Assembly (NCBI GenBank): GCA_028865615.1
Contig: JAGWJT010000001.1
Location: 1,601 to 65,600, forward strand
DNA length: 64,000 bases
Reading direction: 5' to 3'
From: Patescibacteria group bacterium
Lineage (GTDB): Bacteria > Patescibacteriota > Minisyncoccia > Phycocordibacterales > PALSA-1337
Shown one piece after another: positions 1-64,000 of the stretch (positions are counted from its first letter, which is position 1; the number at the start of each line of letters is the position of its first letter). The notes below the pieces were generated by a model that did not search any database, was not told where the DNA came from, and saw only the letters and a list, made by a program, of their open reading frames with translations. Made by a program: the position numbers and the translations under genes.

Positions 1-54
1 AAAACCGCAGACCTTGTACGAGAGGTCTTTGTGCAATATCTTTTCTGGCACGGG

Positions 55-172
55 TATATTATAATACAATTAATGCGAATCCACGAATAAGCGCACGAAT
101 GCTACAAATGAAATCGCACATATTCGTAGATTCGTACTGTGTTCATTCGTAGCATTCGCATTATATTATATT
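55..172. promoter_or_regulatory. long imperfect nested palindrome upstream of murG (arms ~55-112 and ~125-172; words taatgcgaat/attcgcatta and cgaatgctaca/tgtagcattcg)
   Basis: Read directly: inverted copies of taatgcgaat (71-80) and attcgcatta (154-163), and cgaatgctaca (96-106) vs tgtagcattcg (148-158). A related half-element recurs at 10268-10320. Confidence 0.4.
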
Positions 173-173
173 C

Positions 174-1310
174 ATGAAAATACTTTTCACAGGTGGCGGT
201 ACGGGCGGGCATTTCTATCCTATAATAGCCGTGGCCGAAGCCATGCGCGACCAAGTCAAAGCCAGGAAGATACTGTCTCCTGACATGTATTTCATGGCAC
301 CATCCCCGTACAACGCCAGCCTGCTTTTCGACAACGAGATGACGTTCGTGCGCGTACCGGCCGGCAAGGTGCGCAGATACTTCTCATTCATGAACTTCAT
401 CGACCCTATAAAGACCATATATGGATGCTTGGTCGCCATCATGAAGATGTATTCGATCTACCCGGACGTCGTCTTCGCCAAAGGCGGATACACCAGCTTC
501 CCGGCCCTTATAGCGGCCAGAATATGGCGCATACCGGTCATCATCCACGAGTCGGACTCTCATCCTGGCAGAGTGAACGCCTGGGCAGGGAAGTTCGCCA
601 GGAAGATAGCTCTGTCATACCCGTCGGCGGCAAAATATTTCGGCCCGAAAGCCCAAAACAAGATCGCCTTTACCGGCAATCCTATACGCCCCGAGGTCAT
701 GGAACCGCTCACGAACGGCGCCCATGAGTTGCTCGGCCTCGAGCAGGAAACTCCGACCATACTCGTCTTGGGCGGATCGCAAGGAGCCGCCAAGATAAAT
801 GACGCCATCATCGAGGGACTGCCGGAGCTGCTCAATAGATACCAGATCATCCATCAGACCGGCAAAACCAACTTGGAAGAGATAAAACAGACATCGTCAG
901 TCATACTCAAAGACCATCCTTACGGCTACCGCTACCATCCTTTCGATTATCTGAACGTCCTGTCATTGCGCATGTCCGCCGGAGTAGCCGACATAGTGGT
1001 TTCCAGAGCCGGGTCGACCATATTTGAGATCGCGGCTTGGGGAGTGCCGTCGATCATCATCCCATTGCCCCAATCCATAAGCCATGACCAGACCGCCAAC
1101 GCCTTTGCCTATGCGGAAACCGGAGCGGCTTCCATAATAGAGGAGAACAACCTCCACGCCCATATACTCATAGAGGAGATCGATCGGATATACGGTTCTG
1201 CGGCCATAAAACAGGCCATGAAAGAGAAAGCCAAGGCTTTTGCCAGACTAGACGCCGCCTCCGAGATAGCTTCCGCCATACTGGATATGGCACTTGAACA
1301 TGAGAAGTGA
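174..1310 (+). CDS. murG: UDP-N-acetylglucosamine--N-acetylmuramyl-(pentapeptide) pyrophosphoryl-undecaprenol N-acetylglucosamine transferase MurG
   Basis: 378 aa; N-terminal GGGTGGH motif and overall glycosyltransferase family 28 pattern; ATG at 174, TGA stop at 1308-1310. Confidence 0.9.
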   Translation: MKILFTGGGTGGHFYPIIAVAEAMRDQVKARKILSPDMYFMAPSPYNASLLFDNEMTFVRVPAGKVRRYFSFMNFIDPIKTIYGCLVAIMKMYSIYPDVVFAKGGYTSFPALIAARIWRIPVIIHESDSHPGRVNAWAGKFARKIALSYPSAAKYFGPKAQNKIAFTGNPIRPEVMEPLTNGAHELLGLEQETPTILVLGGSQGAAKINDAIIEGLPELLNRYQIIHQTGKTNLEEIKQTSSVILKDHPYGYRYHPFDYLNVLSLRMSAGVADIVVSRAGSTIFEIAAWGVPSIIIPLPQSISHDQTANAFAYAETGAASIIEENNLHAHILIEEIDRIYGSAAIKQAMKEKAKAFARLDAASEIASAILDMALEHEK

Positions 1311-1377
1311 ATTCTGTTATAATTAACGTCTAAAATCGTCGTATTTATCAAGCGTAATCTTATCAACAAACAAACAC

Positions 1378-1884
1378 ATGCAACCAAACAACGGGATCAA
1401 GACTTGGCAGTGGGTCGTCACGGTCATAGTCATCATAGTGCTCATTATCATAGGCATCATGGTCTTCGGCAACAAGGGCGCTCAAGCTCCTACGGAAACC
1501 ACTTCGTCGACCGCTCAGAACACCGGCCAGACCGGTTCCAGCGTCAACAACATAGTCATGGCCGATCAGTATCCGGGCAACGTGGCCTATCTCTCTTCCG
1601 TACAATTGGCCAATCCGGGATGGGTAGTCATACAGAAGGACAACGGCGGCACTCCCGGCGCCATCATCGGAACCGCTTATGCCAATGCCGGCATCGGTCC
1701 GGTCAAAGTCACTCTGACAGAGCCCATGGTCGACGGCGGCACTTATTACGCTTCTCTCTACACCGCAACCAACTCTACGAGCTTCAACGCCAGCGTAGAG
1801 AAAGTCCTGACGGACCAGAATGGCAATCCGATCACTCACGTATTCAAGGCTTCCACTACTGCCAGTGTGAACTTGAAGGGTTAG
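1378..1884 (+). CDS. hypothetical membrane-anchored/secreted protein
   Basis: 168 aa; N-terminal hydrophobic helix (VVTVIVIIVLIIIGIMVF) then a Thr/Ser-rich region; followed by a strong hairpin terminator. Confidence 0.55.
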   Translation: MQPNNGIKTWQWVVTVIVIIVLIIIGIMVFGNKGAQAPTETTSSTAQNTGQTGSSVNNIVMADQYPGNVAYLSSVQLANPGWVVIQKDNGGTPGAIIGTAYANAGIGPVKVTLTEPMVDGGTYYASLYTATNSTSFNASVEKVLTDQNGNPITHVFKASTTASVNLKG

Positions 1885-2023
1885 TCATGGACAAGAAACT
1901 TGTCGGATAACCTTTCCGAGTGACTGCGCAACGTGATACATCGAACGCTAGATAACCACAAAAGCACTTTGCGCAGGAACGAGGGAAGGTTACCGCAAGT
2001 TTCTTGAATGAAGTAGCCATCAA

Positions 2024-2052
2024 AAGCCGGCCTGCAAAGGCCGGCTTTTCGT
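2024..2052 (+). terminator. rho-independent terminator (agccggcc-tgcaaa-ggccggct + T-run)
   Basis: Perfect 8-bp GC stem followed by TTTTCG, between the 1378..1884 gene and gltX. Confidence 0.6.
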
Positions 2053-2066
2053 AGTATAATCTGACA

Positions 2067-3422
2067 ATGCCAACAAATGTCGTCACACGTTTCGCCCCTT
2101 CGCCGACCGGTTATTTCCATGCGGGCTCATATAGGACGGCTCTGTTCTCTTGTATATACGCCCGCCAGAATGGGGGCAAATTCATATTGCGCATAGAAGA
2201 CACGGACAAGGAGCGCTCCAAGAAAGAATACGAGGATAACATCGTAGACAGCCTGCAATGGATAGGCCTCAAATACGATGAATTCTACAGACAATCCGAT
2301 AGGACGGAGCTGTACAGAGAAAGCATCAGGCGTCTCATGGATTCGGGCCATGCATACCTTTCCAAGGAGACACCGACGGATGCAGGAGATAGGCCTGCCG
2401 GCAGGCAAAACAGGGAAGAGGTCATCCGCTTCCGCAACCCGAACAAGAAAGTCGTATTCGACGACATGATCCGTGGCAGGATCGAATTCGACACTACGGA
2501 GCTCGGCGATTTCGTCATAGCCAAAAGCATGGACGAACCCGTGTTCCACCTCGTGGTCGTAGTGGACGACGCGGATATGGGGATAACCCACATCATCCGC
2601 GGCGAGGACCACATCTCGAATACGCCCCGTCAGATCCTTATATTCGAAGCTTTGGGCGTAATGCCGCCGAAATATGCCCATATACCGCTGTTGCTTTCCG
2701 GAGACCGTTCCAAGCTCTCCAAGAGGCATGGTGCGGTGCCTATAACCGAATACCGGAGCAGAGGCTATTTGCCGGAAGCGGTGGTCAATTATTTAGCCTT
2801 GCTCGGCTGGCACCCATCCGATGACAAGGAGATCATGTCTTTCGACGAGATAGTGGGAGCATTCAGTCTGGATCGTGTCCAGAAGTCCGGAGCTATATTC
2901 GACGAGGAGAAGCTCAAATGGTTCAACAAACAGTACTTGAACCGGATGTCAGACGAGCGCTTCACCGAGGCGGCTATGCCATTTGTGCCGGATTGGCTGA
3001 CTACCGGAAGCATGTTGTTCGCCCGTTTGAGTCCCATCATCAAGGAAAAGATAAGCTGCCTGTCGGATATCGCCGGCTTGTTCGCCGGCGGCGGCGAACT
3101 GGCCTTTGTGCACGCGATCGGCCCATACGATCCGTCGATGCTCCTATGGAAGAAAGAGCCCGACAGATCGGCTTCATTGAGACACCTAAATGCGGTCCGA
3201 GACCTGATATCGGGCCTATCCGAAGAAGGATTGACCGCCGACGGTTTGAAGTCCGCCATATGGCCTTATGCCGAAGCCAACGGCCGAGGCAACGTCCTCT
3301 GGCCATTGCGCGTAGCCTTGACCGGCCAAGAAAGATCGCCTGATCCGTTCGTGTGCGCATATATCATAGGCAAGGAAGAATCGCTCAAAAGGATCGATGA
3401 TGCGATCAGTGTATTGGGCTAG
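2067..3422 (+). CDS. gltX: glutamyl-tRNA synthetase
   Basis: 451 aa; class I aaRS with RFAPSPTGYFHAG (HIGH-type) near the N-terminus and KLSKR (KMSKS); GluRS-like throughout. Confidence 0.9.
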   Translation: MPTNVVTRFAPSPTGYFHAGSYRTALFSCIYARQNGGKFILRIEDTDKERSKKEYEDNIVDSLQWIGLKYDEFYRQSDRTELYRESIRRLMDSGHAYLSKETPTDAGDRPAGRQNREEVIRFRNPNKKVVFDDMIRGRIEFDTTELGDFVIAKSMDEPVFHLVVVVDDADMGITHIIRGEDHISNTPRQILIFEALGVMPPKYAHIPLLLSGDRSKLSKRHGAVPITEYRSRGYLPEAVVNYLALLGWHPSDDKEIMSFDEIVGAFSLDRVQKSGAIFDEEKLKWFNKQYLNRMSDERFTEAAMPFVPDWLTTGSMLFARLSPIIKEKISCLSDIAGLFAGGGELAFVHAIGPYDPSMLLWKKEPDRSASLRHLNAVRDLISGLSEEGLTADGLKSAIWPYAEANGRGNVLWPLRVALTGQERSPDPFVCAYIIGKEESLKRIDDAISVLG

Positions 3423-3425
3423 CGC

Positions 3426-3809
3426 TTGTGGATATGTCCACGGGAATTGTGTCGAGCTATAAGGTATAATTCATCTATGAAAATTTCGCGGCCGGCAGGG
3501 GAGAGGGGCCTGATAAAGATGATAGTCATCATCGTCGTTGCCCTGCTTGTGCTCAGCTATTTCGGCATCAACCTGCGCAACCTAGTCAGCTCTCCGACCA
3601 ACCAGGACAATGTGACCTATATCGCTTCTACAACCGTGAGCATCTGGGACAGCTATCTCAAGGTGCCGGCGGGCTTCGCCTGGGACATATTTGTGAACTA
3701 TATATGGGACCCGGCATTCCAAGGGCTTGTAGACCTGAAGAACGGCAGGCCCACGCCAAGCGTCTCCAGCTCTTCGCCGGCTTTGCCCACGCCTCCGGCA
3801 GTGCAGTAG
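3426..3809 (+). CDS. hypothetical small membrane protein (start uncertain; possible start at the MKISRPAG Met)
   Basis: Contains the TM segment MIVIIVVALLVLSYFG; no recognisable domain. Confidence 0.4.
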   Translation: MWICPRELCRAIRYNSSMKISRPAGERGLIKMIVIIVVALLVLSYFGINLRNLVSSPTNQDNVTYIASTTVSIWDSYLKVPAGFAWDIFVNYIWDPAFQGLVDLKNGRPTPSVSSSSPALPTPPAVQ

Positions 3810-4128
3810 CCCTCTTGGCAATCGCCACCCGATTTCTGTCCCAGCAGTACTGTAAACTGTAATGCGAATCAATCTAACTTGTGCCGCTCAATTTCGCACA
3901 AGTTTTGAATGATCGGCCTAAAAGCCTTGATATGCCTAGTATACACCATTTTCTTGTAGCGCAATATGTTCATACAATAAAAATGGGGATAACGATTTAT
4001 GCAATATATCGATTTGACTGTCCATAGCGGCATATGGTAGGGTGTGGGCCGCTAAATAGCGCGACTTTACGCTTGTGCGTAAGGTTCTTGAAAACTGAAA
4101 AAACAACAAAAACAGTATTGAAAGACCT

Positions 4129-6933
4129 ATGAAAAGTATATTCTCGAAACTCACGGGAGGGCTAGTGGCCCTCGTTATCGTTATAGCAGCTTGGTCAAGT
4201 TATGGCCAGACAGCGACAACGACAAAAACAACGACTCAACAAACGGCCAAGCAAGTCTTGGACGGCATCTACTACGATGCAGCACACAACGGCATTCCAT
4301 TGTCTATGTATCCTCCATCGTATCTGGATTACCTCAAATCGCTTGGGAATAGTCCTTATCCGCCACCGGCCAAAAACACAACGACTACCCAAAACGGCAG
4401 TCTCCAACCCCTCGGCAGTCCCTTAGGAGGTCAGCAGTCAGGGCCACCTATGTATCAGTTGATTGATATTGGGACATCACTTAGTAATCAGGGCTACATA
4501 AACAGTATCGCCTATGACATCAACAACGTTGGACAGGTCGTAGGAGATTCGTCTGAAAATTCTGGATATCCATCTTATGGAGCTTTCGTATACCAAAATG
4601 ATTCAGTGCAGATTCTGAATGATCTCGATGGCAATAGTGATGATGACAGTGTTTTTGGTATCAACGATAGCGGCCAAATTGTCGGAGATGCGATTGGCAC
4701 AGACAGGAAACAGCACGCGATCATATATTCAAACGGTCAGATGCAAGTCATAGATGACACCGAGTCCGGTATCGCCTATGGCAGTGCCACTGCGATAAAT
4801 AACAAAGGCAGGGTTGTCGGTAATCTCACCATGAGTGGGACATTCGAATCTCACATGTTTGTCTATGACAATGGTTCGATGCAGGATCTGGGAAACCTCG
4901 GTATGGTCGGTGTCTATGCCGACGATATCAACGATAATTCCATTATCGTCGGTTATGCCTCCGGTGATAACTATACATCGTATGCCTTCTCATACTCAGG
5001 CGGGGTAGTCAATGACATTAATACGTTGGGAGGTAGCTCCAGCTTCGCTCTGGGGATAAACAATAATAACCAGATAGTGGGCAGAGCGTATACATTAAAC
5101 GACATGGCGGTTCACGGTTTTGTTTATACAGACGGAAGCGTGCTTGACCTAGGAGATCCGATTGCAGATCCTGATTATAATGACTATAGCGAAGCATGGG
5201 GTATAAATGACAACGGTGATGTAGTTGGTTATGCCACGACAGATAAGGACGCCCACGACAATCACGCTTTCATCTATACGGGCGGGACTATGTATGATCT
5301 CAATAAGTTGATGCTGAACCCGGAATCCGGCTGGATGCTTGCACAGGCGAATGCGATTAACAATGCCGGGCAAATAGTAGGTTATGAGACAAATCCGCAG
5401 GGACAGTATCATGCATTCTTGTTGAACCCGTTGCCAGACGGATCAGCCACGGCATTGGAAACCGATCAGACAACCACTCCTTCATACGGCAACACGCCCG
5501 TGAAGAATCCTTCGGATAGCGGTCTCGTAGTCATCACTCACGGCTGGACGCATACGGAATCCCAGAGCATGCCGACTGATGTCCCGTGGGTAGACACCAT
5601 ATCAAACATGGTAGTCCAGCGACTGGTATCAGACGGAGTCTCCGGTTGGCAGGTGTTCGGATACAAGTGGCCGGCGGCTTCGTATACGGTTCTACCGGAT
5701 CAGTCCCTGAACAATGCAAAACAGCAAGGCGAGCTCCTTGGTTTGAGCATAGTGGCCGGTGGTTGGACGAAGGTTCACCTCATCGCCCACAGCGCCGGAG
5801 CGGGACTCATAGAGCGGTGCTCTGAAATCATCCGGCAATACGCACCGAATACCGTCATCCAGTGCACGTTCCTCGACCCATACATGGGTTCAGACGGCAG
5901 CGGCTATGCCACATACGGCCAAGCCGCCGATTGGTCTGACTGCTACTACAACAGGGATGCTGAAACCGGGAGCAAGACGGAAGGCTCTCTAGCAAACGCT
6001 TACAACGCCGACATCACACAGTTGGACGATCTGGACAGGGTCAGCGTCCACTACTATATCCCTGGCATCATAAATTCGTCATGCTACAAGACCGTAGCCA
6101 CCCACTTCTGGCCGGTGATGTTCTACTCGAACACCATAGCTGGGACGGTGACATCGGACTATCAAGCATTCGGATACACCTTGAGCCAGGAAGAGGGTAC
6201 GTTCAATAATGCCAAGACGACCTACCAGAAAGGCAACGATCCGGCCCAAGTATTGGGCACTCCAGATCCATCATGCAGCCAAAGCTTCATGTTCGCCGGT
6301 CTGGATACAGTGTCGGGCATCCAAAATCTGTTGCCGACGGTATACTACAGCACGACAGGGACTATCGATGCTTTGGGAAACTGGGCATACCAGTTGTTTG
6401 ATCCTCCGGGCGCTCCGGTATGGCTCGGCATAGTCGTGATACCCACGAACTCTGTGAATGTAGTGTCGTTCGATGCCAAATTCACCAGTGCTTCCGGTTC
6501 TCACGGTCTCTTGTCTGTCTATTGGGACACGGATGTCATCGGATTGGTAGACGAACCAGCTGTTGAGCCAGGAATAAACCATTACAGCATGGCTATCACG
6601 GCTGCTCCCTCGACGACCAGCCACGTCATCGGTTTCCATCTCGATCCGTTCACGAGCGCGCAATCCAGTATCATTGTGACCAATATCGCCTTGGAAGCCA
6701 ACGGAGTAACCCAGAAACCTGTCCTGTCCGTCACGACGAACACGCTCAACGGCTCTCTTGTCTATCAACTGACGGGACAGCCAGCAGAATACACCATACA
6801 GGCTTCGACCAACCTGGCTTCGACCGATTGGCAAAACATCGCTATAGCGTCCGCCACGAACGGAGTCGTGAACTTCGTTGACACAGGTTCGACGAATTGT
6901 CCGTTCCGTTTCTATCGGGCGGTGTCGCAATGA
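4129..6933 (+). CDS. large secreted protein: signal peptide, multiple HAF-family extracellular repeats (N-x-G-Q/D-V/I-VG), lipase-like alpha/beta-hydrolase domain (ITHGW oxyanion region, A-H-S-A-G nucleophile elbow), C-terminal beta-rich module
   Basis: 934 aa; N-terminal MKSIFSKLTGGLVALVIVIAAWSS; at least 8 repeats ending in VVG/IVG (INNVGQVVGDS, INDSGQIVGDA, INNKGRVVGNL, INDNGDVVGYA, INNAGQIVGYE); HLIAHSAGAGL matches the Bacillus-lipase-type AxSxG. Confidence 0.75.
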   Translation: MKSIFSKLTGGLVALVIVIAAWSSYGQTATTTKTTTQQTAKQVLDGIYYDAAHNGIPLSMYPPSYLDYLKSLGNSPYPPPAKNTTTTQNGSLQPLGSPLGGQQSGPPMYQLIDIGTSLSNQGYINSIAYDINNVGQVVGDSSENSGYPSYGAFVYQNDSVQILNDLDGNSDDDSVFGINDSGQIVGDAIGTDRKQHAIIYSNGQMQVIDDTESGIAYGSATAINNKGRVVGNLTMSGTFESHMFVYDNGSMQDLGNLGMVGVYADDINDNSIIVGYASGDNYTSYAFSYSGGVVNDINTLGGSSSFALGINNNNQIVGRAYTLNDMAVHGFVYTDGSVLDLGDPIADPDYNDYSEAWGINDNGDVVGYATTDKDAHDNHAFIYTGGTMYDLNKLMLNPESGWMLAQANAINNAGQIVGYETNPQGQYHAFLLNPLPDGSATALETDQTTTPSYGNTPVKNPSDSGLVVITHGWTHTESQSMPTDVPWVDTISNMVVQRLVSDGVSGWQVFGYKWPAASYTVLPDQSLNNAKQQGELLGLSIVAGGWTKVHLIAHSAGAGLIERCSEIIRQYAPNTVIQCTFLDPYMGSDGSGYATYGQAADWSDCYYNRDAETGSKTEGSLANAYNADITQLDDLDRVSVHYYIPGIINSSCYKTVATHFWPVMFYSNTIAGTVTSDYQAFGYTLSQEEGTFNNAKTTYQKGNDPAQVLGTPDPSCSQSFMFAGLDTVSGIQNLLPTVYYSTTGTIDALGNWAYQLFDPPGAPVWLGIVVIPTNSVNVVSFDAKFTSASGSHGLLSVYWDTDVIGLVDEPAVEPGINHYSMAITAAPSTTSHVIGFHLDPFTSAQSSIIVTNIALEANGVTQKPVLSVTTNTLNGSLVYQLTGQPAEYTIQASTNLASTDWQNIAIASATNGVVNFVDTGSTNCPFRFYRAVSQ

Positions 6934-6972
6934 CGACTGTTTAACGGCTCTTTGATATCACAAGCTTGCTCT

Positions 6973-7428
6973 CTAGGGCAAGCTCTTTTTGTCTGATCGT
7001 ATTACCAATCTTACGATTCGGATTATCCATCTTACGATCACAAATGCCATAAACACAATAAGACCTAGTGCCAATAAACCAGACAGAGTAGAGCCCACAC
7101 TATTACTGGAAAAACCAAAACCTAGACCGACCATTAGATCTACAATAAATAGATATAGTATACCTATTATCATTAACAGATTTCCTATCCAAAAGGATTC
7201 TTTCTTACGATCACTTATAAAAGCAGAAATAATCCCAATGACAATAAGTACTACTTTTATTGGTAATGAATACCCAGCTGATATATAAAACGGCAAGATC
7301 ACCGGGAATATCCAGTAGGAAAATATAATCATCAGAACATAAAAACACATAGCAATCAAAGCATACGGTTTTTTCATAGCATTTTTAAGGTTACAATCTA
7401 ATATCATTTGTATCTTCATATAACTCAC
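6973..7428 (-). CDS. hypothetical polytopic membrane protein
   Basis: 151 aa with ~4 predicted TM helices, in an AT-rich stretch (approx 6950-8700). Confidence 0.5.
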   Translation of the reverse strand: MSYMKIQMILDCNLKNAMKKPYALIAMCFYVLMIIFSYWIFPVILPFYISAGYSLPIKVVLIVIGIISAFISDRKKESFWIGNLLMIIGILYLFIVDLMVGLGFGFSSNSVGSTLSGLLALGLIVFMAFVIVRWIIRIVRLVIRSDKKSLP

Positions 7429-7584
7429 AGTGTTAAGTATACATTATTAACAGAATATTTCGTACAATACATGTGCATATCGTTGGTTCTTTGCAAGTTT
7501 ACACAGAGCCCATCGAAAGATGAGCTCTTTTTAATACCATTCTATGCAAATCCCAAATCATGCATTAATATCCAAAACGGGTAA

Positions 7585-7767
7585 CTACTCAATTTGCAAA
7601 AATATACCACATATAAGTAAGACAATGACTAATACCAGTAAAATGATTGTCGAGGAGAAGAACAATTCTGATATATGGACAATTGGCGAATTTATCGAAG
7701 TATAAGCAAACAAGATCGCAAGAAGATAGAAAACAGATGAAAATATGGTGTTCTTATATTTTTTCAT
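7585..7767 (-). CDS. small membrane peptide; truncated paralog of the N-terminus of the 7839..8507 protein
   Basis: 60 aa starting MKKYKNTIFSSVFYLLAILFAYTS, vs MKKYKRLLLSTILLILALSTAYF in the neighbour; the upstream DNA (catggtt(a/t)a-ttaa-taactaatacta) is also duplicated. Confidence 0.35.
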   Translation of the reverse strand: MKKYKNTIFSSVFYLLAILFAYTSINSPIVHISELFFSSTIILLVLVIVLLICGIFLQIE

Positions 7768-7838
7768 GGTTATTTATTAAGTAACTAATACTAATTCGAT
7801 CGATAATGGATATCTGTGTAAAGTTGTTATGAGCTTTT

Positions 7839-8507
7839 TTATATGAATTTAATAGTCTGGACAATTTGATCCATCTGGCTGACTATAGAGCGATCATAAT
7901 CTGATGCTGTAACATTATTCGATAGTTGATAATCAATTGTATATGCCATTCCATTATTTATTAGCCAGTTACTTACAGGAGTAAACCTTGACGTATCATT
8001 AAACCCGGAATGATCAGATGACGAAAGTACTGGCCTTAAGAAGGTGAAATTGAAGTATGGAGCATCTGAACCCTCCCCGTTGACCAACGGATTGATATCG
8101 CGCCATGCTTTATGATTATCAATGTTCAAGCTTACAACCACATAAGGGGATAGCCTGGTGTTTAAATCATATGTTTGCTGTCCCGCAGCAGCCCCGCAAT
8201 GCTGAAGACTACAGATCTGGACCGTTATGACATAACCATTCTTACTCAATACCAGATTGTTGACGTTAGTCGAAGTTAATTCTTTTATTGACCAACCGGC
8301 AGGGTATTTGAGACTTATACCATATTGACTGTCACTGAAAGTCTGCCAACCGGTAATATTGGATGCCTGTGTTGTGCTCGGTGTTGGGTTAGATGACACT
8401 CCTGTAGTCTGGTTATTAAATTTATTTAGAGTAAACAAGAAATACGCAGTGCTTAGCGCTAAAATAAGTAATATGGTTGACAACAAGAGACGCTTATATT
8501 TTTTCAT
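7839..8507 (-). CDS. hypothetical secreted protein (N-terminal signal-anchor)
   Basis: 222 aa; MKKYKRLLLSTILLILALSTAYF then a Thr/Ser-rich mature part; no recognisable domain. Confidence 0.55.
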   Translation of the reverse strand: MKKYKRLLLSTILLILALSTAYFLFTLNKFNNQTTGVSSNPTPSTTQASNITGWQTFSDSQYGISLKYPAGWSIKELTSTNVNNLVLSKNGYVITVQICSLQHCGAAAGQQTYDLNTRLSPYVVVSLNIDNHKAWRDINPLVNGEGSDAPYFNFTFLRPVLSSSDHSGFNDTSRFTPVSNWLINNGMAYTIDYQLSNNVTASDYDRSIVSQMDQIVQTIKFI

Positions 8508-8641
8508 GGTTTAATTAACTAATACTACGATGAATAGTGTAGCATCTGACTGGCAAGACAAAAAGAGATCCTCTCCTGGAGAATATTTGAATCGTAATCA
8601 ATGTATATTGTGCGACATTGCATATCAGGCATTTATTCTTG

Positions 8642-8664
8642 AATATATCTTACAAGATATATTG
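8642..8664. promoter_or_regulatory. perfect 10-bp inverted repeat AATATATCTT-aca-AAGATATATT upstream of the 7839..8507 gene (candidate operator)
   Basis: Read directly from the sequence; sits in the promoter region between 8507 and 8752. Confidence 0.3.
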
Positions 8665-8712
8665 GATTAAACAGACAGCACTTACCCTCTCCCCCGCCTC
8701 AGACACCAAAAG

Positions 8713-8747
8713 GCCGCCCTGAAAAATGGGCGGCCTTTTGTAATATG
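8713..8747. terminator. bidirectional intrinsic terminator (aaaaggccgccc-tgaaaaat-gggcggcctttt)
   Basis: GC-rich stem flanked by A-run and T-run, immediately after the stop of the 8752..9222 minus-strand gene. Confidence 0.6.
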
Positions 8748-8751
8748 ACTA

Positions 8752-9222
8752 TCACTTCCTTGCCAAGCTATCACCCGAAGACCAGCACTTTTCCGATGAA
8801 GACCAAGGATCGGTGCCATACTTCTGGTAGAGATACTTGCCGAAAGCCACGTTGCCCTGGAGCGTATACAGGTCGTCCCCGAGCCTCTTTGCCTCATCGG
8901 CATGATAATACTCGTTGATCTGCATAACTCCCACGTCCCCGTGATTGACCTTGCCCCTGACGACTGCACCGTCCTTGTCGAACTGACGGAAGGTCGACTC
9001 GCAGAAAGCTACGTCGATCAATATAGGCTCATCGGCATAAGCGCCGCGTACATAGGCTTCCACCTCGTTGGCGCTTTCGGTATCGCTCACAGCTTGGCCG
9101 GATGTCGTCGCCTGGCCGTTGTTTGTGGCCGGCGCGACGGCGTTCATGGCGGCGGCATTGGCTTGTCCCGCTCCGTAGAGCGAAGACAAGAGGAATACCG
9201 CGCCGGTAGCTGCTTCTATCAT
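8752..9222 (-). CDS. secreted lysozyme-like / lytic transglycosylase (SLT) domain protein
   Basis: 156 aa; signal peptide; CESTFRQ (catalytic Glu-Ser) and GDVGVMQIN match the SLT E-S ... G-L-M-Q motifs. Confidence 0.55.
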   Translation of the reverse strand: MIEAATGAVFLLSSLYGAGQANAAAMNAVAPATNNGQATTSGQAVSDTESANEVEAYVRGAYADEPILIDVAFCESTFRQFDKDGAVVRGKVNHGDVGVMQINEYYHADEAKRLGDDLYTLQGNVAFGKYLYQKYGTDPWSSSEKCWSSGDSLARK

Positions 9223-9547
9223 GTTTTTTGAAATAACGGATAAACTTCATTTCGACTTCGACTCGAATGTCGTATCCGCAAGCGGCCACGCATCCTCGTT
9301 CGTCGAAATAAAAAAACGACCGTGCAATCATGAGATTACCTGTCGCCTTTTGTAAAACAAGTATAGCAAATCTATGTTTATAAGTCAATACCCTTCATGG
9401 TATAAAATGGCTCAACAAGGCCATATTTTGTGCATAAAAAACCCTTATTTTGAGCCATTTTTGGGAGGTTGCACAAAAATACGCCTTATGTTAAGGTTAT
9501 TTGGCATTCGATTTTGCATTTTAATTTTTTAGTTTTAACCTAATCAC

Positions 9548-9820
9548 ATGGCCCATCGCAAAGCAGAAGGTTCGACAAAAAACGGCCGAGATTCCAATCC
9601 AAAATACCTGGGCGTGAAGATAAATCACGGTCAGAAGGTCATGATAGGCCAGATCATACTCCGCCAGCGCGGCACGGATACCATGCCGGGATCAAATGTC
9701 GGCATAGGCAAGGATCATACTATTTTCGCCCTGAAAGAAGGCACGGTCTCTTTTGGCACCAAGCGCAAGACAAGCTTCAACAACGATATCGTCAGGAAGA
9801 AGATCGTGAACGTCGTTTAG
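9548..9820 (+). CDS. rpmA: 50S ribosomal protein L27
   Basis: 90 aa; [24 protein letters not shown]...RQRGT...GKDHTIFAL is the classic L27 pattern. Confidence 0.9.
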
Positions 9821-10260
9821 GCGGCTTCTATGGCCAGCTTGAACTTGACGGTTTTGTCCCCCACGTTCACCTCTATCATATGTTCACCGGTCTCTTTGAT
9901 CGGATGATCTAGTTTGATTGCCGATGTCTCTATCTGTAGACGCGTCTGTTTCAATAATTCGGCGGCCAATTCTTCCTTGTGCAAGCCGGAAAATAGATGA
10001 CCTTTGTCGTTGGCTTTGGCGGACATAGTGATGGTTTTTCCTTGTAGCTCGTTCAGGCTTTTCAAAGCCAGGTCATCCTGGACTTTGCGCTCGGCCGCGG
10101 CCTTGGCTTTGGCGGCCTCGAGCTTTTTCAGGGCCTGCGGCGTAGCCGCTACGGCATCGCCGCGCGGGATGAGCAGATTCAGGGCATGACCGCTTGAGAC
10201 GTCCTTGACGTCGAACTTGCGTCCCAACTTCGCCATGTCTTTCAACAGTATGATTTTCAT
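9817..10260 (-). CDS. rplI: 50S ribosomal protein L9
   Basis: 147 aa; [34 protein letters not shown] matches the L9 N-domain. Confidence 0.9.
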
Positions 10261-10267
10261 GTTATTT

Positions 10268-10320
10268 GTATTATTCGTAGATTCGTATTGCCTCTATTTG
10301 TAGCATTCGCATCATATTCA
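10268..10320. repeat. second copy of the murG-upstream motif (attcgtagattcgta ... tgtagcattcgca)
   Basis: ~50-bp stretch sharing two blocks with 121-163 (attcgtagattcgta 15/15; tagcattcgca 11/11). Confidence 0.4.
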
Positions 10321-11526
10321 CTTCATCCCATCCAGCAACTGCACGGCCTTGTCCATCTGAGGGTCCTTGCCGGCCGTCTGATCAGCCGTGGTCATGGTGA
10401 CGGGATAATCCGGATCAAGGCCGTCGTGCTGGAGATTGTGGCCGTCCGGAGTGAGCCAGCGGGCTACGGTGACCTTGAGCGAGGTGTCGTCTGTGATGGG
10501 TACGAGTTCCTGGACCACGCCCTTGCCGAACGTCTTGTCGCCGACTAGCTTGGCCACGCCGTGCTCTTCCAGGGCTCCGGACAGGATCTCTGCGGCCGAG
10601 GCAGTGCCTCCGTTGACCAATATCACCATGTCCAGATTGTTATTGAATATGTCGTATCCCCTGCTGCGATATATCTGCGGCGAGCCATTCTTGCCGAAAT
10701 CCTCGGTAACTACCACCGAGCCGGCCGGCAAGAACCAGGAAGCCATGTCCACCGCCGCTTCCAGATAGCCTCCGGGGTTGCCGCGCAAGTCCAATACGAG
10801 CTTGTGATCGCCGGATTGGACGAATTGGCGCAAAGCGTTCCTAAAAAGGTCCGGGGACTGGGCCGTGAAGCTATATAGAGTGATGACAAATATGCCGCCG
10901 GGCTTGGATGATGTGTCTATGGTCGGTATGTTGATGATATCCCTCACGATGGTGCGGTCTACAGGCTTGGAAGCTCCCGGTTGCAGGAATGTGATCTTGA
11001 CCGGGGTGCCCTTTGGGCCTCGAATGAGCTGGACGGCTTCGTCTACGCTCATGTTCTCCGTAGAAGTGCCGTTTATGGACAATATGGCGTCGCCGGTCTT
11101 GACGCCGGCTCTGGCGGCCGGAGAGTCTTTGATGGGAGCGATGACGACCAGCTGATTGCTTTTGATGCCTATCTCCATGCCTACTCCCTCGAAATCGCCT
11201 TGGATGTCTTCCTCGAACATCTTTGACTGGGCCGGCGGGAAGAACACGGTATAAGGATCGTTGTAGGCGGAAGCAAGGCCTTCTATGGAACCCCATATCC
11301 TATCCTGGACGCTCGTGGAAGCCGCATCTACGTCCTTCTGGTCCAGAATATTCCAAGCTTTCCAGAAAGGAGAGAATTGGTCGGTCGATACGGCGGATGC
11401 ATCGGTCGGCTGTTGGCCGGACGGGCCGGAATGGATGCCGCCTGCATAGAAGCCGACGATGAAAGCTATGACTACGGCCGGCAAGCCGATGAGCAGGTAA
11501 ACTAGCTTTTTGTCCGAAGGATTCAT
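10318..11526 (-). CDS. ctpA: carboxyl-terminal processing protease (S41 peptidase with PDZ domain)
   Basis: 402 aa; PDZ region (GVKTGDAILSINGTST) and S41 catalytic region (GGTASAAEILSGALEEHG...KTFGKG); N-terminal TM. Confidence 0.85.
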   Translation of the reverse strand: MNPSDKKLVYLLIGLPAVVIAFIVGFYAGGIHSGPSGQQPTDASAVSTDQFSPFWKAWNILDQKDVDAASTSVQDRIWGSIEGLASAYNDPYTVFFPPAQSKMFEEDIQGDFEGVGMEIGIKSNQLVVIAPIKDSPAARAGVKTGDAILSINGTSTENMSVDEAVQLIRGPKGTPVKITFLQPGASKPVDRTIVRDIINIPTIDTSSKPGGIFVITLYSFTAQSPDLFRNALRQFVQSGDHKLVLDLRGNPGGYLEAAVDMASWFLPAGSVVVTEDFGKNGSPQIYRSRGYDIFNNNLDMVILVNGGTASAAEILSGALEEHGVAKLVGDKTFGKGVVQELVPITDDTSLKVTVARWLTPDGHNLQHDGLDPDYPVTMTTADQTAGKDPQMDKAVQLLDGMK

Positions 11527-11595
11527 GTTGTCGGGATATTATTGCATATTCCGCGGTAGTTTTCAAAAGCCACGCTTTGTCATATAATTGGCTGC

Positions 11596-12519
11596 ATGAT
11601 AACGACACGTTCGGCAAAGGGCATATCCTGGATAGATCTGGAATCTCCGGTTGACGAAGAGATTGCCGGCCTTGTGCAGAGATATGGCATACATCCCCTA
11701 GTCGGAGAGGAGCTCAAGAGCTCTGCATCATCCGCAAAAGCGGAGCTCTACAAAGATTATCTCCTGGTGGTGATGACTATGCCTGTGCGCACCAAGATCG
11801 ACGGCACTCACGCTATCGAAGACCGCGAGATAGACTTTGTCATCGGCAAAGACTTCCTGATCACGTCGCATTTTGAGACGATAGATACGTTGGACAACTT
11901 TGCCAAGATATTCGAGGCCAACGCCATTTTGGACAAAGAAGCCAAGTTCGACCATGCCGGACATTTGTTCTATTACATAGTCATGAAGCTTTACGGTGCC
12001 ATGGTCGACGATCTCGAGAATATTCGCGACGACCTGTCGGTGGCCGAGACCAGGATATTCCGCGGAGATGAGAGGCGCATGGTAGAAGTGCTGTCGAAGC
12101 TATCGCGAGAGCTCATAGACTTCAGGCAGACGGCCAGGGTGCACAAAGACATATGGTCGGACATGCTCGAAGCAGAAGACAAATACCTTTTTGGCTCCGA
12201 CTTCAAGCCATATGTCAAAGCCATAAGCGACGAATTCGAGCGCATACACGACATCATAGCCAATTGCCGGGAGCTCGTAGCCGACTTGCGCGAGACCAAC
12301 GACTCCCTGCTCAATACGCATCAGAACGACATCATCAGGACCTTGACCGTCATCAACTTCATATTCATCCCTGCCACTTTCATCGCCGCCCTGTTCACCA
12401 TCCCGGCGTCGTACGTGCCGCTCATAGGCAGCGACATCGGCTGGACCATCATCCTCGCCGGCATGGTAGCCATAACCATAGGCATATGGTGGCTCATCAA
12501 GCGCAAGAATTGGATATGA
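11596..12519 (+). CDS. CorA/ZntB-like divalent cation transporter (two C-terminal TM helices; canonical GMN motif not evident)
   Basis: 307 aa; cytoplasmic alpha/beta domain followed by 2 TM helices at the C-terminus ending in basic residues; stop overlaps the cysS start (ATGA). Confidence 0.55.
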   Translation: MITTRSAKGISWIDLESPVDEEIAGLVQRYGIHPLVGEELKSSASSAKAELYKDYLLVVMTMPVRTKIDGTHAIEDREIDFVIGKDFLITSHFETIDTLDNFAKIFEANAILDKEAKFDHAGHLFYYIVMKLYGAMVDDLENIRDDLSVAETRIFRGDERRMVEVLSKLSRELIDFRQTARVHKDIWSDMLEAEDKYLFGSDFKPYVKAISDEFERIHDIIANCRELVADLRETNDSLLNTHQNDIIRTLTVINFIFIPATFIAALFTIPASYVPLIGSDIGWTIILAGMVAITIGIWWLIKRKNWI

Positions 12520-13916
12520 AAGGCCATACGACCGAGATCAAGCTCTTCAATACCCTTTCCGGCAAGAAAGAGGCTTTCAAGCCGCTCAGAGCCGGCCATG
12601 TCGGCATGTACCACTGCGGCCCGACGGTGTATGATGATGCTCACATAGGCAATCTTCGATCATACGTATTTGCGGATATCTTGCGACGCACGTTTGAATA
12701 CAACGGCTATTCAATCGACCAGATAGTTAACATCACTGATGTCGGCCATCTAACGAGCGATGCAGACGAGGGAGAAGACAAAATGACGAAGGCCCTGAAA
12801 CGCCTTGGCAAGCCGCTGACTTTGGATGCCATGAGAGAAACGGCGTCCGTTTATGAAGATCATTTCAAAGAAGATCTTGTCCTATTGGATATAGAGACTC
12901 CGTCAGCATTCCCGAGAGCCAGTGACCATATCAAAGACGACATTGAGCTGATCCATACTCTTGAGAAAAACGGGTACGCTTACAAGATCTCCAGAGGAGT
13001 ATGCTTCGACACTTCAAAGTTCGGAACATATGGCAAGCTAGGTAATATAAAGCTTGATTCGTTGAAAGATGGCGCGCGCGTATCTACCGATCCGGAAAAG
13101 AGAAACCAAACAGACTTCTGGCTTTGGAAATTCGATGACAATCTCGGCTGGGACAGCCCTTGGGGTCGAGGATTTCCTGGCTGGCACATAGAATGTTCGG
13201 CTATGTCCCGCAAATATCTCGGCCAACCGTTTGATATACACACGGGGGGCATCGATCATATCCCGGTGCACCACAATAACGAGATTGCTCAATCTGAAGC
13301 AGCATACGGCGTTCCATTGGCAAGATACTGGATACACAACGCTTTCTTGACTATGAATCGGAGCAAGATGGCCAAATCTGCTGGCGGATTTGTAACACTC
13401 AAGACATTGGTGACCAATGATTTATCACCTTTGGCTTACCGTTATTGGTTGTTAACCGGCCATTACCGCTCGCCAATGGATTTCTCGTATGAGGCCATAA
13501 AAGCGGCCCAAAACGCTTATAAACGGCTACAGGAGGCTATGGCTGGATATCCGGAGGGCGGCAAGGTGGATGCCGGCTTTGTCGGTAGATTTAAAGCTTT
13601 GATAAATGACGACTTGGACACGCCCAAGGCATTGGCATTGGCCTGGGAGCTAATCAAAGATGCGGGGGTGGACGATGCGGACAAGCGAGCGACTTTGTTA
13701 GATTTCGATCGGGTATTTGGATTGAAGCTGGGCTCGCTTCCCTGCCCTACTGACGAAGTCATTCCGGACAACGTGCGCGCCCTAGCCGACGAACGCGAAC
13801 AGGCGCGCCAGGCCAAAGACTGGAAAAAAGCCGACAAGTTGCGCGGGGAGATTGAGAGGCTCGGATATGAATTGAGGGACGCAGCTGGTGGAGCGGCTAT
13901 AAAGAAGAAAGTTTAA
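12516..13916 (+). CDS. cysS: cysteinyl-tRNA synthetase
   Basis: Starts MKGHTTEIKLFNTLSGKKEAFKP; HIGN (HIGH) and KMAKS (KMSKS) motifs; the longer ORF from 12153 is an out-of-context N-terminal extension overlapping corA. Confidence 0.9.
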   Translation: MKGHTTEIKLFNTLSGKKEAFKPLRAGHVGMYHCGPTVYDDAHIGNLRSYVFADILRRTFEYNGYSIDQIVNITDVGHLTSDADEGEDKMTKALKRLGKPLTLDAMRETASVYEDHFKEDLVLLDIETPSAFPRASDHIKDDIELIHTLEKNGYAYKISRGVCFDTSKFGTYGKLGNIKLDSLKDGARVSTDPEKRNQTDFWLWKFDDNLGWDSPWGRGFPGWHIECSAMSRKYLGQPFDIHTGGIDHIPVHHNNEIAQSEAAYGVPLARYWIHNAFLTMNRSKMAKSAGGFVTLKTLVTNDLSPLAYRYWLLTGHYRSPMDFSYEAIKAAQNAYKRLQEAMAGYPEGGKVDAGFVGRFKALINDDLDTPKALALAWELIKDAGVDDADKRATLLDFDRVFGLKLGSLPCPTDEVIPDNVRALADEREQARQAKDWKKADKLRGEIERLGYELRDAAGGAAIKKKV

Positions 13917-13930
13917 GCTGGGTATGGCAT

Positions 13931-14051
13931 GACCCGCAGCGGCATCGGTTGAAGAACATTTCGCAGGAATTTTCCAGCAGGAAAATTCCGAGACATAGCG
14001 CGGCCCCTGCAGGGGCCGACGCGTGTTCTTCAACCGATGCCGCTGCGGGTC
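13931..14051. repeat. palindromic intergenic element, copy A (conserved core + locus-specific 13-bp perfect inverted outer arms gacccgcagcggc / gccgctgcgggtc)
   Basis: Core ttcgcaggaattttccagcaggaaaattccgagacatagcgcggcccctgcaggggccgacgcgtg flanked by catcggttgaagaaca / tgttcttcaaccgatg; between convergent cysS and the 14080..14340 gene. Confidence 0.7.
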
Positions 14052-14079
14052 ACTCAACGTGAACACCGATAAAACCCGC

Positions 14080-14340
14080 TCAATCTAGCATAGCGCTCTC
14101 CTTGAACCTGGCGAAGTCGCGGATCTCGCCTTTGACGTCGGACAATTCATCGGCGATATCCTGTCTGCTGGCCTCTATCTTGTCCTCGAGGTCGGCCAGC
14201 CTGCCGTATATGCGCGATTCCGCCGCGTCTATGCGCTCCTCGAGCCTTTCGAAAGACCGGCCTATGGACACGGCCACGTCGTCGCCGTTCTTGTATATGA
14301 CACGCTCTAATAATTCGATGTCTTTTTGTTCTAATGACAT
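14080..14340 (-). CDS. hypothetical small coiled-coil protein
   Basis: 86 aa, charged heptad-like sequence (LEERIDAAESRIYGRLADLEDKIEASRQDIADEL). Confidence 0.45.
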   Translation of the reverse strand: MSLEQKDIELLERVIYKNGDDVAVSIGRSFERLEERIDAAESRIYGRLADLEDKIEASRQDIADELSDVKGEIRDFARFKESAMLD

Positions 14341-14396
14341 ATTTTTTGGCGTTACCTAATAATAACGATACGATAGCAAGTGACCGATAAAATCCG

Positions 14397-14452
14397 ACTC
14401 AAAAAAGTCTCAAATCCAGATAAAAAAAGTCTCAAATCCAGATAAAATTTCT
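14397..14452. promoter_or_regulatory. A-rich tandem motif (aaaaagtctcaaatccagataaaa x2), copy 1 of 3
   Basis: Exact 25-bp tandem duplication in the divergent region between the 14080..14340 gene and dnaB; related copies at 18585-18640 and 25721-25760. Confidence 0.45.
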
Positions 14453-14461
14453 TTCCACAGC

Positions 14462-15919
14462 TTGTCCACCGAAAAAGCGCCTGACGCCTCTCTTGATTCA
14501 TGCCCGCCCGTGCTACAATATGGATACATGAGCCCTCTGTCGCCATACCTGAAGACCAAAGACTTGAAGATACCTCCCCAAAATATCGAGGCGGAAAAGG
14601 CTCTTTTGGGCTCGGTGATGATGCGCGGCGAAGCTATGCACGACATAGTAGATATCGTCGGAGAAAGGTCTTTCTATTCGAACCAGCACAAAGCCATCTG
14701 GCAGAGCCTCTTCGAGCTCCATTCAAAGAACGTGCCCATAGACCTGCTCTCGTTGTCGACCCGCCTCAAGGAAAAAGGCCGCCTAGAAGAAGTAGGTGGC
14801 ATGTCGTATCTTACCGAGCTCATCAATGCCGTACCGTCGTCGACCAACGCCTCTCACTATGCGGAGATAGTCGAGAAGAAGCATGTCATGCGAGAGCTTA
14901 TACGGGCATCGGAGACCATAGGCGATCTCGGATACGACGAGGAGGCGGACTTGCACGACATCCTAGAGAAGGCCGAAAAAGCCCTTTACGAGGTGACCAA
15001 CAAGTCCGGTTCGCACAAATTTGTCGCATTGAAGGACACCCTCGACGAGGCCTGGGAGCGCATAGACCATCTGCACAATACCAGGCATGAGCTCAGGGGC
15101 GTGCCTACGGGCTTCCAGGAGATAGACAACAAGCTGTCCGGATTCCAGAAGTCCGATCTGATCATCTTGGCAGCTCGGCCTTCGATGGGTAAGACTTCCC
15201 TAGCCCTCGACATAGCCCGCAAAGCCGCCGTCAATCACAAAGTGCCCGTGGCCATATTCTCGCTGGAAATGTCATCCCAACAGCTGGTAGACCGCATGCT
15301 TGCAGCCGAGTCGCAGGTGGACGCCTGGAAGCTGCGTACCGGCCACAATCTATCCGTAGAGCACGACTTCAAGGCCATAGGAGACGCCATAAGCAGGCTG
15401 TCGGAGGCTCCCATATACATCGACGACCAGCCCGGCAACCATATCCTCAAGATGCGCGCCGTGGCCCGGCGCCTCAAGAACGAGGGCAAACTCGGCCTCA
15501 TCGTCGTGGATTACCTCCAGCTCATGGTGCCGACCAATGCCGGCAGATACAACGACAATCTCGTCCAGCAAGTCACCGAGATATCCAGATCGCTCAAGAA
15601 CCTGGCCCGCGAGCTGGAAGTGCCCGTACTGGCCCTCTCCCAGCTGTCTCGCGCCGTGGAACAGCGTGGCGGCAAGCCCCGTCTGTCCGACCTTCGCGAT
15701 TCCGGATCCATAGAGCAAGACGCCGACGTGGTCATGTTCATCCATCGCGAAGCCGACCAGGACCAAGGCGGCAGGAAGGAGGAGGCTGAGATCATGATAG
15801 AGAAGCACCGCAACGGTCCGACCGGCTCGATCAAGCTGTACTTCGATTCCAAGAAGACCTCGTTCCTGTCCGTCGACAAAGCCGACTTCGGCGATTTCGA
15901 AAAAGCCGCGGCAAACTGA
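14462..15919 (+). CDS. dnaB: replicative DNA helicase DnaB
   Basis: 485 aa; N-terminal PPQNIEAEKALLGSVM, Walker A ARPSMGKT, RecA-like C-domain; start may be the downstream Met (MSPLSPY, ~14528). Confidence 0.9.
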   Translation: MSTEKAPDASLDSCPPVLQYGYMSPLSPYLKTKDLKIPPQNIEAEKALLGSVMMRGEAMHDIVDIVGERSFYSNQHKAIWQSLFELHSKNVPIDLLSLSTRLKEKGRLEEVGGMSYLTELINAVPSSTNASHYAEIVEKKHVMRELIRASETIGDLGYDEEADLHDILEKAEKALYEVTNKSGSHKFVALKDTLDEAWERIDHLHNTRHELRGVPTGFQEIDNKLSGFQKSDLIILAARPSMGKTSLALDIARKAAVNHKVPVAIFSLEMSSQQLVDRMLAAESQVDAWKLRTGHNLSVEHDFKAIGDAISRLSEAPIYIDDQPGNHILKMRAVARRLKNEGKLGLIVVDYLQLMVPTNAGRYNDNLVQQVTEISRSLKNLARELEVPVLALSQLSRAVEQRGGKPRLSDLRDSGSIEQDADVVMFIHREADQDQGGRKEEAEIMIEKHRNGPTGSIKLYFDSKKTSFLSVDKADFGDFEKAAAN

Positions 15920-15927
15920 TCACTAGT

Positions 15928-16584
15928 ATGGACAGCATGCGACGATTAGAAGAGATATTCGCTCATTTCCCCGGCATCGGGCCGCGGCAAGCAAAGCGCT
16001 TCGTCTATTATCTCCTGAATAGACCGTCCGCTTCCATAAAAGAATTCACAGACTTGATCCACGAAGTCAAAACCTCGACGGCCGAATGCAATCGATGCCA
16101 CCGATTCTTCATGAGTGGAAATAGAGAAGCGGCTGGCGGCGGCAGAAAAACGGTTGTATGTCCTACTTGCGCCGATACATCGCGCGACTCTTCCCTGCTC
16201 ATGGTCGTGGCACGCGATTCGGATTTCGAATCGATAGAGAGAAGCGGCGCCTACAAAGGCCTGTATTTCGTCCTTGGAGGCACAGTGCCAGTCTTGGACA
16301 AAGAGCCAGATAAACGCATACGGTTGAAAGGGCTGTTGGCCAGGCTTGCCCAAAAAGACTCCCCTATCAAAGAAGTGATCTTGTCTCTGAATACCACTCC
16401 TGACGGCGAGAATACCGCGGAAACAGTGAAGCATGCGCTGCTCGATGCATCCGGCGCCGATCCGCTCTCATCGACGGAAACAAACATCAAATTGACCGTC
16501 CTGGGCCGCGGCCTTTCCACCGGCGCCGAGCTAGAATACGTCGACGGCGAGACGATCAGGAATGCCCTGTTGAATAGGCACTAG
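15928..16584 (+). CDS. recR: recombination protein RecR
   Basis: 218 aa; HhH (FPGIGPRQAKRFVYYLL), C4 zinc finger (CNRCHRFF...CPTC), Toprim region. Confidence 0.9.
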   Translation: MDSMRRLEEIFAHFPGIGPRQAKRFVYYLLNRPSASIKEFTDLIHEVKTSTAECNRCHRFFMSGNREAAGGGRKTVVCPTCADTSRDSSLLMVVARDSDFESIERSGAYKGLYFVLGGTVPVLDKEPDKRIRLKGLLARLAQKDSPIKEVILSLNTTPDGENTAETVKHALLDASGADPLSSTETNIKLTVLGRGLSTGAELEYVDGETIRNALLNRH

Positions 16585-16706
16585 TAGGCATCGGGACATC
16601 GGTTGAAGAACATTTCGCAGGAATTTTCCAGCAGGAAAATTCCGAGATATAGCGCGGCCTCTGCAGAGGCCGACGCGTGTTCTGAGGCCGATGTCCCGAT
16701 GCCTAC
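16584..16706. repeat. palindromic intergenic element, copy B (outer arms gtaggcatcggga / tcccgatgcctac)
   Basis: Same conserved core; exactly fills the gap between the recR stop and the rplU stop (convergent). Confidence 0.7.
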
Positions 16707-17039
16707 TTATCCCAGGGAATCAATTTTGACCTTGAAGTAGTGCTGGCGATGGCCATTTCTGGTCCAGCCGGAACGGCTCTTCTGTTTGTATTTGACTACC
16801 AGGACCTTGGCGGATCGGCCGATCTTGGATATGGTGCCGGTCACTTTGGCTTTGGCTATGTAAGGGGTCCCTATAGTAGTATCTTTGCCGTTATCTACAA
16901 GCAAAATCTTGTCGAAGACGACTTGGTCGCCCTCTTTGTATTCTTTGCCTTTTTCAGCCAAAAGCTTCTCGATAGTGATGGTATCGCCCTTGGAAACGGT
17001 ATATTGCTTGCCTCCTGTGGCTATGACTGCAAATTCCAT
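16707..17039 (-). CDS. rplU: 50S ribosomal protein L21
   Basis: MEFAVIATGGKQYTVSKGDTI matches the L21 N-terminus; the longer ORF to 17078 is an upstream extension. Confidence 0.85.
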   Translation of the reverse strand: MEFAVIATGGKQYTVSKGDTITIEKLLAEKGKEYKEGDQVVFDKILLVDNGKDTTIGTPYIAKAKVTGTISKIGRSAKVLVVKYKQKSRSGWTRNGHRQHYFKVKIDSLG

Positions 17040-17093
17040 AGTGCGTCCCACTATACAGGAATGGGTCCAAAAACGCAACTTTTTGGGTTTTTG

Positions 17094-17217
17094 GGGACCG
17101 GCGCGGACATCGGTTGAAGAACATTTCGCAGGAATTTTCCAGCAGGAAAATTCCGAGACATAGCGCGGCCTCTGCAGAGGCCGACGCGTGTTCTGAGGCC
17201 GATGTCCGCGCCGGTCC
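17094..17217. repeat. palindromic intergenic element, copy C (outer arms ggaccggcgcgga / tccgcgccggtcc)
   Basis: Same conserved core; between the rmuC stop and the rplU start (same strand). Confidence 0.7.
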
Positions 17218-18275
17218 TATTCAGTGACTTCCGGTTTGTCCAGCAAAACCGGCTCCAGACCCGGAGTCTCGCCCGTTATGCGCAAGACGTCCTTGTCTAC
17301 CTTCTTGAATTCCTTGCTCGAATTGTTGTAGTGGTTGACTACGGTCGATAGCGACACGCCAAGCTTGGAATGGTAATCCTCGTATTTTTTCAGGTGGGTG
17401 CCCAGCTGACCGACATGCTTGACTATATCCTTGGCTGTTTCTTCGATCTGCATAGCCTTCAAACCCTGCAAAACGGTCTGCAGATAGGCCAAGAACGAGG
17501 TCGGCGACACTATGATGACCTTGTACTTGCTGGCGGCGCGCTGTATCAGATTGTCCGTCTCGTCGGCGGATGAACCGATCTTGTTCACGAGCAGATCATA
17601 ATAGATAGCCTCATGCGGTATGAACATGAAAGCGAAGTCCATGGTCTTCTCGTCGGGCCTGATATATTTGGCCGTTTCCTGGATGCGCAGCTTGAGATCG
17701 TTGACGAAAGCCTTCTCCAGACGTTCCTTGTCGGCCGGATTCTTCTCCTCGGCCATCTTGTTGTAGTTTTCCAACGAGAACTTCGAGTCGACGGGTATGA
17801 CCTTGTCTTTGACGAAAACGGCCGCATCCACTACTTCCCCATTCTTGAACGGATATTGCATCTGATATTGGCCGGGTGGCAAAACATTCTTGAGCAAGGT
17901 CTCCAGATAATATTCGCCGAGGATGCCGCGATGCTTGGGATTCTTGAGTATATCCTCGAGCTCGCGTAGCTGGTTCTGAACAGACAAACTCTGTTCGCCT
18001 ATCTTCTTGACCTGAGTGATCTCGCTGGTGATGTCCTTGATCAACCTCTGCGACTCGCCGAACTGGCGATGGAGAGCGTTGGACATCTCCTTTGTGTTCT
18101 CGCCCAACTTGCGGTCGACTGTGTCGGACAAGCGATTGACCTGATCCAGCAACAACTTCAAGCCCGAGGAATCGTCAGTCGGCTTTATCCCTCTCTTTCC
18201 GCGAGAAATGGCCGCTAGTTGGATGATAATAACGACTGCTACGAGAATTATAAGTAGTATGAGTAGGATTTCCAT
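17217..18275 (-). CDS. rmuC: DNA recombination protein RmuC
   Basis: 352 aa; N-terminal TM, long coiled coil, C-terminal RmuC nuclease-like region (FMFIPHEAIYYDLL...VIIVSPTSFLAYLQ). Confidence 0.8.
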   Translation of the reverse strand: MEILLILLIILVAVVIIIQLAAISRGKRGIKPTDDSSGLKLLLDQVNRLSDTVDRKLGENTKEMSNALHRQFGESQRLIKDITSEITQVKKIGEQSLSVQNQLRELEDILKNPKHRGILGEYYLETLLKNVLPPGQYQMQYPFKNGEVVDAAVFVKDKVIPVDSKFSLENYNKMAEEKNPADKERLEKAFVNDLKLRIQETAKYIRPDEKTMDFAFMFIPHEAIYYDLLVNKIGSSADETDNLIQRAASKYKVIIVSPTSFLAYLQTVLQGLKAMQIEETAKDIVKHVGQLGTHLKKYEDYHSKLGVSLSTVVNHYNNSSKEFKKVDKDVLRITGETPGLEPVLLDKPEVTE

Positions 18276-18277
18276 AT

Positions 18278-18577
18278 CTAATGCATGACTTTATCGACAG
18301 CGTTGTTTACAATATCAATGATAGAAGGAGCTATAGCTAATGTGAATTCTTCACGAAATACTCTTCGTGACTCTTCTGTGGCTATCTCTCTGGCTCTTTC
18401 GTCTGTAGAATAACCGGACATTAGCTCTTTCATTAATTTAAACTCATAACTCATTTTATCCCAAAGCAGGCCGTTATTTAGCTTGACGGCTTCGTTTATA
18501 GACGTATCTATGTATCTTTTATCGCTTATTGTAAGCATTGAAATGTATGCTAATCTTATAATGTCTGGAGTATACAC
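18278..18577 (-). CDS. hypothetical protein (AT-rich, no recognisable domain)
   Basis: 99 aa ORF in an AT-rich stretch directly downstream of rmuC. Confidence 0.4.
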   Translation of the reverse strand: MYTPDIIRLAYISMLTISDKRYIDTSINEAVKLNNGLLWDKMSYEFKLMKELMSGYSTDERAREIATEESRRVFREEFTLAIAPSIIDIVNNAVDKVMH

Positions 18578-18584
18578 ACAAGGT

Positions 18585-18640
18585 GTTCAAATCCGGCTCA
18601 AAAAAGTCTCAAATCCGAATCAAAAAAGAATCAAATTTTA
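18585..18640. promoter_or_regulatory. A-rich tandem motif copy 2 (gttcaaatccggctcaaaaaagtctcaaatccgaatcaaaaaagaatcaaat)
   Basis: Lies in the divergent region between the 18278..18577 gene start and the GatB/YqeY gene; a TATAAT box follows at 18652-18657. Confidence 0.45.
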
Positions 18641-18668
18641 ATAAAATCGCATTATAATCATACACGCC

Positions 18669-19142
18669 ATGACCCTACATCAGACGATTAAAGACCAAGT
18701 CAAAGACGCTCTGCGCGCAAAGGATACGATACGCCTGGACACATTGCGCGGCCTGAATGCCCTATTCCTGAACGATATCGTTATGGGCAAAGCCGAAGCC
18801 GACAAAGACGGCAACATAACCGACGACAAGGCTCTAGCCATCATCAAGCGTTCGGCCAAACAGCGCAAAGACTCTATCGAGCAGTTCGAAAAAGGCGGCA
18901 GGCAAGACTTGGCAGCCAAGGAGAAAGAGGAATTGGCCATCCTGGAATCATTCATGCCGGACATGATGAGCCGCGAGGAGATAGCTATCATAGCCAAAGC
19001 GCGCATAGAAGCCCTGAAGACGGGCGGCACTTTCGACCCGAAAGCGGGCGGCAAGATCACGGGTATGATCATGAAAGAATTGGCCGGCAAAGCCGACGGC
19101 GCAGATGTCAAAGCGGTGGTGGACGAGCTGTTGACAAAATAG
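18669..19142 (+). CDS. GatB/YqeY domain protein
   Basis: 157 aa; all-helical small protein whose pattern (TIKDQVKDALRAKD...RLDTLRGL...) matches the YqeY family. Confidence 0.75.
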   Translation: MTLHQTIKDQVKDALRAKDTIRLDTLRGLNALFLNDIVMGKAEADKDGNITDDKALAIIKRSAKQRKDSIEQFEKGGRQDLAAKEKEELAILESFMPDMMSREEIAIIAKARIEALKTGGTFDPKAGGKITGMIMKELAGKADGADVKAVVDELLTK

Positions 19143-19394
19143 CACTAGTGGTGCTATAATGACAGCCGAACTCAACGAAAGGTTCTTATGACATTACAGC
19201 GTGGATTGGAATTGCTTCGTGCTACTAGGGAAGCTATAACGCGCGGAGAAGATGTCAATGCGTTGATCCCAAAGATCATCCCGGAGACACGTTTCAAAGT
19301 TCCCATATCTGTTGAAGGTCTTGCGCCATCAACAAAAACTGAGAACGGGCGTGAGTCATCCCTCCAACTCAATATATCTTATATGACATATTGG

Positions 19395-20246
19395 TTATGA
19401 AGACGATAGGCCACAGATACCAAAGACTCGACCGGCGTTCCGGAGCAATGCCGCCTCGACGGTTTCGACCGGCAGCTTCTTTATCATTGCGATCTTCTCG
19501 ACCACGGCCGACACATATGACGGCTCGTTGCGCTCCCCGCGATGAGGAACGGGTGCAACGAACGGACAGTCCGTCTCGGCATGCATCATGTCTAGCGGTA
19601 CATATTCGACCAATTCGGCATACTGCTTGGCAAAAGTGATGACGCCAGTGAACGACAGAGTGAAGCCGATGTCCAAGAATCTGCGAGCCTGCTCTACCGT
19701 ACCTGCAAAGAAGTGGGCGTTGCCTTTGACCTCGGCGCGCGACTTCAGGATCTCAAGCGCGTCATCGTATGCCTCGCGGATGTGTAGCATGAGGGGCTTG
19801 TTGAACTCGTTGGCCAGATCTATCTGGGCTTCAAAAGCCGCCTTTTGCCTGGCTTTGGCGGCCGGTTCGGCATTTGACCTGTAGTAGTCCAGGCCGACCT
19901 CCCCTACTCCGACTACTTTGGGATGCTTGATGAGCTCGCGGTATCGGTCAGCGTCAAAATCTTCGCCGCGCGACGTGAATCCGGAGGCATTGGCATTACC
20001 ATTATCCCCCAATTCTTCATTATCATGGAATGAAGCGGATGTGTGGATGGGATGCAAACCTATTATGGCATACACCCCATCGTACTTTTCGGCTATGTCT
20101 ACAGCCTTCCTGGACATGTCATATTGCGTGCCTACGTTAATGAACGCAGTACCAGCGTCAAGTGCCCGCCTGGCCACCACGTCCCTATCCGCGTCAAAAG
20201 CGGTGAAGTTCAGGTGGGCATGAATGTCTATGCGCTTGATTGTCAT
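19395..20246 (-). CDS. tatD: TatD-family metal-dependent DNase/hydrolase (with an internal ~25 aa Asn/Gly-rich insertion)
   Basis: 283 aa; MTIKRIDIHAHLNF (HxH), GLHP, GEVGLDY and the C-terminal motifs of TatD. Confidence 0.85.
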   Translation of the reverse strand: MTIKRIDIHAHLNFTAFDADRDVVARRALDAGTAFINVGTQYDMSRKAVDIAEKYDGVYAIIGLHPIHTSASFHDNEELGDNGNANASGFTSRGEDFDADRYRELIKHPKVVGVGEVGLDYYRSNAEPAAKARQKAAFEAQIDLANEFNKPLMLHIREAYDDALEILKSRAEVKGNAHFFAGTVEQARRFLDIGFTLSFTGVITFAKQYAELVEYVPLDMMHAETDCPFVAPVPHRGERNEPSYVSAVVEKIAMIKKLPVETVEAALLRNAGRVFGICGLSSS

Positions 20247-20264
20247 GAATTGATTCTACCAGAA

Positions 20265-20389
20265 ATGCAGGAATCAGACACCGGTTGAAGAACATTTCGC
20301 AGGAATTTTCCAGCAGGAAAATTCCGAGACATAGCGCGGCCTCTGCAGAGACCGACGCGTGTTCTGAGGCCGATGTCTGATTCCTGCAT
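20265..20389. repeat. palindromic intergenic element, copy D (outer arms atgcaggaatcaga / tctgattcctgcat)
   Basis: Same conserved core; between the tatD start and the ABC transporter stop. Confidence 0.7.
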
Positions 20390-20392
20390 CAA

Positions 20393-22240
20393 TCACTGAT
20401 GCAAACCTATCTGCAACTCATACAATCGCCTGTACTCGCCGCCTTCGATCCTGAGCAGTTCTTCATGCTTGCCCCGCTCTATGATGTGGCCGTCCTTGAA
20501 AACCAGGATGAGATCGGCGCGGCGGACCGTAGAGAGCCTGTGGGCGATGATAAAAGTGGTCTTGCCCTGCATAAGCTCATTCAAGGAATCTGTGATGGTC
20601 TTCTCCGTAGAGGCGTCTAGGGCCGACGTGGGCTCGTCAAGGATGAGGATCACGGGATCACGGAGTATGGCTCTGGCGATAGACACACGCTGCTTTTGCC
20701 CCACGGACAATTTGATGCCGCGCTCGCCTACCATCTGCTTCCACTTGTCAGGAAACTTCTCTATGAAATTCAGGGCATCGGCTTTGCGCGCCGCTTCATG
20801 CACGGCCGCTTCGTCGGCCATAAAATTGCCGTACTTGACGTTCATCTCTATGGTGTCATTGAAAAGCACCACTTCCTGCGGCACCACGGCTATCCTGGAT
20901 CGCAGATCTATCAAGTCGACTTTGCGTATGTCATGGCCATCTATCTCTACTTTCCCTTTGTCGGCAAAATGGTAGCCGGATATGAGGTCGACGAGCGTTG
21001 ATTTGCCTACGCCGGACTCGCCTACCAGAGCCACTACGTCGCCCGGCCGCGCTTCAAAGGATATGCCTTCGAGAACAGGTTTGCTCCGCTGTCCCGACCG
21101 GCCGGCCGGTAGGCCGGGCGCGTCTTCATCGTATCTGAAATCCACCCCTTCGAACCTCACGCCTCCTTTTACGGCAAATCTCTCCGCCCCGGCCGGGTGG
21201 TACGCTTCCGGCGGCAACCGCAGCATCTTCTCTGTCTCGTCCAGATTGACTATGCCGTTCTGGATGGTCTGCCACTGCCTGGCTATGGTCACGAACGGCC
21301 CGAATATCATGGCGGCGTAGGCGTTGAAAGCTATGAGCTCGCCTATGGTCATATCGCCGGCATGGATGTACAACGCGGACAATATGAATATGAGGACTTG
21401 AGTGACCAAGATAGTCAGGCGCTGATACAGAGACAGATCGCCCCAGACCTGGGTCATGCGCATCCATAGGGGCAATGCCTTCTTGGAATTGGAATTCAAT
21501 TTGTTGCGCTCGTACTCCTCGGCCGTGGCCTGCTTGACTGCCAGAGCGTTGCCGACGACCTCGTAGTTGTCGCCCCAGACGGACTTGAAAAGGATGTCAT
21601 AGTATTCCTTCTGGTAGCCGGCCAGAGGTCCTATCTTTCTGACCAGGACAAAGACGTATATGAGCAGGCCGGCGATCAGTATGAGGGCCAGCAACGGCTT
21701 CATATAGAAAGCGATGCCGAAAGCGATGACTATAGACAGTATCTGTGGCGCCAAGTCTATGACGATGTTCCCTGCGATGGTCTCCAATGATCCCGCGGCG
21801 GTGTTGATCTTGCCGGCCACTTCGCCTATCTTGTTCTTCTTGTGGAATGACATGGGCAAGAGCAGCAGGAAGCCGAAGCCGTTGGCAAGATAATCCAGCC
21901 AAACGGTGTTGGAGAAGTACTGGCTCATGATGTTGATGCGCCAGTCCAAGAAGTAAGTGACGAGCTGTATGACGGTCCATAGGACAAGCACGGCGATGTA
22001 TAGAGCCACGGCATAGCCCATAAATGAGACCGTGGCGGGGCTGACCAGGGCGTCAAAGAATTTTCCGGCTATATACGGTATGGTGCCGTTGCCCAGGGCG
22101 GACAGTATGCCCATGACGGACAGGATGACAATCTGGCGCCTGTATCGGCCCATGTACGAGAAAAGGACCTTGGAACCCGTGACCAGGCCTTCCTTGGTGA
22201 TCTTGCTGTCTTTAGGCTTTTGCTCGTCTTCCGGTTGCAT
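20393..22240 (-). CDS. ABC transporter, fused permease/ATP-binding protein (MsbA/multidrug-exporter type)
   Basis: 615 aa; 6 TM N-terminal domain then NBD with Walker A GESGVGKST, signature LSVGQKQRVSIAR and Walker B ILILDEPTSALD. Confidence 0.85.
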   Translation of the reverse strand: MQPEDEQKPKDSKITKEGLVTGSKVLFSYMGRYRRQIVILSVMGILSALGNGTIPYIAGKFFDALVSPATVSFMGYAVALYIAVLVLWTVIQLVTYFLDWRINIMSQYFSNTVWLDYLANGFGFLLLLPMSFHKKNKIGEVAGKINTAAGSLETIAGNIVIDLAPQILSIVIAFGIAFYMKPLLALILIAGLLIYVFVLVRKIGPLAGYQKEYYDILFKSVWGDNYEVVGNALAVKQATAEEYERNKLNSNSKKALPLWMRMTQVWGDLSLYQRLTILVTQVLIFILSALYIHAGDMTIGELIAFNAYAAMIFGPFVTIARQWQTIQNGIVNLDETEKMLRLPPEAYHPAGAERFAVKGGVRFEGVDFRYDEDAPGLPAGRSGQRSKPVLEGISFEARPGDVVALVGESGVGKSTLVDLISGYHFADKGKVEIDGHDIRKVDLIDLRSRIAVVPQEVVLFNDTIEMNVKYGNFMADEAAVHEAARKADALNFIEKFPDKWKQMVGERGIKLSVGQKQRVSIARAILRDPVILILDEPTSALDASTEKTITDSLNELMQGKTTFIIAHRLSTVRRADLILVFKDGHIIERGKHEELLRIEGGEYRRLYELQIGLHQ

Positions 22241-22434
22241 GAATATTGAAAATCATTTTAGCACACATACCGCCAAGCTACTCTTTACAAACACGGTCAA
22301 TTATGGTACCATCTATATCAGATTGATGCTTGTTCGTTGACAAGCTTTGGAGGCCCCGCCTCCGTCGATCTCAACCAAAACCTGCCGATTTTGCTCCCAA
22401 CGGGAGCAACCATCGGCGCAAAAAGGATCAAGCG

Positions 22435-23526
22435 ATGAAAAATCGTATGTTCAGCCTGATCGTGGCTTTCGCGATCGTCCAAGAATCGTCTGTCATCGCC
22501 GCCCTCAAAGCGCCGATGACAGTCGCTCAAGAAGCGGCCATGTTGGCGGCCATCACGCCGACCAACGCCGCGGTAGCCGCTAAAATTGTAACCAAACATG
22601 GATTTACTTTGGCTTCTGCCTCGCTGGATACTACCGGCTCGTCTGGCCAACAAAGCCAGCCGCTAAGTATCATCCCCCCGTCGTCACTGCCGGACTCGTT
22701 GCCGATCGGAAATCTCGATAAGATGCTCGACTACATGGTGAGCAATGCCGCGTATCCTGATTTTAGGTTGAGCTTCTCCACAACTACAAATAGTTACCAA
22801 TACTATGAACGGACCTATGGCGGCGTCCTAAAATTCGACTCATACGCATCTTTCGAACAATGTATGATGACGAACTGTTGGTATGTATACACAAACTTCA
22901 TTGCTTCCAGAACAGATGTTACGTCACCTATCGGATTAACGGTGATCGTTAACTACGACCCGGTTATATTAAACAGTGGCTTAATAATATTAACCAATAA
23001 TGTCGGCTATGTCGGAAGCATTACTTCCAATAGTTTCCTCGGCATTACCAATGCGTTTAACCGGTTGCGTCCACCTGTTATAGTCAGCGGACTGTCTCAG
23101 TTCAAAGTAACGGTTGACGTCAATCCTCCGTATTCCTATACGTGGACGGCGTCCGGACAAAATTCACCGAAAGTCATCGGCGGATATCCGATAGAATGGA
23201 CGACAAATGGAGTGGTGATATTGAACCAATGGTATGGCATGGGTCAATACAGAGCACGGTTCACCATAACGGCCAACGGTCAGACCAGGACATATACCCA
23301 ATCAGGCTCTCCGTTGCAGGGCGCAGAGTTGTCCATGACGAGCCGTTCAAACCTCTTGGTATCAATGACAAGCGGTTCAGACACTTACATTGAAGCATCA
23401 ACCAATCTAACTGACTGGACTACCGTGACGAATTTCCCATGGCAGTTCACCGGCATGACGAATTGCACTTCCATAATCATTGATCCTGACCTGCCAGAAC
23501 AATTCTTCAGGGCCAGGTCGGAATAA
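22435..23526 (+). CDS. hypothetical secreted protein sharing a C-terminal ~60 aa module with the 4129..6933 protein
   Basis: Start chosen at the ATG at 22435 (MKNRMFSLIVAFAIV); C-terminus YIEASTNLTDWTTV...TNC...FFRARSE parallels YTIQASTNLASTDWQNIA...TNCPFRFYRAVSQ. Confidence 0.5.
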   Translation: MKNRMFSLIVAFAIVQESSVIAALKAPMTVAQEAAMLAAITPTNAAVAAKIVTKHGFTLASASLDTTGSSGQQSQPLSIIPPSSLPDSLPIGNLDKMLDYMVSNAAYPDFRLSFSTTTNSYQYYERTYGGVLKFDSYASFEQCMMTNCWYVYTNFIASRTDVTSPIGLTVIVNYDPVILNSGLIILTNNVGYVGSITSNSFLGITNAFNRLRPPVIVSGLSQFKVTVDVNPPYSYTWTASGQNSPKVIGGYPIEWTTNGVVILNQWYGMGQYRARFTITANGQTRTYTQSGSPLQGAELSMTSRSNLLVSMTSGSDTYIEASTNLTDWTTVTNFPWQFTGMTNCTSIIIDPDLPEQFFRARSE

Positions 23527-23576
23527 ACTCGGAACGAACAAAGTCCCCGGAGCTTAGAGCTGCCGGGGCATTTTTA

Positions 23577-24926
23577 TCACTTTTCTGATTCGGATGAGGA
23601 ATTCAGATTCAGGATAACCGGGTTACCATCATTGCTATACGTATCATTTCCACCACCTGGAACTCCGGTATACTGACAGTATATTGAGAATGTATAAGTG
23701 CCAGCTTTTGCTCCAGTTGTATCAAAAGGAGCAGAACCGCTGGGACCAGCACCCCATCCACTTGACCAACCAGAATTAGTCTGCGCATAACAGGTATAAT
23801 CACTCAAACCTGACAACGAGTTAGCCCACGCCAACTCGAATTTCTGACCAACAGACAAATTTAGAGATGTCCTTGTAGCGTTGCCGGGAACTCCTATGTT
23901 TAGTGATACTGGATAAGTATTGTTAACTTGTGTTCCGCTTACAATTACGGTGCCGCATTGGTTGGCGGTACTCCCCATGATATATTTGCCCGTCGAATCA
24001 TATACAGCGACTCCGGGCGAATACGAATTGTCGGTCTTGTTAGTATTTGATGGATAATTGAATGTATAATTCACCGTATTATCTCCTTGAGACAGAGCCG
24101 TGTATGAAGAATAATTACCCGTTCCATCCAAGAATCTATACTTATACCCCGATGAAGCAGGGACATTCGTCACCGTAGCAGTGACCTTGACTCCACCTCC
24201 ATTTGATGACAACGACAGAGGGCTAGCTGAACAAGAACTTATAGACACCGTGCTCCCGCAATTGCCGCCAGGACAGTTGTTGATGATTATGCCTTGGCCG
24301 TTGCTGCCTGGGATGTCGAACTGGAGCCAGCCGACGACAGGGCCGCCCCAGGCATAGCCGCTGAAAGCACCGGTTGAAGGATTCATGTAAACTCCGCCGC
24401 CCGGTGCCGACGAAGGACTCGGGCTGGGACTGGAGCTAGAGCTCGGACTGCCGGAAGAAGAAGGTGATGGGCTTGAGCTCGGACCGGAACTTGATTGGGT
24501 CGCTATGGAAGGGTGATTTGCTCCCGAAAGCTCTATCCATCCGTCCCAGCCGTCAGTGCGTCCTTTACCGGACAAAGCCATAGCCCAGCCGGTGACGGCA
24601 CCTGTAGACAAATTGACGCGAGGACCGCATATGCCGTTGGCGGGGACTACCGGACAACCGGCAACATCGCTATCATTGAAATAGATCCAACCTATATTTG
24701 AAGACCACAAGTATCCGGATATGACGCCGCTACTGTTCACGGTCAATGAATACGGCCCGCCGCCGCCCGCGCCGGATTGGGTGGAGCTGGCGCTGACCCA
24801 GCCTATGGTCGACGACCAGGCCCAGCCGCTAGATTGCCCGCCGGTGATCTGGGCGCTCACTCCTATGATGCCCACGGCCAGAACGGCCAGCGCTAATATG
24901 CTCAAGGTATAGATGTGTTTTTTCAT
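23577..24926 (-). CDS. secreted protein with a Ser/Pro-rich linker and repeated GW-containing beta-strand motifs
   Basis: 449 aa; signal peptide; SSSGPSSSPSPSSSGSPSSSSSPSPSPSS linker; repeats TIGWVSA, NIGWIYF, VTGWAMA, VVGWLQF. Confidence 0.6.
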   Translation of the reverse strand: MKKHIYTLSILALAVLAVGIIGVSAQITGGQSSGWAWSSTIGWVSASSTQSGAGGGGPYSLTVNSSGVISGYLWSSNIGWIYFNDSDVAGCPVVPANGICGPRVNLSTGAVTGWAMALSGKGRTDGWDGWIELSGANHPSIATQSSSGPSSSPSPSSSGSPSSSSSPSPSPSSAPGGGVYMNPSTGAFSGYAWGGPVVGWLQFDIPGSNGQGIIINNCPGGNCGSTVSISSCSASPLSLSSNGGGVKVTATVTNVPASSGYKYRFLDGTGNYSSYTALSQGDNTVNYTFNYPSNTNKTDNSYSPGVAVYDSTGKYIMGSTANQCGTVIVSGTQVNNTYPVSLNIGVPGNATRTSLNLSVGQKFELAWANSLSGLSDYTCYAQTNSGWSSGWGAGPSGSAPFDTTGAKAGTYTFSIYCQYTGVPGGGNDTYSNDGNPVILNLNSSSESEK

Positions 24927-24967
24927 GCCATAATTTTACCATTAATGCGCGGAACGCACTTGGTGAC

Positions 24968-24976
24968 TGTGGATAA
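24968..24976. promoter_or_regulatory. perfect DnaA-box 9-mer (TGTGGATAA = reverse complement of TTATCCACA)
   Basis: Exact match to the consensus; single copy, so probably a regulatory site or chance rather than an origin. Confidence 0.25.
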
Positions 24977-25154
24977 CGGCGTCTATCATCCGCGGACCGG
25001 CAATATGACAGTGAAAACCTAGCCTTTCCCGCGGCCGGCGAACTCAGCTTTGACTTTGATGGTTTTGGGGAACATCCATAGCAGATATGTCAGCACATTT
25101 CATCGGTTACGCCTCGCGGCTTCACACCGACACGTCCTGCCGAACCCCGCAAGA

Positions 25155-25182
25155 TTGACAAGCAGAGCCAAAAGCATATAAT
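25155..25182 (+). promoter_or_regulatory. near-consensus sigma70-type promoter TTGACA-N16-TATAAT
   Basis: ttgaca (25155-25160) and tataat (25177-25182) read directly from the sequence. Confidence 0.5.
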
Positions 25183-25188
25183 TGCCAG

Positions 25189-25345
25189 CAATTAGATCAT
25201 TTCCGATGTAGTAAACAGCCCCCAAGTCTACGGCCTTGATCAACCAGCGGTTGCAAAGGCGTTGAGGGGTACGGGGTCCCTCCGGAACAATCTTGCTCCG
25301 CAATGCGGAGATTCTGCAAAAAGCCTTTAAGAGAGGCTTTTTGTT
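25189..25345 (+). ncRNA. candidate small RNA (~155 nt) from a consensus promoter to an intrinsic terminator; no ORF
   Basis: The transcript would run from ~25189 to the terminator at 25317-25345; it contains the hairpin ctccgc-aat-gcggag; there is no downstream + strand gene. Confidence 0.35.
25317..25345. terminator. intrinsic terminator (aaagcct-ttaagag-aggcttt + TTGTTTTT)
   Basis: Stem-loop with T-run; can also serve the minus-strand ORF ending at 25327. Confidence 0.6.
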
Positions 25346-25686
25346 TTTCTGTTCATGACGCTCAGAAAATATGGCTGTTTATCTTTGATTTGTCCGATTA
25401 TCACGACCACTTTCTTATCACCTATCGTTTTTTCGACAGACCATTCTCTGTACGAACCAGAAAGACGACAACCTATAATAGACGTTTTATCTGTCAAAAT
25501 GCTGGGTACGTGGGGTATAAGGCGTAGTCTTCTCATAATATCTTCGGCTGTATGGCCTCCATTGAAGATATGATTCCAACCCCTATGATCAAATATCACA
25601 GGCTTGTCGTCCAATGCTGCGCAACAAATGTGGCCGAACGAAAAATAGATCTGCCGTATCTTTTTGGCGAATGCGTTGTCGAACAT
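25327..25686 (-). pseudogene. possible C-terminal fragment of a metallophosphoesterase (FGHICC ... GGHTAED); low-confidence ORF
   Basis: 119 aa; weak resemblance to the C-terminal GH-x-H region of calcineurin-like phosphoesterases; the N-terminal motifs are absent. Confidence 0.25.
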
Positions 25687-25720
25687 CCACCCACCGTATC
25701 ACAGCGGTGTTCAAGAAACG

Positions 25721-25760
25721 TTCAAAAAAGTCTCAAATCGGAATCAAAAAAGAATCAAAT
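25721..25760. promoter_or_regulatory. A-rich tandem motif copy 3 (ttcaaaaaagtctcaaatcggaatcaaaaaagaatcaaat)
   Basis: Near-identical to copy 2; lies 35-75 bp upstream of the 25327..25686 minus-strand ORF start. Confidence 0.45.
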
Positions 25761-26008
25761 CCGAGTGAAGAAAATGAACCCTAGGCAACAGGCTTGTTAT
25801 ATAAGCCGACCACGGCGTCATGGAAAGATAACGTGATCACATCCGGATCGGACTAGGCCGGCACCGATATGAGCTCGCCCATGTTGACCGGTGAACACGC
25901 CGAGCAGTCCGTATATGAAAGATATGACGTTTATCTCCGGCCTGTAGAAAAGATTGAAATACGCCCATGCCAATGGCCAAGTGACGGTTTGCGATATGCG
26001 TAGAGGAT

Positions 26009-28195
26009 TCATGTGATTATCGGCCAGCTCTCCACCATGAGCGGCTTCTTGCCTTTTCCGGCGGCCAGTGCCACCGGCATATCCGACCATATCTCTTCCG
26101 TTATGTAAGGCATGAATGGATGCAAGGCGCGGAGAAGCTTGTCCAAGGTCTCAACCAAGAGACGTTTGCGCGAAGCTATGCCTTCCGCAGATTCATTTTG
26201 AAAGACATGCTTGCTGTTTTCCAATATCTGATCGGCAAACTGATGCCAAGCGTACTGATACAGTTTCTCCGCAACAATGTAGAATTTATATTCGTCCATC
26301 TCTGCCGTAATCTCCTTAAACAGTTTATCTCTAACATCTATCAGAGCGACGTCGTTTGCGGAATATGAGACGCTCATATCAACATCATTTACATTCTCGA
26401 ATATGAACCTGGCTATGTTCCACAGCTTGTTGGCAAATTTTTTGTAGGCTGAGACCTTGCCTTCTGACAATGCCAGCGACGTACCGGGCGTATTGCCTAT
26501 GACCATTCCCATACGAAATGCGTCCGTTCCAAATTTGGCCGTCAGTGTCAACGGATCTATAACATTGCCTTTACTCTTGCTCATCTTTTGGCCTTTAGCA
26601 TCCAGAACCAGACCATGCAGATAGACAGTCTTGAAAGGCATCTTGCCAGTAACATACAATCCCAACATAATCATGCGCGATACCCAGAAAAATATTATTT
26701 CTCCTGCAGTCTCCATGACATCGGTAGGATAATATGTTTTAAAATCCTCACTTCCCGGAAATCCCAGAGAAGCGAAAGGCCACTGTGACGATGAGAACCA
26801 TGTATCGAACGTATCGTTATCTTTGATTAGATCTCCGCCACACTTTGCACACGTTCTTAACTTGTCATCGAGATCGACAAAACCTTCTCCGCATTTCTGA
26901 CATATCTTTGCCGGTATGGGTATGCCCCATACAATCTGCCTAGATATATTCCAGTCGATTATATTCTCAAGCCAATGGGTAGTTATCTTCTTGTAATGTT
27001 CAGGTATATACTCTATCTCCCCGGATTTGATCTTTTCCAAAGCTTTATCAGCCAACGGTTTCATATGGACAAACCATTGGCTCTTTATCTGCGGTTCTAT
27101 TATCGTGCCGCATTTGTAACATGTACGCACCACATGCTTATAATTCATATCTGTTTTTTCCACCAAACCTTTAGCTTTGAGTTTCTCTATGATGAGCGGT
27201 CTAGCTTTCTTGATATTCATTCCGACAAATTCTCCGGCTATCGGTAATAGCTTACCTCGCTCGTCTATTATCTGTTCCTTGTCCAGATGATGGCGCTCGG
27301 CTATTTCGAAATCCACCGGATCGTGCCAAGGCGTTATCGTCATGACGCCAGTACCAAATTCCATGTCTATCGCCTTATCCTTAATGATGGTAGCGGTTAT
27401 CGGACCGTTGATCCATTCCAGGCTTATCTTTTGGCCATCTTCGTACTCGGCATATCTCTTATCGTCTGGATGCATGACTACGTACTTGTCACCAAACTTA
27501 GTCTCTGGTCTGGATGTAGCTATAGTGAATGGGCCATATTTCAAATAATAGAATTCCTCCGTACGTTCTTCATCTTTTATTTCAAGGTCAGAGAAAGAGG
27601 TCTGATGCTTGGGACACCAAGATACGATGCGTTTGCCTCTATAGAGCAGACCGTCTTCAGACAATCTTTTGAATGTGTCATATACCGTTCTTACGATATC
27701 ATTGTCCAAAGTGAATTTTTCTCGAGACCAATCGCATGAAGCGCCGATCTTCTTGATCTGTTCCTTTATGTTCGCCGAATTAGTCAAAGTAAAATCAAGT
27801 ATTTCCTGATATAGCTTCTTTGGCTCTATCTCGAATCTAGTCCTTCCTTCTTTCTCAAGCTTTTTCTCATAAACTACTTGCGTCTCGAAACCGGCATGGT
27901 CTAGACCAGGTAACCACAAGGTACGATATCCTCGCATCCTTTTATAACGAGTCATTATGTCTTCAATGGTCATAACCAAGCCGTGACCGGCATGCAACGA
28001 CCCATTAGCATTAGTAGGCGGCATTATTATAGTAAAAGGTTTGGCCATATCGGTGACAAGGCCATCTTCCAAACATTTATCCGGGTTGAAATAACCGCTG
28101 TCCTGCCACAGCTTGTAAATGCGTCCCTCTACGGCCGCCGGGTCATATGGTTTCAAGAATTTGTCCGGAGCCTTGCTGGGCGGCTTTTCATTCAT
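26009..28195 (-). CDS. valS: valyl-tRNA synthetase (short form without the C-terminal coiled-coil)
   Basis: Class I aaRS with PPTNANGSLHAGH (HIGH) and KMSKSKGN; start assigned to MNEKPPSKAP (28195) to avoid overlap with the divergent tsaD. Confidence 0.9.
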   Translation of the reverse strand: MNEKPPSKAPDKFLKPYDPAAVEGRIYKLWQDSGYFNPDKCLEDGLVTDMAKPFTIIMPPTNANGSLHAGHGLVMTIEDIMTRYKRMRGYRTLWLPGLDHAGFETQVVYEKKLEKEGRTRFEIEPKKLYQEILDFTLTNSANIKEQIKKIGASCDWSREKFTLDNDIVRTVYDTFKRLSEDGLLYRGKRIVSWCPKHQTSFSDLEIKDEERTEEFYYLKYGPFTIATSRPETKFGDKYVVMHPDDKRYAEYEDGQKISLEWINGPITATIIKDKAIDMEFGTGVMTITPWHDPVDFEIAERHHLDKEQIIDERGKLLPIAGEFVGMNIKKARPLIIEKLKAKGLVEKTDMNYKHVVRTCYKCGTIIEPQIKSQWFVHMKPLADKALEKIKSGEIEYIPEHYKKITTHWLENIIDWNISRQIVWGIPIPAKICQKCGEGFVDLDDKLRTCAKCGGDLIKDNDTFDTWFSSSQWPFASLGFPGSEDFKTYYPTDVMETAGEIIFFWVSRMIMLGLYVTGKMPFKTVYLHGLVLDAKGQKMSKSKGNVIDPLTLTAKFGTDAFRMGMVIGNTPGTSLALSEGKVSAYKKFANKLWNIARFIFENVNDVDMSVSYSANDVALIDVRDKLFKEITAEMDEYKFYIVAEKLYQYAWHQFADQILENSKHVFQNESAEGIASRKRLLVETLDKLLRALHPFMPYITEEIWSDMPVALAAGKGKKPLMVESWPIIT

Positions 28196-28241
28196 GCCAG
28201 AAATACTAGCAAAAATCCCGCCAAAACGGTATCTTTGAGCC

Positions 28242-29786
28242 ATGAATATCCTGGGCATAGAGACATCGTGCGACGAGACGGCTTTGGCGCTCATCGAGAC
28301 GCGCAAGGACGGAAAATCGGGCATGGGGTTGCGCGTACTGGCTTCGCTGGTGCATTCGCAGGCGGAATTGCATAGCGCCTACGGCGGCGTCTACCCTACT
28401 CTGGCAAAGCGCGAGCATGGCAAAAATATAGTGCCGTTGCTTGGCAAGTTGTTGGAGGAACATGGGAACATTGTCCTGAAGAAACTTTCGGAGCCGTCGC
28501 GGGAGCCAAGTCCGCCTGGTACTGGCGACGGCGAGAACGTAACCCGTCCCGAGCCGGCCCATGTTCCGTGGCAGGCCGGCGAGGGACCGGGTGGTTCTGA
28601 AGGGCAATGTTCCCATGTTCCGACAACATTCAAGGATATCTTAGAGCGATTCAAGGACGAAATCGGTCCGCAAAATCCGGAACTGTTCGCATCGTTCTCG
28701 CACGCCGATTTCCTGCAAGGACCGGCACCGGCCATAGACGCCATAGCAGTGACGGAAGGTCCAGGCTTGGAACCGGCCTTGTGGGTCGGCATCAATTTTG
28801 CCAGGATGCTGGCGGCTTTGTGGCAAGTGCCGATCATCCCCGTCGATCACATGGAGGGACATATAGTCGGCTCGCTTCTGCCTTCGGACGCCGTAGCTCC
28901 GGCCGACGGCAACGGCGGTTGGCAGAGATTGCACGATGCGCCCATGCCGGCCATAGCTCTCCTCATAAGCGGCGGCCATACACAGTTGGTGAAAGTGTGC
29001 CGTCATGGGGCAGGCACAGCAGTCTCCTCACGTCCTGCGGAGCTCACTCGCGGAATCGCCGTCGCCTCGTCGCCTCTGCACCTTCGTGCAGAATTGGCTT
29101 CCTCGGCTCCTGGCGATTCTCGCTCGCTCGAGCAGGACCCTCGGACGTTCGGAAACTCTGTGCCTGCCCCATTTTCCTACACCATCCTCGGCGAGACCAA
29201 GGACGATGCCGTGGGAGAAGCTTTCGACAAGACCGCCAGACTTCTCGGCTTGCCGTATCCCGGCGGTCCTCACCTGTCGGAGCTAGCTCGCAAGGCTCGG
29301 GAAGAGAAGATTCCTGCACTAGTCAAACTGCCTAGACCGATGATCAACTCCGGCGATCTGGATCTTTCATTCTCCGGCTTGAAGACCGCGGTGCTCTACG
29401 TCGTGCGTGACGCCGACAAGAACCCTGACGGCTCACTGCCTGACGCGTTCAGGAAAAGCCTGGCCCAAGAATTCGAGACGGCCGTAGCCGACGTATTGGA
29501 CTTCAAATTGCGCGCGGCGATAGACAAGATCGGCGCCAAGTCCATCATATTGGGCGGCGGCGTATCGGCCAACTCTGTCCTGCGTGCCCGATTTGAGGCC
29601 GCCGCTGTAGAATACGGCATACCTGTATTCATGCCGTCAAGGCATATATCCGGAGACAATGCCCTCATGATAGCCGTGGCCGCGGCCATTCATGCCCATG
29701 AATATACCGGAACGCCCCCCACCGCAAGACGGTGGAGGGCGGACGGGACCAAGCGTCTAGGTGACGCTAGGGCTCATGATCAATGA
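28242..29786 (+). CDS. tsaD: tRNA N6-adenosine threonylcarbamoyltransferase TsaD (Kae1/YgjD family) carrying two large in-frame low-complexity insertions
   Basis: MNILGIETSCDET, PVDHMEGH, GGHTQL, GEAFDKTARLLGL and the C-terminal GGVSAN are all conserved; 514 aa vs ~340 typical; insertions at ~28480-28740 and 29005-29172. Confidence 0.85.
   Translation: MNILGIETSCDETALALIETRKDGKSGMGLRVLASLVHSQAELHSAYGGVYPTLAKREHGKNIVPLLGKLLEEHGNIVLKKLSEPSREPSPPGTGDGENVTRPEPAHVPWQAGEGPGGSEGQCSHVPTTFKDILERFKDEIGPQNPELFASFSHADFLQGPAPAIDAIAVTEGPGLEPALWVGINFARMLAALWQVPIIPVDHMEGHIVGSLLPSDAVAPADGNGGWQRLHDAPMPAIALLISGGHTQLVKVCRHGAGTAVSSRPAELTRGIAVASSPLHLRAELASSAPGDSRSLEQDPRTFGNSVPAPFSYTILGETKDDAVGEAFDKTARLLGLPYPGGPHLSELARKAREEKIPALVKLPRPMINSGDLDLSFSGLKTAVLYVVRDADKNPDGSLPDAFRKSLAQEFETAVADVLDFKLRAAIDKIGAKSIILGGGVSANSVLRARFEAAAVEYGIPVFMPSRHISGDNALMIAVAAAIHAHEYTGTPPTARRWRADGTKRLGDARAHDQ
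29005..29172. repeat. 168-bp in-frame insertion in tsaD bounded by 15-bp perfect inverted repeats (atggggcaggcacag / ctgtgcctgccccat); MITE-like
   Basis: Read directly; corresponds exactly to the 56 aa (CRHGAG...VPAP) absent from canonical TsaD between GGHTQL and the GEAFDK region. Confidence 0.5.
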
Positions 29787-30823
29787 TGGAACAAACCGAC
29801 TATGAAACTCCAGAAGCGTTGGATCAATGACCCAGCTTTTGCGACGGCTGCGGCCGCCACGTTCTGATTGTTGTCATTACCATTGGTTCCGACGGTAGGA
29901 CCTATCAGAGCGCTTGAAGTCGACAGGGCCGGGACATTCTGGCCGTTATTCACGCCGATAGCTCCGGTAGATGTACCGGCTGCCAAAGCGGCCTTATAAG
30001 CGTCGATGACGGAGAGCTCCTTGGCATCCAGAGTCAAAGGCTCGGCGCACGCGATCTCGTTGATCTTCTTGATCGTGGTTATATATGCTACGCCGGAAGC
30101 TTTCGTGGCGCCCCACGGGCCCATGATGTCAGAGAGATATTTCTTCTGGAAAGCCTCGACGGCCTGCTCGGTAGCCTGGTCGAATGTGCCGCTGACAGTC
30201 ACACTCAAGTGTTGGCTGTCCTTGAGGAAAGCCTGGAGCTTGGCGACTTGCGTCCTATCATTGGCCAGGCCCATCTTGAGCAATCCGACAGTGAGAAGCG
30301 GGCAGGAAGTGGTAGCGGTGGAAGTCGAGACATTGGTCGCCAGAGGTACGGCGCTGAAACCGCCGCCGATGTACGAGCCGCTGGAAGAAGTCGAACCCCC
30401 TCCGCCTCCGCCGGTAGGAGTCACCGGAGTGACGGGGGCCGGAGAAGAACCTCCGCTGCTGTTGCTACCCATTTGCGTCGGAACTCCGGTCGTGCCGCCG
30501 GCATTATTAGCGCCGCTCTGCGACGAAACACCGGATGTGCCGCTGAAATCATTGCTACCAGATTGTGTCGGCGTACCTGACGTTCCGCCTGAATTGTTAC
30601 TTGTGGAATCGGACGGGGTAACAGAAGTCGTATCGGCATTTGAGCCGCTGGAAACTGGCGTAGAAACCGAAGTATTGGAACCTGCGGTCGTAGGAACCGC
30701 CGCCGGAGCGCTTGAATTGTCGGTAACTGTCTGGGCCACGGCCGATGGGACAGATTCCGTAAAACTCACAAACCCTATTAATGCGAAAGCGACTATAGTC
30801 GCGTAAATTGTGTATTTTTTCAT
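29780..30823 (-). CDS. secreted Ser/Thr/Gly-rich protein with a putative peptidoglycan-binding (PG_binding_1-like) domain
   Basis: 347 aa; signal peptide; LKMGLANDRTQVAKLQAFLKD...VTVSGTFDQATEQAVEAFQKKYL resembles PG-binding helical repeats. Confidence 0.55.
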   Translation of the reverse strand: MKKYTIYATIVAFALIGFVSFTESVPSAVAQTVTDNSSAPAAVPTTAGSNTSVSTPVSSGSNADTTSVTPSDSTSNNSGGTSGTPTQSGSNDFSGTSGVSSQSGANNAGGTTGVPTQMGSNSSGGSSPAPVTPVTPTGGGGGGSTSSSGSYIGGGFSAVPLATNVSTSTATTSCPLLTVGLLKMGLANDRTQVAKLQAFLKDSQHLSVTVSGTFDQATEQAVEAFQKKYLSDIMGPWGATKASGVAYITTIKKINEIACAEPLTLDAKELSVIDAYKAALAAGTSTGAIGVNNGQNVPALSTSSALIGPTVGTNGNDNNQNVAAAAVAKAGSLIQRFWSFIVGLFHH

Positions 30824-30931
30824 AACGTTCTGACCCTATCATAAACGTATAATAATGTCAATACCTTTTAATAAAATCACCCCGCTCGCGAAAGCAGGGT
30901 GTTTTGATGCAGTCGGCGGCCGTTTGACCGC

Positions 30932-31948
30932 CTATTTTGTGCCGTTTGCCCCGACGGTTTGAGGCGGGACAACAACAGGTTCGGTCGAGTGGGCCACGTG
31001 AGTCATTGGCGTACTCGCCTCACTGGCCTTGTAGAAGGCGTATGGGTAAACCGGCGAGTCCTGGTAAACTCCCTCGTTCATGTTCGTGCCAATCCATGTC
31101 CACACAGGTTTGACCGTGAGATTGAGCGAGCGCTCAAGGTTGTAATACAAACCCAGGTGACGCTGCCCCTCGATGTTCACATTGGCAACGCTGCCGGCCA
31201 AGTCAACACTCGGCGGATCAACATAGACCACCGAACTCATCCGGTTAGTCATTCCGCCGTTCGGCATAATGATGGCAAAGAAGTTCGTCATCTCCATTAC
31301 ACCCTTGAAGTAATTCAAGTCGTTGGCCAGCGCCGACGAGTCAGTGCAATAGTAGCCGATGCGAATAATGCCAAATACCCGTGTGACCGGAGTGGTTATG
31401 GGTTCGCTGTTGTGATAATCCGCAATAAGCTTGCCCCCGCTCCAGACCTGACCGCGCAGCGTGGTGCCGAATGTCAACTGGCTGTTGTCAGCCGTATTCG
31501 TGGCAAGATTACCACCATAGCCAAGCGTATTGGCGTGATCGGTTGACCAACTGGCAAACCGGACAGAATTGACCTGGAACGGCGCCGAATCGCTGATGTC
31601 GAACGCCCAACCTATCTGGCTGCCGTTCTCACCGGCAAAAGTGCCCGTCGGATTGTTCGTGCCATCCCATGATGAGAACGTAGCTGGTCCGAAACAGATC
31701 TGGCACCCGCGCAGGACGTGAGGCGAATTCAAAGCGGCCGGGTTCGTGGCCACATCGGTGTTGATGAAGCCGACTGACCACCCCTTGTCCATGAATTCCA
31801 TGATGTTCTGCACAGCCACCGTGTAATTTGTGCTAATCTGTGCCGGCACGATGAAGAACTTGGTGCTAACCTGCGGTGCCGATTGAGCGACACTGTAGAT
31901 TGCCGAGATCATCATGACCATCATAGTAGTCAACTTGTGAATTTTCAT
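30932..31948 (-). CDS. hypothetical secreted protein
   Basis: 338 aa with N-terminal signal peptide; no recognisable domain. Confidence 0.55.
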   Translation of the reverse strand: MKIHKLTTMMVMMISAIYSVAQSAPQVSTKFFIVPAQISTNYTVAVQNIMEFMDKGWSVGFINTDVATNPAALNSPHVLRGCQICFGPATFSSWDGTNNPTGTFAGENGSQIGWAFDISDSAPFQVNSVRFASWSTDHANTLGYGGNLATNTADNSQLTFGTTLRGQVWSGGKLIADYHNSEPITTPVTRVFGIIRIGYYCTDSSALANDLNYFKGVMEMTNFFAIIMPNGGMTNRMSSVVYVDPPSVDLAGSVANVNIEGQRHLGLYYNLERSLNLTVKPVWTWIGTNMNEGVYQDSPVYPYAFYKASEASTPMTHVAHSTEPVVVPPQTVGANGTK

Positions 31949-32139
31949 TCTTTTTCTCCTCTCCTCGGATTTTCAATGTTCAGATAGGGTTGGCGCCAAA
32001 CAGTGGCGTCAAACTTGCCATTTTCCTTGGTTTTCCTTGGTTTCTACCCTCCTTTCCTTACATAGTCCGAGTTCTGTGTCCTTTCTAACAGAAAACTGCT
32101 ATTTAGTCAATACCCCCTAATCACTCCCGATTGCACACT

Positions 32140-32409
32140 CTAATTCCACCTCACCACCAGCTTGAGCACGGAAAAAGCGACCGTTATAACGGCAGTGATG
32201 ATGATCCCCGAAAAACCGACTACTCCCAATCCCCTGTCCATATCGAAAAGCGAATCATACAGGAAGCCGGCGGCTATCAATTCCGCGTAATAAGGGAACA
32301 TCCACAGGCACAGCAGGCCTAGCGGCACGAATACGAACCACCAGCCGAATATTATGGATACCGCCAGGACGATATCCAGTATGACACGGATAACCACGTC
32401 TTCTTTCAT
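32140..32409 (-). CDS. small 3-TM membrane protein; positional candidate for MreD
   Basis: 89 aa, hydrophobic; directly downstream of mreB-mreC on the same strand. Confidence 0.35.
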   Translation of the reverse strand: MKEDVVIRVILDIVLAVSIIFGWWFVFVPLGLLCLWMFPYYAELIAAGFLYDSLFDMDRGLGVVGFSGIIITAVITVAFSVLKLVVRWN

Positions 32410-32415
32410 GTTATT

Positions 32416-33231
32416 TTACGGCTTATTGATATCTTGTCCTATGCCAAGCAGGACCCATCGAATGTCATATATGTCGACCGGCGGAGCGAACACCACCGAG
32501 TCAAAAGGATCTGACGGGTCCGTATTCACTGATATTACAACACCAAATGCTTTGTCATGCAAGGTAGAATCGCTGACAATATCCCCGGGGGCTACGGTCG
32601 AATCATGTGGCACTTGGGCGGTATACTGACCCCCTCCTATGCCCTTGGCGGTCGCGGGGATGCCGCCGGGCCCTATAAGGACTTGATAGCTTTGTCCCGG
32701 CGACGACAGCAGGTCGACGAACGAACTCTCCCCGAACGACTCCGAGACTCGGCCTATGAGGATAGGACCCGGAGCATATACGGGAGTGCCGCTGGCCGCT
32801 CCTTCGTCCGTGCCTAGATCGACGATCAATCTGCCGGAACCGGCAAACGGCGGTCTGGCCAGAACGGCCGCCGCTTTGTACGCGCTTTTGGTGGTAGTGG
32901 CTCTGCCCAATAGAGCCAGGAGATCGGCATTCTGTTGTTCCAATATGGCCAGGCTCGAACTGGACGTCACGGTTTTCAAGCTTGCAATCTGCTGTTTCAG
33001 GTCTTCATTCTCCGCCAACAAGGCTTGCGGATCCTCTAGCGCGCCGTTCTCCAGAGCGAATCTCGTCCGCCAAAATGGGGCGGCCACGGATGAAGCAATA
33101 GATGGAAAAAGCCTTGGAATGCGCCATTCTATAGCGCCGGCCAACACGATGACGACCGCCAAAGCGACAGAGGCCAGCCTCTTTGCCCTGCTAGCTGGGG
33201 CATTATGACGACGAAGGTAGGTCATCTTCAC
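32416..33231 (-). CDS. mreC: rod shape-determining protein MreC
   Basis: 271 aa; N-terminal TM, coiled coil, beta-rich C-terminal domain (GDIVSDSTLHDKAFGVVISV) typical of MreC; follows mreB. Confidence 0.8.
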   Translation of the reverse strand: MKMTYLRRHNAPASRAKRLASVALAVVIVLAGAIEWRIPRLFPSIASSVAAPFWRTRFALENGALEDPQALLAENEDLKQQIASLKTVTSSSSLAILEQQNADLLALLGRATTTKSAYKAAAVLARPPFAGSGRLIVDLGTDEGAASGTPVYAPGPILIGRVSESFGESSFVDLLSSPGQSYQVLIGPGGIPATAKGIGGGQYTAQVPHDSTVAPGDIVSDSTLHDKAFGVVISVNTDPSDPFDSVVFAPPVDIYDIRWVLLGIGQDINKP

Positions 33232-34330
33232 TCTCTATGAGAACGGGCTTGAACCTATCTATGTCCTCGAGTATGACGCCCGCTCCCCTGGCGATAGCGG
33301 TCAAAGGATCATCCGCTATATATACGGGAAGCCTCAAGGTATCCGAGAGCAGGGCGTCCAGGCCTTTGATCAAAGCCCCTCCTCCGACCAGATAGGCGCC
33401 GCGCTTCATGACGTCGGACAATATCTCCGGCGGCGTCGTTTCCAGCACTTCTTTGGAAGCTTCGACCAGAGCTTCTATGGATTGGCTCATGGCTTCTCTG
33501 ATATCGCTATCGGTGATGACGACCTCGCGCGGCAGGCCGGTGATGAGATCTCGACCGCGTATGGTGGTTTCCATCGGCTCATCGGGTATGACGGATCCGA
33601 CGGCTATCTTGACCGCTTCGGCCGTAGTCTCGCCTATGAGTATCTTGAACTCGTTGCGTATATAGGAGATGATGTCGTTGTTCAGCTTGTCTCCGGCGAT
33701 CTTGAGATTCTTGGACCGCACTATGCCGCCGAGGGATATGACGGCTATATCGGTAGTGCCGCCGCCTATGTCTATGACCATGGACCCGACCGGATCATGC
33801 ACAGGAAGTCTGATGCCTATGGCACCGGCCATGGGTTGTTCTACTATATATACTTCGCGGGCGCCGGCATTCCTGGTGGCGTCTCGCACGGCTCTGACCT
33901 CTACGTTGGTGACACCGGAGGGCACACCGACCACTACGCGAGGGCCCAGGAAACGCTTCGGCAAGAATGCGGAAGCGCGGTTCATGAGGTATGAGAGCAT
34001 CTCTTCCGTCACCTCGAAATCTGATATTACGCCGTCCACCAGCGGCCTGACCGCCTTGATGTGAGCAGGCGTACGGCCGAGCATGTCTTTGGCCATGGCG
34101 CCGACCGCAACCACTTGGCCGGTCTTCTCGTTCACCGCTACAACTGACGGCTCGTTGACCACGATGCCCTTGCCGCGGACGTACACGAGAGTGTTGGCGG
34201 TGCCGAGGTCTATGCCGATGTCGTTGGACGCACCGGAGAACAATCTGTCCTTCCAGCCCTTGAAGCTGCTCCTGGCTCCGCTCAATCTGAAACTGTTCAT
34301 AACGCCGGATTTGCCGTTGTTTTTAGCCAT
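33203..34330 (-). CDS. mreB: rod shape-determining protein MreB (actin homologue)
   Basis: DIGIDLGTANTLVYVRGKGIVVNEPSVVAV, DIGGGTTDIAVISLGGIV and other actin/MreB motifs. Confidence 0.9.
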   Translation of the reverse strand: MAKNNGKSGVMNSFRLSGARSSFKGWKDRLFSGASNDIGIDLGTANTLVYVRGKGIVVNEPSVVAVNEKTGQVVAVGAMAKDMLGRTPAHIKAVRPLVDGVISDFEVTEEMLSYLMNRASAFLPKRFLGPRVVVGVPSGVTNVEVRAVRDATRNAGAREVYIVEQPMAGAIGIRLPVHDPVGSMVIDIGGGTTDIAVISLGGIVRSKNLKIAGDKLNNDIISYIRNEFKILIGETTAEAVKIAVGSVIPDEPMETTIRGRDLITGLPREVVITDSDIREAMSQSIEALVEASKEVLETTPPEILSDVMKRGAYLVGGGALIKGLDALLSDTLRLPVYIADDPLTAIARGAGVILEDIDRFKPVLIESEDDLPSSS

Positions 34331-34435
34331 GCCTGTACATTACCACAACGCAAGAATATGGGTAATTGACAAGTCTTGTAAAATTTTTCCCAATTAAGAT
34401 CCCGCAAGGCTGCCGCCGACTCTCCGGACCAATCC

Positions 34436-35692
34436 TTAAAAGGAACCAACGGGCACCATATCCACCTTCCCCGTTACGCGATCTTTGACTTCGACTGACC
34501 CGCCGCCGAGAGAACCGGCATCGCTCGACTTCAGAGTTTTCTCCGACACCACATAACGCTTTGGTATGCCTATAAGATCCGCATCGCCGAATTTTTCGCC
34601 GGCCGAACATTGACGGTCATCGTAGAGGACTTCGACGCCTTTGCTCGTCAGCTTCTCATATAGCTCATCGGCAACTTTCTTGACTTTGCCTTCTTCGTCG
34701 AACAGAGCTACTAGATGCACGGCAAAAGGCGCGACTGACTCCGGCCAGACGATGCCTTTGTCGTCAGCCGTGAGCTCCACTATAGTGCCCATGACTCGTC
34801 CCGGGCCGATGCCGTATGAGCCCATGAATACCGGCCTCGACTTTCCCGCTTCATCCTTGAAATTCAAACCCAGCGCCTCAGAAAACCTAGTACCGAGAGT
34901 GAAGATATTGCCGACTTCGGCGGCTTTAGCTTCTTTGAGATCTGTGCGCTTAAGCTTGAGATCTTCCAACACCTCATCATTTAAGACCTCTTTGTTTATG
35001 GCACGACCGTCCTCCGCTATATATATGACATCCTCGCCGGCATCGCAGACCGTCTGGAATTCATGCGAGAATTTGGAAAAAGAGCCGCCGGAGGCATTCG
35101 TCACATATGTCTGGTCTCCTATGCCGAGCCGGCCGAAGATCTTCACATATGCCTGCTTGGCCTTTTCGTAAAACTCCGCGTGGGCTTTCTCGTCCACGTT
35201 GAATGAGTACAGATCCTTCATCAAGAACTCTCTGGTGCGCATGATGCCGGACTTTGCTCGTGTCTCGTTGCGGAATTTCGTCTGGAATTGGTACACGGAA
35301 AGCGGCAGGTCGCGATAGGAGCTGATCTGCCCGCGCATAAGGTCTGTCAATGGCTCTTCGTGGGTAAAGCCGAGACCGAGCTCGTCGCCGCTTTTCATCT
35401 TGGTCTTGAACCATACGTCTACTTCTTTGTCTGACCAGCGCTTGGTTGCATCCCACTTGCTCTTGGACTGCAAAGCAGCCAGATGGACTTCCTGGCCGCC
35501 TATGGCGTCCATCTCCTCGCGGATGACGCCGACGATCTTGTTCAAAGTGCGCAAACCGAGCGGCAGATACGAGTACACGCCCGCCATCTCTTTGTGGATG
35601 TAACCGGCCCGGATGAGGAGCTGGGCATTCTTGGACACTTCGTCCTTGGGCGCCTCGCGGCGGGTCTTGGTGAACAGTTTGGACTGCTTCAT
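34436..35692 (-). CDS. proS: prolyl-tRNA synthetase (short class II form)
   Basis: 418 aa; class II motifs and ProRS-like N-terminus (MKQSKLFTKTRREAP...YSYLPLGLRTLNKI). Confidence 0.9.
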   Translation of the reverse strand: MKQSKLFTKTRREAPKDEVSKNAQLLIRAGYIHKEMAGVYSYLPLGLRTLNKIVGVIREEMDAIGGQEVHLAALQSKSKWDATKRWSDKEVDVWFKTKMKSGDELGLGFTHEEPLTDLMRGQISSYRDLPLSVYQFQTKFRNETRAKSGIMRTREFLMKDLYSFNVDEKAHAEFYEKAKQAYVKIFGRLGIGDQTYVTNASGGSFSKFSHEFQTVCDAGEDVIYIAEDGRAINKEVLNDEVLEDLKLKRTDLKEAKAAEVGNIFTLGTRFSEALGLNFKDEAGKSRPVFMGSYGIGPGRVMGTIVELTADDKGIVWPESVAPFAVHLVALFDEEGKVKKVADELYEKLTSKGVEVLYDDRQCSAGEKFGDADLIGIPKRYVVSEKTLKSSDAGSLGGGSVEVKDRVTGKVDMVPVGSF

Positions 35693-35887
35693 TGGTTTAT
35701 GTCATGAATCATAACCTGAAAGCCGATGTTTGTCAGTAGCCTTGTATTTGCAAAACATTAAAATCATGCATACAATATACAGCAATATGATCGAAATCTA
35801 TATCTTAAGTGCCTTGCTTCTTATCGGGTTCGTCCTTCTGGGCATCTGGATGAGCATAGAGATCAAGAATGGCAAGAATAAGTGATG

Positions 35888-37003
35888 TTAGTTGATCAGT
35901 TTCACTATATCCTTCCACGTCACCGCCACCATGAGGATCATCAGGAGGGCAAAACCGATCAAGTTGACTGCATTGGTGAAGCGGGGCGATATGCGCCTAC
36001 GGATGACGCCTTCTATGGCCACAAATAGGATGCGGCCACCGTCTAGAGCCGGAAACGGTATCAAGTTGACCACGCCGAGATTGATAGAAATGATGGCCAT
36101 GACCATGATGAGATATTTCATGCCCATATGAGCGGCGTTACCCACGATACCGGCTATGCCGACTGGCCCTGCTACTTGCGAAAAGTCGGGATGACCCACG
36201 AATATATTGGCAATGAATGTGTACAAGCCTACAACCGTCTCTTTTATAAGCACGCCGGTATATCGCAATCCTTCCCATACGGATGTGGTGAAAGGCAGAC
36301 GCATATCTACCACATTGTCCATGGATATGCCTATGGCGTATTTGCCATGGATGATGCTAGTGGTCGCTTCAACGGTTGCCGCAAAAGCATTCCCTTCGCG
36401 AGAATAACCGATAGTCACAGGCTTGCCTGCTGAGGCATTTATCTCGTCTTGTATGGAAGATACGGTGCTCCTAGACAAAAGAATGTCGCCTTCCTTGAGT
36501 CCGGCCTTTTCCGCCGGCGAACCAGGCTCCACATATGTGATCATTATCCGGGGATTGGAAAAGTGCGATGCGTACTGCTCGAAGCCGTCAGTCGAAGCCG
36601 TCACGCCGGCCGTAAATACTCCGACATACAGGAACCACGCGAATATGAAATTGAACAGCACCCCGGCGGCAAGGACGATGGCTTGTTTCCAGCGAGCCTT
36701 GAGGACGAAGCTGCGCGAGGCTTCCGGACCGGCCACATCGAGCGACTGCTCATCCGGATTCTCGCCGAAGATCTTGACATAACCGCCGAAAGGCAGCCAG
36801 TTGACGCCGTATTCCGTTTCACCGGCTTTCAACTCACCTGTAGCCGGATCTTTCTTCTTGGATCGCCATGCAAAAACCTTCGGTCCGAAGCCCAGCTTGA
36901 AAGCGTCCACCCTTATGCCGAACAGCTTGGCCGCCAGGAAATGCCCCAGCTCATGCACGAAGATGAGGACCGCGAGGACTATAATGAAGATGATAACCGT
37001 CAT
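35888..37003 (-). CDS. rseP: RIP metalloprotease RseP (site-2 protease) with PDZ domain
   Basis: 371 aa; HELGH zinc motif in TM1, PDZ region, C-terminal LDGG motif. Confidence 0.85.
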   Translation of the reverse strand: MTVIIFIIVLAVLIFVHELGHFLAAKLFGIRVDAFKLGFGPKVFAWRSKKKDPATGELKAGETEYGVNWLPFGGYVKIFGENPDEQSLDVAGPEASRSFVLKARWKQAIVLAAGVLFNFIFAWFLYVGVFTAGVTASTDGFEQYASHFSNPRIMITYVEPGSPAEKAGLKEGDILLSRSTVSSIQDEINASAGKPVTIGYSREGNAFAATVEATTSIIHGKYAIGISMDNVVDMRLPFTTSVWEGLRYTGVLIKETVVGLYTFIANIFVGHPDFSQVAGPVGIAGIVGNAAHMGMKYLIMVMAIISINLGVVNLIPFPALDGGRILFVAIEGVIRRRISPRFTNAVNLIGFALLMILMVAVTWKDIVKLIN

Positions 37004-37007
37004 GAAA

Positions 37008-37080
37008 ATTTCTAATTAACCTAATTGATCTAATTTCTAAACTTTAGGTTAATTAGATCAATTAGAAATTAGGTCAATTA
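37008..37080. repeat. dense array of TAATT-containing 9-bp units in both orientations (taattaacc, taattgatc, taatttc, taattgacc), forming a compound palindrome
   Basis: Read directly; occupies the whole rseP-promoter / frr-terminator intergenic gap. Confidence 0.4.
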
Positions 37081-37631
37081 CCCATAATTTCCTTTTCCTT
37101 TTTATCATAAAGCGCGTCAAGCTTCTTGTTGGCATCATCGACGATCTTCTGCATCTCGTTCTTCAATCGGAAAATATCATCCTTGCCGAAACCGCCGGAC
37201 TTCTCCTTGGCCTGAATATCCCTCATGACATCTTCTCTATGGCCGCGCACATGCTTCTTGGCATCCTCGAGCTTGTCTTTGGCGACCTTGGCGAAATCCT
37301 TGCGCTTGTCTGAAGTCAGTTCCGGGAAATTCACTCTCACACCATCGGAATCAGTCACCACGGACAGTCCAAGGTTCGATATGGTTATGGCTTTCTCTAT
37401 CTCCTTGACCTGAGCCTTGTCCCAAGGAGCGATGCGCAACGATCTGGCGCCTTCTATGACGATGCTGGCGACCTCTTTCAAGGCCATGGGCGCACCATAG
37501 ACATCTACTTTGACGCTATCCAGGACCGCCGGCGAAGCCATGCCCGTCCTTATGCCGGAGAGCTCTTTCCTGAGCCACTCTTCGGCCGCGGCCATGTTCT
37601 TCTTGAAATTATTGAAATCGTAGTTTGCCAT
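37074..37631 (-). CDS. frr: ribosome recycling factor
   Basis: 185 aa; typical Frr sequence (LDSVKVDVYGAPMALKEVASI...). Confidence 0.9.
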   Translation of the reverse strand: MANYDFNNFKKNMAAAEEWLRKELSGIRTGMASPAVLDSVKVDVYGAPMALKEVASIVIEGARSLRIAPWDKAQVKEIEKAITISNLGLSVVTDSDGVRVNFPELTSDKRKDFAKVAKDKLEDAKKHVRGHREDVMRDIQAKEKSGGFGKDDIFRLKNEMQKIVDDANKKLDALYDKKEKEIMGN

Positions 37632-37649
37632 TCGTCTACGCTCGGCGGT

Positions 37650-37745
37650 AATTTCATTTCACCTCAAATCCGAATGTCAGAGCGATTCGTACGGATGATT
37701 ACCGAACTTGTTCGGTTTGAGTTGAAATGAAATTACCGCTTCGCT
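37650..37745. promoter_or_regulatory. 23-bp inverted repeat (cggtaatttcatttcacctcaaa / tttgagttgaaatgaaattaccg) with a ~50-nt structured loop, upstream of frr
   Basis: One mismatch in 23; the loop contains the sub-hairpin ccgaac-ttgt-tcgg. Confidence 0.35.
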
Positions 37746-37762
37746 ATGGCAATGATAGCATA

Positions 37763-38518
37763 TCATACGGTCATTGCCACATATTCAAGCAACATCTTCA
37801 GAGACGGGGCGCGGTCGTTGGTGTATTTGCGCGCCAGTTCTATGGCTTCAAGGGCTTTGACGTTGCCTTTGACGCCTTTGGCATGAATGGCGGCTTCGAT
37901 GCTATCGAGAAGATCTATGGCGTCTTGTTTGGTCTTTTTCTCTTTTGATATGTCGTCCATGAGCGATTTGATCATGTCGAAACGCTTGGCCGGGGCGGCA
38001 CGTAGAAATCCTTCGACATCATATGCAGACTTGACCAGCTTGGTTGAACCGATCAGTCGAGCATTCTCCGCACCGGCACTTCTGTTTGAAGGCGCGGCAC
38101 CACTGTAAGATGAAGTGTCCATTAGCGATAGGCGCGATCTGACCGTTGGCAAAAGCAGGTGCGCCGATGGTAATATCAGGAAAAAGCGCGCATACTCCGG
38201 CGGCTCTTCCAGGAGCTTCAGGAGTGCATTCTGCGCCTCGACCGTGATTCCGTCCATCCTGAGCACGAATATCTTCTTGCCATCTCCGTCGTTTTTGCTG
38301 ACGTCGGTGACAGGTCTAGTACCCGAGAGCGCTTTCAGCTCCCTGGCGTCGTCTATGGTGAGCGTCTGATACTCCCTATCGAAGAAGTCCGGATTGCCAC
38401 GCGTCTTTATCTTCTGCTTCTTCTCAAGAATGGAAATTATCTCGGCATGAATAGATGCGCCGCCGATCAGCAGGTTGGCGTGATGGGACATGAGGCTAGA
38501 TTGTGATACCGGATTCAC
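37763..38518 (-). CDS. holB: DNA polymerase III delta-prime-like subunit (clamp-loader family, no P-loop)
   Basis: 251 aa; QNALLKLLEEPP and SRLSL (SRC-like) motifs; Walker A absent. Confidence 0.6.
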   Translation of the reverse strand: MNPVSQSSLMSHHANLLIGGASIHAEIISILEKKQKIKTRGNPDFFDREYQTLTIDDARELKALSGTRPVTDVSKNDGDGKKIFVLRMDGITVEAQNALLKLLEEPPEYARFFLILPSAHLLLPTVRSRLSLMDTSSYSGAAPSNRSAGAENARLIGSTKLVKSAYDVEGFLRAAPAKRFDMIKSLMDDISKEKKTKQDAIDLLDSIEAAIHAKGVKGNVKALEAIELARKYTNDRAPSLKMLLEYVAMTV

Positions 38519-38530
38519 AGACAGATTATA

Positions 38531-39544
38531 CTACCTCTTCGCCACTATCGCCTTCTTGTAGACATCAAGATGGTCGAGAGCTATTCCGGTCCCCTTGGCC
38601 ACGCAGAGCAGGGGTTCCTCCGCCAGCTGCGCCTTGACGCCTGTGCGGCGGAATACCAGCTCCGGCAAGTTGCGCAGGAGAGACGAGCCGCCGGTCATGG
38701 TGATGCCTTGATCGATGATATCGGCCGACAGCTCGGGTGGCGTATCCTGGAGCACGTCTTTGATGGCTTTGACCATGTCTCGAAGCGGTCCCGATATGGC
38801 CTTTACTATCTCATTGGTCTTGATCTCAGTAGAACGCGGCAAACCCGAAATGAAGTCGCGGCCCTTGACCGTCATGGAGAGCTCTTGATCCATGGGTATG
38901 GCCGAACCTATATCGATCTTGATGATCTCGGCCATGTGATCGCCTATGGCTAGATTGAAATTCTTCTTGATGTAGTCCGCGATGGCCGCATCCAGCTTGT
39001 TGCCCGCCACCTTGACCGATGTTGACGAAACGATGCCGCCCAGAGATATGACCGCCACGTCCGTGGTGCCTCCGCCTATGTCCACTACCATGTGGCCGCG
39101 AGCTTCCTGTATAGGTATGCCTGCGCCTATGGCCGCCAGTATCGGTTCCTTGACCACATAAGCATTCTTGGCGCCGGCGCGGATGGCGGCTTCGATGACG
39201 GCGCGCCGTTCCGTGGAAGTGACGCTGGCCGGGACGGATATCATCACCTCGGGTTTCCATACGGCAAAGCGGCCAAGGGCTTTGTCTATGAAGTACCGGA
39301 GCATCGCCTCGGTCACGCGGTAGTCCGCGATGACGCCGTCCTTCATGGGCCTGTAGGCGACTATAGTATCAGGCGTGCGACCGACCATCTCCTTGGCTTC
39401 GTTGCCTACGGCCAGGACCTTCTTGTCTACTTCGGAGACGGCCACCACCGATGGCTCATTGAGTATGATGCCTTTCTTCGGCACGAATACGAGAGTGTTG
39501 GCGGTACCGAGGTCTATGCCCAGTTTGGCAGAAAATAAAGCCAT
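38531..39544 (-). CDS. second MreB/Mbl-like actin homologue
   Basis: 337 aa; LGIDLGTANTLVFVPKKGIILNEPSVVAV, DIGGGTTDVAVISLGGIV. Confidence 0.85.
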   Translation of the reverse strand: MALFSAKLGIDLGTANTLVFVPKKGIILNEPSVVAVSEVDKKVLAVGNEAKEMVGRTPDTIVAYRPMKDGVIADYRVTEAMLRYFIDKALGRFAVWKPEVMISVPASVTSTERRAVIEAAIRAGAKNAYVVKEPILAAIGAGIPIQEARGHMVVDIGGGTTDVAVISLGGIVSSTSVKVAGNKLDAAIADYIKKNFNLAIGDHMAEIIKIDIGSAIPMDQELSMTVKGRDFISGLPRSTEIKTNEIVKAISGPLRDMVKAIKDVLQDTPPELSADIIDQGITMTGGSSLLRNLPELVFRRTGVKAQLAEEPLLCVAKGTGIALDHLDVYKKAIVAKR

Positions 39545-39567
39545 AATTGGGGACTATAGCATGAAGA

Positions 39568-39688
39568 GAAACTAGCGGACAAGGCCTGACTGACACTTCG
39601 CAGGCGATTCCTAGCAAGGAATCGCCGAGATGTAGCGCGGCCTCTGCAGAGGCCGACGCGTGTCAGGAAGGCCTTGTCCGCTAGTTTC
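39568..39688. repeat. palindromic intergenic element, copy E (diverged core; 20-bp perfect outer arms gaaactagcggacaaggcct / aggccttgtccgctagtttc), overlapping the murA stop
   Basis: Core ttcgcaggcgattcctagcaaggaatcgccgagatgtagcgcggcctctgcagaggccgacgcgtg; the right arm includes the murA TAG stop. Confidence 0.6.
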
Positions 39689-41015
39689 TAACTACATCGG
39701 CTCCTAAACTTTGTAATCTTTCCTCCAACCGTTCATAGCCGCGATCGATCAGTCCGATGTTCGTCACGGTCGTCTCTCCCTCGGCGCACAAAGCGGCCAG
39801 GACGACGGCGAAGCCTGCACGGATGTCGAGAGCTTTCATTTCCCTGCCCGCCGGCAAAGCTTTCAATCGCGAGGGCCCGCTTATAGTTATCTCTTGCGAA
39901 CTAACGGTATCTATATCCGCACCCAAAGACTTTAGGTCATCGACATATTTGAACCGCCCTTCGTATATAGTCTCCGTAAGCTTGCTCCTGCCGGAGACTT
40001 GGGTCATATACACCGCTATCATCGGCTGCAAATCGGTTGCGAATCCGGGATACTCCTTGGTCGTGACGTCAAAGGTCTTGAATGAGGAATCGGGCATTGT
40101 ATTGCCACTGACGACTATCGAAGAGTCTGTCGTCTTTATCGGCACACCCGATAACTTCAACAGATCGATGAGCGCACCTAGATGTTCCGGCCTGCAATCA
40201 TCGATCTTCAATTCATCGGCGCACAGTGCGCCTAGTACGAGATAACTGCCGGCCTCTATGCGGTCGGGGATGGCAACATACGGATTCTTAGCGGCCGACT
40301 CTGACGAAAGCAACCTGCCGCCTGTGCCTTCTATCTCAATAGTTGACGTGCCTACGCCTTTTATCTTCGCTCCGCATGCGTTCAGCCATTCGACTACATT
40401 GACTATCTCTGGTTCGCAAGCGCAATTCTCAAGCACAGTCTTGCCTTCCGCCAATACGGCGGCCATCATCAGCGTCTCTGTGGCGCCGACCGATACCTTC
40501 TTGAATATGATGTTTGCGCCCTTTAGGCTTTGGACTTTGGACTTTGGACTTACACTTATGTCATACACCCCATCTTCCTTGGTCATGGCACCCATGGCTT
40601 CGTAACCGCTAATAAATAAATCTATAGGCCTGGCCCCTATGACGCATCCACCCGGTGCCGGAAATGTAGCCTTGCCGAAACGGCCGAGAAGCGGGCCCGT
40701 CAGCACGACCGATGCGCGCATCTTCCCGGCCAGCTCGCCGTCTATATCGGTCGATCGCAAACCGCGGGTATCTATCTCCATTGCGTGGTCTATCTCGCCG
40801 CTATCCTTGGTCCAAGAGACGTCCGCGCCAAGCTTACGCAGTATCTCGGCTTGTATGTGGATATCCTCGGTATGAGGCATATTCTTGAGACGGACCGGCC
40901 CGTCAAATAGAACTGCGGCGGCCATAGCCTTCAAGGCGGCATTCTTGGCACCGTTCACCCGAACGGTTCCTTTGAGCGTCTTCTTGCCTCCAAGCCCTTG
41001 TATAACGAATTTTTC
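39681..41015 (-). CDS. murA: UDP-N-acetylglucosamine 1-carboxyvinyltransferase MurA
   Basis: Start assigned to MEKFVIQG (41015); EPSP-synthase fold motifs; the ORF extension to 41069 would overlap the upstream gene. Confidence 0.85.
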   Translation of the reverse strand, partial: EKFVIQGLGGKKTLKGTVRVNGAKNAALKAMAAAVLFDGPVRLKNMPHTEDIHIQAEILRKLGADVSWTKDSGEIDHAMEIDTRGLRSTDIDGELAGKMRASVVLTGPLLGRFGKATFPAPGGCVIGARPIDLFISGYEAMGAMTKEDGVYDISVSPKSKVQSLKGANIIFKKVSVGATETLMMAAVLAEGKTVLENCACEPEIVNVVEWLNACGAKIKGVGTSTIEIEGTGGRLLSSESAAKNPYVAIPDRIEAGSYLVLGALCADELKIDDCRPEHLGALIDLLKLSGVPIKTTDSSIVVSGNTMPDSSFKTFDVTTKEYPGFATDLQPMIAVYMTQVSGRSKLTETIYEGRFKYVDDLKSLGADIDTVSSQEITISGPSRLKALPAGREMKALDIRAGFAVVLAALCAEGETTVTNIGLIDRGYERLEERLQSLGADVVRN

Positions 41016-41035
41016 CATTGAATTCATCGATCGAT

Positions 41036-41614
41036 TCATGGCCTTGAAGCTATCATAAGCCTGTACCAATATCTATCGCCGAAGAAGCTTGACAACAGGC
41101 GCTGTTCTTCTATACTTCTAGTGTACGGAGACCGACAATCGATCTTCGTAAACACTCTGGCTTCGGCCTCGGGGACCCCTGATTCTGGGGTCCTTGTACT
41201 TTTTATGAGCATATCGATTATATTGGCAGTGAGCGTTGTATATTCAGTTATAGACAGTGTAGAGACCTTGTTTATGAGTCTCTTTGTATCGAATGTTCTG
41301 GCTTGCAATATCAACATGTCGTTAGTGATGTCGTTCAATGAAAATTTGATCCTATAATCGCCGGTCTTGATTTTTGTGGTCAAGGGCACTCCCCAGAAGA
41401 CCTTATCAGTGAACTTTTTCAATACGATAACGGGTCTGCCGAAATCATCCGCGTATGAATCTTGTTCTGAACCGATGTTTACGCCTACGGCGCACCACCA
41501 TATCTCGCGCTCATGAAAATTAACCGCCTGACTTTTGCCGTCAAGCGCTTTCTTGTAAGCGTTCCACCTGTCGAAATCCTTCGTCGCCACCGCGACATTG
41601 TAGCAGAAAATCAA
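41036..41614 (-). CDS. MazF/PemK-family (CcdB/MazF fold) endoribonuclease toxin-like protein with N- and C-terminal extensions; non-ATG start; no adjacent antitoxin evident
   Basis: HEREIWWCAVGVNIGSEQD...GRPVIVLKK, VFWGVPLTTKIK and LILQARTFDTKRLINKVSTLSITEY parallel the PemK blocks (GEIW..GHEQ..RPVLIV; PVTS; DQ.RTIDK.RL). No Met before residue ~100, so the start is TTG or GTG. Confidence 0.5.
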   Translation of the reverse strand: MIFCYNVAVATKDFDRWNAYKKALDGKSQAVNFHEREIWWCAVGVNIGSEQDSYADDFGRPVIVLKKFTDKVFWGVPLTTKIKTGDYRIKFSLNDITNDMLILQARTFDTKRLINKVSTLSITEYTTLTANIIDMLIKSTRTPESGVPEAEARVFTKIDCRSPYTRSIEEQRLLSSFFGDRYWYRLMIASRP

Positions 41615-41736
41615 TTTCGCAACAAAAAAATAGTTAGAAAAACAACGTCATTTTAACACCGTTGTCAATACTGCCACCTTTCCTCATTCAAGGTATATTC
41701 AAGGCACGGAATACACCAAGCCGATAAATAACAACT

Positions 41737-43659
41737 ATGAACCTCATCACTGTCATACCCATCACCCGCCAGAAAGTGGCACCGACGCTGGCATATTTCA
41801 CCGCTTCGGAAGTGCCCGTGGGGGCGGTGGTGTCGGTGCCTTTGCGGTCAAAGACGATACACGCCATAGTCACCGACACCAGACCGGTCGAAGACTTGAA
41901 AGCCGAGATACGTTCCGCCCCGTTCGAGATACGCAAGCTCGGCAAGGTAAAGGCCGACGCCTTTTTCCCTTCCTCATTCATGCAAGCGGCGGCGGAACTG
42001 GCCGAATATTACGCCACGGCCACTGGCAACATCATCCGCGCCATGGTATCGGAAGCCATACTCGACAGCGCCAACAAGATAGCTCCGCCCCTGCCGCTCC
42101 AAGCCAGCTTCATCACGGCCGCCACGCCGGCCCCGGACGAGACCTACGCCGTGCAAGGCGACGATGCGGACCGTTTGTCGGCATGGAGGAGCCTCATCCG
42201 CCAAGAATTTGCCCGCAAACGATCGGTGGCCATATACGCCCCTACGGCCGAAGACGTTAGGAGTATATATGAATCCCTGGAGAAAGGCATAGAGGGATAT
42301 ATATTCATGCTGCACGGCGGGTTGTCCAAGAAGAGGCTCATCGAGACTTGGGGATCGGCGGCTGATACCGACCACCCGGTGGTCATAGTGGCGGCCGGAA
42401 GCTTCCCTGTCCTGCCAAGGGCGGATATAGATACGATCGTCATCGAACGCGAGAACGGCCGCGGCTGGATATCGGAACGGATGCCGTATATAGACTTGAG
42501 ACACGCTCTTGAAACAGTACACCGCCGGGCCAAACGGACCGTCCATCTGGCTGATGCCCTGCTATCCATCCGATCGCTCCACCGCCTCGACGAGCACGAC
42601 ATCGCTGAAGGTTCGCCGTTCAAATGGCGCTCCATATCGCGGGCGGCCGATGCGCTCATAGACATGAAGCACGAACCCGTCAGGGGCGCGGCCCAACCGG
42701 AAAAAGCCGGCTTCCGCGTGCTTTCACCGGAGCTCGAAGGCTTGATAGCCCGCAATATCGAAGACAACGCCCATATGTTCATAATGGCCGTAAGGCGTGG
42801 TTTGGCTACGGCTACGGTCTGCGACGACTGCGACGCCGTGATCGTATGCAAGTCCTGCTCGGCGCCAGTAGTCCTCCACGCCTCGGCTAACGGCGCGAAC
42901 TTCTTCATGTGCCACAAATGCGGCGAGCGTATGGACGCCGATACGCAATGCGCCAATTGCGGAGGCTGGAGATTGAATCCGTTGGGCGTCGGGACCGATC
43001 GGGTGGCCCAGGCCGTCAAGGAAAGGTTCCCGAAAGCGGATATCATCCGCCTGGACGCCGATCTGGCCAAGACGGCCAAAGAGATGGCCGAGGCCATGAA
43101 GCGATTCATGGCAAAACCAGGTTCGATCCTCGTAGGCACGGAAGCGGCCTTGCTCCGCTTGCCTGAACCGGTGGAGCATGTGGCGGTCGCTTCGTTGGAT
43201 TCCCTGTTCGCTCTGCCCGACTACCGTATAACGGAAAAGATCATGTATGCCATAGTCCGCCTTCGCGCCGCTGCGGATAGGACCGTCCTCATACAGACCC
43301 GCCGTCCGGAAGAAGCCGTCTTCGGCTACGGCCTCAAAGGCAACCTGTCTGATTTCTACCGTTCGGTCCTGGCCGAACGCAAACAGTTCTCGTATCCGCC
43401 GTTCTCGACCCTCATCAAGATAACCCTCGAAGGCAAAAAAGCGGATATCGCCAAGAAGATGGGCGAGCTGCAGTCGGCCATGTCCCCTCGAGAGCTGGAA
43501 GTCTTCCCTGCTTTCACTTCCACGGTGCGTGGCGTTTCGGTCATCCACGGCCTGATCCGCTTGCCGGAACACGACTGGCCGGACGGCGAGCTGGTGCGCT
43601 TCCTGCGCTCTCTGCCGCCTGAAGTAATCATCAAAATAGACCCAGAGAGTTTGCTGTGA
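41737..43659 (+). CDS. priA: primosomal protein N' (PriA)-like with 3'BD and Cys-rich zinc-binding region; helicase Walker A not detectable
   Basis: 640 aa; N-terminal 3'-binding-domain pattern and CDDCDAVIVCKSC...CHKCG...CANCGG zinc finger; no GKT motif. Confidence 0.6.
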   Translation: MNLITVIPITRQKVAPTLAYFTASEVPVGAVVSVPLRSKTIHAIVTDTRPVEDLKAEIRSAPFEIRKLGKVKADAFFPSSFMQAAAELAEYYATATGNIIRAMVSEAILDSANKIAPPLPLQASFITAATPAPDETYAVQGDDADRLSAWRSLIRQEFARKRSVAIYAPTAEDVRSIYESLEKGIEGYIFMLHGGLSKKRLIETWGSAADTDHPVVIVAAGSFPVLPRADIDTIVIERENGRGWISERMPYIDLRHALETVHRRAKRTVHLADALLSIRSLHRLDEHDIAEGSPFKWRSISRAADALIDMKHEPVRGAAQPEKAGFRVLSPELEGLIARNIEDNAHMFIMAVRRGLATATVCDDCDAVIVCKSCSAPVVLHASANGANFFMCHKCGERMDADTQCANCGGWRLNPLGVGTDRVAQAVKERFPKADIIRLDADLAKTAKEMAEAMKRFMAKPGSILVGTEAALLRLPEPVEHVAVASLDSLFALPDYRITEKIMYAIVRLRAAADRTVLIQTRRPEEAVFGYGLKGNLSDFYRSVLAERKQFSYPPFSTLIKITLEGKKADIAKKMGELQSAMSPRELEVFPAFTSTVRGVSVIHGLIRLPEHDWPDGELVRFLRSLPPEVIIKIDPESLL

Positions 43660-43724
43660 TATAACAAATCCAATAAATTGTCAATATATTAAACCTTTCT
43701 GAAAAACGCTAGAATCGAAGCCAC

Positions 43725-44267
43725 ATGAAGGAGAAACGCGAAATAGTCCAACGAGACGCGGCTGTATTGCGAGAAAAGGCCAAGGCGGTGCCCGTGGAAG
43801 AGATAACTTCGCCGCGCATACGCAAAGTCATAGCCGACATGAAGGCCGCCATGCATGCCCAGAAGGATGGCATAGCCATAGCCGCGCCGCAGATAGGCGA
43901 ATCGCTACGCATATTCGTGGTAGCGGGAGACTTGCTGGAAAAGGCCGACCCATCCTACAAGGGCGGCCCCGAAGACCTAGTGTTCATCAACCCCGTCATA
44001 GAGAAGCTGTCGCGCGACAAGAAAGAGATGGAAGAGGGATGCCTATCCGTGCGCTGGCTGTACGGCAAAGTCAATCGTTCCACCCGCGCCTCCATAAAGG
44101 CCTATGACGAGAACGGCAAAAAGATATCGCGCGGCGCCTCAGGCCTCCTGGCTCAAATATTCCAGCACGAGACCGACCACCTCGAAGGCGTCATATTCAC
44201 CGATAAAGCCAGAGAGCTGTGGGAGATGTCGGCGGAGGAGATAGCGGAGTTGCAAAGGAAAGGGTAG
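43725..44267 (+). CDS. def: peptide deformylase
   Basis: 180 aa; GIAIAAPQIG, EGCLS and QHETDHLEG motifs. Confidence 0.9.
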   Translation: MKEKREIVQRDAAVLREKAKAVPVEEITSPRIRKVIADMKAAMHAQKDGIAIAAPQIGESLRIFVVAGDLLEKADPSYKGGPEDLVFINPVIEKLSRDKKEMEEGCLSVRWLYGKVNRSTRASIKAYDENGKKISRGASGLLAQIFQHETDHLEGVIFTDKARELWEMSAEEIAELQRKG

Positions 44268-44310
44268 ATTCAGGATGCAAGATTCAGGATTCAAGAGAAA
44301 AATTCTTGAA

Positions 44311-44334
44311 TCATGAATCATGAATCATGAATCA
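44311..44334 (+). repeat. tandem heptanucleotide repeat (tcatgaa x ~3.5) spanning the fmt start codon
   Basis: tcatgaatcatgaatcatgaatcaacg creates three ATGs in three frames; only the one at 44320 is productive. Direct repeats (attcaggat x2) and a small hairpin lie just upstream. Confidence 0.4.
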
Positions 44335-45207
44335 ACGATAAAGTTCGCTTTCTTCGGCAGTTCGCGATTTTCCGTATTTGTGCTGGACGAACTGGAGAAA
44401 GCCGGGTTGGCGCCGACCATGATAGTCACGACGCCGGACAAGCCCGCCGGCAGAAGATTGAAACTGACGCCGACGCCCGTCAAGGAGTGGGCGGCCGAGC
44501 GTGGCACAAAGACGTTCGCGCCGGCCAAGCTCGACGCCACTTTCGCCGGCGCCCTGAAAAATAACCCGTGCGACGTATTTGTGGTAGCTTCTTACGGGAA
44601 GATGATCCCCGGCTCCATCATCGATATACCGCCGAGGAAGACGCTCAACATCCACCCTTCCCTTTTGCCCAAATATCGCGGCGCCTCCCCGTTGCAATCG
44701 GCGATGTTAGACGACGAAAAGAATACGGGTATCACTATCATGCGCATCAACGAAAAGATGGATGAAGGACCTATAGTGGCGCAAAGGCTAGTTACTATAA
44801 GCCAATGGCCGATTTATGAAGAGTTCGAGGAGGCTATGGCCCGCGAAGGCGGCAGGCTATTGGCTGAGGTCTTGCCCGGATGGGTAAGCGGCCGGTTGGA
44901 AGAAAAGGAGCAGGATCATTCAAGCGCTACCTACACGAAGAAGATCGCCAAAGAAAACGGCTTCTTGGACCTTTCAGCCGACCCGTACCTCAATTTCCGC
45001 AAGATCCAGGCATACCATGAATGGCCCGCGGCATATTTCTTTGCTGTCAGGAAGAACCATGACGGCAGCGACCACGCGAGGATACGCGTCAAAGTGACGG
45101 CCGCCTCATTCAAGGACGGAAAACTGTCTATAGACAGAGTGGTACCGGAGGGCAGTCGGGAAATGCCGTTCGCTGATTTCAGCAAAGGTTACGGTCCGGT
45201 CAGGTGA
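44320..45207 (+). CDS. fmt: methionyl-tRNA formyltransferase
   Basis: 295 aa; formyltransferase N-domain (NIHPSLLPKYRGASP) and C-terminal domain; forms a def-fmt operon. Confidence 0.9.
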   Translation: MNHESTIKFAFFGSSRFSVFVLDELEKAGLAPTMIVTTPDKPAGRRLKLTPTPVKEWAAERGTKTFAPAKLDATFAGALKNNPCDVFVVASYGKMIPGSIIDIPPRKTLNIHPSLLPKYRGASPLQSAMLDDEKNTGITIMRINEKMDEGPIVAQRLVTISQWPIYEEFEEAMAREGGRLLAEVLPGWVSGRLEEKEQDHSSATYTKKIAKENGFLDLSADPYLNFRKIQAYHEWPAAYFFAVRKNHDGSDHARIRVKVTAASFKDGKLSIDRVVPEGSREMPFADFSKGYGPVR

Positions 45208-45401
45208 ACGAGCCGTCTCACAGCCTTCAAGTCTCAATAAGTCTGAGCTTCGGCAGTGACGCTTTCCGCGAATGCCTCCGTCTTGTGGACGAAATAATAT
45301 AGCACCACCCAGAAGCACATGACTCCGATCAGGGCGATGCCGAGCCACTGGTTGACGGGCTGACGTAGATCGAAACTGATGAATGACGCTTTGTTCATGC
45401 G

Positions 45402-45788
45402 TTATATTTTAACATCTTTCGATCCCCAAGGCCACAGGCCTTTGACCATGGCCTTGACCCTGGCGCCGCTACGGCGTACGAGAGACAGCCTCTTGCCTTT
45501 GCTGGCCCTGACTTCCCTGACTATCTCGTCTTTCATGGCGTCTATGGCGGCGTAGAGATCGGAATCTTCCTCGGCGGCATAGAGATCTTTGCCCTTGCCG
45601 ACTATATGTATCTCGGCTCTGAATATGTCGCCTTTCTGATGATGGCCGGATGTCTTGCCGAGCTCCAAGTCGATCATATAAGACGGGTCTCCGCCTAGGA
45701 GCTTCTCCAGCTTGGTCAGTCTCTTGTTGGCGTACTCTGTAATAGCGGGCGTCAGGGTGATACCGGAAGTTTTGATGTTTATATTCAT
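45402..45788 (-). CDS. hpf: ribosome hibernation promoting factor / RaiA family
   Basis: 128 aa; MNINIKTSGITLTPAITEYANKRLTKLEK matches the HPF/YfiA N-terminus. Confidence 0.85.
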   Translation of the reverse strand: MNINIKTSGITLTPAITEYANKRLTKLEKLLGGDPSYMIDLELGKTSGHHQKGDIFRAEIHIVGKGKDLYAAEEDSDLYAAIDAMKDEIVREVRASKGKRLSLVRRSGARVKAMVKGLWPWGSKDVKI

Positions 45789-46009
45789 TTGTGGATGAAT
45801 TATACCAATAAATGTGATACGAATCTACGAGTGACGTCGTTCTACGGATAATATTACGGCGCCGACTGCGACGATGGTGCATATGGCGGTTATCAACGGA
45901 TATCGGATCCCGGCGTTCGTTCCCGTGTTTTTGATTTTGGGCATATTATGTGATAGATTTCCCCATGTCAGGTCATTGAAAGACAATATTCCATTCAAGG
46001 AATAAATAT

Positions 46010-46081
46010 TCCGGAGTAGCTCAGCGGTAGAGCGGTCGCCTGTTAAGCGATTGGTCGCTGGTTCGAATCCAGCCTCCGGAG
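46010..46081 (+). tRNA. tRNA-Asn (anticodon GTT)
   Basis: Manual fold: acceptor tccggag/ctccgga, D-arm gctc-agcggta-gagc, anticodon arm gtcgc-ctGTTaa-gcgat, T-arm gctgg-ttcgaat-ccagc; T-run follows. Confidence 0.85.
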
Positions 46082-46105
46082 CAATTTTTTCAGCCATATT
46101 TTTCA

Positions 46106-46453
46106 ATGGTTAATTTTGATACCCAACCTGATCGTTCGAAAATCATAAACCGGAGCGAGCCACATGACATTGTAATGTGCTACAATTCACACATGAACAA
46201 GCGACCTTTATATATGCGCGTCATAATCGTCATCGTCTTGGTCATTGTGGCTGGATTCTCTATCCAGCAATTCTTCATGCTACGGAAAGCGCATAGCACG
46301 TTCGAAAATTATTACAATTTCAGAGGTTGCGTCCAATTGATCGCCACCACTACAGATTCCGGCACATGCAGGACATCTTCCGGTCAGACCATAAAGATTG
46401 TCGAGATCAACAACAAGTGGTACCTAGAGGGAGACGGTCCGGGGATTTGGTAG
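46106..46453 (+). CDS. hypothetical small membrane-anchored protein (probable start at the internal Met MNKRPLYMRVIIVIVLVIVAGF)
   Basis: One TM helix; no recognisable domain. Confidence 0.4.
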   Translation: MVNFDTQPDRSKIINRSEPHDIVMCYNSHMNKRPLYMRVIIVIVLVIVAGFSIQQFFMLRKAHSTFENYYNFRGCVQLIATTTDSGTCRTSSGQTIKIVEINNKWYLEGDGPGIW

Positions 46454-46488
46454 ATGGTCGCTTACTGTTCATCTGCTATAATCTATTC

Positions 46489-46794
46489 ATGCCAAAAAAG
46501 ATATCAGGCGGCGTCGTGCATGCACTTCCGGCGGATTTGCGGAAGGCCCTTATGGCTTCCCCGAAGGCGCTAGCGGCATGGGAAGACATAACGCCGTTGG
46601 CGCGCAACGAGTGGATATGTTGGACCATATCGGTCAAGCAGGCTGAGACGCGCGAAGAGCACGTGGAACGAGTGGTATCGGAGCTCATAGAAGGCATGCG
46701 CAGACCATGTTGCTGGCCCGGTTGCATGCATCGGACGGACAAGCCATTGAGCCGATCGCAGAGATTTGTGCTTCGCGCACGAGCTAAGAAGTAA
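46489..46794 (+). CDS. YdeI/OmpD-associated (bacteriocin-protection) family-like small protein
   Basis: 101 aa; LPADLRKALMASPKALAAWEDITPLARNEWICWTISVKQAETREEHVERVV resembles the YdeI-family core; a TATAAT box (46476-46481) lies 8 nt upstream of the ATG. Confidence 0.5.
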   Translation: MPKKISGGVVHALPADLRKALMASPKALAAWEDITPLARNEWICWTISVKQAETREEHVERVVSELIEGMRRPCCWPGCMHRTDKPLSRSQRFVLRARAKK

Positions 46795-46818
46795 TAGGCG
46801 AAATAAATAAACAGCTAT

Positions 46819-47667
46819 CTATTTATCGCTATTGGCGAGCAACAACGCGCCGATGAGGCCGGCTCTGTCGCCTAGTTCGGCTACTTTCAGCTTCGGTGCC
46901 GTCGGAAAAGATTTTTCGGTCATTGCCTTGAATTTGGGGCGCAATACTTCCACGAAATGTGGAGAATCTACTATGGCACCGCCGCCAATGACCAGCACAT
47001 CCGGCGACCAGGCTGTTACGACGTTAGAAAGACCGGCAGCCATCACATCCGCGATATGATTCAAATCACCGTTATCTGTGATCTCCGACAGTCTTTTTCC
47101 GTATTTTTTCATAATAGCTTTGCCCGACGCCAGATCCTCGAAAGTCGATCCGGTCTTTGCGTCCAATATGGCTTTGCCGGGCTCCGAACCATAATGTTCA
47201 GCGTCCAATTCGCCATTTACCACCCTAGCGCCGCCTATGCCTGTACCGACTGTTATATAGCCTACGATTTTATAGCCTACTCCCGCGCCCTTTACGGCTT
47301 CACCCACGCATGCGGCGGCGGCATCGTTGTTTAAAATCACTCCCGTCGAGGGAAGCGCATCGGCAAAAGCATTGCCTATATCCGCACCATCCCAGCCTTT
47401 CAGATTTTTTGAGCTTAGCACCTTGCCGTCTTCATGAGTGCCAGCCAATGCTACAGATATTAAATTCACTTCCCTACCAGCGGAAACTTCTTTCGCCATT
47501 CTGTCCAAGAGATCTCGTGCCGCCCCAAAATCCTGCGGCGTATTTTCGACAGTTACAGGTCCTATAGTCTCCCCGTCCGCCGAATAAGCCGCCCGCATAT
47601 GCGTACCGCCGATATCAAAAACGACTGTTCCCCTATTCTTGCCGGTATTTTCCACGCCGTCATTCAT
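46819..47667 (-). CDS. ROK/BadF-type sugar kinase (glucokinase-like)
   Basis: Start at MNDGVENTGKNRGTVVFDIGGTHMR; DIGGT and the NDAAAACVGE...TVGTGIGG motifs of ROK/ASKHA kinases. Confidence 0.65.
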   Translation of the reverse strand: MNDGVENTGKNRGTVVFDIGGTHMRAAYSADGETIGPVTVENTPQDFGAARDLLDRMAKEVSAGREVNLISVALAGTHEDGKVLSSKNLKGWDGADIGNAFADALPSTGVILNNDAAAACVGEAVKGAGVGYKIVGYITVGTGIGGARVVNGELDAEHYGSEPGKAILDAKTGSTFEDLASGKAIMKKYGKRLSEITDNGDLNHIADVMAAGLSNVVTAWSPDVLVIGGGAIVDSPHFVEVLRPKFKAMTEKSFPTAPKLKVAELGDRAGLIGALLLANSDK

Positions 47668-48629
47668 GGGACTATGAGCTTCTTGAATTCCTCCACCAGG
47701 GCGGTCGAGGCCGGATCCTGGCCGGAAGCCTTGGCCGTGAAGTATGCAGTCCAATGAGATAGATATATAGAGTTAGCAAGCTTTTCGTAGTGGGATTTGC
47801 CATCAAGCGCTACTCCCATAACTTCACCTCCCCTGTCTTTGACCAGTCTCTGCATAACTTCCATGCGTTTTTTTATTTGCGGGCCATCTTCTTCGTCGGT
47901 CATATACATGATTCTAAATCTGTCAGCCCCGCCGGTGAACGACATCATCTCGTTGTGGTTGAGCTCGGAGAAAACGTTCCAGAAGGCCGCCGTCTTGCCT
48001 GTCTCATTCATGGCTATCTTCATGAATTTGGCCGCGAAAGTATTCCTCGATGAGGCATATATGAGCGGTATACTGCCCTTGAAGAAATCAGCCGCTTCCC
48101 TGCCTATCTTTTCCGCTAGTGTCATATCCGCCGATTTGGCTATGTTTTCAAATACTTGCGACTTCTCATGGTCGCCAAAGAAAACAAGCAACGCCATAGC
48201 CATCAAACCCGTGGCCATCCTCGGCTCAATGCCCCAATCGGGCAATACAATGTGCGGCAGGCCATTATCTTTGGCAAAGGTCTCGAGCTTGCCGCCTTTT
48301 GATATGACAGCCAGGGACAAGCCATTCTCCAATGTTGATCTGGCGAAATCTAGCGTCTCCACTGTGTTGCCGGAATAGGAAACAGCTATGTATAACCGCT
48401 CCGAGTCGCCATCTGGCAATATCGGCAAGCCATAATCTTCGTGTATTTTCAGATCTAGCGCGGGATACGCAGACTTCAGGAAATCGGCCGCCAGATGGGA
48501 GCCTCCCATGCCGCCGACCACAAATCGGCTGAATCTAGCGCCTGCGGCAAGCTCTCCGGCATTCTCGACGGTCGGCCGCCAAGCAAACTGGCCGGGCATC
48601 TTCTTTATGTCTTCTGCATATTTGTCCAT
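47664..48629 (-). CDS. bifunctional phosphoglucose/phosphomannose isomerase (SIS domain)
   Basis: 321 aa; GGMGGSHLAADF and SYSGNTVET SIS motifs. Confidence 0.65.
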   Translation of the reverse strand: MDKYAEDIKKMPGQFAWRPTVENAGELAAGARFSRFVVGGMGGSHLAADFLKSAYPALDLKIHEDYGLPILPDGDSERLYIAVSYSGNTVETLDFARSTLENGLSLAVISKGGKLETFAKDNGLPHIVLPDWGIEPRMATGLMAMALLVFFGDHEKSQVFENIAKSADMTLAEKIGREAADFFKGSIPLIYASSRNTFAAKFMKIAMNETGKTAAFWNVFSELNHNEMMSFTGGADRFRIMYMTDEEDGPQIKKRMEVMQRLVKDRGGEVMGVALDGKSHYEKLANSIYLSHWTAYFTAKASGQDPASTALVEEFKKLIVP

Positions 48630-48703
48630 AGATGTATGCCTCTCATTATAGACGATTTACTGGCGCCGCTCCAGGTGGTAGAGTGATTGCGCAGACAAGC
48701 AAG

Positions 48704-48793
48704 CGCCCGGGTGGCGAAATTGGTTATACGCGCAAGACTTAAAATCTTGTTTCCGTTCATTCGGAAGTGCGAGTTCGACTCTCGCCCCGGGCA
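48704..48793 (+). tRNA. tRNA-Leu (anticodon TAA), long variable arm
   Basis: Acceptor gcccggg/cccgggc, anticodon arm caaga-ctTAAaa-tcttg, ~19-nt variable arm, T-arm gcgag-ttcgact-ctcgc. Confidence 0.85.
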
Positions 48794-48816
48794 CAAATCA
48801 GCTCAAACGGCAAAAC

Positions 48817-49428
48817 TCAAAATGCAAAACTTTTGAGGAAGCTGCGGCGATGCATCTCGCTTGGACCAAGCTTCTTGATAGCTCCGTAGTGAGCCTTCGT
48901 ACCATACCCCTTATGCACCTCAAAACCATAGCCCGGAAACCGGCGCGACAGCCGCTTCATCTTGCGGTCGCGCAGGACTTTGGCGCATATGGAGGCCAGA
49001 GCGATGATGGCGTGCTTGGCATCGCCGTCTATGATAGTCCGCTGGTTGACATACCTCGACGGCGCATATAGCGAACCGTCGAGCATGACTTTGCAAGAAT
49101 AGCCGGGCGCGGCAAAACCTTTGGCCTCAAGCTTTTTCAAGCACCTATTGAGAGCCGTCCGTGTGGCACGAGTTATACCATGCGCATCGATAATTGCGGC
49201 ACTAGAGAATGACACCGCGTAATACACTTTGCCATTTGCCTTTTGAGTTTTGATTTTTCCAAACCATTCCTCGCGTTGAGCTTCAGACAGTTGTTTCGAA
49301 TCCTTGACGCCGCGAAACTCATTCAAGGCCTTTTCCGACTTCACGGCAAAAGCGCCCACCGCTATCGGCCCCGCCAACGGCCCCCGACCCGCTTCGTCGA
49401 TGCCTATGAAGAACCCGGTTTTTTGCAT
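48817..49428 (-). CDS. rnhB: ribonuclease HII
   Basis: 203 aa; GIDEAGRGPLAGP catalytic motif. Confidence 0.9.
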   Translation of the reverse strand: MQKTGFFIGIDEAGRGPLAGPIAVGAFAVKSEKALNEFRGVKDSKQLSEAQREEWFGKIKTQKANGKVYYAVSFSSAAIIDAHGITRATRTALNRCLKKLEAKGFAAPGYSCKVMLDGSLYAPSRYVNQRTIIDGDAKHAIIALASICAKVLRDRKMKRLSRRFPGYGFEVHKGYGTKAHYGAIKKLGPSEMHRRSFLKSFAF

Positions 49429-49478
49429 GCGTCAATTATACGCCGAACTGTCCGCTTTGCTATACTGGCACCATCGCC

Positions 49479-52400
49479 ATGGCTTCCCTATTTACCCATC
49501 TCCATACCCACTCCCACTACTCCCTGCTCAATGCCCTGCCCAGGATAGACGAGCTGGTGACAGAGGCCAAGAAGCTCGGCATGGATGCGCTGGCCTTGAC
49601 CGACAACGGCAATATGTACGGCACCATAGAGTTCTACAAGGCCTGCAAGAAAGCCGGCATCAAGCCCATCGTAGGCGTCGATTTCTATGTGGCCGCCAGG
49701 TCACGCAAGGACATGCAAGCAGGCATAGACAATCGCCGGTCACGCTTGGTATTGCTGGCCATGAATGAAACCGGTTACAGAAATCTCATACAACTCGTCA
49801 CCATATCGCACCTGGAAGGTTTCTATTACAAGCCGCGCATAGACCGAGAGCTCATCGAAAAATACAATGAGGGCCTCGTCTGCATCATGCCTTCGTTCAG
49901 CGGCGAGATCGCCCAGTCGCTCAAAGGCAGGAATCAGGACAAGGCAAAGGAAGTCGCCAATTTTTATAAAAGAGTGTTTCAGAAGGAGCTTCCGAACCTT
50001 CCGACTAGGCTCTTCATAGAAATAACCCGCCATCCCGAGATAGACGGGCACGAGCAGAACATGAAAACACTGGCCGACTTTGCTCGGGCGCAGGATATTC
50101 CTGTCATGGCCGCCCATGATGTCTACTACCTACACCCGGATGACCGCCAAGCCCGCGAGACTCTCGTGAGGGTCAATTCGCATATGGACGCATCCGACCG
50201 CATATCAGACGGCGACGAAGACGATTTCTCCTTCATATCGGGTGAGCGAGCCGAAGAACTATTCAGGGACATGCCCGAGGCGCTCGACAATACCGCCGCC
50301 ATAGCCGGAGCTTGCAACCTGGACCTCAAGCTAGGTACTTGGTTCTTCCCCGACTTCAAGGTGAAGAGCGGCCTATCAGCCGACGATGAACTTCACAGGC
50401 TGGTATTCGAAGGATTCGACAAACGCGGCGTAGAAAAAACCTCGGAGGCTGTATCGCGCGCCGAATACGAGCTCAAAGTCATACGCGACAAAGGCTACGC
50501 TCCGTACTTCCTCGTAGTGGCAGACCTGCTCCGATACGCCAAAGAGAACGGCATACTTTCCAACATCAGGGGTTCCGTGTCCGGTTCCATAGTGACTTAC
50601 TTGTCCGGCATCACTCAGATCAACCCGCTCACATATGAGATACCCTTCGAGCGCTTCCTGAACCCGGACCGCCCCTCGGCGCCGGATATAGACATGGACT
50701 ATGCCGACGATCGCAGAGACGAGATCATAGATTATGTCCGCCGAAAATATGGCCAGGACAAAGTGGCCCAGATAGGCACATTTGGCACCATGATGGCTCG
50801 TGGCTCCGTCCGTGATGTCACCCGCGCACTTGGCTTCGCCGTGGAGACGGGAGACCGCATAGCCAAGATGATACCAATGGGCTCGCAAGGCTTCCCCATG
50901 ACCATAGATAGGGCTCTGGCCGAGACGCCGGAACTCAAGCAGGCATACGATTCCGAGCCTGACACAAAGCGCATCATAGACATGGCCAAGAAGATAGAGG
51001 GCTGCGCCCGCCACATAGGCGTCCATGCCGCCGGCGTAGTCATAGCCCCGACCAAGCTCACCGACTATACCCCGCTTCAATATGATCCAAAAGGCGAAGG
51101 AAAAATCATTACTCAATACGATATGTATTCCATAGACGAGAATGGCGCTGGTCTTTTGAAATTCGACTTCCTGGGCCTGAAGAACCTGACCATCATAGCC
51201 GATGCTGTCAGCCGCATAGCAAAGATAGACGGTGTCTCGATAGACCTGGACAAATTGCCCATAGACGATAGAGAGACTTTTGAGATGCTGGCCAGAGGCG
51301 AGACGGCCGATTTGTTCCAACTGAACGGCGACGGCATGACCAGATTCTTGAAAGACCTGAAACCGTCATCGATACACGATATCAACGCCATGGTGGCCCT
51401 ATACCGCCCAGGTCCTATGCAATTCATCCCTGACTATATAGCCCGTAAGCACGACCATTCGCTCATCAAATATCTCGACCCCGCCATGGAAAAGATACTT
51501 GCCAAGACTTATGGCATCCTGGTCTATCAGGACGACTTGCTCATCATGGCGCACGACTTGGCCGGCTATTCATGGATAGAAGTGGACAAATTCCGCAAAG
51601 CCGTAGGCAAGAAGATACCCGCGGAGATGGCGGAGCAGAAAGAGAAATTCATCAAAGGCTGCATGAAGCACAGCAAATGGTCGGAGAAAAAAGCCAAGGA
51701 AGTTTGGAAGTGGATAGAGCCTTTCGCGGCATACGGCTTCAACAAGGCCCACTCCGTGTCGTACGGCCGCGTGGCCTACATAACCGCATACCTGAAAGCT
51801 CATTTTCCGGAAATATATCTGTCGGCGGTGCTGACTTCGGAACAAGGCGAAACGGACAAAGTGGCGGAGACCATAGCTGAATGCAAACGTATGGATATAC
51901 CCGTCCTGCCGCCGGACGTGAACGAGTCGTTCAGCAAATTCACGGTGGTCAAAAATCAATCGGGGTCGGAGACTCATGCTCCGCAGAACCAGGTGTCTCC
52001 TCGCCCGTCATCCAACCGAACAGAGACGGGCTCGGAGCACCCTACGTTCTCGCCGCCGCCAGTGGTCCAGACAACTCGTTCCTCCGCAGCGGCTCCGAAA
52101 GTTTCTGCTGAACATGAGTCTCCGACCCCTCCTTCCGCTCCGACCTATTCCGCTCCGGCTCATTCAAGCACATATCACACCATTCGCTTTGGGCTGGTCA
52201 CCATCAAGAATTTCGGCCAAGGCATATCGACGGCCATCATAGACGAGCGCAAGAAAGGCGGCCGATTCAAGTCCTTGGCCGACTTCCTGGAGCGCGTCCA
52301 TGACCGCAACCTCAACAAAAAATCCCTAGAGTCGCTCATCAAGGCCGGGGCCATGGACTGCTTCGGCCACGACCGCGGCGTCATGCTGGCCAATATCGAT

Positions 52401-52901
52401 CGATTGCTGGAATACAACAAAGAGAGTTCTTCGCGGCATGCCGACCAGGATTCCCTGTTCGGAGGCATGGCTGATCATTCATCGGTACCTTCCCTGCGCC
52501 TGGAAGAGACCGCCCCAGCCGAGATGCGCGACAAGCTCAATTGGGAAAAGGAGCTTTTGGGCCTATACATATCCGGTCACCCGCTCGACCGGTATCGCGA
52601 TATCATCCGGAAGAAAGACATAGACATCAAGAAGGCTCTGGAGACGATCAAGGAGGGCGGCTCGGCGGTCATCGCCGCCATCATAAGCGAAGTGCGCACA
52701 GTCCAGACCAAGAACAACGAGACTATGGCGTTCTTGTCTATCGCCGATTTCTCCGGCTCCGCCGACGCCGTAGTCTTCCCGCGCACTTATCGCGAGTACC
52801 GCGAGATCATAGTGCCGGACGCCTGCCTGGCCTTCAAAGCCATCGTCAACGAGCGCAACGGCGAAAAAGGGTTTGTTATAGAGAGGATGAAGAAACTATA
52901 A
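49479..52901 (+). CDS. dnaE: DNA polymerase III alpha subunit DnaE (PHP + polymerase core), with a ~54 aa low-complexity in-frame insertion
   Basis: 1140 aa; the PHP motif HLHTHSHYSLL and polymerase core are conserved; the insertion lies between FSKFTVVKNQ and IRFGLVTIKNFGQG. Confidence 0.9.
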   Translation: MASLFTHLHTHSHYSLLNALPRIDELVTEAKKLGMDALALTDNGNMYGTIEFYKACKKAGIKPIVGVDFYVAARSRKDMQAGIDNRRSRLVLLAMNETGYRNLIQLVTISHLEGFYYKPRIDRELIEKYNEGLVCIMPSFSGEIAQSLKGRNQDKAKEVANFYKRVFQKELPNLPTRLFIEITRHPEIDGHEQNMKTLADFARAQDIPVMAAHDVYYLHPDDRQARETLVRVNSHMDASDRISDGDEDDFSFISGERAEELFRDMPEALDNTAAIAGACNLDLKLGTWFFPDFKVKSGLSADDELHRLVFEGFDKRGVEKTSEAVSRAEYELKVIRDKGYAPYFLVVADLLRYAKENGILSNIRGSVSGSIVTYLSGITQINPLTYEIPFERFLNPDRPSAPDIDMDYADDRRDEIIDYVRRKYGQDKVAQIGTFGTMMARGSVRDVTRALGFAVETGDRIAKMIPMGSQGFPMTIDRALAETPELKQAYDSEPDTKRIIDMAKKIEGCARHIGVHAAGVVIAPTKLTDYTPLQYDPKGEGKIITQYDMYSIDENGAGLLKFDFLGLKNLTIIADAVSRIAKIDGVSIDLDKLPIDDRETFEMLARGETADLFQLNGDGMTRFLKDLKPSSIHDINAMVALYRPGPMQFIPDYIARKHDHSLIKYLDPAMEKILAKTYGILVYQDDLLIMAHDLAGYSWIEVDKFRKAVGKKIPAEMAEQKEKFIKGCMKHSKWSEKKAKEVWKWIEPFAAYGFNKAHSVSYGRVAYITAYLKAHFPEIYLSAVLTSEQGETDKVAETIAECKRMDIPVLPPDVNESFSKFTVVKNQSGSETHAPQNQVSPRPSSNRTETGSEHPTFSPPPVVQTTRSSAAAPKVSAEHESPTPPSAPTYSAPAHSSTYHTIRFGLVTIKNFGQGISTAIIDERKKGGRFKSLADFLERVHDRNLNKKSLESLIKAGAMDCFGHDRGVMLANIDRLLEYNKESSSRHADQDSLFGGMADHSSVPSLRLEETAPAEMRDKLNWEKELLGLYISGHPLDRYRDIIRKKDIDIKKALETIKEGGSAVIAAIISEVRTVQTKNNETMAFLSIADFSGSADAVVFPRTYREYREIIVPDACLAFKAIVNERNGEKGFVIERMKKL
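51965..52126. repeat. 162-bp in-frame insertion in dnaE bounded by ~17-bp inverted repeats (gtcggagactcatgctc / gaacatgagtctccgac); MITE-like
   Basis: 15/17 complementary; the length is a multiple of 3; translated as SGSETHAPQNQ...AEHESPTP (Pro/Ser-rich). Confidence 0.5.
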
Positions 52902-52903
52902 AT

Positions 52904-53284
52904 TCAAAGTGGTGTTTTATCCGTCCTATAATATTCTCTGAGTGAACTGAATTTATCGTCACGGACACCGAAAATTGCCACCTCATGCATGTCTATGCGC
53001 AAGTTACGGACTGTATCTGTGAAAATAGCATTCCATTCCGCGATGACAGTTTGGCCGTCTTCATCTAACCACAAATTCAACAGCTTGAATGATATGTCTT
53101 TCTGGGCACCGACAATTTTGCTTTGCCAATAAGCTTTTATGCCCTCATGATCCTTCTGTTCCCCTTCGCACGGATCGAAATAAGTGGCATCCGGTGTGAA
53201 TATAGTCAATATGAGATCTGCGTCTCGGTTGATCCAAGCTCTGCCATATGTGTCTATGAGAGCAACTGCTTCTTGTCTCGTCAT
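52904..53284 (-). CDS. SnoaL-like / NTF2-like domain protein
   Basis: 126 aa; pattern (AVALIDTYGRAWINRDADLILTIFTPDATYFDP) typical of the SnoaL_2/DUF4440-type fold. Confidence 0.45.
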   Translation of the reverse strand: MTRQEAVALIDTYGRAWINRDADLILTIFTPDATYFDPCEGEQKDHEGIKAYWQSKIVGAQKDISFKLLNLWLDEDGQTVIAEWNAIFTDTVRNLRIDMHEVAIFGVRDDKFSSLREYYRTDKTPL

Positions 53285-53295
53285 ACCAGATAATC

Positions 53296-54069
53296 CTACA
53301 TCTTCTCAGCCTCGATTGCCATGAACATCGGTATCTCTTTGCGGGCTTTGTCTTCGGCCTCCGACCGCGGACCTTTCTGACTCTTCCTGTGAGATATCCA
53401 CTCCTCCAGCCTCGTCACGGCAAAACCGGCTTTGGCAAGAGCCTTGAAATAGCCCTGCAAGGGCCTATGAAATGAGACTGTCATCTCCTTCGACTTCGCC
53501 GACTTGGCGCCTGGATTCATGTCTATCTCCGATCTGGAATCAGACATGTAGCCATCTATCCTTCTGTACTGAACCTTTCCCTCTTCATCCCAGCCCCACT
53601 CCGACTCCTTCGGTATGCGAAACGCGGGATGGTTAAGCACAAAGACGAATGAGCCGCCCGGCCTCAAGACGCGGGCGCATTCGGTCGCGACACCGGCGAT
53701 GTTCTCTATATTCTGCAATGCCAAGACGATGACAGCCGTATCGACGGATCCGTCAGGTATTGATGAAAGGCCGTCAGCCGGAGCAACACGATAATCTATA
53801 CCCGCCGACGGTTTGCTCTTTGCGGCTTCTATGAGGCTCTTTGATATATCGCATGAGACGACTCGCGCTCCGGCGGCCGCAAAGGTGCGCGAAAAATATC
53901 CCTGTCCGCAAGCGATATCCGCCACTGTCATGCCCGGCTTCGGCCCGACGATACGCATCAGATTCGGCAATATGACCTTAGCCTGGAATGAATCCTCCGA
54001 CCCTTCCAGGAGATCATCATACCATTCCGCCACATTTTCCCATGAAGTCTTGTCCGGCTTTTTATTCAT
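53296..54069 (-). CDS. class I SAM-dependent methyltransferase
   Basis: Start at MNKKPDK; motif I VADIACGQGYFS and post-I acidic residue (VVSCD). Confidence 0.75.
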   Translation of the reverse strand: MNKKPDKTSWENVAEWYDDLLEGSEDSFQAKVILPNLMRIVGPKPGMTVADIACGQGYFSRTFAAAGARVVSCDISKSLIEAAKSKPSAGIDYRVAPADGLSSIPDGSVDTAVIVLALQNIENIAGVATECARVLRPGGSFVFVLNHPAFRIPKESEWGWDEEGKVQYRRIDGYMSDSRSEIDMNPGAKSAKSKEMTVSFHRPLQGYFKALAKAGFAVTRLEEWISHRKSQKGPRSEAEDKARKEIPMFMAIEAEKM

Positions 54070-54111
54070 GGTCGTATTGTACAGGAAATATCTGATCCGC
54101 CACAATATCGC

Positions 54112-54621
54112 TCATTTGCGCGGATCAAAATCCTCCGTGAGCTTGATGGTCACCTTGCCCCTAAATTTGCCGCCTGGTCCCTTGGAATCAATACGCGCCA
54201 TGGCGTTATAAAGGTCGAATAATGCACTCGGCGACTTCTCCAGCTTGTACCGATTGAGCGAGTAGCCGCTGATGATATATTGCCTTAGCACGCCTGTAGC
54301 CCATATGCGGAATTGGGTGGCTTTCTTGGAGTTAACGCGATATCCCACTGCAATTATCACATCGAGGTTGTAGCAATTTACCTCCCTTTTTACCTTGCGG
54401 ACACCTTCGTTTTGAACTATCCGGAATTTCCGGATAGTTGATGCTTCATTCAATTCCTTGCTCTGAAAGATGTTCTGGACGTGCTCATTTACTGTACGCA
54501 CATCAACATCGAATAATTCGGCTATCTGCGCTTGCGTAGCCCAGATCGTATCCTTTTTTGTATCGGCCCTGAGCTCGATCTCTCCGCTTTCTCCTTGATA
54601 GATCACAATATTGTCTTTCAT
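54112..54621 (-). CDS. RhuM-family (virulence-protein RhuM) DNA-binding protein
   Basis: Starts MKDNIVIYQGESGEIELR; IWATQAQIAELFDVDVRTVNEHVQNIF and NLDVIIAVGYRVNSKKATQFRIWATGVLRQYIISGY match the RhuM family, which is usually found in mobile or integrated elements. Confidence 0.7.
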   Translation of the reverse strand: MKDNIVIYQGESGEIELRADTKKDTIWATQAQIAELFDVDVRTVNEHVQNIFQSKELNEASTIRKFRIVQNEGVRKVKREVNCYNLDVIIAVGYRVNSKKATQFRIWATGVLRQYIISGYSLNRYKLEKSPSALFDLYNAMARIDSKGPGGKFRGKVTIKLTEDFDPRK

Positions 54622-54840
54622 AATATTAAAATCGATTATGTTAATAATGAGCAAAAATGAACAAACACGTAACACGCGACGGCTATATGCGCCGCCAAAT
54701 TATTCAGTTGTAGTTCGTTTGTCTTGAATACCGAGAATCAGCTCACGTTCTGATGCAGATAATTGTATCAAAAATCTTCCGCCGCACAACTATTCATGCA
54801 AGAATTTTTGTGTCGTAAAAATAAACAATCTAGTAATCAT

Positions 54841-55509
54841 CTACTTCGCCTCGCCCGGCGCGTGCTCGGGGATGACGGGGCCGGGGGTTATGGTGCGCGG
54901 CAGGACCAGATGCGGCGCGGAGAAGAGCAGGACGGCGCTAACCAGCGAAGCTATGCCGGTCAAGATGAAGACGGCGTCGAAGCCCCAAAGGTTTGCGATC
55001 GCCCCGCCCACGAACGCGGCGATCCCGGACGCCACTCCTATGGTCGTAGAATCCAGCGACCAATCGAAAGCATAATGATCCTTGTCCAAATGTCGCGAGA
55101 ATATGGCCGACCAAGACGGCGTGTAGAGGCCATAAGCCAATGCCTGCAAGACGACCACCACGAACAGCCAGAACATGTTGTTCACCAATGGGAAGACTAG
55201 AGCCGTGAATCCGGCGGCGGTCAGACCGAGTATCAGGGCATTGAAATCGTCGCGCTCCCCCTCGTGTTTGTCCAGGAATATTGCCACGGGTATCTGCCAG
55301 ACGGCTTTGACCAGCCAGTACACGGCAAAGGCCGCGCCTACGGTGAAAGCGGTGGCTTCCGGCACTTTGGCTACTATGAAAAGGGCGAATATCGGGTTGA
55401 TGAGACCCCACCCGCCCCAGAAGAACAGGTCGGCCAATATCAGATACTTGACTATCCGGCCAACCCTGGCCTGCCTGAAGTCTAGCGGTATGTCTACTTT
55501 GAAGCGCAT
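54841..55509 (-). pseudogene. C-terminal half (6 TM) of an MFS-type transporter; N-terminal half missing
   Basis: 222 aa beginning in the central cytoplasmic loop; only ~30 nt separate it from the next upstream feature. Confidence 0.4.
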
Positions 55510-55542
55510 GGTGGATACATTCTATATCGGATCGACGCTTTA

Positions 55543-55878
55543 TCAAAACCGCATATCGTACCAATCCAGTCCGTATATTTCCTGGATCAGGATGCGTTCG
55601 CCCTTAGCCCAGGTACGATGGCCATTTAGACCCAAGAGAGCGATCGCGTCATTCACGCTCTTCTCGCTGGTACCCTCTATTTCCATGAATGCGGGCATTC
55701 CCGGATATTGGTCTATGTCGAAAGTCCAATCTCTGAACGCGAACGATGTCCTTATCTTTTCCTGATGCGCATATCTCTCCAATCCTATCTCCTCGAATAA
55801 GTCGGTCAGCTTATCCGACTCCGCTATATTGAAATTTATCTCTTTATGCTTCCTGGCCGTGCCTATGATGTCATGAAT
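55543..55878 (-). pseudogene. CYTH-domain (CyaB/ThTPase-like) C-terminal fragment lacking its N-terminal EXEXK half
   Basis: RTSFAFRDWTFDIDQYPGMPAFMEIEGTSEKSVNDAIALLGL matches the CYTH C-terminal blocks; an in-frame stop lies ~32 codons upstream of the TTG start; different frame from the adjacent NUDIX gene. Confidence 0.4.
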
Positions 55879-55889
55879 TTACGATCTAT

Positions 55890-56345
55890 TCAATGCGACT
55901 TCTTAACAAACTCATCTATTAATGGTAACTGGTATCCTACGATCTTGGATCTCGCTTCTTCGACGGAAAAGAATCCGGCGCGATCGACTTCGGGTATGTC
56001 TATTTTCTTTCCGGACTTTGGCGGCCATTCTATGGTTATCATGTTGCTGATTATCTTCGTCGGGTCGCAATCTCCCTCGAACATCCATGCGTGGACAGTC
56101 TTACCGGGTCTATCCGCAGATCCGATAGATACGAAATCCCCTTCGGCCGTCACGCCGGTTTCTTCCTTGAATTCCCTCTTCGCCACTTCCAACATCTCTT
56201 CACCTTCTTCCGTCTCGCCTTTTGGTATGCTCCATACCCCAATATCTTTATTTTTCCAAAAAGGACCTCCCGGATGCACCAACAAGATCTCTGGTTCACC
56301 ATTGACCATCCTATACATCAATAATCCCGCGCTTATCTTAGGCAT
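55890..56345 (-). CDS. NUDIX hydrolase
   Basis: 151 aa; Nudix box GETEEGEEMLEVAKREFKEETG. Confidence 0.8.
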   Translation of the reverse strand: MPKISAGLLMYRMVNGEPEILLVHPGGPFWKNKDIGVWSIPKGETEEGEEMLEVAKREFKEETGVTAEGDFVSIGSADRPGKTVHAWMFEGDCDPTKIISNMITIEWPPKSGKKIDIPEVDRAGFFSVEEARSKIVGYQLPLIDEFVKKSH

Positions 56346-56527
56346 GAAGAGAGTATATCATGCACACTTTAATCTACATAAAACAAGGAGAGTTTGGACT
56401 TCGCTTACATTAGCCAGACATCAATATAATTTTGTGTCAACTTGCAAAATCACCACAGCTTGATATCATTCACGCACAACTAGGACCCCGCGACAAATCC
56501 GCCGTATGGGGAAAGATCAGAAATGAT

Positions 56528-57106
56528 CTAACGGGCATCCTGACCATCCGCCGCAAGGCGGATGGTTGCTTTGCAACGACCAGAAATATGTCGATAGAGT
56601 TCACTCGCGGTTCCTGTTGATTTGTTGTGATAGGATCTGACCAACCAAGCCAATGCATCAGCAAGCCTGATCATTGGACAAGATCTGTCGTCAACGGTCT
56701 TTATAGATTTTACCGACAACCCTCTGCACCGCAAAGATCGCTTTATCTGGCTTTCATACCATTTAGGTTTTTTACCATCGATATATACTTTCTCTACATC
56801 AATCTCCGTTATAAGTGTGGCCATAGAATCATACAGCTCCTTTACCGGATCTATGGGATTATCAACTATCCTGTATTTGAACGAGAATTTCAGTTTAGAG
56901 ACCTTGATGATAAATTGTCTGCGAATAGACCAACCTCTGCGCGATCCGAAATCTGCCCAATGAAAATCGCTAATACCGAGACGTCTTTCAATGTCTTGAA
57001 TGCCGCGACTAACTGCCGTCTCATCTCTAACTCCTACATAGACCGCCACAAAACTCGATCTATCAGATCTTTTGTGTATACCTGATTCATCAATGAATAT
57101 ATGCAT
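56528..57106 (-). CDS. DUF3800-family protein
   Basis: 192 aa; N-terminal MHIFIDESG is characteristic of DUF3800. Confidence 0.55.
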   Translation of the reverse strand: MHIFIDESGIHKRSDRSSFVAVYVGVRDETAVSRGIQDIERRLGISDFHWADFGSRRGWSIRRQFIIKVSKLKFSFKYRIVDNPIDPVKELYDSMATLITEIDVEKVYIDGKKPKWYESQIKRSLRCRGLSVKSIKTVDDRSCPMIRLADALAWLVRSYHNKSTGTASELYRHISGRCKATIRLAADGQDAR

Positions 57107-57222
57107 GCAAAAAAGACTACCGGTGAACGATTAGAAACAGCCCTTTCGAGAAGCTGTGCAACGGATCGACATTGTACCATAGACCACTCCCAAATATGCA
57201 ATCAAAGTGTTATAGTACCGCT

Positions 57223-58995
57223 ATGAATCAACCAAATTCACTCGAACACAAACGCCACACCCTCGCCCATTTGCTCGCGGCGGCAGTGCTAGAAATCCAT
57301 CCCGACGCCAAACCGACCATAGGACCGGCCATAGACAACGGCTTCTATTATGACTTCGATTTCGGCGCCGAGAAATTGACGGACAAAGACTTGAAAGATC
57401 TGGAGAAGAGGATGCGTAAGCTGCTTCCCTCTTGGAAAGAGATGACTGGAAAAGAAGTTTCGAAAGATGATGCTATTCTACAATTCTCTACACCTAACGG
57501 AACTAACGAGTATAAAGCCGAGCTTATAAACGAAATCGTGACTAAAGGTGAAAAGATTACGCTTTACACATCCGGTAAATTCACCGATCTGTGTAGAGGT
57601 GGGCACTCCGAGAATCCTGCCAAGGATATAGCTCCCGATTCATTCAAGCTTTCACGGCTAGCGGGAGCGTATTGGCGCGGCGATGAGAAAAACAAGCAGC
57701 TCACCCGCATATACGGCCTGGCTTTTGATACAAAGAAGGAGCTCGATGAATACGAAACCATGATGAAGGAAGCCGAGAAGCGCGACCACAGGAAGCTCGG
57801 CAAGGAGATGGACATATTCGAATTCGACGACGATGTCGGCCCCGGCCTGCCTCTGTGGCTCCCGAACGGCGCTATCATAGCCGATGAGCTCGAAAAGCTG
57901 GCCAAGGAAACCGAATTCATAAGCGGTTACGACCGCGTCCGCACTCCGCATATAGCAAAGGACTCTATGTACTTGAAAAGCGGCCACCTGCCATACTACG
58001 AAGACTCGATGTTCCCTCCCATGGAATATGAAGGCGGCAAATACTACTTGAAGGCCATGAATTGCCCGCACCATCACAAAATATTCTCCGCCAGACCAAA
58101 GAGCTACCGCGACTTGCCGTTGCGCCTAGCCGAATATGGCACTTGCTATAGGCACGAGAAGTCCGGCGAGCTATTCGGTCTGATGCGCGTACGCATGCTC
58201 GAGATGAACGACGCCCATATATACTGCACGGAGGAGCAATTTGCCGATGAATTCAGGGCCGTGAACGACATGTATCTCAAATATTTCAAGATATTCGGCA
58301 TAGACAAGTACGTCATGCGCTTCTCTACACATGACCCCAAGAAGCTCGGCCAGAAGTATGTCGATGAGCCAGAGCTATGGAAGAAGACGGAGGACATGGT
58401 ACGCAAAGTTCTGGTCGATTCAAAAATCCCCTTCGTCGAGGTGCCGAACGAAGCGGCATTCTACGGCCCAAAGATAGACGTACAGGTATGGTCAGCCATA
58501 GGCCGTGAATTCACTCTGGCCACCAACCAAGTTGACTTCGCCGTACCCAAGAGGTTCAACCTCGTATACGCCGATAAAGACGGCAAGGAAAAGACTCCGC
58601 TTTGCATTCATCGCGCACCGCTAGGGACGCATGAGCGCTTCATAGGATTCTTGATCGAACACTATGGCGGCAACTTCCCCCTGTGGTTGGCGCCTATCCA
58701 GGTCAAAGTCATACCTGTCACGGACGCAGAGGCGCACGTGCGCAAGGCGCAAGAGACACACAAATCCCTGCGCGCCAAAATGATCCGTTCCGAGCTGGCC
58801 GACCCCTCTACCGGTTTCGGCAAGAATATCCGCGCCGCCAAGACCGCCCGCATCCCCTACTTCATCGTCATCGGCGACAAAGACATGGCCGCCGGCAAAG
58901 TCACACTAGAGAGCAGAGACAATGGGCAGGTGGGGCAAATGACGACGGACGAGGTGACGGCAAAATTACTCGGAGAGATGAGCGCCCGGATCTAG
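57223..58995 (+). CDS. thrS: threonyl-tRNA synthetase (lacks the N-terminal TGS domain)
   Basis: Start at MNQPNSLEHKRHTLAHLLAAAV; class II catalytic core and C-terminal anticodon-binding domain. Confidence 0.9.
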   Translation: MNQPNSLEHKRHTLAHLLAAAVLEIHPDAKPTIGPAIDNGFYYDFDFGAEKLTDKDLKDLEKRMRKLLPSWKEMTGKEVSKDDAILQFSTPNGTNEYKAELINEIVTKGEKITLYTSGKFTDLCRGGHSENPAKDIAPDSFKLSRLAGAYWRGDEKNKQLTRIYGLAFDTKKELDEYETMMKEAEKRDHRKLGKEMDIFEFDDDVGPGLPLWLPNGAIIADELEKLAKETEFISGYDRVRTPHIAKDSMYLKSGHLPYYEDSMFPPMEYEGGKYYLKAMNCPHHHKIFSARPKSYRDLPLRLAEYGTCYRHEKSGELFGLMRVRMLEMNDAHIYCTEEQFADEFRAVNDMYLKYFKIFGIDKYVMRFSTHDPKKLGQKYVDEPELWKKTEDMVRKVLVDSKIPFVEVPNEAAFYGPKIDVQVWSAIGREFTLATNQVDFAVPKRFNLVYADKDGKEKTPLCIHRAPLGTHERFIGFLIEHYGGNFPLWLAPIQVKVIPVTDAEAHVRKAQETHKSLRAKMIRSELADPSTGFGKNIRAAKTARIPYFIVIGDKDMAAGKVTLESRDNGQVGQMTTDEVTAKLLGEMSARI

Positions 58996-59048
58996 GTATA
59001 TTCTACTTTTCATTTCACTTCCACGTACAGGAGTAAATATACAGTGGA

Positions 59049-59498
59049 TCACACAACTCCTGTCCACCCCAAATCCTTCGCTCTCTTAAATTCCGCAGCA
59101 ATTATTCTGGCTGATTCTTTGAAACCGTTGCCTGCATCCTCTTCGGTCACAATAACTCTGGCTTTGTATGAATCCTTATGCTCGTTCGCGGTCACATCTA
59201 CAGTTATAACAATACCGTTGAATTCAAAGAAGCCGTCCACTCCATGGAATCGATCAAGGGCGCTACCTACAGCCGTATACATTTCTAATTGATCGGGTTC
59301 GATGCCCATAGCTTCGGCAACTGCATCGTGGAATGAGCCCGCTTCTCCAGTTGGATGATGCGGATCATAAGGCTGATTTTCCTTGACTTCTTCTATAGAC
59401 TGATTGAACTTCAAATATCCACGGGCTTTGATCCTGCATTCGCCCAATACTTCAGTCTCCAATATCTTCCCAGTGTATCCTGACGGTGCTTCGTACAT
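59049..59498 (-). CDS. unknown-family protein, paralog B (shares ~50% identity with 59808..60368)
   Basis: Shared blocks EVLGECRI(K/R)ARGY, GEAG(S/H)FH, YTA(V/I)GSALDRFHG(V/I)DGFF, VTVD.T.N.HKD, ARVIVT(E/A)EDA. Confidence 0.6.
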   Translation of the reverse strand: MYEAPSGYTGKILETEVLGECRIKARGYLKFNQSIEEVKENQPYDPHHPTGEAGSFHDAVAEAMGIEPDQLEMYTAVGSALDRFHGVDGFFEFNGIVITVDVTANEHKDSYKARVIVTEEDAGNGFKESARIIAAEFKRAKDLGWTGVV

Positions 59499-59573
59499 AT
59501 CACAAGTATATCATTACCGACACATATCAGACAAAAGTTAAGGCGCCGGGGACAAAATCCCTGGCGCCTTGTT

Positions 59574-59807
59574 TCAATCATCTTCCGACAAACTTTCGAT
59601 CTCAAGCGATACGTCGCCGTCAAATTCAAGCCCCGGCTTGCATAGCAAGCAAAAGTCGCTCTTGAACTTGACGACAGCATTCACCACTAAACCATTTTGG
59701 ATCCGCTCTTCGAGCTTTCTCTTCAGATCCGGCGTGATTACAGCATAGAATGTCGCTTCGTTGACCGGATGCCTGCCACATCTACTGCATTGGAACAGGA
59801 AGTTCAA
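59574..59807 (-). CDS. small zinc-ribbon protein (CxxC ... CxxC)
   Basis: 77 aa; CSRCG near the N-terminus and CLLCKPG downstream; sits between the two paralogs, abutting the paralog A stop. Confidence 0.45.
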   Translation of the reverse strand: MNFLFQCSRCGRHPVNEATFYAVITPDLKRKLEERIQNGLVVNAVVKFKSDFCLLCKPGLEFDGDVSLEIESLSEDD

Positions 59808-60368
59808 TCAGATCACCCCTTTCCAACCGTGGATGCGCGCATGATCGAACCAGCCGGCGATCTCGTGGGCCGCTTGCCCATACTCGCCAAATTGGCTGAA
59901 TGCGTCTTCGGCAGTCACGATCACTCGCGCCCGAGAAACGTCCTTGTGCGGATTCATTGTGGCGTCAACCGTCACAATAGCCCCTTCGAAATAGAAGAAG
60001 CCGTCAATGCCGTGGAAGCGGTCCAGAGCGCTACCGATCGCGGTGTAGAGTTTGAGGCGCGAGGAGTTGAATCCTCGCACTTTCATACTGTCAGCCACCA
60101 CGCCGTGAAAATGCCCTGCTTCGCCCATCGGCTCATACGGACTACCTGGCTGATTGCGGAAGACCGCGCCCAAGGCTGAGCGGAATGATACGTAGCCCCG
60201 AGCGCGGATCCGGCATTCGCCAAGCACTTCGCGTTCGAAGATACGGCCAGTATAGCCGCGCAGTTCCGGATTACGATCACCGCGCCACATTGCGACGATA
60301 TCAAATGCATTCATATTTTTCATAACTGTATTTCCTCCGTAGTTGTAGTTGTTGATGTTTGCCGTCAA
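59808..60368 (-). CDS. unknown-family protein, paralog A (with a ~35 aa N-terminal extension)
   Basis: 186 aa; same conserved blocks as paralog B. Confidence 0.6.
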   Translation of the reverse strand: MTANINNYNYGGNTVMKNMNAFDIVAMWRGDRNPELRGYTGRIFEREVLGECRIRARGYVSFRSALGAVFRNQPGSPYEPMGEAGHFHGVVADSMKVRGFNSSRLKLYTAIGSALDRFHGIDGFFYFEGAIVTVDATMNPHKDVSRARVIVTAEDAFSQFGEYGQAAHEIAGWFDHARIHGWKGVI

Positions 60369-60509
60369 TTATTCCATTGGAAAGAACGCACTCGCGAACT
60401 CTCTAATGTCAATTATACATGAATAATCATACGTTTGTCAAGCCCACACAAAAAGCCCTGCATTTCAGAGCTTTTTGGTTATTATATTTGGAGCGCACCC
60501 GCGAAACTG

Positions 60510-61820
60510 TTATATCTTCGGCCTGTTGAACAATAGATAGACTACCGTGCTGAACAGGATGATGATAACCAGGACCGCTATCCAACCCCAAGGCACGCCT
60601 TCGAGGGAGAAGAAGGCCGCGCCGGTCTGGCTGGTATTCTGGGCGGCCGGCTGGGTAGGCTGAGTCGTGACCCTGACCGGAGCAGCCGTGGTCCTGCCGG
60701 ACGATACCGTCAAGCTGTTGGAACAAGCCTGAGTGCCGGATAGGCCGTCGGCCGAGGTGACCGTGACGATGGCGCTCTTGTTGCCAGAGGTAGAATAGTA
60801 CTTGATGGCTGACTTGTTCGTGCCGGTCAAACCGTCGGTGCCGGTCCATGAATACTTGTACGGAGCCTGGCCGCCGGTGACCTCGACATTCCAGGTGACA
60901 GGCTGATTGACGGTCGAGTTGGAAGGATCAGAGTAACAACCGATCTGCAAGCCGGAATTGTTATTGTTCGAACCGGAAGAGACGACATATGAACCGCCGA
61001 CGTTGACCGTGTTGGAACAGCTCTGGGTAACTGTCTGGCCGTTCGAGTAGATCGTTACGGAAGCTATCTTGGAACCTGGCGTGGTATAAGTGTAGGATAC
61101 GCTCTGGCTATTGCTGTTGCCGTAAGCGCCCAAACCGTCCGAACCTGACCAGCTATAGGTGTAGTAGCCGCTGCCGCCGGTAACATTGGCACTCCATGTG
61201 ACCGTAGTGCCTACAGGGGAAGATGCGGTATTGGGCGCGCAAGACACGGACAAAGCGGGACTGTAGTTGTAATACGTCGGATAATTGTAATAGTACTGCT
61301 GGGCATAAACGTTGACGCCGCTGTTGCAGGAAACATTTGTGGTCTGACTACCGGAAGTGATCATGACTGAGGCGGTCTTGTAACCGGCATTGTAATAAGT
61401 CATATAAGCCGAAGAACCGTAGCCATACAGACCGTCCGTGCCTGACCAAGCATAGGAATATGAACCTGACCCGCCGGAGACGTTGACGACCCACTGGACG
61501 GAAGATCCCGTCTGGACAGAAGAACTGGTCGGATAACAGGAAGCCGTAAGTGCCGGGTAGTTGTATACCGGATAATTGTAGACGATAGGCTGTGTGTAAA
61601 CAGGCTGATAGACAGGCTGATTGACCACTATGGGCTGAGGATTGTATGTCGTCGGAGAATAGTAGTATCCGTGAGTCGGGACATAGCTATGATCATAATC
61701 ATAGCTGCCGTAATAACCGGCATGTGCATAGGCCGGAAATGCTCCCGCCGCCACAGCCATAACCATCACCATGAAGGCGACGCCGAGAAACACGTTGACT
61801 TTGCCGTTGATATTTTTCAT
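60510..61820 (-). CDS. cell-surface protein: signal peptide, Tyr/Gly-rich region, 3 tandem ~95 aa Ig-like/PKD-like repeats, C-terminal TM anchor
   Basis: 436 aa; repeat consensus SC.P...S...G..V.W..NV.GGSG.Y.Y.WSG.DGL; C-terminal GVPWGWIAVLVIIILFSTVVYLLFNRPKI. Confidence 0.7.
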   Translation of the reverse strand: MKNINGKVNVFLGVAFMVMVMAVAAGAFPAYAHAGYYGSYDYDHSYVPTHGYYYSPTTYNPQPIVVNQPVYQPVYTQPIVYNYPVYNYPALTASCYPTSSSVQTGSSVQWVVNVSGGSGSYSYAWSGTDGLYGYGSSAYMTYYNAGYKTASVMITSGSQTTNVSCNSGVNVYAQQYYYNYPTYYNYSPALSVSCAPNTASSPVGTTVTWSANVTGGSGYYTYSWSGSDGLGAYGNSNSQSVSYTYTTPGSKIASVTIYSNGQTVTQSCSNTVNVGGSYVVSSGSNNNNSGLQIGCYSDPSNSTVNQPVTWNVEVTGGQAPYKYSWTGTDGLTGTNKSAIKYYSTSGNKSAIVTVTSADGLSGTQACSNSLTVSSGRTTAAPVRVTTQPTQPAAQNTSQTGAAFFSLEGVPWGWIAVLVIIILFSTVVYLLFNRPKI

Positions 61821-61972
61821 GTTGGTGGCAATCCCGATCTATCGATGCTTTTGCCATATAAATGGCTCAACATAGCGATATTACGGAATCATTGCCGATT
61901 AAAATTCTAACAACTAGTATTGTATCGCAAAACGATACAAAAGTCAAGGGGCTGAACTCTATACTTTGGCTG

Positions 61973-62045
61973 TGCCGAGGACCAGGATCGAACTGGTGAC
62001 CCTTCCCTCTTCAGGGGAATGCTCTACCAACTGAGCTACCTCGGC
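61973..62045 (-). tRNA. tRNA-Phe (anticodon GAA)
   Basis: Reverse complement folds as gccgagg-ta-gctc-agttggta-gagc-a-ttccc-ctGAAga-gggaa-gggtc-accag-ttcgatc-ctggt-cctcggc-a. Confidence 0.85.
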
Positions 62046-62068
62046 GAGAGGATTTTAAAGTATCGGCT

Positions 62069-62368
62069 CTATTGCTGCTGTAAAAGCTGCTTCAGAGACT
62101 GGGCGGCGTTCTGGACTTGCTGCATGTCCGGCAAGGAACCGTTCTGTGACTGACTGCTTCCACCGCCGCTTCCCAAGCTCGTCAGGAAGTCGAAATACGG
62201 CTGGATCAGATAATAGGCGCCGAACGACAGTACGATGATGACGATCCAATATACGACACGCATGATGATGGCCGTTCTGTTCGAGCGTCGCAGGCCTCGG
62301 AGGATCTTGTTGTTCTCCTCTACGCTGGCCGCGGTGCGTTCCAACAGGGCTCTTTCTTCTGGGGTCAT
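62069..62368 (-). CDS. hypothetical single-TM membrane protein (start assigned to MTPEERALLERT)
   Basis: TM segment IIMRVVYWIVIIVLSFGAYYLI; Gln-rich C-terminus. Confidence 0.4.
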   Translation of the reverse strand: MTPEERALLERTAASVEENNKILRGLRRSNRTAIIMRVVYWIVIIVLSFGAYYLIQPYFDFLTSLGSGGGSSQSQNGSLPDMQQVQNAAQSLKQLLQQQ

Positions 62369-62774
62369 CGCCTGAATCCTAGCAGAAAACCCGAAATGCC
62401 GCAAAGGCACTTGCGGCATGTTAAAATAGATCATATGCACGGTATACCGCTCACAAAACAGGAGATTTTGGCTATAACTAGTCTGAGAAAGACCGGACAC
62501 AGCTTGCCAGAGATCATGAAGATTACAAAAAGAGGTAGTTCAGAGGTTGCGTGTCGGGATAAGGATACATGACGATATAGATAAGGACGATGCCATGGCG
62601 TTCTGGTCGTCATTGCTGGACATGGACCGTTCTCGTATAAAGAGCGTGGAGATCATCCACGGCAATAAGACCGGCAAGCTGCGATACGGCATGTGCCGCC
62701 TGCGAGTTGCAAAAAGCGCCAAGTGCTTTAAACTGCTCATGAGCCTCATAGAAGAGGTCAAGAGACGTTTCGAC

Positions 62775-62846
62775 GCTGCCGTAGTTCAACGGATAGAACG
62801 AGGGACTCCTAAGCCCTAGATGGAGGTTCAATTCCTCCCGGTGGCA
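62775..62846 (+). tRNA. tRNA-Arg (anticodon CCT), CCA encoded
   Basis: Manual fold: acceptor gctgccg/cggtggc (two G-U pairs), D-arm gttc-aacggata-gaac, anticodon loop ctCCTaa, T-arm ggagg-ttcaatt-cctcc, then acca. Confidence 0.7.
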
Positions 62847-62865
62847 CCATAAAATCAAGTTGTAG

Positions 62866-63315
62866 TTATTTCAAAAGATAATCTACAACAGCATCACAAT
62901 ATCCACCGAAGTTGTCTTTGTCTGGCACGAAAAAGCCATATCCGTATTCTTTCGAAAGCTTCTCGATTTCTCCGTTCCTAACAATCGCGTTATTGAACCA
63001 TTGCCTTACAGAAGAGTCGTCTCCTCTTTCTTCTTCCATAATTTTTTTATATACCCAATCACCGTTTTCTTTCGAATGCTTGAGTATGTCATCCAGGTAG
63101 GATTGGTCCTTAAAACCGACAAAGGCAGCCCTTATCTCCAAGGTATTAAGAGTTAACTCTTTGACTCTCTCTGGCGTAACAGTCATGCCTTCATCAGTTC
63201 CTTGAAGATAGTGGTTTTGCCAGAACGGGGCGATCCACCTATAAAATATATCTTCTCCATACGGGTTATTATACATCATCGCCACTACCACCATTCCCTG
63301 TCCTTTGGAACTCAT
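62866..63315 (-). CDS. hypothetical protein
   Basis: 149 aa; no recognisable domain; AT-rich. Confidence 0.45.
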
Positions 63316-64000
63316 GGAGAGCGTCGATGATCGGCGCTATCTTCCCCGCCATGATGGCCGGTAGGTTGTGCCAGGACTCCTTGATGCGGTGGTCTGTGAC
63401 GCGGTCTTGAGGGAAATTGTATGTACGGATCTTCTCGGAGCGGTCGCCGGTGCCTATCTGGCCCTTGCGCTCGGCGGCGAACTTCTTCATGTCCTCTTCG
63501 GCTTTGATGACCTCGAGCTTGGCTTGGAGGATGACCATGGCCCGCTCCTTGTTCGCATTCTGGCTGCGCTCGGCGGTAGAACGGATCATGATGCCGGAAG
63601 GCTTGTGGAACAGGCGTACAGCCGTCTCTACTTTGTTGACGTTCTGGCCGCCTTTGCCGCCGGAACGGGAGAATTCTATCTCTATGTCGGCTGGATTGAT
63701 GACTATCTTGGACTTCTTGCGGATGGGCATGATAGCGACCGACGCTGTAGAAGTGTGAATGCGCCCAGATTTTTCAGTCTCCGGCACTCTCTGGACACGA
63801 TGCACTCCGGTCTCCCAGCGCAGATCATCATAAGCCCCCTTTCCCTTCACTTCCATAGACGCTTCCTTGTAACCGCCGAGGTCGTTCTTGGATTCGTCGA
63901 CTATCTTGGTGGACCAGCCTTTTGAAGCGGCATAGGCTCTGTACATGCCTAGAAGCTCGGCCGCGAACAGAGCCGCCTCGTCGCCTCCGGCGCCGGCACG
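63269..64000 (-). CDS. prfA: peptide chain release factor 1 (partial; N-terminus beyond the window end)
   Basis: GGQ motif ([17 protein letters not shown]); RVPETE tripeptide region is the RF1-type PxT; the in-frame upstream [20 protein letters not shown] matches the RF1 core, so the gene continues past 64000. Confidence 0.85.

Follow-up and report, generated by a model that had tools for sequence, protein, structure and literature searches.

Y-shaped palindromic repeats in a Patescibacteria genome: probable copies of a structure-dependent selfish DNA

The window (the whole 64-kb stretch of DNA that was analysed) contains five same-strand copies of a repeat, here called family 1, each ~123 nt long and built around one conserved core. 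Their coordinates and common strand had been predicted from the sequence and were borne out for all five. A 29-nt degenerate core pattern matched the window exactly five times, against zero matches expected from 100 shuffles. The window also holds two copies of a larger sister family (family 2, ~170-180 nt) and one possible representative of a third, giving seven or eight Y-shaped palindromic elements:

13930-14052, plus strand, family-1 copy A (cmsearch 119.6 bits)
16583-16707, plus strand, family-1 copy B (121.2 bits)
17095-17217, plus strand, family-1 copy C (119.9 bits)
20265-20389, plus strand, family-1 copy D (110.6 bits)
28450-28628, plus strand, family-2 copy of about 180 nt in a divergent intergenic region
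37645-37739, no strand assigned, possible third family
39567-39689, plus strand, family-1 copy E (123.9 bits)
51962-52129, minus strand, family-2 copy of 168 nt (56 codons), in frame in dnaE (49479-52901) and antisense to it

Copy A lies between the convergent cysS and an 86-aa ORF. As predicted, copy B fills the recR/rplU gap: the recR stop codon is at 16582-16584, the stem at 16583-16707 and the rplU stop at 16707-16709, and both stop codons are entered by the stem ends. Copy C has the rmuC stop (1-nt overlap) on one side and the rplU start on the other, and copy D runs from an ABC-transporter stop to the tatD start. Copy E, upstream of mreB, overlaps the murA stop by 8 nt, in agreement with the overlap noted earlier. 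A minus-strand gene stop is found 0-28 nt from each of the five copies, and element stems end at or within stop codons. The proposed location at gene 3' ends thus holds for the five copies in the window, but not as a rule for the family. We considered the copies as intrinsic terminators and rejected this: no T- or A-run adjoins any of the five on either side, whereas the window's own terminators are A-tract/GC-stem/T-tract hairpins (2022-2049, 8707-8740 and 25317-25343).

In the fold of family 1, an outer stem of ~28 bp closes a three-way junction whose own bases are invariant and which bears two hairpins; fold z-scores of the window copies range from -9.9 to -14. Hairpin hp1 (13966-13989 in copy A) is A/T-rich with an AGCA loop. 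Hairpin hp2 (about 13998-14022) is GC-rich, is directly preceded by (G/A)TAG and has the consensus (G/A)TAG + CGCGGnnnC-UGCA-GnnnCCG-A-CGCG, in which the single bulged A is invariant. The preceding tag reads GTAG in 14 of 23 copies, ATAG in eight and TTAG in one, the last three bases being constant. No Rfam 15 family matched at gathering threshold, consistent with the initial impression that the core resembles nothing recognised, and a permissive Rfam search gave nothing beyond generic long-hairpin matches, which scored far below threshold.

The original prediction described the arms as locus-specific and exactly complementary. They are indeed unrelated between copies and paired within each: the 28-29-bp stem of copy A is fully paired (29/29), the outer arms of B, C and E are perfect, and copy D, which has two single-base changes, shows one C.A mismatch on the plus strand, in its shared inner part. 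However, copies A-D have about 15 bp of the stem in common (CATCGGTTGAAGAAC), which leaves just the outermost 12-14 bp specific to each copy; their identical unit ends at one symmetric position (GA|CATCGG...CCGATG|TC) inside unrelated arms. Copy E represents a second subfamily, whose hp1 and inner stem covary relative to A-D. Pairing ends sharply at the element ends, the arms of the five copies do not recur elsewhere in the window, and neither a target-site duplication nor a conserved target or flank motif was found around the copies. Across the family the stem length is nearly constant at 29.1 +/- 3.0 bp.

That pairing is kept while sequence varies, as had been claimed, was evident from the family alignment, in which 96.8% of cells were paired and double changes occurred in 27 of 42 pairs. 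None of 500 shuffles scored as high, and slid controls were only 27-49% paired; pair 22-58 covaried perfectly. Pairing is therefore upheld by compensated changes. One strand is favoured, with 29 G.T against 8 A.C oppositions (p=0.00075; 21 against 7 once de-duplicated), and a tandem G.A is present in 22 of 23 family copies (the tandem G.A/A.G mismatch is conserved in B-E). Hairpins hp1 and hp2 contain zero G.U in about 550 cells.

A covariance-model search recovered further diverged copies. More than 30 copies are now known, all in Patescibacteria MAGs and metagenomes, and a junction-only pattern search returned true copies only from CPR MAGs and groundwater or soil metagenomes. Hosts are Paceibacteria/Taylorbacteria, Saccharibacteria and relatives, with very high core conservation between Saccharibacteria and Paceibacteria. 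Most copies, including all five in the window, abut stop codons. Orientation is random: relative to the upstream gene, loci with a sense folded strand and loci with an antisense one are about equally numerous. In one Taylorbacteria MAG the whole 28-bp stem is common to three loci with unrelated flanks. Copies decay with age and trade modules with one another: cores are degraded or altered in L108, L102 and the second L024 copy, and of the orthologous copies L075 and L096, one has hp2 replaced and the hp1 loop inverted relative to the other. On the element strand GC skew is negative at about 20 of 31 loci and coding is mostly on the opposite strand (about 15 versus 9), both weak trends from short fragments. 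A lagging-strand ssDNA mechanism would predict a stronger link to skew and gene strand than this, a point against the selfish-DNA reading.

Family 2 shares the design of family 1. The outer stem of the intergenic copy (~21 bp) is unique, and this copy also has a three-way junction (UUUCGGAG...CGAGAACGUA), a UGAAG/CUGAAG loop and a GAAAC/GGUUC helix. The dnaE copy is located between the finger and HhH domains of DnaE, and further in-frame copies are found in dnaE of L105-L107; infB likewise has in-frame copies in L043 and L108, including one of family 1. These infB and dnaE copies occur in both orientations and encode unrelated peptides. All seven coding copies with nucleotide sequence (window, L105, L106, L107, L109, L043 and L108) are in frame and stop-free, and elements carry 2.2 open frames each compared with 1.1 in shuffles. 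In infB, GAAGCG, which encodes a conserved Glu-Ala of IF-2, pairs with CGCTTC, so that the palindrome enters host codons. Judging from these reading frames, copies inside essential genes are translated and not removed.

Compensated changes and G.A motifs are equally expected of a functional RNA, and a structured RNA with covarying pairs had been one of the two initial suggestions. The elements would then be cis-acting modules at mRNA 3' ends, kept by selection at each locus, with the long stem serving as a terminator, stabiliser or RNase III site and the junction binding a protein. Strong covariation of three helices around an invariant junction fits such a module, as do the strand preference in G.A internal loops and G.U wobbles, the uniform stem length and the proximity to stop codons at gene ends that have no canonical terminator (a relative has one after L21). 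Nevertheless we judge it unlikely. Past the stem there is no U-tract on either strand, the absence of G.U from hp1 and hp2 is unusual for RNA, and no Rfam family matches. Random orientation, in-frame copies in both directions, a family-2 copy between divergent gene starts and the loss of core pairing in old copies all show that the family does not behave like a gene-linked regulatory RNA.

The other suggestion, insertion into the loops of pre-existing terminator hairpins, can be compared with orthologous sites. Sites A and C are empty in the syntenic L102 and L103, without a hairpin, leaving a 3-nt gap or overlapping stops, and gaps of 79 and 38 nt. What relatives have at site B is a canonical terminator or else a diverged, oppositely oriented element whose arms are different. 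Seven close orthologs have an empty, hairpin-free dnaE loop, and four others carry different elements there; in total the loop is occupied in five lineages by different elements in both orientations. It measures 6-9 residues when empty, and the arms span 12-27 bp when it is occupied. A hairpin-only state was seen at the dnaE site of L109. No fresh insertion with an exact empty allele at the nucleotide level was seen among the relatives compared, because these are only 75-89% identical in the flanking proteins.

In its general form the hairpin-loop proposal holds that a ~95-nt mini-element with short terminal inverted repeats enters resident hairpins, the arms being target DNA; the targets would be terminators, or, if the proposal is modified, hairpin 'sockets' that earlier elements had left behind. 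The symmetric ends of the identical A-D unit inside unrelated arms would follow naturally, and the stem always comes to about 28 bp, of which 15 bp would be carried and 12-14 bp resident. The L109 site and the existence of a few GC-rich, non-terminator perfect hairpins in CPR DNA also agree with it. Yet the arms do not resemble the genome's terminators, orthologous empty sites were found without the expected outer hairpin, and a free 12-14-bp GC-rich hairpin is absent from the window. Moreover, the three Taylorbacteria copies carried the whole stem to unrelated loci, and naive coding sites cannot have held such hairpins. We therefore abandon terminator loops as targets and consider the wider proposal very unlikely.

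A host function is another conceivable cause of the near-constant stem length and of the very high core conservation between Saccharibacteria and Paceibacteria. A domesticated DNA structure, for instance a cruciform or ssDNA site through which a conserved host protein acts in recombination, replication priming or chromosome organisation in the manner of attC/dif-like sites or single-strand origins, would account for these features across deep CPR lineages and for a strand asymmetry without a link to transcription. Two resemblances, which we take as leads only, are that of the T/Y-shaped hairpin to parvoviral ITRs and that of the TAGCG motif to the CS-6 motif of ssoA origins. We give this explanation very little weight, because a copy may be present in one close relative and absent from another, because number and position vary from genome to genome, and because copies occur inside essential genes and also decay, none of which fits a site that the host requires. 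A partner protein was not identified either.

The five repeats are instead probably copies of a non-autonomous, structure-dependent selfish DNA, members of a new superfamily restricted to Patescibacteria. The family was previously undescribed. The initial view of a non-chance, mobile-element-like repeat family was supported. The element is dispersed, is present or absent at orthologous sites, and inserts wherever the compact genome can accommodate some 120-180 additional bases, either just past stop codons in either orientation or in frame in surface loops and linkers of IF-2 and DnaE. The arms were absent before the element arrived.

Movement of this selfish DNA would occur in trans, through an enzyme recognising one folded DNA strand. 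A RAYT/TnpA(REP)-like HUH nuclease is our first guess, given the REP hallmarks of hp2 and a folded strand that is recognisable by its wobble pairs and G.A motifs. A Pfam scan of ~60 of the ~66 window ORFs detected no transposase, as noted before, nor any HUH nuclease, integrase or reverse transcriptase; this lack of a mobilising enzyme among the scanned ORFs speaks against a selfish-DNA reading. The unique arms may be products of hairpin-templated synthesis, by fold-back or template switch, in which one flank is copied to the other side, together with core exchange between older resident hairpins. A few host bases inside two stems hint at such a fold-back origin. Hairpin-primed synthesis at or after insertion would copy the host flank across to a limit of about 28 bp, with a protein on the three-way junction as the ruler, and would give inverted, not direct, target duplications. 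The driver might be a CPR enzyme, possibly RAYT-like, that recognises Y-shaped single-stranded DNA, and cores could hop between hairpin 'sockets' made by fold-back. Taken together as one reading, fold-back arms, junction ruler, CPR enzyme and core hopping are conceivable but doubtful.

There is a match, in behaviour only, to the Rickettsia palindromic elements (RPEs), palindromic repeats of 100-150 bp in a reduced genome that are found between genes and in frame in unrelated, often essential genes, where they are translated (PMC10969869). Both systems insert into coding and non-coding DNA with no transposase nearby. RPEs, however, occur in Rickettsiales, each RPE family encodes a conserved peptide in one orientation, and a conserved Y-shaped centre with locus-specific arms has not been described for them; the distinction drawn here is by hosts, orientation and peptides.

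The proposed likeness to elements that act as folded single strands was supported. REP determinants comprise a GTAG tetranucleotide directly 5' of a bulged, imperfect GC-rich stem-loop of 20-40 nt (PMC8266576), and REPIN hairpins are kept by compensatory change, with a putative hairpin-shaped intermediate (PMC3116915). The (G/A)TAG tag and bulged base of hp2, the hairpin dependence, the compensated changes and the decay of old copies all conform to this signature. In contrast, REPINs are extragenic and consist of two inverted REPs as conserved ends around a variable spacer; the present elements have one REP-like hairpin each, a conserved centre and variable ends, and also lie inside genes, and no RAYT gene was seen among the scanned window ORFs. 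The palindrome-associated elements derived from IS200/IS605 (PATEs) are likewise small and non-autonomous, with two different sub-terminal hairpins, strand-specific structure and no target duplication. IS200/IS605 ends are not inverted repeats and insert 3' of a fixed tetra- or pentanucleotide, whereas our elements are closed by a long inverted stem without a conserved flanking motif.

Classical bacterial MITEs (Correia/NEMIS, ERIC, RUP and BOX) share with our elements the short length, the dispersion and the inverted ends; they frequently lie at gene ends and in some cases form in-frame fusions with ORFs. Their terminal inverted repeats are conserved family-wide, and they are flanked by direct target-site duplications, whereas in the present elements each locus has its own terminal 12-20 bp, with no direct duplication. 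Integron attC sites are imperfectly palindromic, lie at the 3' ends of ORFs and are recognised in folded, single-stranded form; they have extrahelical bases, and their structure is conserved more than their sequence. Their conserved outer R/L boxes and variable centre are the opposite layout, and neither cassette arrays nor intI occur here. A conserved centre with unique, perfectly paired ends of constant length is thus the inverse of REPINs and MITEs, and to our knowledge it is not accounted for by any known transposition mechanism.

The genomes of Patescibacteria are very small and streamlined and are usually thought poor in mobile DNA. Seven or eight elements in 64 kb, one of them in the replicative polymerase gene, contrast with that view and would make a second, independent case of the Rickettsia phenomenon of selfish palindromes inside essential proteins of a reduced genome. 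In CPR MAGs the elements will lead to inflated or split gene calls, and the covariance model built in this analysis can be used for masking or counting copies. They also mark permissive loops in DnaE and IF-2 and offer strain-level markers. The possible third family consists of 24-bp arms, 96% paired, around a 47-nt centre; it lies between frr and a holB-like gene and is a candidate relative of families 1 and 2.

All five copies of the proposed repeat were found in the window and read as had been described. A degenerate 29-nt core pattern matched the window five times, always on the plus strand, and gave no match in 100 dinucleotide shuffles. Copies A to E are each predicted to fold into two hairpins closed by one long stem, with energies of −69 to −94 kcal/mol and z-scores of −9.9 to −14. 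The claim that the arms, the locus-specific outer stem halves, are nonetheless self-complementary also held: the outer 12–14 bp are wholly unlike between copies and perfectly paired inside each, and pairing ends abruptly at the arm ends. The observation of a five-copy family is confirmed, far beyond chance. A repeat scan added a larger sister family (family 2, ∼170–180 nt) of the same design. Its outer arms are unique and near-perfect; between them lie a UGAAG/CUGAAG loop, a short helix and, with strands similar to those of family 1, a three-way junction. The window contains:

13930–14052, plus strand: family 1, copy A
16583–16707, plus strand: family 1, copy B
17095–17217, plus strand: family 1, copy C
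20265–20389, plus strand: family 1, copy D
39567–39689, plus strand: family 1, copy E
28450–28628, plus strand: family 2
51962–52129, minus strand: family 2, 168 nt (56 codons), in frame within dnaE (49479–52901) between the finger and HhH domains

By Pfam, the copies neighbour housekeeping genes (cysS, dnaB, recR, rplU, rmuC, tatD, an ABC transporter, mreB and murA). Copy B indeed fills the recR/rplU gap, spanning from within the recR stop codon to within the rplU stop codon, and copy E overlaps the murA end, as predicted, by 8 nt. No Rfam family matches the element, whether searched at the gathering or at a permissive threshold, and neither search gave any other relevant hit. Nothing on such an element was found in the literature, in line with the original remark that the core matched nothing recognised. 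The rmuC gene (17217–18275, minus strand) is immediately flanked by copy C, inside the four-copy cluster. RmuC has been implicated in restricting inversions that occur at short inverted repeats; its position here is probably a coincidence.

The consensus was derived from an alignment of 23 main-class copies from the window and other genomes. Its closing stem, P1, is continuous and ∼29 bp long (29.1±3.0, n=22), contains a tandem G·A/A·G mismatch in 22 of the 23 copies, and meets P2 and P3 at a tight three-way junction. According to RNAalifold, P2 begins with the invariant A-U pair 21–59, followed by pair 22–58, which is C-G in 14 copies, U-A in 8 and A-U in 1, without exception; UC/GA, a GCA/GA internal loop and a 10-bp A/T-rich hairpin (hp1) with the loop AGCA complete P2. 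P3 (hp2) has (G/A)TAG 5′ of a GC-rich stem, an invariant bulged A and the loop UGCA. Pairing of columns 21/22 with 87/86 was dropped in favour of 21–59 and 22–58, which covary perfectly, and this replacement abolished an apparent minus-strand wobble signal. Across the 42 consensus pairs 96.8% of cells pair; values this high occurred in none of 500 shuffles, and pairing fell to 27–49% when the partners were slid out of register. G·T wobbles in P1 outnumber A·C wobbles 29 to 8 (P=0.00075), or 21 to 7 without related copies, indicating that the strand as written is the folding strand.

Pairing that persists while sequence varies had been ascribed either to a structured RNA or to a mobile mini-element. 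The covariation itself is strong, with double changes in 27 of the 42 pairs, but a gene-linked structured RNA is unlikely. In ∼25 copies compared with the genes at whose stops they lie, the folded strand was sense, antisense or both, a random orientation with respect to genes; any tie of orientation to replication direction is at most weak. Inspected by eye on both strands, the junction does not fit the hammerhead, twister, twister-sister, pistol or hatchet ribozymes, and Rfam agrees.

The mobile-element idea was right in kind, but the mechanism offered with it, insertion into the loops of pre-existing terminator hairpins, is not supported. Plain long hairpins of this genome are classical terminators with an A-tract, GC stem and T-tract, to which the arms bear no resemblance. 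Empty sites do occur in relatives, but without the outer hairpin: in contigs L102 (REEB174) and L103, whose RmuC is 78–80% identical to that of the window, site A consists of 3 nt or overlapping stops and site C of 79 or 38 nt of ordinary promoter DNA, with no hairpin at either. Site B is a canonical terminator in L103; in L102 the element found there has diverged, is oppositely oriented and has different arms. Terminators as the source of the arms are excluded by these data. No donor flank or target carrying an arm sequence was found in the rest of the window.

Copies within genes provided the decisive evidence. In an alignment of close DnaE orthologues, the loop occupied by the family-2 copy comprises only 6–9 residues in seven and carries unrelated insertions in four others. 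In three of these four lineages the insertion is a long hairpin element from this superfamily, in frame in every case, with differing arms, sizes and orientations; the fourth (L109) has a ∼55-nt hairpin only, without the core. No hairpin was found in the vacant dnaE loop of L104 (GACGGGTCAACTTACCGT). A family-1 main-class copy likewise lies in frame within infB (IF-2) of L043. All seven sequenced coding copies (window dnaE, L105, L106, L107, L109, L043 and L108) are in frame and stop-free, which argues that they are translated and rules out splicing or other removal at the RNA level. In this they resemble the Rickettsia palindromic elements, for which in-frame, translated palindromic inserts in genes have been described (PMC10969869).

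The dnaE gene is called as two or three successive overlapping ORFs in several relatives, for example in L105 (1074–4494; PHP 201 aa, 454 aa and 497 aa), and many C-terminal DnaE ‘proteins’ of ∼450–520 aa occur on long contigs; the window dnaE is a single 1140-aa ORF. The split calls may represent true split genes, frameshifts or gene-calling damage from inserted elements. A RhuM-family gene fragment (54112–54675, minus strand) containing a 12-bp perfect hairpin (54415–54439) lies ∼1.2 kb downstream of the window dnaE, and another directly follows dnaE in L104 (2611–3114, minus strand).

Related copies revealed how the elements change. In the orthologous infB inserts of L043 and L108 (hosts 80% identical) the arms are kept, with one compensated pair, and the palindrome reaches host codons, GAAGCG (conserved Glu-Ala) pairing with CGCTTC on the far side. 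The L108 core is decayed, with CTGCAG changed to CTACAG, broken hp2 pairs and an extra 24-nt in-frame hairpin. Between orthologous Saccharibacteria loci (L075/L089 versus L096) the arms are 89% identical, including a compensated change, yet hp2 has a completely different upper stem and the hp1 loop is inverted. One Taylorbacteria MAG has an entire 28-bp stem common to three loci with unrelated flanks, and L031 carries the hp1 of a different copy. Thus whole elements move, copies exchange modules and unused cores decay.

Beyond the window, a first genome-scan pattern was too GC-rich, ∼70 of its 86 matches being chance hits in high-GC genomes. With a pattern in which the junction bases alone were fixed, every true copy came from a Patescibacteria MAG (Taylorbacteria, Paceibacterota, Saccharibacteria or an unclassified CPR bin), and a stricter pattern gave eleven further copies in groundwater and soil metagenomes. 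Covariance model R1 recovered all copies and added diverged ones, namely a second in L024 and one in L102. Scanning viral contigs yielded two chance GC-rich matches only, and thus no evidence for a phage origin. Split half-elements flanking an ORF, a sign of an autonomous parent, were sought in ∼260 kb of CPR DNA and none was found.

These results show a selfish DNA that is dispersed, polymorphic for insertion and conserved in structure, and whose arms were not there beforehand. Hp2 carries the hallmarks of GTAG-tagged REPs: besides the tag itself, a GC stem with imperfect pairing and a base that bulges out. In REPs, TnpA(REP)/RAYT nucleases read these determinants on folded single-stranded DNA (PMC8266576). 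Compensated change also maintains the hairpins of REPINs, whose putative intermediate is hairpin-shaped (PMC3116915). Because of these two likenesses we favour a RAYT-like HUH enzyme as the mobilizing agent, which would act in trans on the folded plus strand; no such gene was detected in the 64-kb window, where ∼60 of the ∼66 ORFs were scanned against Pfam. For the arms, hairpin-templated copying from one flank would fit the data, as stems enter host codons and end exactly at or within stop codons. Core exchange among older resident hairpins is also compatible, given the identical cores of copies A–D in unrelated arms, the constant total of ∼28 bp (15 carried plus 12–14 resident) and the hairpin-only relic in L109. 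Few free ‘socket’ hairpins exist (∼4 in 282 kb). Candidates for such core-less sockets or relics are GC-rich perfect hairpins without A/T tracts (stems 11–12 bp, loops 2–6 nt) at L060 7458–7484 and 3934–3961, L102 8985–9012 and L103 7853–7878, one of them just downstream of an element. The element is a palindromic selfish repeat with an unexplained inverse architecture, of real interest for researchers of mobile DNA and CPR genomes.

Other features of the window were recorded. A palindrome between frr and a holB-like gene (37645–37739; 24-bp arms, 96% paired), whose 47-nt centre can form two small hairpins, may represent a third Y-shaped family. Two further sites look operator-like: at 37007–37080, separating an M50 peptidase gene from frr, an AT-rich cluster of inverted repeats nested in one another (TAATTGATCTAATT...), and at 44264–44336, in the def/fmt gap, a palindrome of GATTCA/TGAATC repeats. 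AAAAAAGTCTCAAATCC-like units with a 22-nt period lie upstream of dnaB (14368–14470), in the divergent yqeY region (18567–18647) and upstream of ORF 25327–25686 (25713–25771), and are probably a shared promoter or operator motif. Two mreB paralogues 5 kb apart (33203–34330 and 38531–39544) are 77% identical in nucleotide sequence along an 83-nt stretch close to the 5′ end, and a PemK/MazF-like toxin-domain ORF (41036–41614, minus strand) overlaps the murA 5′ end by 34 nt. A DUF3800-II RNA motif (RF02961; 56476–56545, plus strand; scoring 54.4 bits where the gathering threshold is 43.2) adjoins and partly overlaps a DUF3800-domain gene (ORF 56528–57106, minus strand), an association already known for this motif.

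Follow-up and report, generated by a model that had tools for sequence, protein, structure and literature searches.

Phased 11-bp direct repeats beside small minus-strand genes of a Patescibacteria genome are candidate operators for an OmpR/PhoB-type regulator

The window, the whole 64-kb stretch of DNA analysed, comes from a Paceibacteria-type Patescibacteria MAG, the organism being uncultivated. Three of its intergenic regions contain an A-rich tandem repeat, each time upstream of a small gene on the minus strand; the genes flanking these arrays are cysS, a small ORF, dnaB, rmuC, yqeY and a class I aminoacyl-tRNA synthetase. The arrays, the promoter-like hexamers next to them and the small genes are located as follows.

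14080-14340, minus strand: gene for an 86-aa acidic coiled-coil protein, presumed target of array 1
14370-14375, minus strand: -10-like hexamer TATCGT, 12 nt from the proximal repeat, predicted start at about 14363
14388-14453, minus strand: array 1, upstream of the 86-aa gene promoter, plus-strand units TAAAATCCGAC TCAAAAAAGTC TCAAATCCAGA TAAAAAAAGTC TCAAATCCAGA TAAAATTTCTT
18278-18538, minus strand: small ORF beside array 2, 99 aa from GTG 18577 or 86 aa from ATG 18538
18569-18574, minus strand: -10-like hexamer TATACT, 12 nt from the proximal repeat, predicted start at about 18562
18587-18652, minus strand: array 2, units TCAAATCCGGC TCAAAAAAGTC TCAAATCCGAA TCAAAAAAGAA TCAAATTTTAA TAAAATCGCAT
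25327-25686, minus strand: gene for a 119-aa hypothetical protein, presumed target of array 3
25693-25698, minus strand: -10-like hexamer TACGGT, 12 nt from the proximal repeat and 6 nt before ATG 25686
25711-25776, minus strand: array 3, units TCAAGAAACGT TCAAAAAAGTC TCAAATCGGAA TCAAAAAAGAA TCAAATCCGAG TGAAGAAAATG

An earlier note had reported near-identical sequences of about 45 bp at these three places, built from a tandem pair of half-repeats. The likeness is far beyond chance: the 18-mer TCAAAAAAGTCTCAAATC has three exact matches, at 14399, 18598 and 25722, each with a degenerate further copy 22 bp on (14421, 18620 and 25744), and at up to three mismatches it matches six times against 0.05 expected, a number reached by 0 of 100 shuffles. 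A search with the core AAAAAGWMTCAAAT returned the identical six sites, and a position-weight scan of both strands of the 64 kb found no copy beyond the three sites. The length had to be revised, since each site is a 66-bp array of six consecutive 11-bp units, and the half-repeat pair as described is shared by sites 2 and 3 but not by site 1, where the second 22-mer is TAAAAAAAGTCTCAAATCCAGA and not the GAATCAAAAAAGAATCAAAT form. Sites 2 and 3 also have extra left-hand sequence in common, GTAT(A)CACA..GGTGTTCAA. Within the window arrays T(C/A/G)AA(A/G) recurs every helical turn; in the reading direction of the small genes, about six direct repeats of (C/T)TTNA follow one another every 11 bp, a recurrence that places them all on one helix face. 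Two unit types alternate within arrays, producing a 22-bp period. Rfam covariance models gave no relevant match across 13900-26400 at E up to 1, and the whole window searched at gathering thresholds returned just four tRNAs and DUF3800-II.

The small minus-strand genes begin just downstream, as had been stated: the distance from array edge to start codon is 48 nt at site 1 (ATG 14340), 49 nt at site 2 (ATG 18538) and 25 nt at site 3 (ATG 25686). Sequence comparison detects no similarity among the three proteins, again in line with the earlier description. The 86-aa protein of site 1 belongs to a conserved Paceibacteria family (706 homologue clusters, top matches 70-87% identical), has no match in Pfam or NCBIfam, and carries a net charge of about -9 as read from its sequence. 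At site 2 a minus-strand ORF does lie below the array, but GTG 18577 is upstream of the predicted start, so that the supposed 99-aa protein is probably 86 aa long, from ATG 18538; rmuC (17217-18275) comes directly after it, an adjacency suggesting that the two likely form one operon. Among the fetched genomes, an rmuC/yqeY array was found in the window and L018 only, and the same two alone carry an inserted small gene there, the small gene and array (2 of 8 genomes) having an insertion-like look. The site 2 ORF is weakly similar (25% identity) to its 92-aa positional counterpart in L018, whose yqeY-side array has an identical TATACT at an equal offset. The 119-aa protein of site 3 has no family match. 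Array 3 is 80% identical in register, flank GGTGTTCAAG included, to an array on metagenome contig L008, where 8-9 nt separate the -10-like hexamer and a tRNA-like gene's 5' end.

Upstream of the small genes, the arrays keep a fixed distance to a -10-like hexamer. Of 17 arrays, 15 have a TAnnnT hexamer exactly 11-12 nt away from their promoter-proximal repeat, the two exceptions being L006 (TAACAA, with no gene on that side) and the dnaB-side array of L018 (CATAAT). Counted over 14 arrays, the offset is 12 in ten and 11 in two more, against a background of about 3% per offset, and TAnnnT is also at offset 11 in L023, L025 and L027; one class of arrays has offset 11, the other 12. From the end of the heptamer TTTGAnn to the hexamer the distance is 10 nt, which makes it 12 nt from the end of the pentamer. 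This fixed offset puts the proximal repeat at about -29 to -23 and the next at about -40 to -34, with the array reaching out to about -90. At all three window sites the small genes have no -35/-10 pair of sigma-70 type. Most promoters of this genome, however, seem to be without a -35 hexamer and to use an extended -10, so its absence alone is no sign of activator dependence. Site 3 has 6 nt between hexamer and ATG, which predicts a leaderless transcript; the same -10-to-ATG spacing occurs at many other window genes and is the usual leaderless spacing here. Sites 1 and 2 would give leaders of 23-25 nt, leaderless mRNAs looking to be the norm here, and both have a second -10-like hexamer nearer the genes.

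An 11-bp periodic scan of about 240 kb, comprising the window and relatives, found 10 arrays, all intergenic and in a single orientation, while other periods from 7 to 15 gave 0-3 arrays and 20 block shuffles gave 0. Every array site, in the window and in relatives, shows T-N-A-A-R every 11 bp over 5-10 units. The arrays are also conserved at orthologous promoters: the spacer between the 86-aa gene and dnaB carries one in six of seven relatives (including L015, L018, L019, L020 and L021), with position and orientation kept, and a weaker one in the seventh, L016. The two outcomes named in the earlier note as refuting it, random or intragenic placement and missing conservation at orthologous promoters, were thus both checked on this material and did not arise. 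Relatives with an array at the 86-aa gene have a DnaB 82-88% identical to that of the window. Among the orthologous 86-aa/dnaB arrays the sequence between the T-N-A-A-R cores drifts, and orthologous arrays are 52-64% identical between genomes, against 73-93% within one genome (73-79% among the window arrays, 93% between the two L018 arrays). L023 and L027, on one 461-kb contig, have a common variant, AGGCyTTTCTTAGATCTwTTTTTGGwTTTTTTTGAACCTTTTTT. Non-A positions (GTCTC, TCC) are identical between sites of one genome and change together between genomes. The L015 array keeps TCAAA/TGAAG every 11 bp, and its A runs stop at 3. Helically phased A-tracts of 4 bp or more, whatever their exact sequence, were accordingly rejected as the conserved property, the more so as non-A positions are conserved within genomes.

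Two arrays lie upstream of dnaB and yqeY, as had been reported; this geometry stands, but the arrays do not follow those genes. In L027 the 86-aa gene adjoins a Peptidase_S24 gene rather than dnaB and the array is retained, whereas L026 has dnaB and a DnaA-box pair with neither the 86-aa gene nor an array. No plus-strand gene lies downstream of the array at site 3 or in L003. Between an array and the dnaB or yqeY -10 there is anything from 0 to about 125 bp, against a fixed distance to the minus-strand hexamer. This pattern of presence and absence, with the fixed 11-12 nt to the -10-like hexamer, strengthens the assignment of the arrays to the minus-strand genes and the view that they go with the small genes and not with dnaB or yqeY.

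Neither the 64-kb window nor the dnaB loci contain a response regulator gene, and the link to a regulator thus rests on synteny in relatives. In L003, L022, L023 and L025 an OmpR-family response-regulator gene (Response_reg plus Trans_reg_C) adjoins rpsB-tsf and is followed by an array. This conserved orphan regulator is 60-69% identical across the clade, and its recognition-helix region, SNPFSNTVEAH(I/V)RN, is nearly invariant, which fits the conserved half-site core. The array-adjacent regulator scores 149 bits, under the PhoB equivalog cut-off of 296. Two contigs, of 356,648 bp (L025/L026) and 461,472 bp (L023/L027), carry it together with a dnaB or an 86-aa locus.

The arrays have the direct 5-7-bp cores at 10-11-bp spacing of OmpR/PhoB-type operators, and in 15 of 17 the proximal repeat takes the class II PhoB-like position, about 10 bp from the -10 and replacing the -35. 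Pho boxes of E. coli, tandem direct repeats 10 bp upstream of a -10 TAN3T/A, likewise have 11-bp direct repeats with a core and an A/T-rich linker on one helix face, 10 bp from a TAnnnT -10 and in place of the -35 hexamer (PMC1906773). They differ in their core (CTGTCAT versus (C/T)TTNA here) and in having typically two to four half-sites versus six or more; moreover, the presumed target genes here have no phosphate link. Streptomyces PhoP operators hold up to six 11-nt direct-repeat units with cooperative extension from core units, and those of Streptomyces coelicolor resemble the arrays in their 11-nt units and in a conserved core beside degenerate extension units (PMC2275107). The PhoP core GTTCAY is close to GTTCAA, found in the proximal units of sites 2 and 3, but PhoP operators belong to the phosphate regulon of a high-GC actinobacterium and vary in promoter position, unlike the fixed offset here. 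OmpR sites F1-F3 and C1-C3 comprise several tandem dimer sites at about -40 to -100, with half-sites every 10 bp, and the alphaproteobacterial CtrA boxes, TTAA-N7-TTAA, are single dimers whose half-sites lie 11 bp from each other; for OmpR-family regulators acting near replication genes, CtrA and MtrA offer precedents. The arrays would share with these systems the tandem dimer sites or the 11-bp half-sites, with no sequence similarity established, and differ from OmpR in period and from CtrA in not being single dimers. Plasmid and phage iterons likewise consist of 22-bp direct repeats in tandem that are near-identical inside one replicon; an iteron-type origin was rejected, as there is no initiator gene among the neighbours, no skew switch or other origin signal, and the three dispersed chromosomal sites are fixed against promoters.

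Our favoured reading, to which we give a probability of roughly 0.55, takes the arrays as operators at which a winged-helix OmpR/PhoB-type activator would control a small regulon, the binder being proposed from the architecture, the Pho-box-like geometry and the conserved adjacency to such a gene. The winged-helix or response-regulator reading of the earlier note thus gains support from the direct repeats, their 11-bp phase and that geometry, and its proposal of a shared regulon of unrelated small genes from arrays that are intergenic, conserved and tied to minus-strand genes; protein binding, the OmpR-type identity of the binder and an activating effect are what we infer. Against this reading stand the 23-25-nt leaders and the nearer second hexamers at sites 1 and 2, the two arrays that break the TAnnnT pattern, the split of the offset into 11 and 12, and the absence of a response regulator gene from the window and the dnaB loci. 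Head-to-tail dimers of a winged-helix regulator, most likely the orphan OmpR/PhoB-family response regulator conserved in the clade, would load the array cooperatively, and the promoter-proximal subunit would touch RNA polymerase and offset the weak -10, as PhoB does at Pho boxes. The regulon here would comprise at least the 86-aa coiled-coil gene, the second 86-aa ORF with rmuC, and the 119-aa gene; in relatives it may add a conserved non-coding stretch beside the regulator gene.

A/T-rich tracts that recur with each helical turn ahead of a promoter are also what curved DNA or an UP-like element would present, and the phased tracts could act as a factor-independent enhancer, boosting weak -10-only promoters through polymerase alpha contact or wrapping. 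A6 and A3T tracts do alternate every 11 bp in the window arrays, which are A-rich on one strand in a genome of 51% GC and abut promoters without a -35. This alternative, already raised in the earlier note, is weakened by L015, which keeps its cores and 11-bp phase with A runs of at most 3, by the conserved specific pentamer, by non-A positions that are fixed within a genome and co-change between genomes, and by the presence of the element on only 3 of about 60 window promoters. UP elements lie at about -40 to -60, while the arrays start nearer the transcription start, at about -25. We rate such an enhancer as rather unlikely. The binder could also be of another kind, a nucleoid-associated or filament-forming protein or a repressor that silences or tunes promoters: the architecture needs only a cooperative one-face binder, the span from -25 to -90 is a zone open to repressors, and array 2 also runs into the -35 region of yqeY's promoter, whose TATAAT is at 18653. 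Head-to-tail 11-bp repeats ending about 10 bp from the -10 are, however, a signature of OmpR/PhoB-type activators (PMC1906773, PMC2275107), and it is an OmpR-family regulator gene that adjoins the array in at least four relatives, making a different binder unlikely. The small proteins beside the arrays, being acidic, are unlikely binders themselves.

Near-identity over 18-40 bp exceeds the normal need of a regulator and could instead reflect recent copying of a promoter cassette. Sites 2, 3 and L008 align through the -10 and flank before unrelated genes, the rmuC-yqeY unit looks like an insertion, and unit number ranges from 6 to 10 with the units of one site nearly identical, all of which would suit a dispersed, portable cassette (-10 plus tandem repeats) spread and homogenised by duplication, gene conversion and slippage. 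That the likeness is recent descent and nothing else is nonetheless quite improbable: such a cassette accounts for where the arrays came from, not for what they do, and does not conflict with the regulon model; neither terminal inverted repeats nor transposase genes were noticed beside the arrays; and the 86-aa array keeps its phase and -10 distance while its sequence drifts, which argues for selection. We give still less credence to control of dnaB and yqeY by the arrays, or to their being low-affinity DnaA sites. Array 1 does enter, in 11-bp phase, two DnaA-box-like 9-mers (CTTTCCACA and TTGTCCACC, 14451-14470) upstream of dnaB, at the position of which L020 has a perfect TTATACACA, and two arrays precede dnaB and yqeY. 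Against this stand L026 (dnaB and boxes, no array), L027 (array, no dnaB), the missing plus-strand gene at site 3 and in L003, and the unconserved distance to the dnaB and yqeY promoters. A DnaA-box cluster or replication origin was likewise rejected: the units share only about 4 of 9 positions with the DnaA box TTATNCACA, L026 has true boxes without an array, and neither GC skew nor gene orientation switches at 14.4 kb, so that site 1 is not a replication origin.

Looking forward, activator docking sites at three promoters would give a first sketch of a regulon in the little-studied Patescibacteria. A more far-reaching combination, which we hold to be a long shot, is that one orphan OmpR-family response regulator beside rpsB-tsf is a clade-wide master regulator of Paceibacteria, acting through arrays that are portable, fast-turnover promoter cassettes homogenised in each genome. 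Two members would form its core regulon: a universal 86-aa coiled-coil protein, whose gene usually stands back-to-back with dnaB and in helical phase with the DnaA boxes of dnaB, and a structured RNA of about 200 nt, so far undescribed, encoded beside the regulator gene. If true, this would be cell-cycle-like control by a minimal circuit, in a symbiont with a reduced genome.

Three sites in the window, near dnaB (site 1), yqeY (site 2) and the gene for a 119-aa protein (site 3), share the 18-mer TCAAAAAAGTCTCAAATC, which matches exactly at 14399, 18598 and 25722 and is followed at all three by a degenerate second copy 22 bp further on. With up to three mismatches allowed there are six matches where chance predicts 0.05, a count not attained in any of 100 shuffles. 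The core AAAAAGWMTCAAAT recovered the identical six sites in a pattern search of the window, and a weight-matrix scan of both strands of the 64 kb yielded no copy beyond the three sites. The repeats reported in the earlier note are therefore real, while the extent of ~45 bp given there is too short. The 22-mer consists of two 11-bp halves, so that TCAAA recurs once per helical turn, and each site holds six such units. Matches to four phased TCAAA were confined to the three sites in the window (0.01 expected), and sites 2 and 3 have in common a left flank, GTAT(A)CACA..GGTGTTCAA.

Repeat arrays in the window
14388-14453, TCAAA read on the plus strand: array 1, six units
18587-18652, TCAAA read on the plus strand: array 2, six units
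25711-25776, TCAAA read on the plus strand: array 3, six units

The window has a GC content of 51%, and the closest relatives of its DnaB (81-88% identity) carry the labels Paceibacterota, Taylorbacteria or Minisyncoccia. A scan for sigma-70 promoters and terminators made no useful call at any of the three sites, and a known RNA was rejected as an explanation, with no Rfam family or tRNA found over the arrays.

Genes near the sites
plus strand: cysS
minus strand: 86-aa ORF (14080-14340)
plus strand: dnaB
plus strand: recR
minus strand: ribosomal protein L21 gene
minus strand: rmuC
minus strand: small ORF
plus strand: yqeY
minus strand: tatD
minus strand: ABC transporter
plus and minus strands: two large unannotated proteins
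minus strand: 119-aa ORF (25327-25686)
minus strand: class I aminoacyl-tRNA synthetase

The small ORF at site 2 (18278-18577) was listed as 99 aa, the length adopted in the earlier note, with a GTG start at 18577. Its true start is probably ATG 18538, giving 86 aa, the length of the dnaB-side protein, because transcription is predicted to start downstream of the GTG and the 92-aa counterpart in the DnaB-orthologue locus L018 aligns from the ATG. Array 3 is separated from the stop codon of the synthetase gene by ~230 bp of non-coding DNA (25777-26008), in which there are two GC-rich inverted repeats and, on the plus strand, a -10-like element, TATATAAG; plus-strand transcription from this stretch would run antisense to the 3' end of the synthetase gene. 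Elsewhere in the window, a DUF3800-II RNA (Rfam RF02961, 54 bits; 56476-56545, plus strand) overlaps the end of a minus-strand gene (56528-57106) whose product starts MHIFIDESGIHK and is DUF3800-like in appearance, a pairing as expected.

An exact-pattern scan of species-representative genomes, among which the source genome is absent, returned only unrelated tandem repeats in Segatella and Desulfobacterales, which have in common with the query just the 12 specified bases. In metagenomes, loci L003, L006 and L008 proved to be true relatives, with clearly related arrays and flanks; L001, L004, L005, L007, L009-L012 and L014 were rejected as unrelated 22-bp tandem repeats sharing the same 12 bases, with L009 resembling low-complexity DNA. 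Around the DnaB orthologues (L015, L016, L018-L021, L026) the synteny cysS / 86-aa / dnaB / recR / L21 gene / rmuC / yqeY is kept. Scanning 240 kb of the window and relatives for T-N-A-A-R at 11-bp intervals (at least 4 of 5) detected 10 arrays, every one of them intergenic; other periods gave 0-3 arrays and 20 block shuffles none. The array in the 86-aa/dnaB spacer is present in the window, L015 and L018-L021 and weaker in L016, the array upstream of yqeY occurs in the window and L018 only, and site 3 is a further location. The interpretation in the earlier note had staked itself on non-random, intergenic placement and on conservation at orthologous promoters, and it survives on both.

The distribution among relatives indicates which gene the array serves. 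Between rmuC and yqeY a small minus-strand gene is inserted in the window and L018, the two genomes with a yqeY-side array; all six other genomes examined, without this gene, have no array there. In L026 dnaB is present while the 86-aa gene and the array are both absent, and a DnaA-box-like pair, TATCCACctcTTGTCCAC, is kept. Conversely, L027 retains the array with an 86-aa gene that adjoins not dnaB but a Peptidase_S24 gene. The distance from array to -10 is variable for dnaB and yqeY, from 0 to ~125 bp. Of 14 arrays, 10 have a -10-like TAnnnT on the small-gene side at a distance of exactly 12 nt from the first repeat, and two more have it at 11 nt (background frequency ~3% per offset); the 11-nt spacing is also seen in L023, L025 and L027. 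The rule is broken by L006 and by the dnaB-side array of L018. At site 3 the hexamer ends 6 nt upstream of the ATG of the 119-aa gene, which supports it, as this is the usual leaderless spacing of the genome, and in L008 a tRNA-like gene begins 8-9 nt past the end of the hexamer. Taken together, the presence/absence pattern, the distances and the two independent hexamer checks point to the small minus-strand genes, of which the array is probably a promoter element. The tRNA-like gene of L008 (493-560, minus strand) scores 21.2 bits against an Rfam tRNA threshold of 29 and is missed by ARAGORN.

Read in the small-gene direction, the promoter-proximal heptamer TTTGAnn spans roughly -29 to -23 and its neighbour roughly -40 to -34; the array reaches about -90, and a -35 hexamer is absent, as it generally is from promoters of this genome. 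The minus-strand transcription starts predicted for the three sites are at about 14363, 18562 and 25686. The same geometry is known from E. coli Pho boxes, whose tandem direct repeats lie 10 bp ahead of a TAN3T/A -10 (PMC1906773). In unit structure the arrays match Streptomyces PhoP operators, in which up to six 11-nt direct-repeat units, some degenerate, are filled cooperatively starting from a conserved core (PMC2275107). At the arrays, the -10 hexamers (among them TATCGT, TATACT, TACGGT, TATCCT and TAAAGT) are weaker than the TAnAAT in front of most other genes of the window, which fits activator dependence. We propose that an OmpR-family activator would bind the array and compensate for the weak -10 of the small-gene promoter, a full model to which we give a probability of roughly 55%. 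As a caveat, sites 1 and 2 would imply leaders of 23-25 nt, and at both a further -10-like hexamer is found closer to the gene.

In the whole window just 4 of the 55 genes encoding 100 aa or more are preceded by a Shine-Dalgarno-like tetramer, and many genes have TAnAAT, often with TGn and without a -35, 6-10 nt upstream of the start codon (genes starting at 2067, 14528, 18669 and 43725; minus-strand genes ending at 20246, 38518 and 49428). Leaderless mRNAs from extended -10 promoters thus appear to be the rule in this genome; a literature search returned no paper tying leaderless translation to this phylum.

A candidate for the binding protein comes from L003, where the gene of an orphan OmpR-family regulator ends at the array. 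Orthologues of this regulator (60-69% identity) are widespread in the clade, and contigs of 356, 461 and 857 kb have the regulator gene together with dnaB or the 86-aa gene. The 64-kb window itself contains no regulator gene. In L022, L023 and L025 the order is rpsB-tsf, regulator gene, array (TAnnnT at 11 nt), conserved hairpin GGTTATGAGTCGACATAACC and ~200 nt of non-coding sequence with a terminator-like hairpin at its end. L024 has the same genes and hairpin, the latter with altered arms and a retained loop, and a weak array. The recognition-helix region of the regulator is almost invariant, in keeping with the conservation of the T-N-A-A-R core.

Non-coding stretches downstream of the regulator gene
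L022, 10795-10985
L023, 10805-10990
L024, 10765-10975
L025, about 6775-6990
L003, 1-70, minus strand

With no match in Rfam, this stretch is a candidate for an undescribed RNA driven by the array promoter; the three sequences compared align poorly and are too few for a reliable fold. In an unrelated organism (L013, a 593-kb metagenome contig of 41% GC), two tandem copies of the identical AAAAAGTCTCAAAT at ~2850-2950 (original coordinates) lie ~60 bp upstream of another OmpR-family regulator gene (C-terminus ...IQTIHNIGYRI); the occurrence may be coincidental or may hint that this core is a common OmpR-type half-site.

When compared in register, the arrays of one genome resemble each other more closely than they resemble their orthologues in other genomes.

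Identity between arrays
Window sites against each other: 73-79%
The two arrays of L018: 93%
Site 1 against orthologous arrays in other genomes: 52-64%

L018 has TTAAGAAAAGT/TAAAATAATCA units at both sites, and on the single 461-kb contig of L023 and L027 a third variant is common to the regulator-side and 86-aa-side arrays. This likeness fits co-evolution with one trans-acting factor, a homogenised copied cassette, or both. In L018 both arrays are followed (9870-9940 and 15150-15250) by a shared structured sequence, a hairpin and then GTTCTGrCTTCG...GTCAGAAGAAAATTTCCTTAAT; one copy contains an inserted nested hairpin. The dnaB-side array has on its left (9670-9790) tandem repeats of 8-9 bp (AAGTATTAA-like) and their inverted copies.

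The earlier note had offered bent DNA or an UP-like element as an alternative to a response-regulator site. This alternative is weakened by L015, whose array retains cores and phase with no A run above three, and by the conservation of non-A positions within genomes, and the response-regulator reading is favoured. Another protein may bind the arrays, or the effect may be repression instead of activation. Autoregulation by the adjacent small proteins was rejected: they are unrelated to each other, as previously noted, without a match to any family and, in the case of the 86-aa protein, strongly acidic.

That the arrays regulate dnaB or yqeY, or form a DnaA array, is contradicted by L026 (dnaB, no array) and L027 (array, no dnaB). 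A low-affinity DnaA array was considered on account of two DnaA-box-like 9-mers 11 bp apart, CTTTCCACA gc TTGTCCACC (14451-14470), in helical phase with array 1; the pair is real, yet it separates from the array in these two loci. It lies ~45 bp upstream of the dnaB extended -10 TGCTACAAT (14511-14519) and is kept in all relatives (L015, L016, L018-L021, L026), with a perfect TTATACACA in L020, a conservation that suggests control of dnaB by DnaA. A replication origin or iterons at 14.4 kb were also rejected, as the cumulative GC skew declines steadily across the window and does not switch at that point; most genes to the right have minus-strand orientation, and gene orientation shows no origin there.

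Direct-repeat operator arrays for two-component regulators are a textbook element type. Our literature search, whose coverage did not extend to a 2017 SOS-network regulon study, found no promoter motif of this kind described for Patescibacteria, and we regard the element as a new, putative direct-repeat operator array of familiar type in a phylum for which we found no comparable motif described. It is a concrete, testable cis-element with a defined geometry, a candidate regulator and three or more target promoters in a single genome, and its conservation spans many MAGs. Because genomes of this group appear largely leaderless and devoid of Shine-Dalgarno sequences, the arrays could anchor the prediction of promoters and transcription starts. 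Rather than a new kind of system, they offer a useful entry point into regulation in Patescibacteria.

Follow-up and report, generated by a model that had tools for sequence, protein, structure and literature searches.

A 64-kb window of CPR/Patescibacteria DNA (the whole stretch of 64,000 nucleotides that was analyzed) contains a 400-bp non-coding gap (24927 to 25326; the first-pass annotation had correctly put it at ~400 bp) in which a strong promoter is followed by a terminator. This arrangement raises the question of what the gap encodes and what the product does. The first-pass annotation had proposed a stand-alone small RNA (sRNA), 6S-like or novel, with a promoter, a hairpin, a terminator, and a DnaA box nearby. 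The promoter, hairpin, and terminator are present as described (Table 1).

The sigma-70-type promoter matches the consensus at 12 of 12 positions. Three 12/12 sites were found in the window, compared with 0.07 expected from shuffled sequences. Both of the remaining sites (19131, plus strand; 60441, minus strand) lie 5' of starts that combine a ribosome-binding site with an ORF, and consensus promoters therefore appear to be used in this genome. Promoters of the form TTGACx-N16/17-TAxxxT were located 5' of the RNA in all 10 further family loci that were read. The terminator consists of a 13-bp stem (25316 to 25344) followed by TTTTC and is predicted to be bidirectional because the minus strand carries a T-run as well. 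The absence of an ORF, as originally stated, held for the plus strand, where no plausible frame was found in the sRNA unit. It did not hold for the minus strand, where the convergent gene ORF119 had been missed. The ORF119 stop codon (25327 to 25329) sits in the terminator loop and its last codons lie inside the terminator hairpin, an overlap that recurs in the other family loci read. A 21-codon frame with a TTG start (25263 to 25328) was considered as a small peptide and rejected, since a 1-nt indel breaks the frame in the homologous locus L166; the compensatory substitutions in the stems also contradict a peptide reading. The exact DnaA 9-mer (24968 to 24976) exists, but its significance does not exceed chance: sites with at most one mismatch number 13 in the window versus 12.6 expected, without clustering and with none near the exact box. 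The cumulative GC skew was flat and monotonic with no turning point, and an origin (oriC) reading was rejected on both grounds.

Table 1. Positions of the predicted elements of the sRNA-ORF119 locus in the window.
Feature	Position	Strand	Basis or remark
sRNA promoter, TTGACA-N16-TATAAT	25155..25182	+	12/12 match; equivalents in 10 other family loci
Predicted transcription start of sRNA	~25188-25190	+	Approximate
Predicted ~160-nt sRNA (leader, four-way-junction core, P5 hairpin, terminator)	25189..25349	+	L166/L177 alignment; predicted ends
Structured core "module A", predicted four-way junction with tRNA-like connectivity	25196..25292	+	CM R1, covariation
P1	25198-25205 with 25283-25290	+	Core helix
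P2	25208-25211 with 25228-25231	+	Core helix
P3	25233-25236 with 25257-25260	+	Core helix; variable hairpin as cap
P4	25264-25268 with 25278-25282	+	Core helix
Loop-loop pseudoknot, P2 loop/P4 loop	CCCC 25219-25222 with GGGG 25273-25276	+	Compensatory changes
P5 hairpin CUCCGC-AAU-GCGGAG, between core and terminator	25296..25310	+	Conserved in L166 and L177
Predicted bidirectional intrinsic terminator common to sRNA (+) and ORF119 (-)	25316..25349	both	13-bp stem
ORF119, 119-aa stand-alone protein, predicted colicin-like BECR fold (LPD3/PBECR-like)	25327..25686	-	134 homologues, AlphaFold2, Foldseek
ORF119 upstream region, presumed promoter and 5' UTR	25687..25800 (approximate boundaries)	-	Candidate regulatory region

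Analysis of two loci in genomic contexts unrelated to that of the window (L166 and L177) revealed RNAs that align with the window sRNA over its full length, from the -10 box to the terminator, with 73 to 75% nucleotide identity. The adjoining ORFs reached only 53 to 54% nucleotide and 32 to 34% protein identity, so that the RNA is the better conserved of the two. In all probability, the unit encodes a genuine non-coding sRNA that is structured, strongly promoted, and terminated.

The core of this RNA follows the helix-linker pattern 8bp-2nt-4bp-1nt-4bp-3nt-5bp-0nt. On alignment A5, 93% of cells were paired in the consensus structure. Compensatory changes were found at 8 pairs, located in P1, P3, P4, and the pseudoknot, compared with 0 to 1 in slid controls, with the fold evidence coming from only six sequences in about three groups. 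The consensus fold of the window core has an energy of -24.2 kcal/mol versus an MFE of -27.1. Folding of the unit, proposed as a check in the first-pass annotation, gave z = -3.5 relative to shuffles. G-U pairs assign the structure to the plus strand, and the window copy scored 95 bits with CM R1. The stem of the P5 hairpin, already recognized from the sequence as CTCCGC-AAT-GCGGAG, shows compensatory changes in L166 and L177 (CTCTGC/GCAGAG and CTTTAC/GTAAAG) and is missing in the L163, L181, and L178 versions. As judged by comparison of these sequences, the unit is a conserved RNA with a defined fold supported by covariation.

Conservation of the RNA became visible only by tracking the partner protein, not valS synteny. 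No nucleotide similarity to positions 24927 to 26008 was found in 160 valS loci from genomes and metagenomes; the conservation in relatives that had been suggested as a check was found beside ORF119 homologues instead. In L001, the closest relative, about 100 bp separate valS from the p449 homologue and the sRNA is absent from this gap; the window cassette is therefore an insertion. A convergent promoter-RNA-terminator unit was found directly downstream of the ORF119-family gene in 11 of 11 distinct loci examined, and the family loci are inserted amid unrelated housekeeping genes (in the adk/secY gap, beside truB, pth, or rpoC, and in the gap between L5 and its neighbor). In ~1.6 Mb of related CPR DNA, CM R1 matched only beside ORF119 homologues and the ORF119 HMM detected no protein away from the RNA loci. 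A weak CM match in L132, without a partner gene and beside a tRNA, was taken as spurious. The partner RNA is not always the same: some relatives carry a structurally different module B or a tandem B-A, so that one protein family is accompanied by several RNAs. A conserved second ORF, as a possible protein antitoxin, was not found in the family loci. A search for repeats or TIRs flanking the cassette gave only short, chance-like matches, tblastn against phages was empty, and the RNA patterns had no match in viral contigs. A real, conserved sRNA coupled to ORF119 is highly probable. The originally proposed candidate stands as a structured, promoted, and terminated RNA, but not as a free-standing one: the predicted sRNA and the convergent ORF119 together make up a two-gene cassette.

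An exhaustive HMMER search with ORF119 revealed 134 homologues at E<1e-3, which form a family of stand-alone proteins of ~120 amino acids; on the basis of these homologues, the predicted ORF119 is a real gene. Its codon score is the best among the six frames. Residues Y14, F32, G36, and H39 are invariant in an alignment of 54 sequences, and the second His of most family members (KHFFSVM) is replaced by Tyr in the window protein (PYFLSVM). Pfam LPD3 was matched by 14 of these 54 members at E<=0.01 (best, 1.9e-6) and PBECR3 by one member (E=0.0099), and the window protein gave 15.7 bits with PBECR4 (E=0.02), below the cut-off of 27. The AlphaFold2 model (mean pLDDT, 93.5) contains, in order, a pre-alpha helix at 34 to 41 with the invariant H39, a helix at 47 to 64, and four strands across 70 to 114. 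This order agrees with the definition of the colicin-like BECR topology, i.e., a pre-alpha element with the catalytic His, an alpha helix, and a four-stranded sheet (bioRxiv 10.64898/2026.08.28.747851). Foldseek related the model to a phage LPD3 domain (TM 0.65) and found nothing significant in the PDB; a PDB sequence search with ORF119 was also empty. No significant match to the PBECR3 partner, the Javan99 neighbor, or DUF3800 was obtained with hhalign. ORF119 was absent from a word-indexed search of a 5.8-billion-protein index, and an exact-sequence lookup of the neighboring p449 returned no record. As modeled, the ORF119 protein has an RNase-toxin-like fold. Its upstream region contains a 22-nt tandem repeat (25722 to 25765), and a G/T-rich stretch (GGTGGGTGG) abuts the ATG, as similar stretches do in L161, L169, and L181; inspection of 25687 to 25800 for an ORF119 promoter identified none.

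Rfam searches that covered the full window with gathering thresholds, and the region with a limit of E<=10, assigned the unit to no family (6S, SRP, tmRNA, tRNA, riboswitch, or other). A sub-threshold relationship with skipping-rope RNA (RF02924; gathering threshold, 36.7 bits) emerged from a homologue. RF02924 did not match the window copy at E<=10, and confining the search to 113 nt gave no match either. The L163 homologue aligned with the full-length model (positions 1 to 80) at 23.1 bits, below the threshold; canonical skipping-rope controls scored 37 to 70 bits. Conversely, the top matches of CM R1 were canonical RNAs at the exact RF02924 coordinates in three of four loci, at weak scores of 13 to 17 bits (E=0.0025 to 0.026).

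Comparison with the RF02924 consensus layout revealed in both RNAs a four-way junction whose 8-bp closing helix encloses three hairpins and is followed by a 2-nt linker. They also have in common the direct stacking of P4 on P1, a very similar P4 sequence (UGCGGGAA...GCCCCGCC), a loop-loop contact that joins P2 and P4, a Rho-independent terminator 3' of the RNA (here, 25316 to 25349), and, apparently, an association with one small protein gene nearby. The partner proteins on both sides have a predicted BECR/PBECR-type nuclease fold; we infer that this fold is common to the ORF119 family and the PBECR2/3 partners, whose sequence match is not significant. In contrast to canonical skipping-rope RNA, P2 differs (GAUGUAGUAA...CUACG versus GAGGUCGGAAA...CCGAC), the window-type P3 is long and variable, and the polarity of the pseudoknot is swapped: here, the P2 loop holds the C-run and the P4 loop the G-run, whereas three canonical copies inspected by eye have GG(C/U) in P2 and (G/A)CC in P4. 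The window-type RNA and its protein gene converge, whereas canonical RNAs lie downstream on the same strand, and the partner belongs to an LPD3-like family without a significant sequence match to the PBECR3 partner. The hosts are CPR/Patescibacteria rather than Firmicutes and similar phyla, and some relatives of the window RNA are replaced or prefixed by module B.

In seven of seven Firmicutes plasmids, canonical skipping-rope RNAs (58 to 70 bits) were located 60 to 140 nt downstream of stand-alone PBECR2/3 genes. Linkage to the ORF119 family is strict for the window-type RNA, and a link to stand-alone PBECR2/3 proteins holds for canonical skipping-rope RNAs. Skipping-rope RNAs have been described as having terminators, showing no self-cleavage, and being tied to a single nearby protein domain (Weinberg 2017, PMC5737381). 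The core is probably a divergent CPR relative of this class. The first-pass annotation had allowed that an Rfam assignment would merely rename its candidate; this applies in part, since the RNA is a sub-threshold skipping-rope relative that fails the RF02924 model. The predicted RNA is probably a variant of a known, functionally orphan RNA class and is not a 6S, SRP, or tRNA.

The best explanation overall, in which we place slightly less than even confidence, is an RNA antidote cassette in which the skipping-rope-variant RNA neutralizes the convergent RNase-like ORF119 protein. The sRNA would be transcribed from the consensus promoter and end at the terminator common with ORF119, and the pseudoknot between the P2 and P4 loops would lock the tRNA-shaped four-way junction. 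The abundant structured RNA would then bind the RNase-like protein and block its activity, much like a type III RNA antitoxin and possibly as a tRNA decoy, and the convergent 3' overlap may contribute some antisense or transcriptional interference. Here, we infer sRNA transcription, RNA-protein binding, toxicity, and neutralization, and the antitoxin mechanism as such, proposed by analogy, is a shade more tentative than the overall reading. More doubtful is the specific proposal that the tRNA-shaped, pseudoknot-locked RNA is a dedicated antidote of a stand-alone BECR-fold RNase, which would act by single-copy junction mimicry, unlike ToxI repeats.

Several observations count against an antitoxin. 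The RNA is single-copy and convergent, unlike type III repeats, and the window protein has Tyr in place of the second His. The same protein family occurs with module B or tandem B-A, which is awkward for a lock-and-key inhibitor, and conservation is much stronger in the RNA than in the protein, as might be expected if the RNA instead acted on a conserved cellular target.

It is rather unlikely that the RNA and ORF119 form a functional partnership of another kind, with the RNA as a substrate, a cofactor or scaffold, or an RNP sensor in mobile-element defense or propagation. A tRNA-like RNA might be cleaved or modified by the nuclease upon a signal, or the RNA might direct the protein to a conserved cellular machine. 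The same linkage and fold evidence supports such a partnership as supports the antidote cassette, and the much stronger conservation of the RNA fits a contact with a host component that is itself conserved. The service of one protein family by different RNA modules has a parallel in the 11 DUF3800 motifs, and LPD3/PBECR domains are found in phage polyvalent proteins that are active early in invasion. However, the cassette has no further conserved components, a solo BECR toxin without protein immunity needs a neutralizer, for which the RNA is the only conserved candidate, and the strong constitutive promoter suits a stoichiometric inhibitor.

An antisense or transcription-interference regulator of type I-like character, in which convergent transcription and the ~20- to 30-nt 3' overlap lower the level or stability of ORF119 mRNA, is improbable. 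The convergent, terminator-sharing layout is conserved in 11 of 11 CPR loci, and there is a precedent in the Bacillus type I systems with 3'-overlapping RNA antitoxins, RatA/TxpA and SR4/BsrG. The overlap is, however, limited to the terminator, and the conserved covarying part (25196 to 25292) lies outside ORF119. Complementarity of the sRNA to the ORF119 5' region showed no excess over shuffles (z ~ -1.4), and ORF119 is not a small hydrophobic peptide. Canonical skipping-rope RNAs share the strand of their PBECR genes and lie downstream of them, and antisense pairing therefore cannot be a class-wide mechanism.

There is very little probability that the RNA acts in trans independently of ORF119, as a 6S-like or base-pairing regulatory sRNA, and lies beside this gene by chance. 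Its strong promoter, its own terminator, the lack of a plus-strand ORF, and the lack of a claim by any Rfam family would suit such an sRNA, but the RNA occurs only beside ORF119 homologues (11 of 11 loci with unrelated neighbors; ~1.6 Mb), is missing from the syntenic valS-p449 gap in close relatives, and has a fold that is not 6S-like. A chance promoter-like sequence upstream of a valS/ORF119 unit terminator, with no functional RNA, has a negligible probability even though ORF119 transcription would need a terminator anyway, as comparative evidence effectively refutes it: 12/12 promoters occur 40 times as often as in shuffles and the two outside this locus serve genes, the conservation of promoter and RNA extends across loci and includes compensatory changes, and the G-U pairs fit the plus strand only.

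These results suggest that the skipping-rope class reaches CPR/Patescibacteria in a form missed by the Rfam model. Here and in the canonical Firmicutes systems, the predicted partners are stand-alone proteins with a BECR-type nuclease fold and no protein immunity gene, the RNA would have tRNA junction geometry, and modules A, B, and tandem B-A appear as interchangeable partners of one protein family. An orphan RNA class is thereby provided with a testable hypothesis, namely, that such RNAs counter a tRNase-like toxin as antitoxins or decoys. If true, this would represent a new kind of RNA antitoxin with a wide distribution, from Firmicutes plasmids, where skipping-rope accompanies PBECR2/3, to CPR, where the variant accompanies the LPD3-like ORF119, and the first function for the skipping-rope class. 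The same might apply, by analogy, to the drum and DUF3800 RNAs as well as to a MazF-like ORF with a convergent sRNA in the window. For annotation, ORF119-type genes and their RNAs are at present unnamed or uncalled in CPR genomes.

Among known RNAs, 6S RNA is comparable in its length of ~150 to 180 nt, strong promoter, and non-coding nature. The 6S-like assignment was nevertheless not borne out: there was no Rfam 6S match, and the predicted four-way junction replaces the long rod with a central bubble. Unlike 6S, the RNA is not a housekeeping RNA and is missing from close relatives. The resemblance to tRNA is closer. The junction connectivity is 8-2-4-1-4-3-5-0 here and 7-2-4-1-5-(4-5)-5-0 in tRNA, the stems of the second and fourth arms measure 4 bp and 5 bp, respectively, and a tertiary contact would join the loops of these arms. 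Several toxins with the BECR fold, among them colicins D and E5 and CdiA-CTs, are tRNases. Unlike tRNA, the window RNA has no CCA end and no T-loop/D-loop consensus, its "anticodon arm" is the least conserved, and its loops are larger. A tRNA identity was rejected because neither ARAGORN nor the Rfam tRNA model detected the RNA, which is tRNA-like in junction topology only.

The RNA motifs associated with DUF3800 and the drum RNA resemble the window RNA in being structured, in having 3' terminators, and in being genomically bound to one protein family, for which multiple unrelated RNA structures exist; they are found in either orientation to the protein gene. They differ in their protein family, with no detectable relation between ORF119 and DUF3800, and in their RNA folds. 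The window also carries a DUF3800 gene with a DUF3800-II RNA in the same convergent, 3'-overlapping layout, as well as a solo PemK/MazF-like ORF (41036 to 41614) with a convergent promoter, a short RNA (41117 to 41205), and a terminator. Skipping-rope, drum, and DUF3800 RNAs are complex structured RNAs whose function has been unassigned since 2017 (Weinberg 2017, PMC5737381), and the literature searched contained no functional study of them.

With respect to toxin-antitoxin systems, type I membership was rejected, as ORF119 is a 119-aa soluble alpha/beta protein, in contrast to the small hydrophobic peptide toxins of that type. The known antitoxins of type III consist of tandem repeats that are located upstream of the toxin and processed by it. 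Unlike the type III systems, the predicted toxin fold is BECR and not of the ToxN type, and the RNA is single-copy (~100 to 160 nt), with no tandem array of short repeats found. It is also convergent or downstream, whereas type III RNA lies upstream with a terminator between RNA and toxin. Like ToxIN, CptIN, and TenpIN, the cassette combines a small protein of putative endoribonuclease type with a structured, pseudoknotted RNA and no protein antitoxin, in a small, mobile-looking module whose RNA, as in type III systems, is predicted to be highly expressed.

Analysis of the sRNA unit located the three signals that the first-pass annotation had described, namely, a consensus promoter, a terminator, and the hairpin preceding it. 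The predicted transcript was more stable than shuffled sequences (z = -3.5). Promoters matching at 12 of 12 positions occur three times in the 64-kb window, compared to 0.07 times in shuffled sequences, and the other two are positioned upstream of ribosome-binding sites and ORFs; therefore, consensus promoters look functional in this genome. One 12/12 promoter (TTGACA-N18-TATAAT) leads into a ~70-codon ORF that shows weak codon bias and is missing from the list of ORFs of at least 110 aa. The exact DnaA 9-mer noted beside the unit exists but is isolated: 13 sites with no more than one mismatch were observed in the window versus 12.6 expected, and the GC skew across the window gave no origin signal. 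We treat this site as chance. The proposal of a free-standing sRNA in a noncoding gap held as far as a conserved structured RNA is concerned, but the terminator is bidirectional and carries the stop codon and last codons of an overlooked minus-strand gene, ORF119. The codon score of ORF119 was the highest among the six frames, and the gene is real. Two tandem, directly repeated 22-nt units (82% identical) lie 40 to 80 nt upstream of its start codon and could be an operator or a piece of the ORF119 promoter region.

Features of the cassette, its surroundings, and compared loci (window positions unless a contig is named)
Feature	Position	Strand	Description
sRNA promoter	25155-25182	+	TTGACA-N16-TATAAT, 12/12 match
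Module A	25196-25292	+	RNA core
P1	25198-25205 with 25283-25290	+	8 bp, then 2-nt linker
P2		+	4 bp, large CCCC-bearing loop, then 1-nt linker
P3		+	4 bp closing variable hairpin, then 3-nt linker
P4		+	5 bp, 9-nt GGGG-bearing loop, directly abuts P1
Pseudoknot	25219-25222 with 25273-25276	+	P2 and P4 loops, able to pair
P5	25296-25310	+	CTCCGC-AAT-GCGGAG
Terminator	25316-25344	both	13-bp stem, with T-run after it; bidirectional
ORF119	25327-25686	-	119 aa
Direct repeat	25722-25765		22 nt, tandem
DnaA 9-mer	24968-24976		exact site
valS	26009-28324	-	ValRS
Adjacent genes	22330-24926	+ and -	398 aa (+), 449 aa (-)
~70-codon ORF unit	19131-19400	+	start 19188, AAAGG ribosome-binding site
PemK/MazF-like ORF	41036-41614	-	192 aa
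Antisense unit	41089-41212	+	in 3' part of PemK/MazF-like ORF
Its promoter	41089-41116	+	TTGACA-N16-TATACT
DUF3800 gene	56528-57106	-	
DUF3800-II RNA	56476-56545	+	overlaps 3' end of DUF3800 gene
Module B	L163, 3467-3530		
Module B	L181, 1971-2032		
SpF41 sRNA	Javan99 (L182), 1854-1956		116 bits
Skipping-rope RNA	Javan99 (L182), 1999-2076		canonical

ORF119 had no match among 5.8 billion proteins in a word-indexed search or, at normal thresholds, in Pfam, NCBIfam, PADLOC, and PHROG. Exhaustive HMMER searching of 1.84 billion representatives revealed 134 homologues (E < 1e-3), nearly all stand-alone proteins of ~120 aa. Alignment of 54 family members revealed invariant residues Y14, F32, G36, and H39 and nearly invariant residues C22, R45, R53, F107, and S109; the window protein carries Tyr at the position of a second His of most relatives. 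Pfam LPD3 was matched by 14 of these 54 members (best E value, 1.9e-6) and PBECR3 by one, and window ORF119 matched PBECR4 under the cut-off (E = 0.02). The AlphaFold2 model of ORF119 (28 aligned sequences; mean pLDDT, 93.5) consists of a helix, two short strands, the G36/H39 helix, a long helix, and a four-stranded sheet. This order corresponds to that of colicin-like BECR proteins, whose topology is given as "pre-alpha + alpha + beta1-4," with additional N-terminal strands described for PBECRs (bioRxiv 10.64898/2026.08.28.747851). Among viral models, Foldseek matched an LPD3 domain from a polyvalent protein of a podovirus (TM, 0.65), and neither Foldseek nor sequence searching gave anything significant in the PDB. 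We conclude that ORF119 adopts the RNase-toxin-type BECR fold, with putative activity.

Tracing the homologues to their own contigs yielded 10 distinct loci besides the window. The genes are solo among unrelated housekeeping genes (in the adk/secY interval or beside truB, pth, rpoC, dnaE, rmuC, or L5). All 10 loci show the window layout: directly downstream of the ORF, on the opposite strand, a convergent unit runs from a TTGACx-N16/17-TAxxxT promoter through a structured RNA to a terminator that overlaps the ORF 3' end. Module A stands alone in the window, L166, and L177 (partial copy in L178), and a different RNA, module B, stands alone in L161, L169, L171, L174, and L179; in L163 and L181, module B is fused 5' of module A. 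The window, L166, and L177 RNAs share 73 to 75% identity from the -10 box through the terminator, and their ORFs share 53 to 54% nucleotide and 32 to 34% protein identity. A search of ~1.6 Mb of CPR DNA with the module A covariance model (R1) detected module A only beside ORF119 homologues, apart from one weak match that has no protein gene and is thus probably spurious. These results show that the RNase-fold protein gene and the structured RNA gene are a strictly coupled pair with a mobile-looking distribution; the RNA has a strong promoter, and no conserved protein immunity gene belongs to the cassette.

Conservation, suggested earlier as a check, was thus found alongside ORF119 homologues but not by synteny: the 1.08-kb spacer between valS and p449, the neighboring 449-aa gene, has no nucleotide similarity among 160 related valS loci, and in the closest relative (L001) valS and the p449 homologue are ~100 bp apart. 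Judged by this comparison of loci, the cassette is an insertion. The GC content is 44% in valS and 41% in ORF119, versus ~52% for most of the window, and ValRS is at most 79 to 80% identical to uncultured MAG proteins. The genome belongs to the CPR/Patescibacteria and has a Paceibacterota-like appearance. The adjacent 398-aa and 449-aa genes lack Pfam matches; in several relatives, homologues of both (25 to 50% identity) are syntenic with valS. The N terminus of the 449-aa protein resembles a signal peptide, and its linkers are rich in Ser and Pro.

Module A forms a four-way junction. When six copies were aligned with the model, 93% of cells were paired, compared to 37 to 52% in slid controls, and 8 of 25 pairs, including one pseudoknot pair (C-G to U-A), changed on both sides, compared to 0 to 1 in the controls. 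The G-U pairs are compatible with the sRNA strand only. The energetic cost of the consensus fold is small, at -24.2 kcal/mol versus -27.1 for the MFE, the pseudoknot being uncounted. P5 covaries as well. Module B has two helices (96% paired; 6 of 10 pairs covarying) and no Rfam match; it spans ~60 to 80 nt, its closing helix covaries, and the segment CGGCAUUGWAGCUGGUGG is invariant. The connectivity of module A (8-2-4-1-4-3-5-0) and the contact between second- and fourth-arm loops match those of tRNA; no tRNA was detected in the sRNA by ARAGORN or the tRNA model.

The Rfam comparison gave no RF02924 (skipping-rope) score for the window copy, even in a 113-nt search, but a permissive scan of homologous loci matched L163 module A to it over the full length, below threshold (23.1 bits; threshold, 36.7). 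The skipping-rope consensus has the junction layout of module A and a nearly identical P4 (UGCGGGAA..GCCCCGCC). Four canonical members found via this consensus, in a Streptococcus satellite phage, an Enterocloster phage, and two Firmicutes plasmids, score 37 to 68 bits; with R1, three of these RNAs were the top matches at the same coordinates, with weak scores (13 to 17 bits; E = 0.0025 to 0.026). In the satellite phage, Javan99, an SpF41 sRNA with a tRNA-like GGUUCGAAUCC arm lies immediately upstream of the skipping-rope RNA, and the next genes encode a Gp49/RelE-superfamily toxin and a transcription regulator. According to Weinberg et al. 2017 (PMC5737381), skipping-rope is a complex motif that has a terminator on its 3' side and does not self-cleave; no later functional work was found in the literature searched. 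The finding holds and goes beyond a generic sRNA: the RNA is probably a new form, undetected with Rfam, of a known class whose function is orphan, rather than something categorically new.

Similar pairs occur in the window. The DUF3800 gene has a convergent DUF3800-II RNA (54.4 bits, above the Rfam threshold) in a layout identical to that of the ORF119 cassette; this RNA has its own promoter (TTGCAA-N16-TATCAT) and a downstream hairpin. The PemK/MazF-like ORF (Pfam E = 1.8e-7) has no evident antitoxin gene beside it. Its antisense unit comprises a promoter, a ~90-nt predicted RNA (fold z = -3.3), and a strong terminator hairpin, and the two may be another RNase toxin/sRNA pair. With three nuclease- or defense-type genes facing convergent sRNAs in 64 kb, the arrangement appears to recur in this genome.

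By analogy with type III toxin-antitoxin systems, we propose that the sRNA would bind and neutralize the ORF119 protein. Neutralization would perhaps proceed through tRNA mimicry, because several BECR toxins are tRNases. Against an antitoxin stand the single-copy RNA in place of repeats, the service of one protein family by alternative RNA modules, the lower conservation of the protein than of the RNA, and the modest fold scores; an RNA-protein RNP with another role is a possible, if rather unlikely, alternative. Control mainly by antisense or transcription interference through the 3' overlap is improbable: canonical skipping-rope RNAs lie on the same strand as the partner gene, and the sRNA has no excess complementarity to the ORF119 5' region. 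An independent sRNA is very improbable, and the absence of any RNA is scarcely credible.

Canonical skipping-rope RNAs have protein partners of their own. On a Macrococcoides plasmid, a 132-aa protein that exceeds the Pfam PBECR3 cut-off (46 bits; cut-off, 30) is encoded immediately upstream of such an RNA, and its homologues occur on 17 plasmids. Six diverse plasmids (36 to 47% identity; Brevibacillus, Priestia, two Bacillus thuringiensis types, Sporosarcina, and Clostridium) each carried a canonical skipping-rope RNA (58 to 70 bits) 70 to 140 nt downstream on the same strand. Altogether, the RNA lay 60 to 140 nt downstream of a stand-alone PBECR2/3 gene in 7/7 Firmicutes plasmids (L184 and L186 to L191), whose gene tables have no annotated feature at these positions. 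ORF119 and the plasmid PBECR3 partner share no significant sequence similarity. With skipping-rope and PBECR paired in plasmids and module A and ORF119 in CPR, skipping-rope-type RNAs have stand-alone BECR-type protein partners in Firmicutes and CPR alike. An orphan RNA class is now linked to BECR-fold proteins, with a concrete, testable mechanism proposed.
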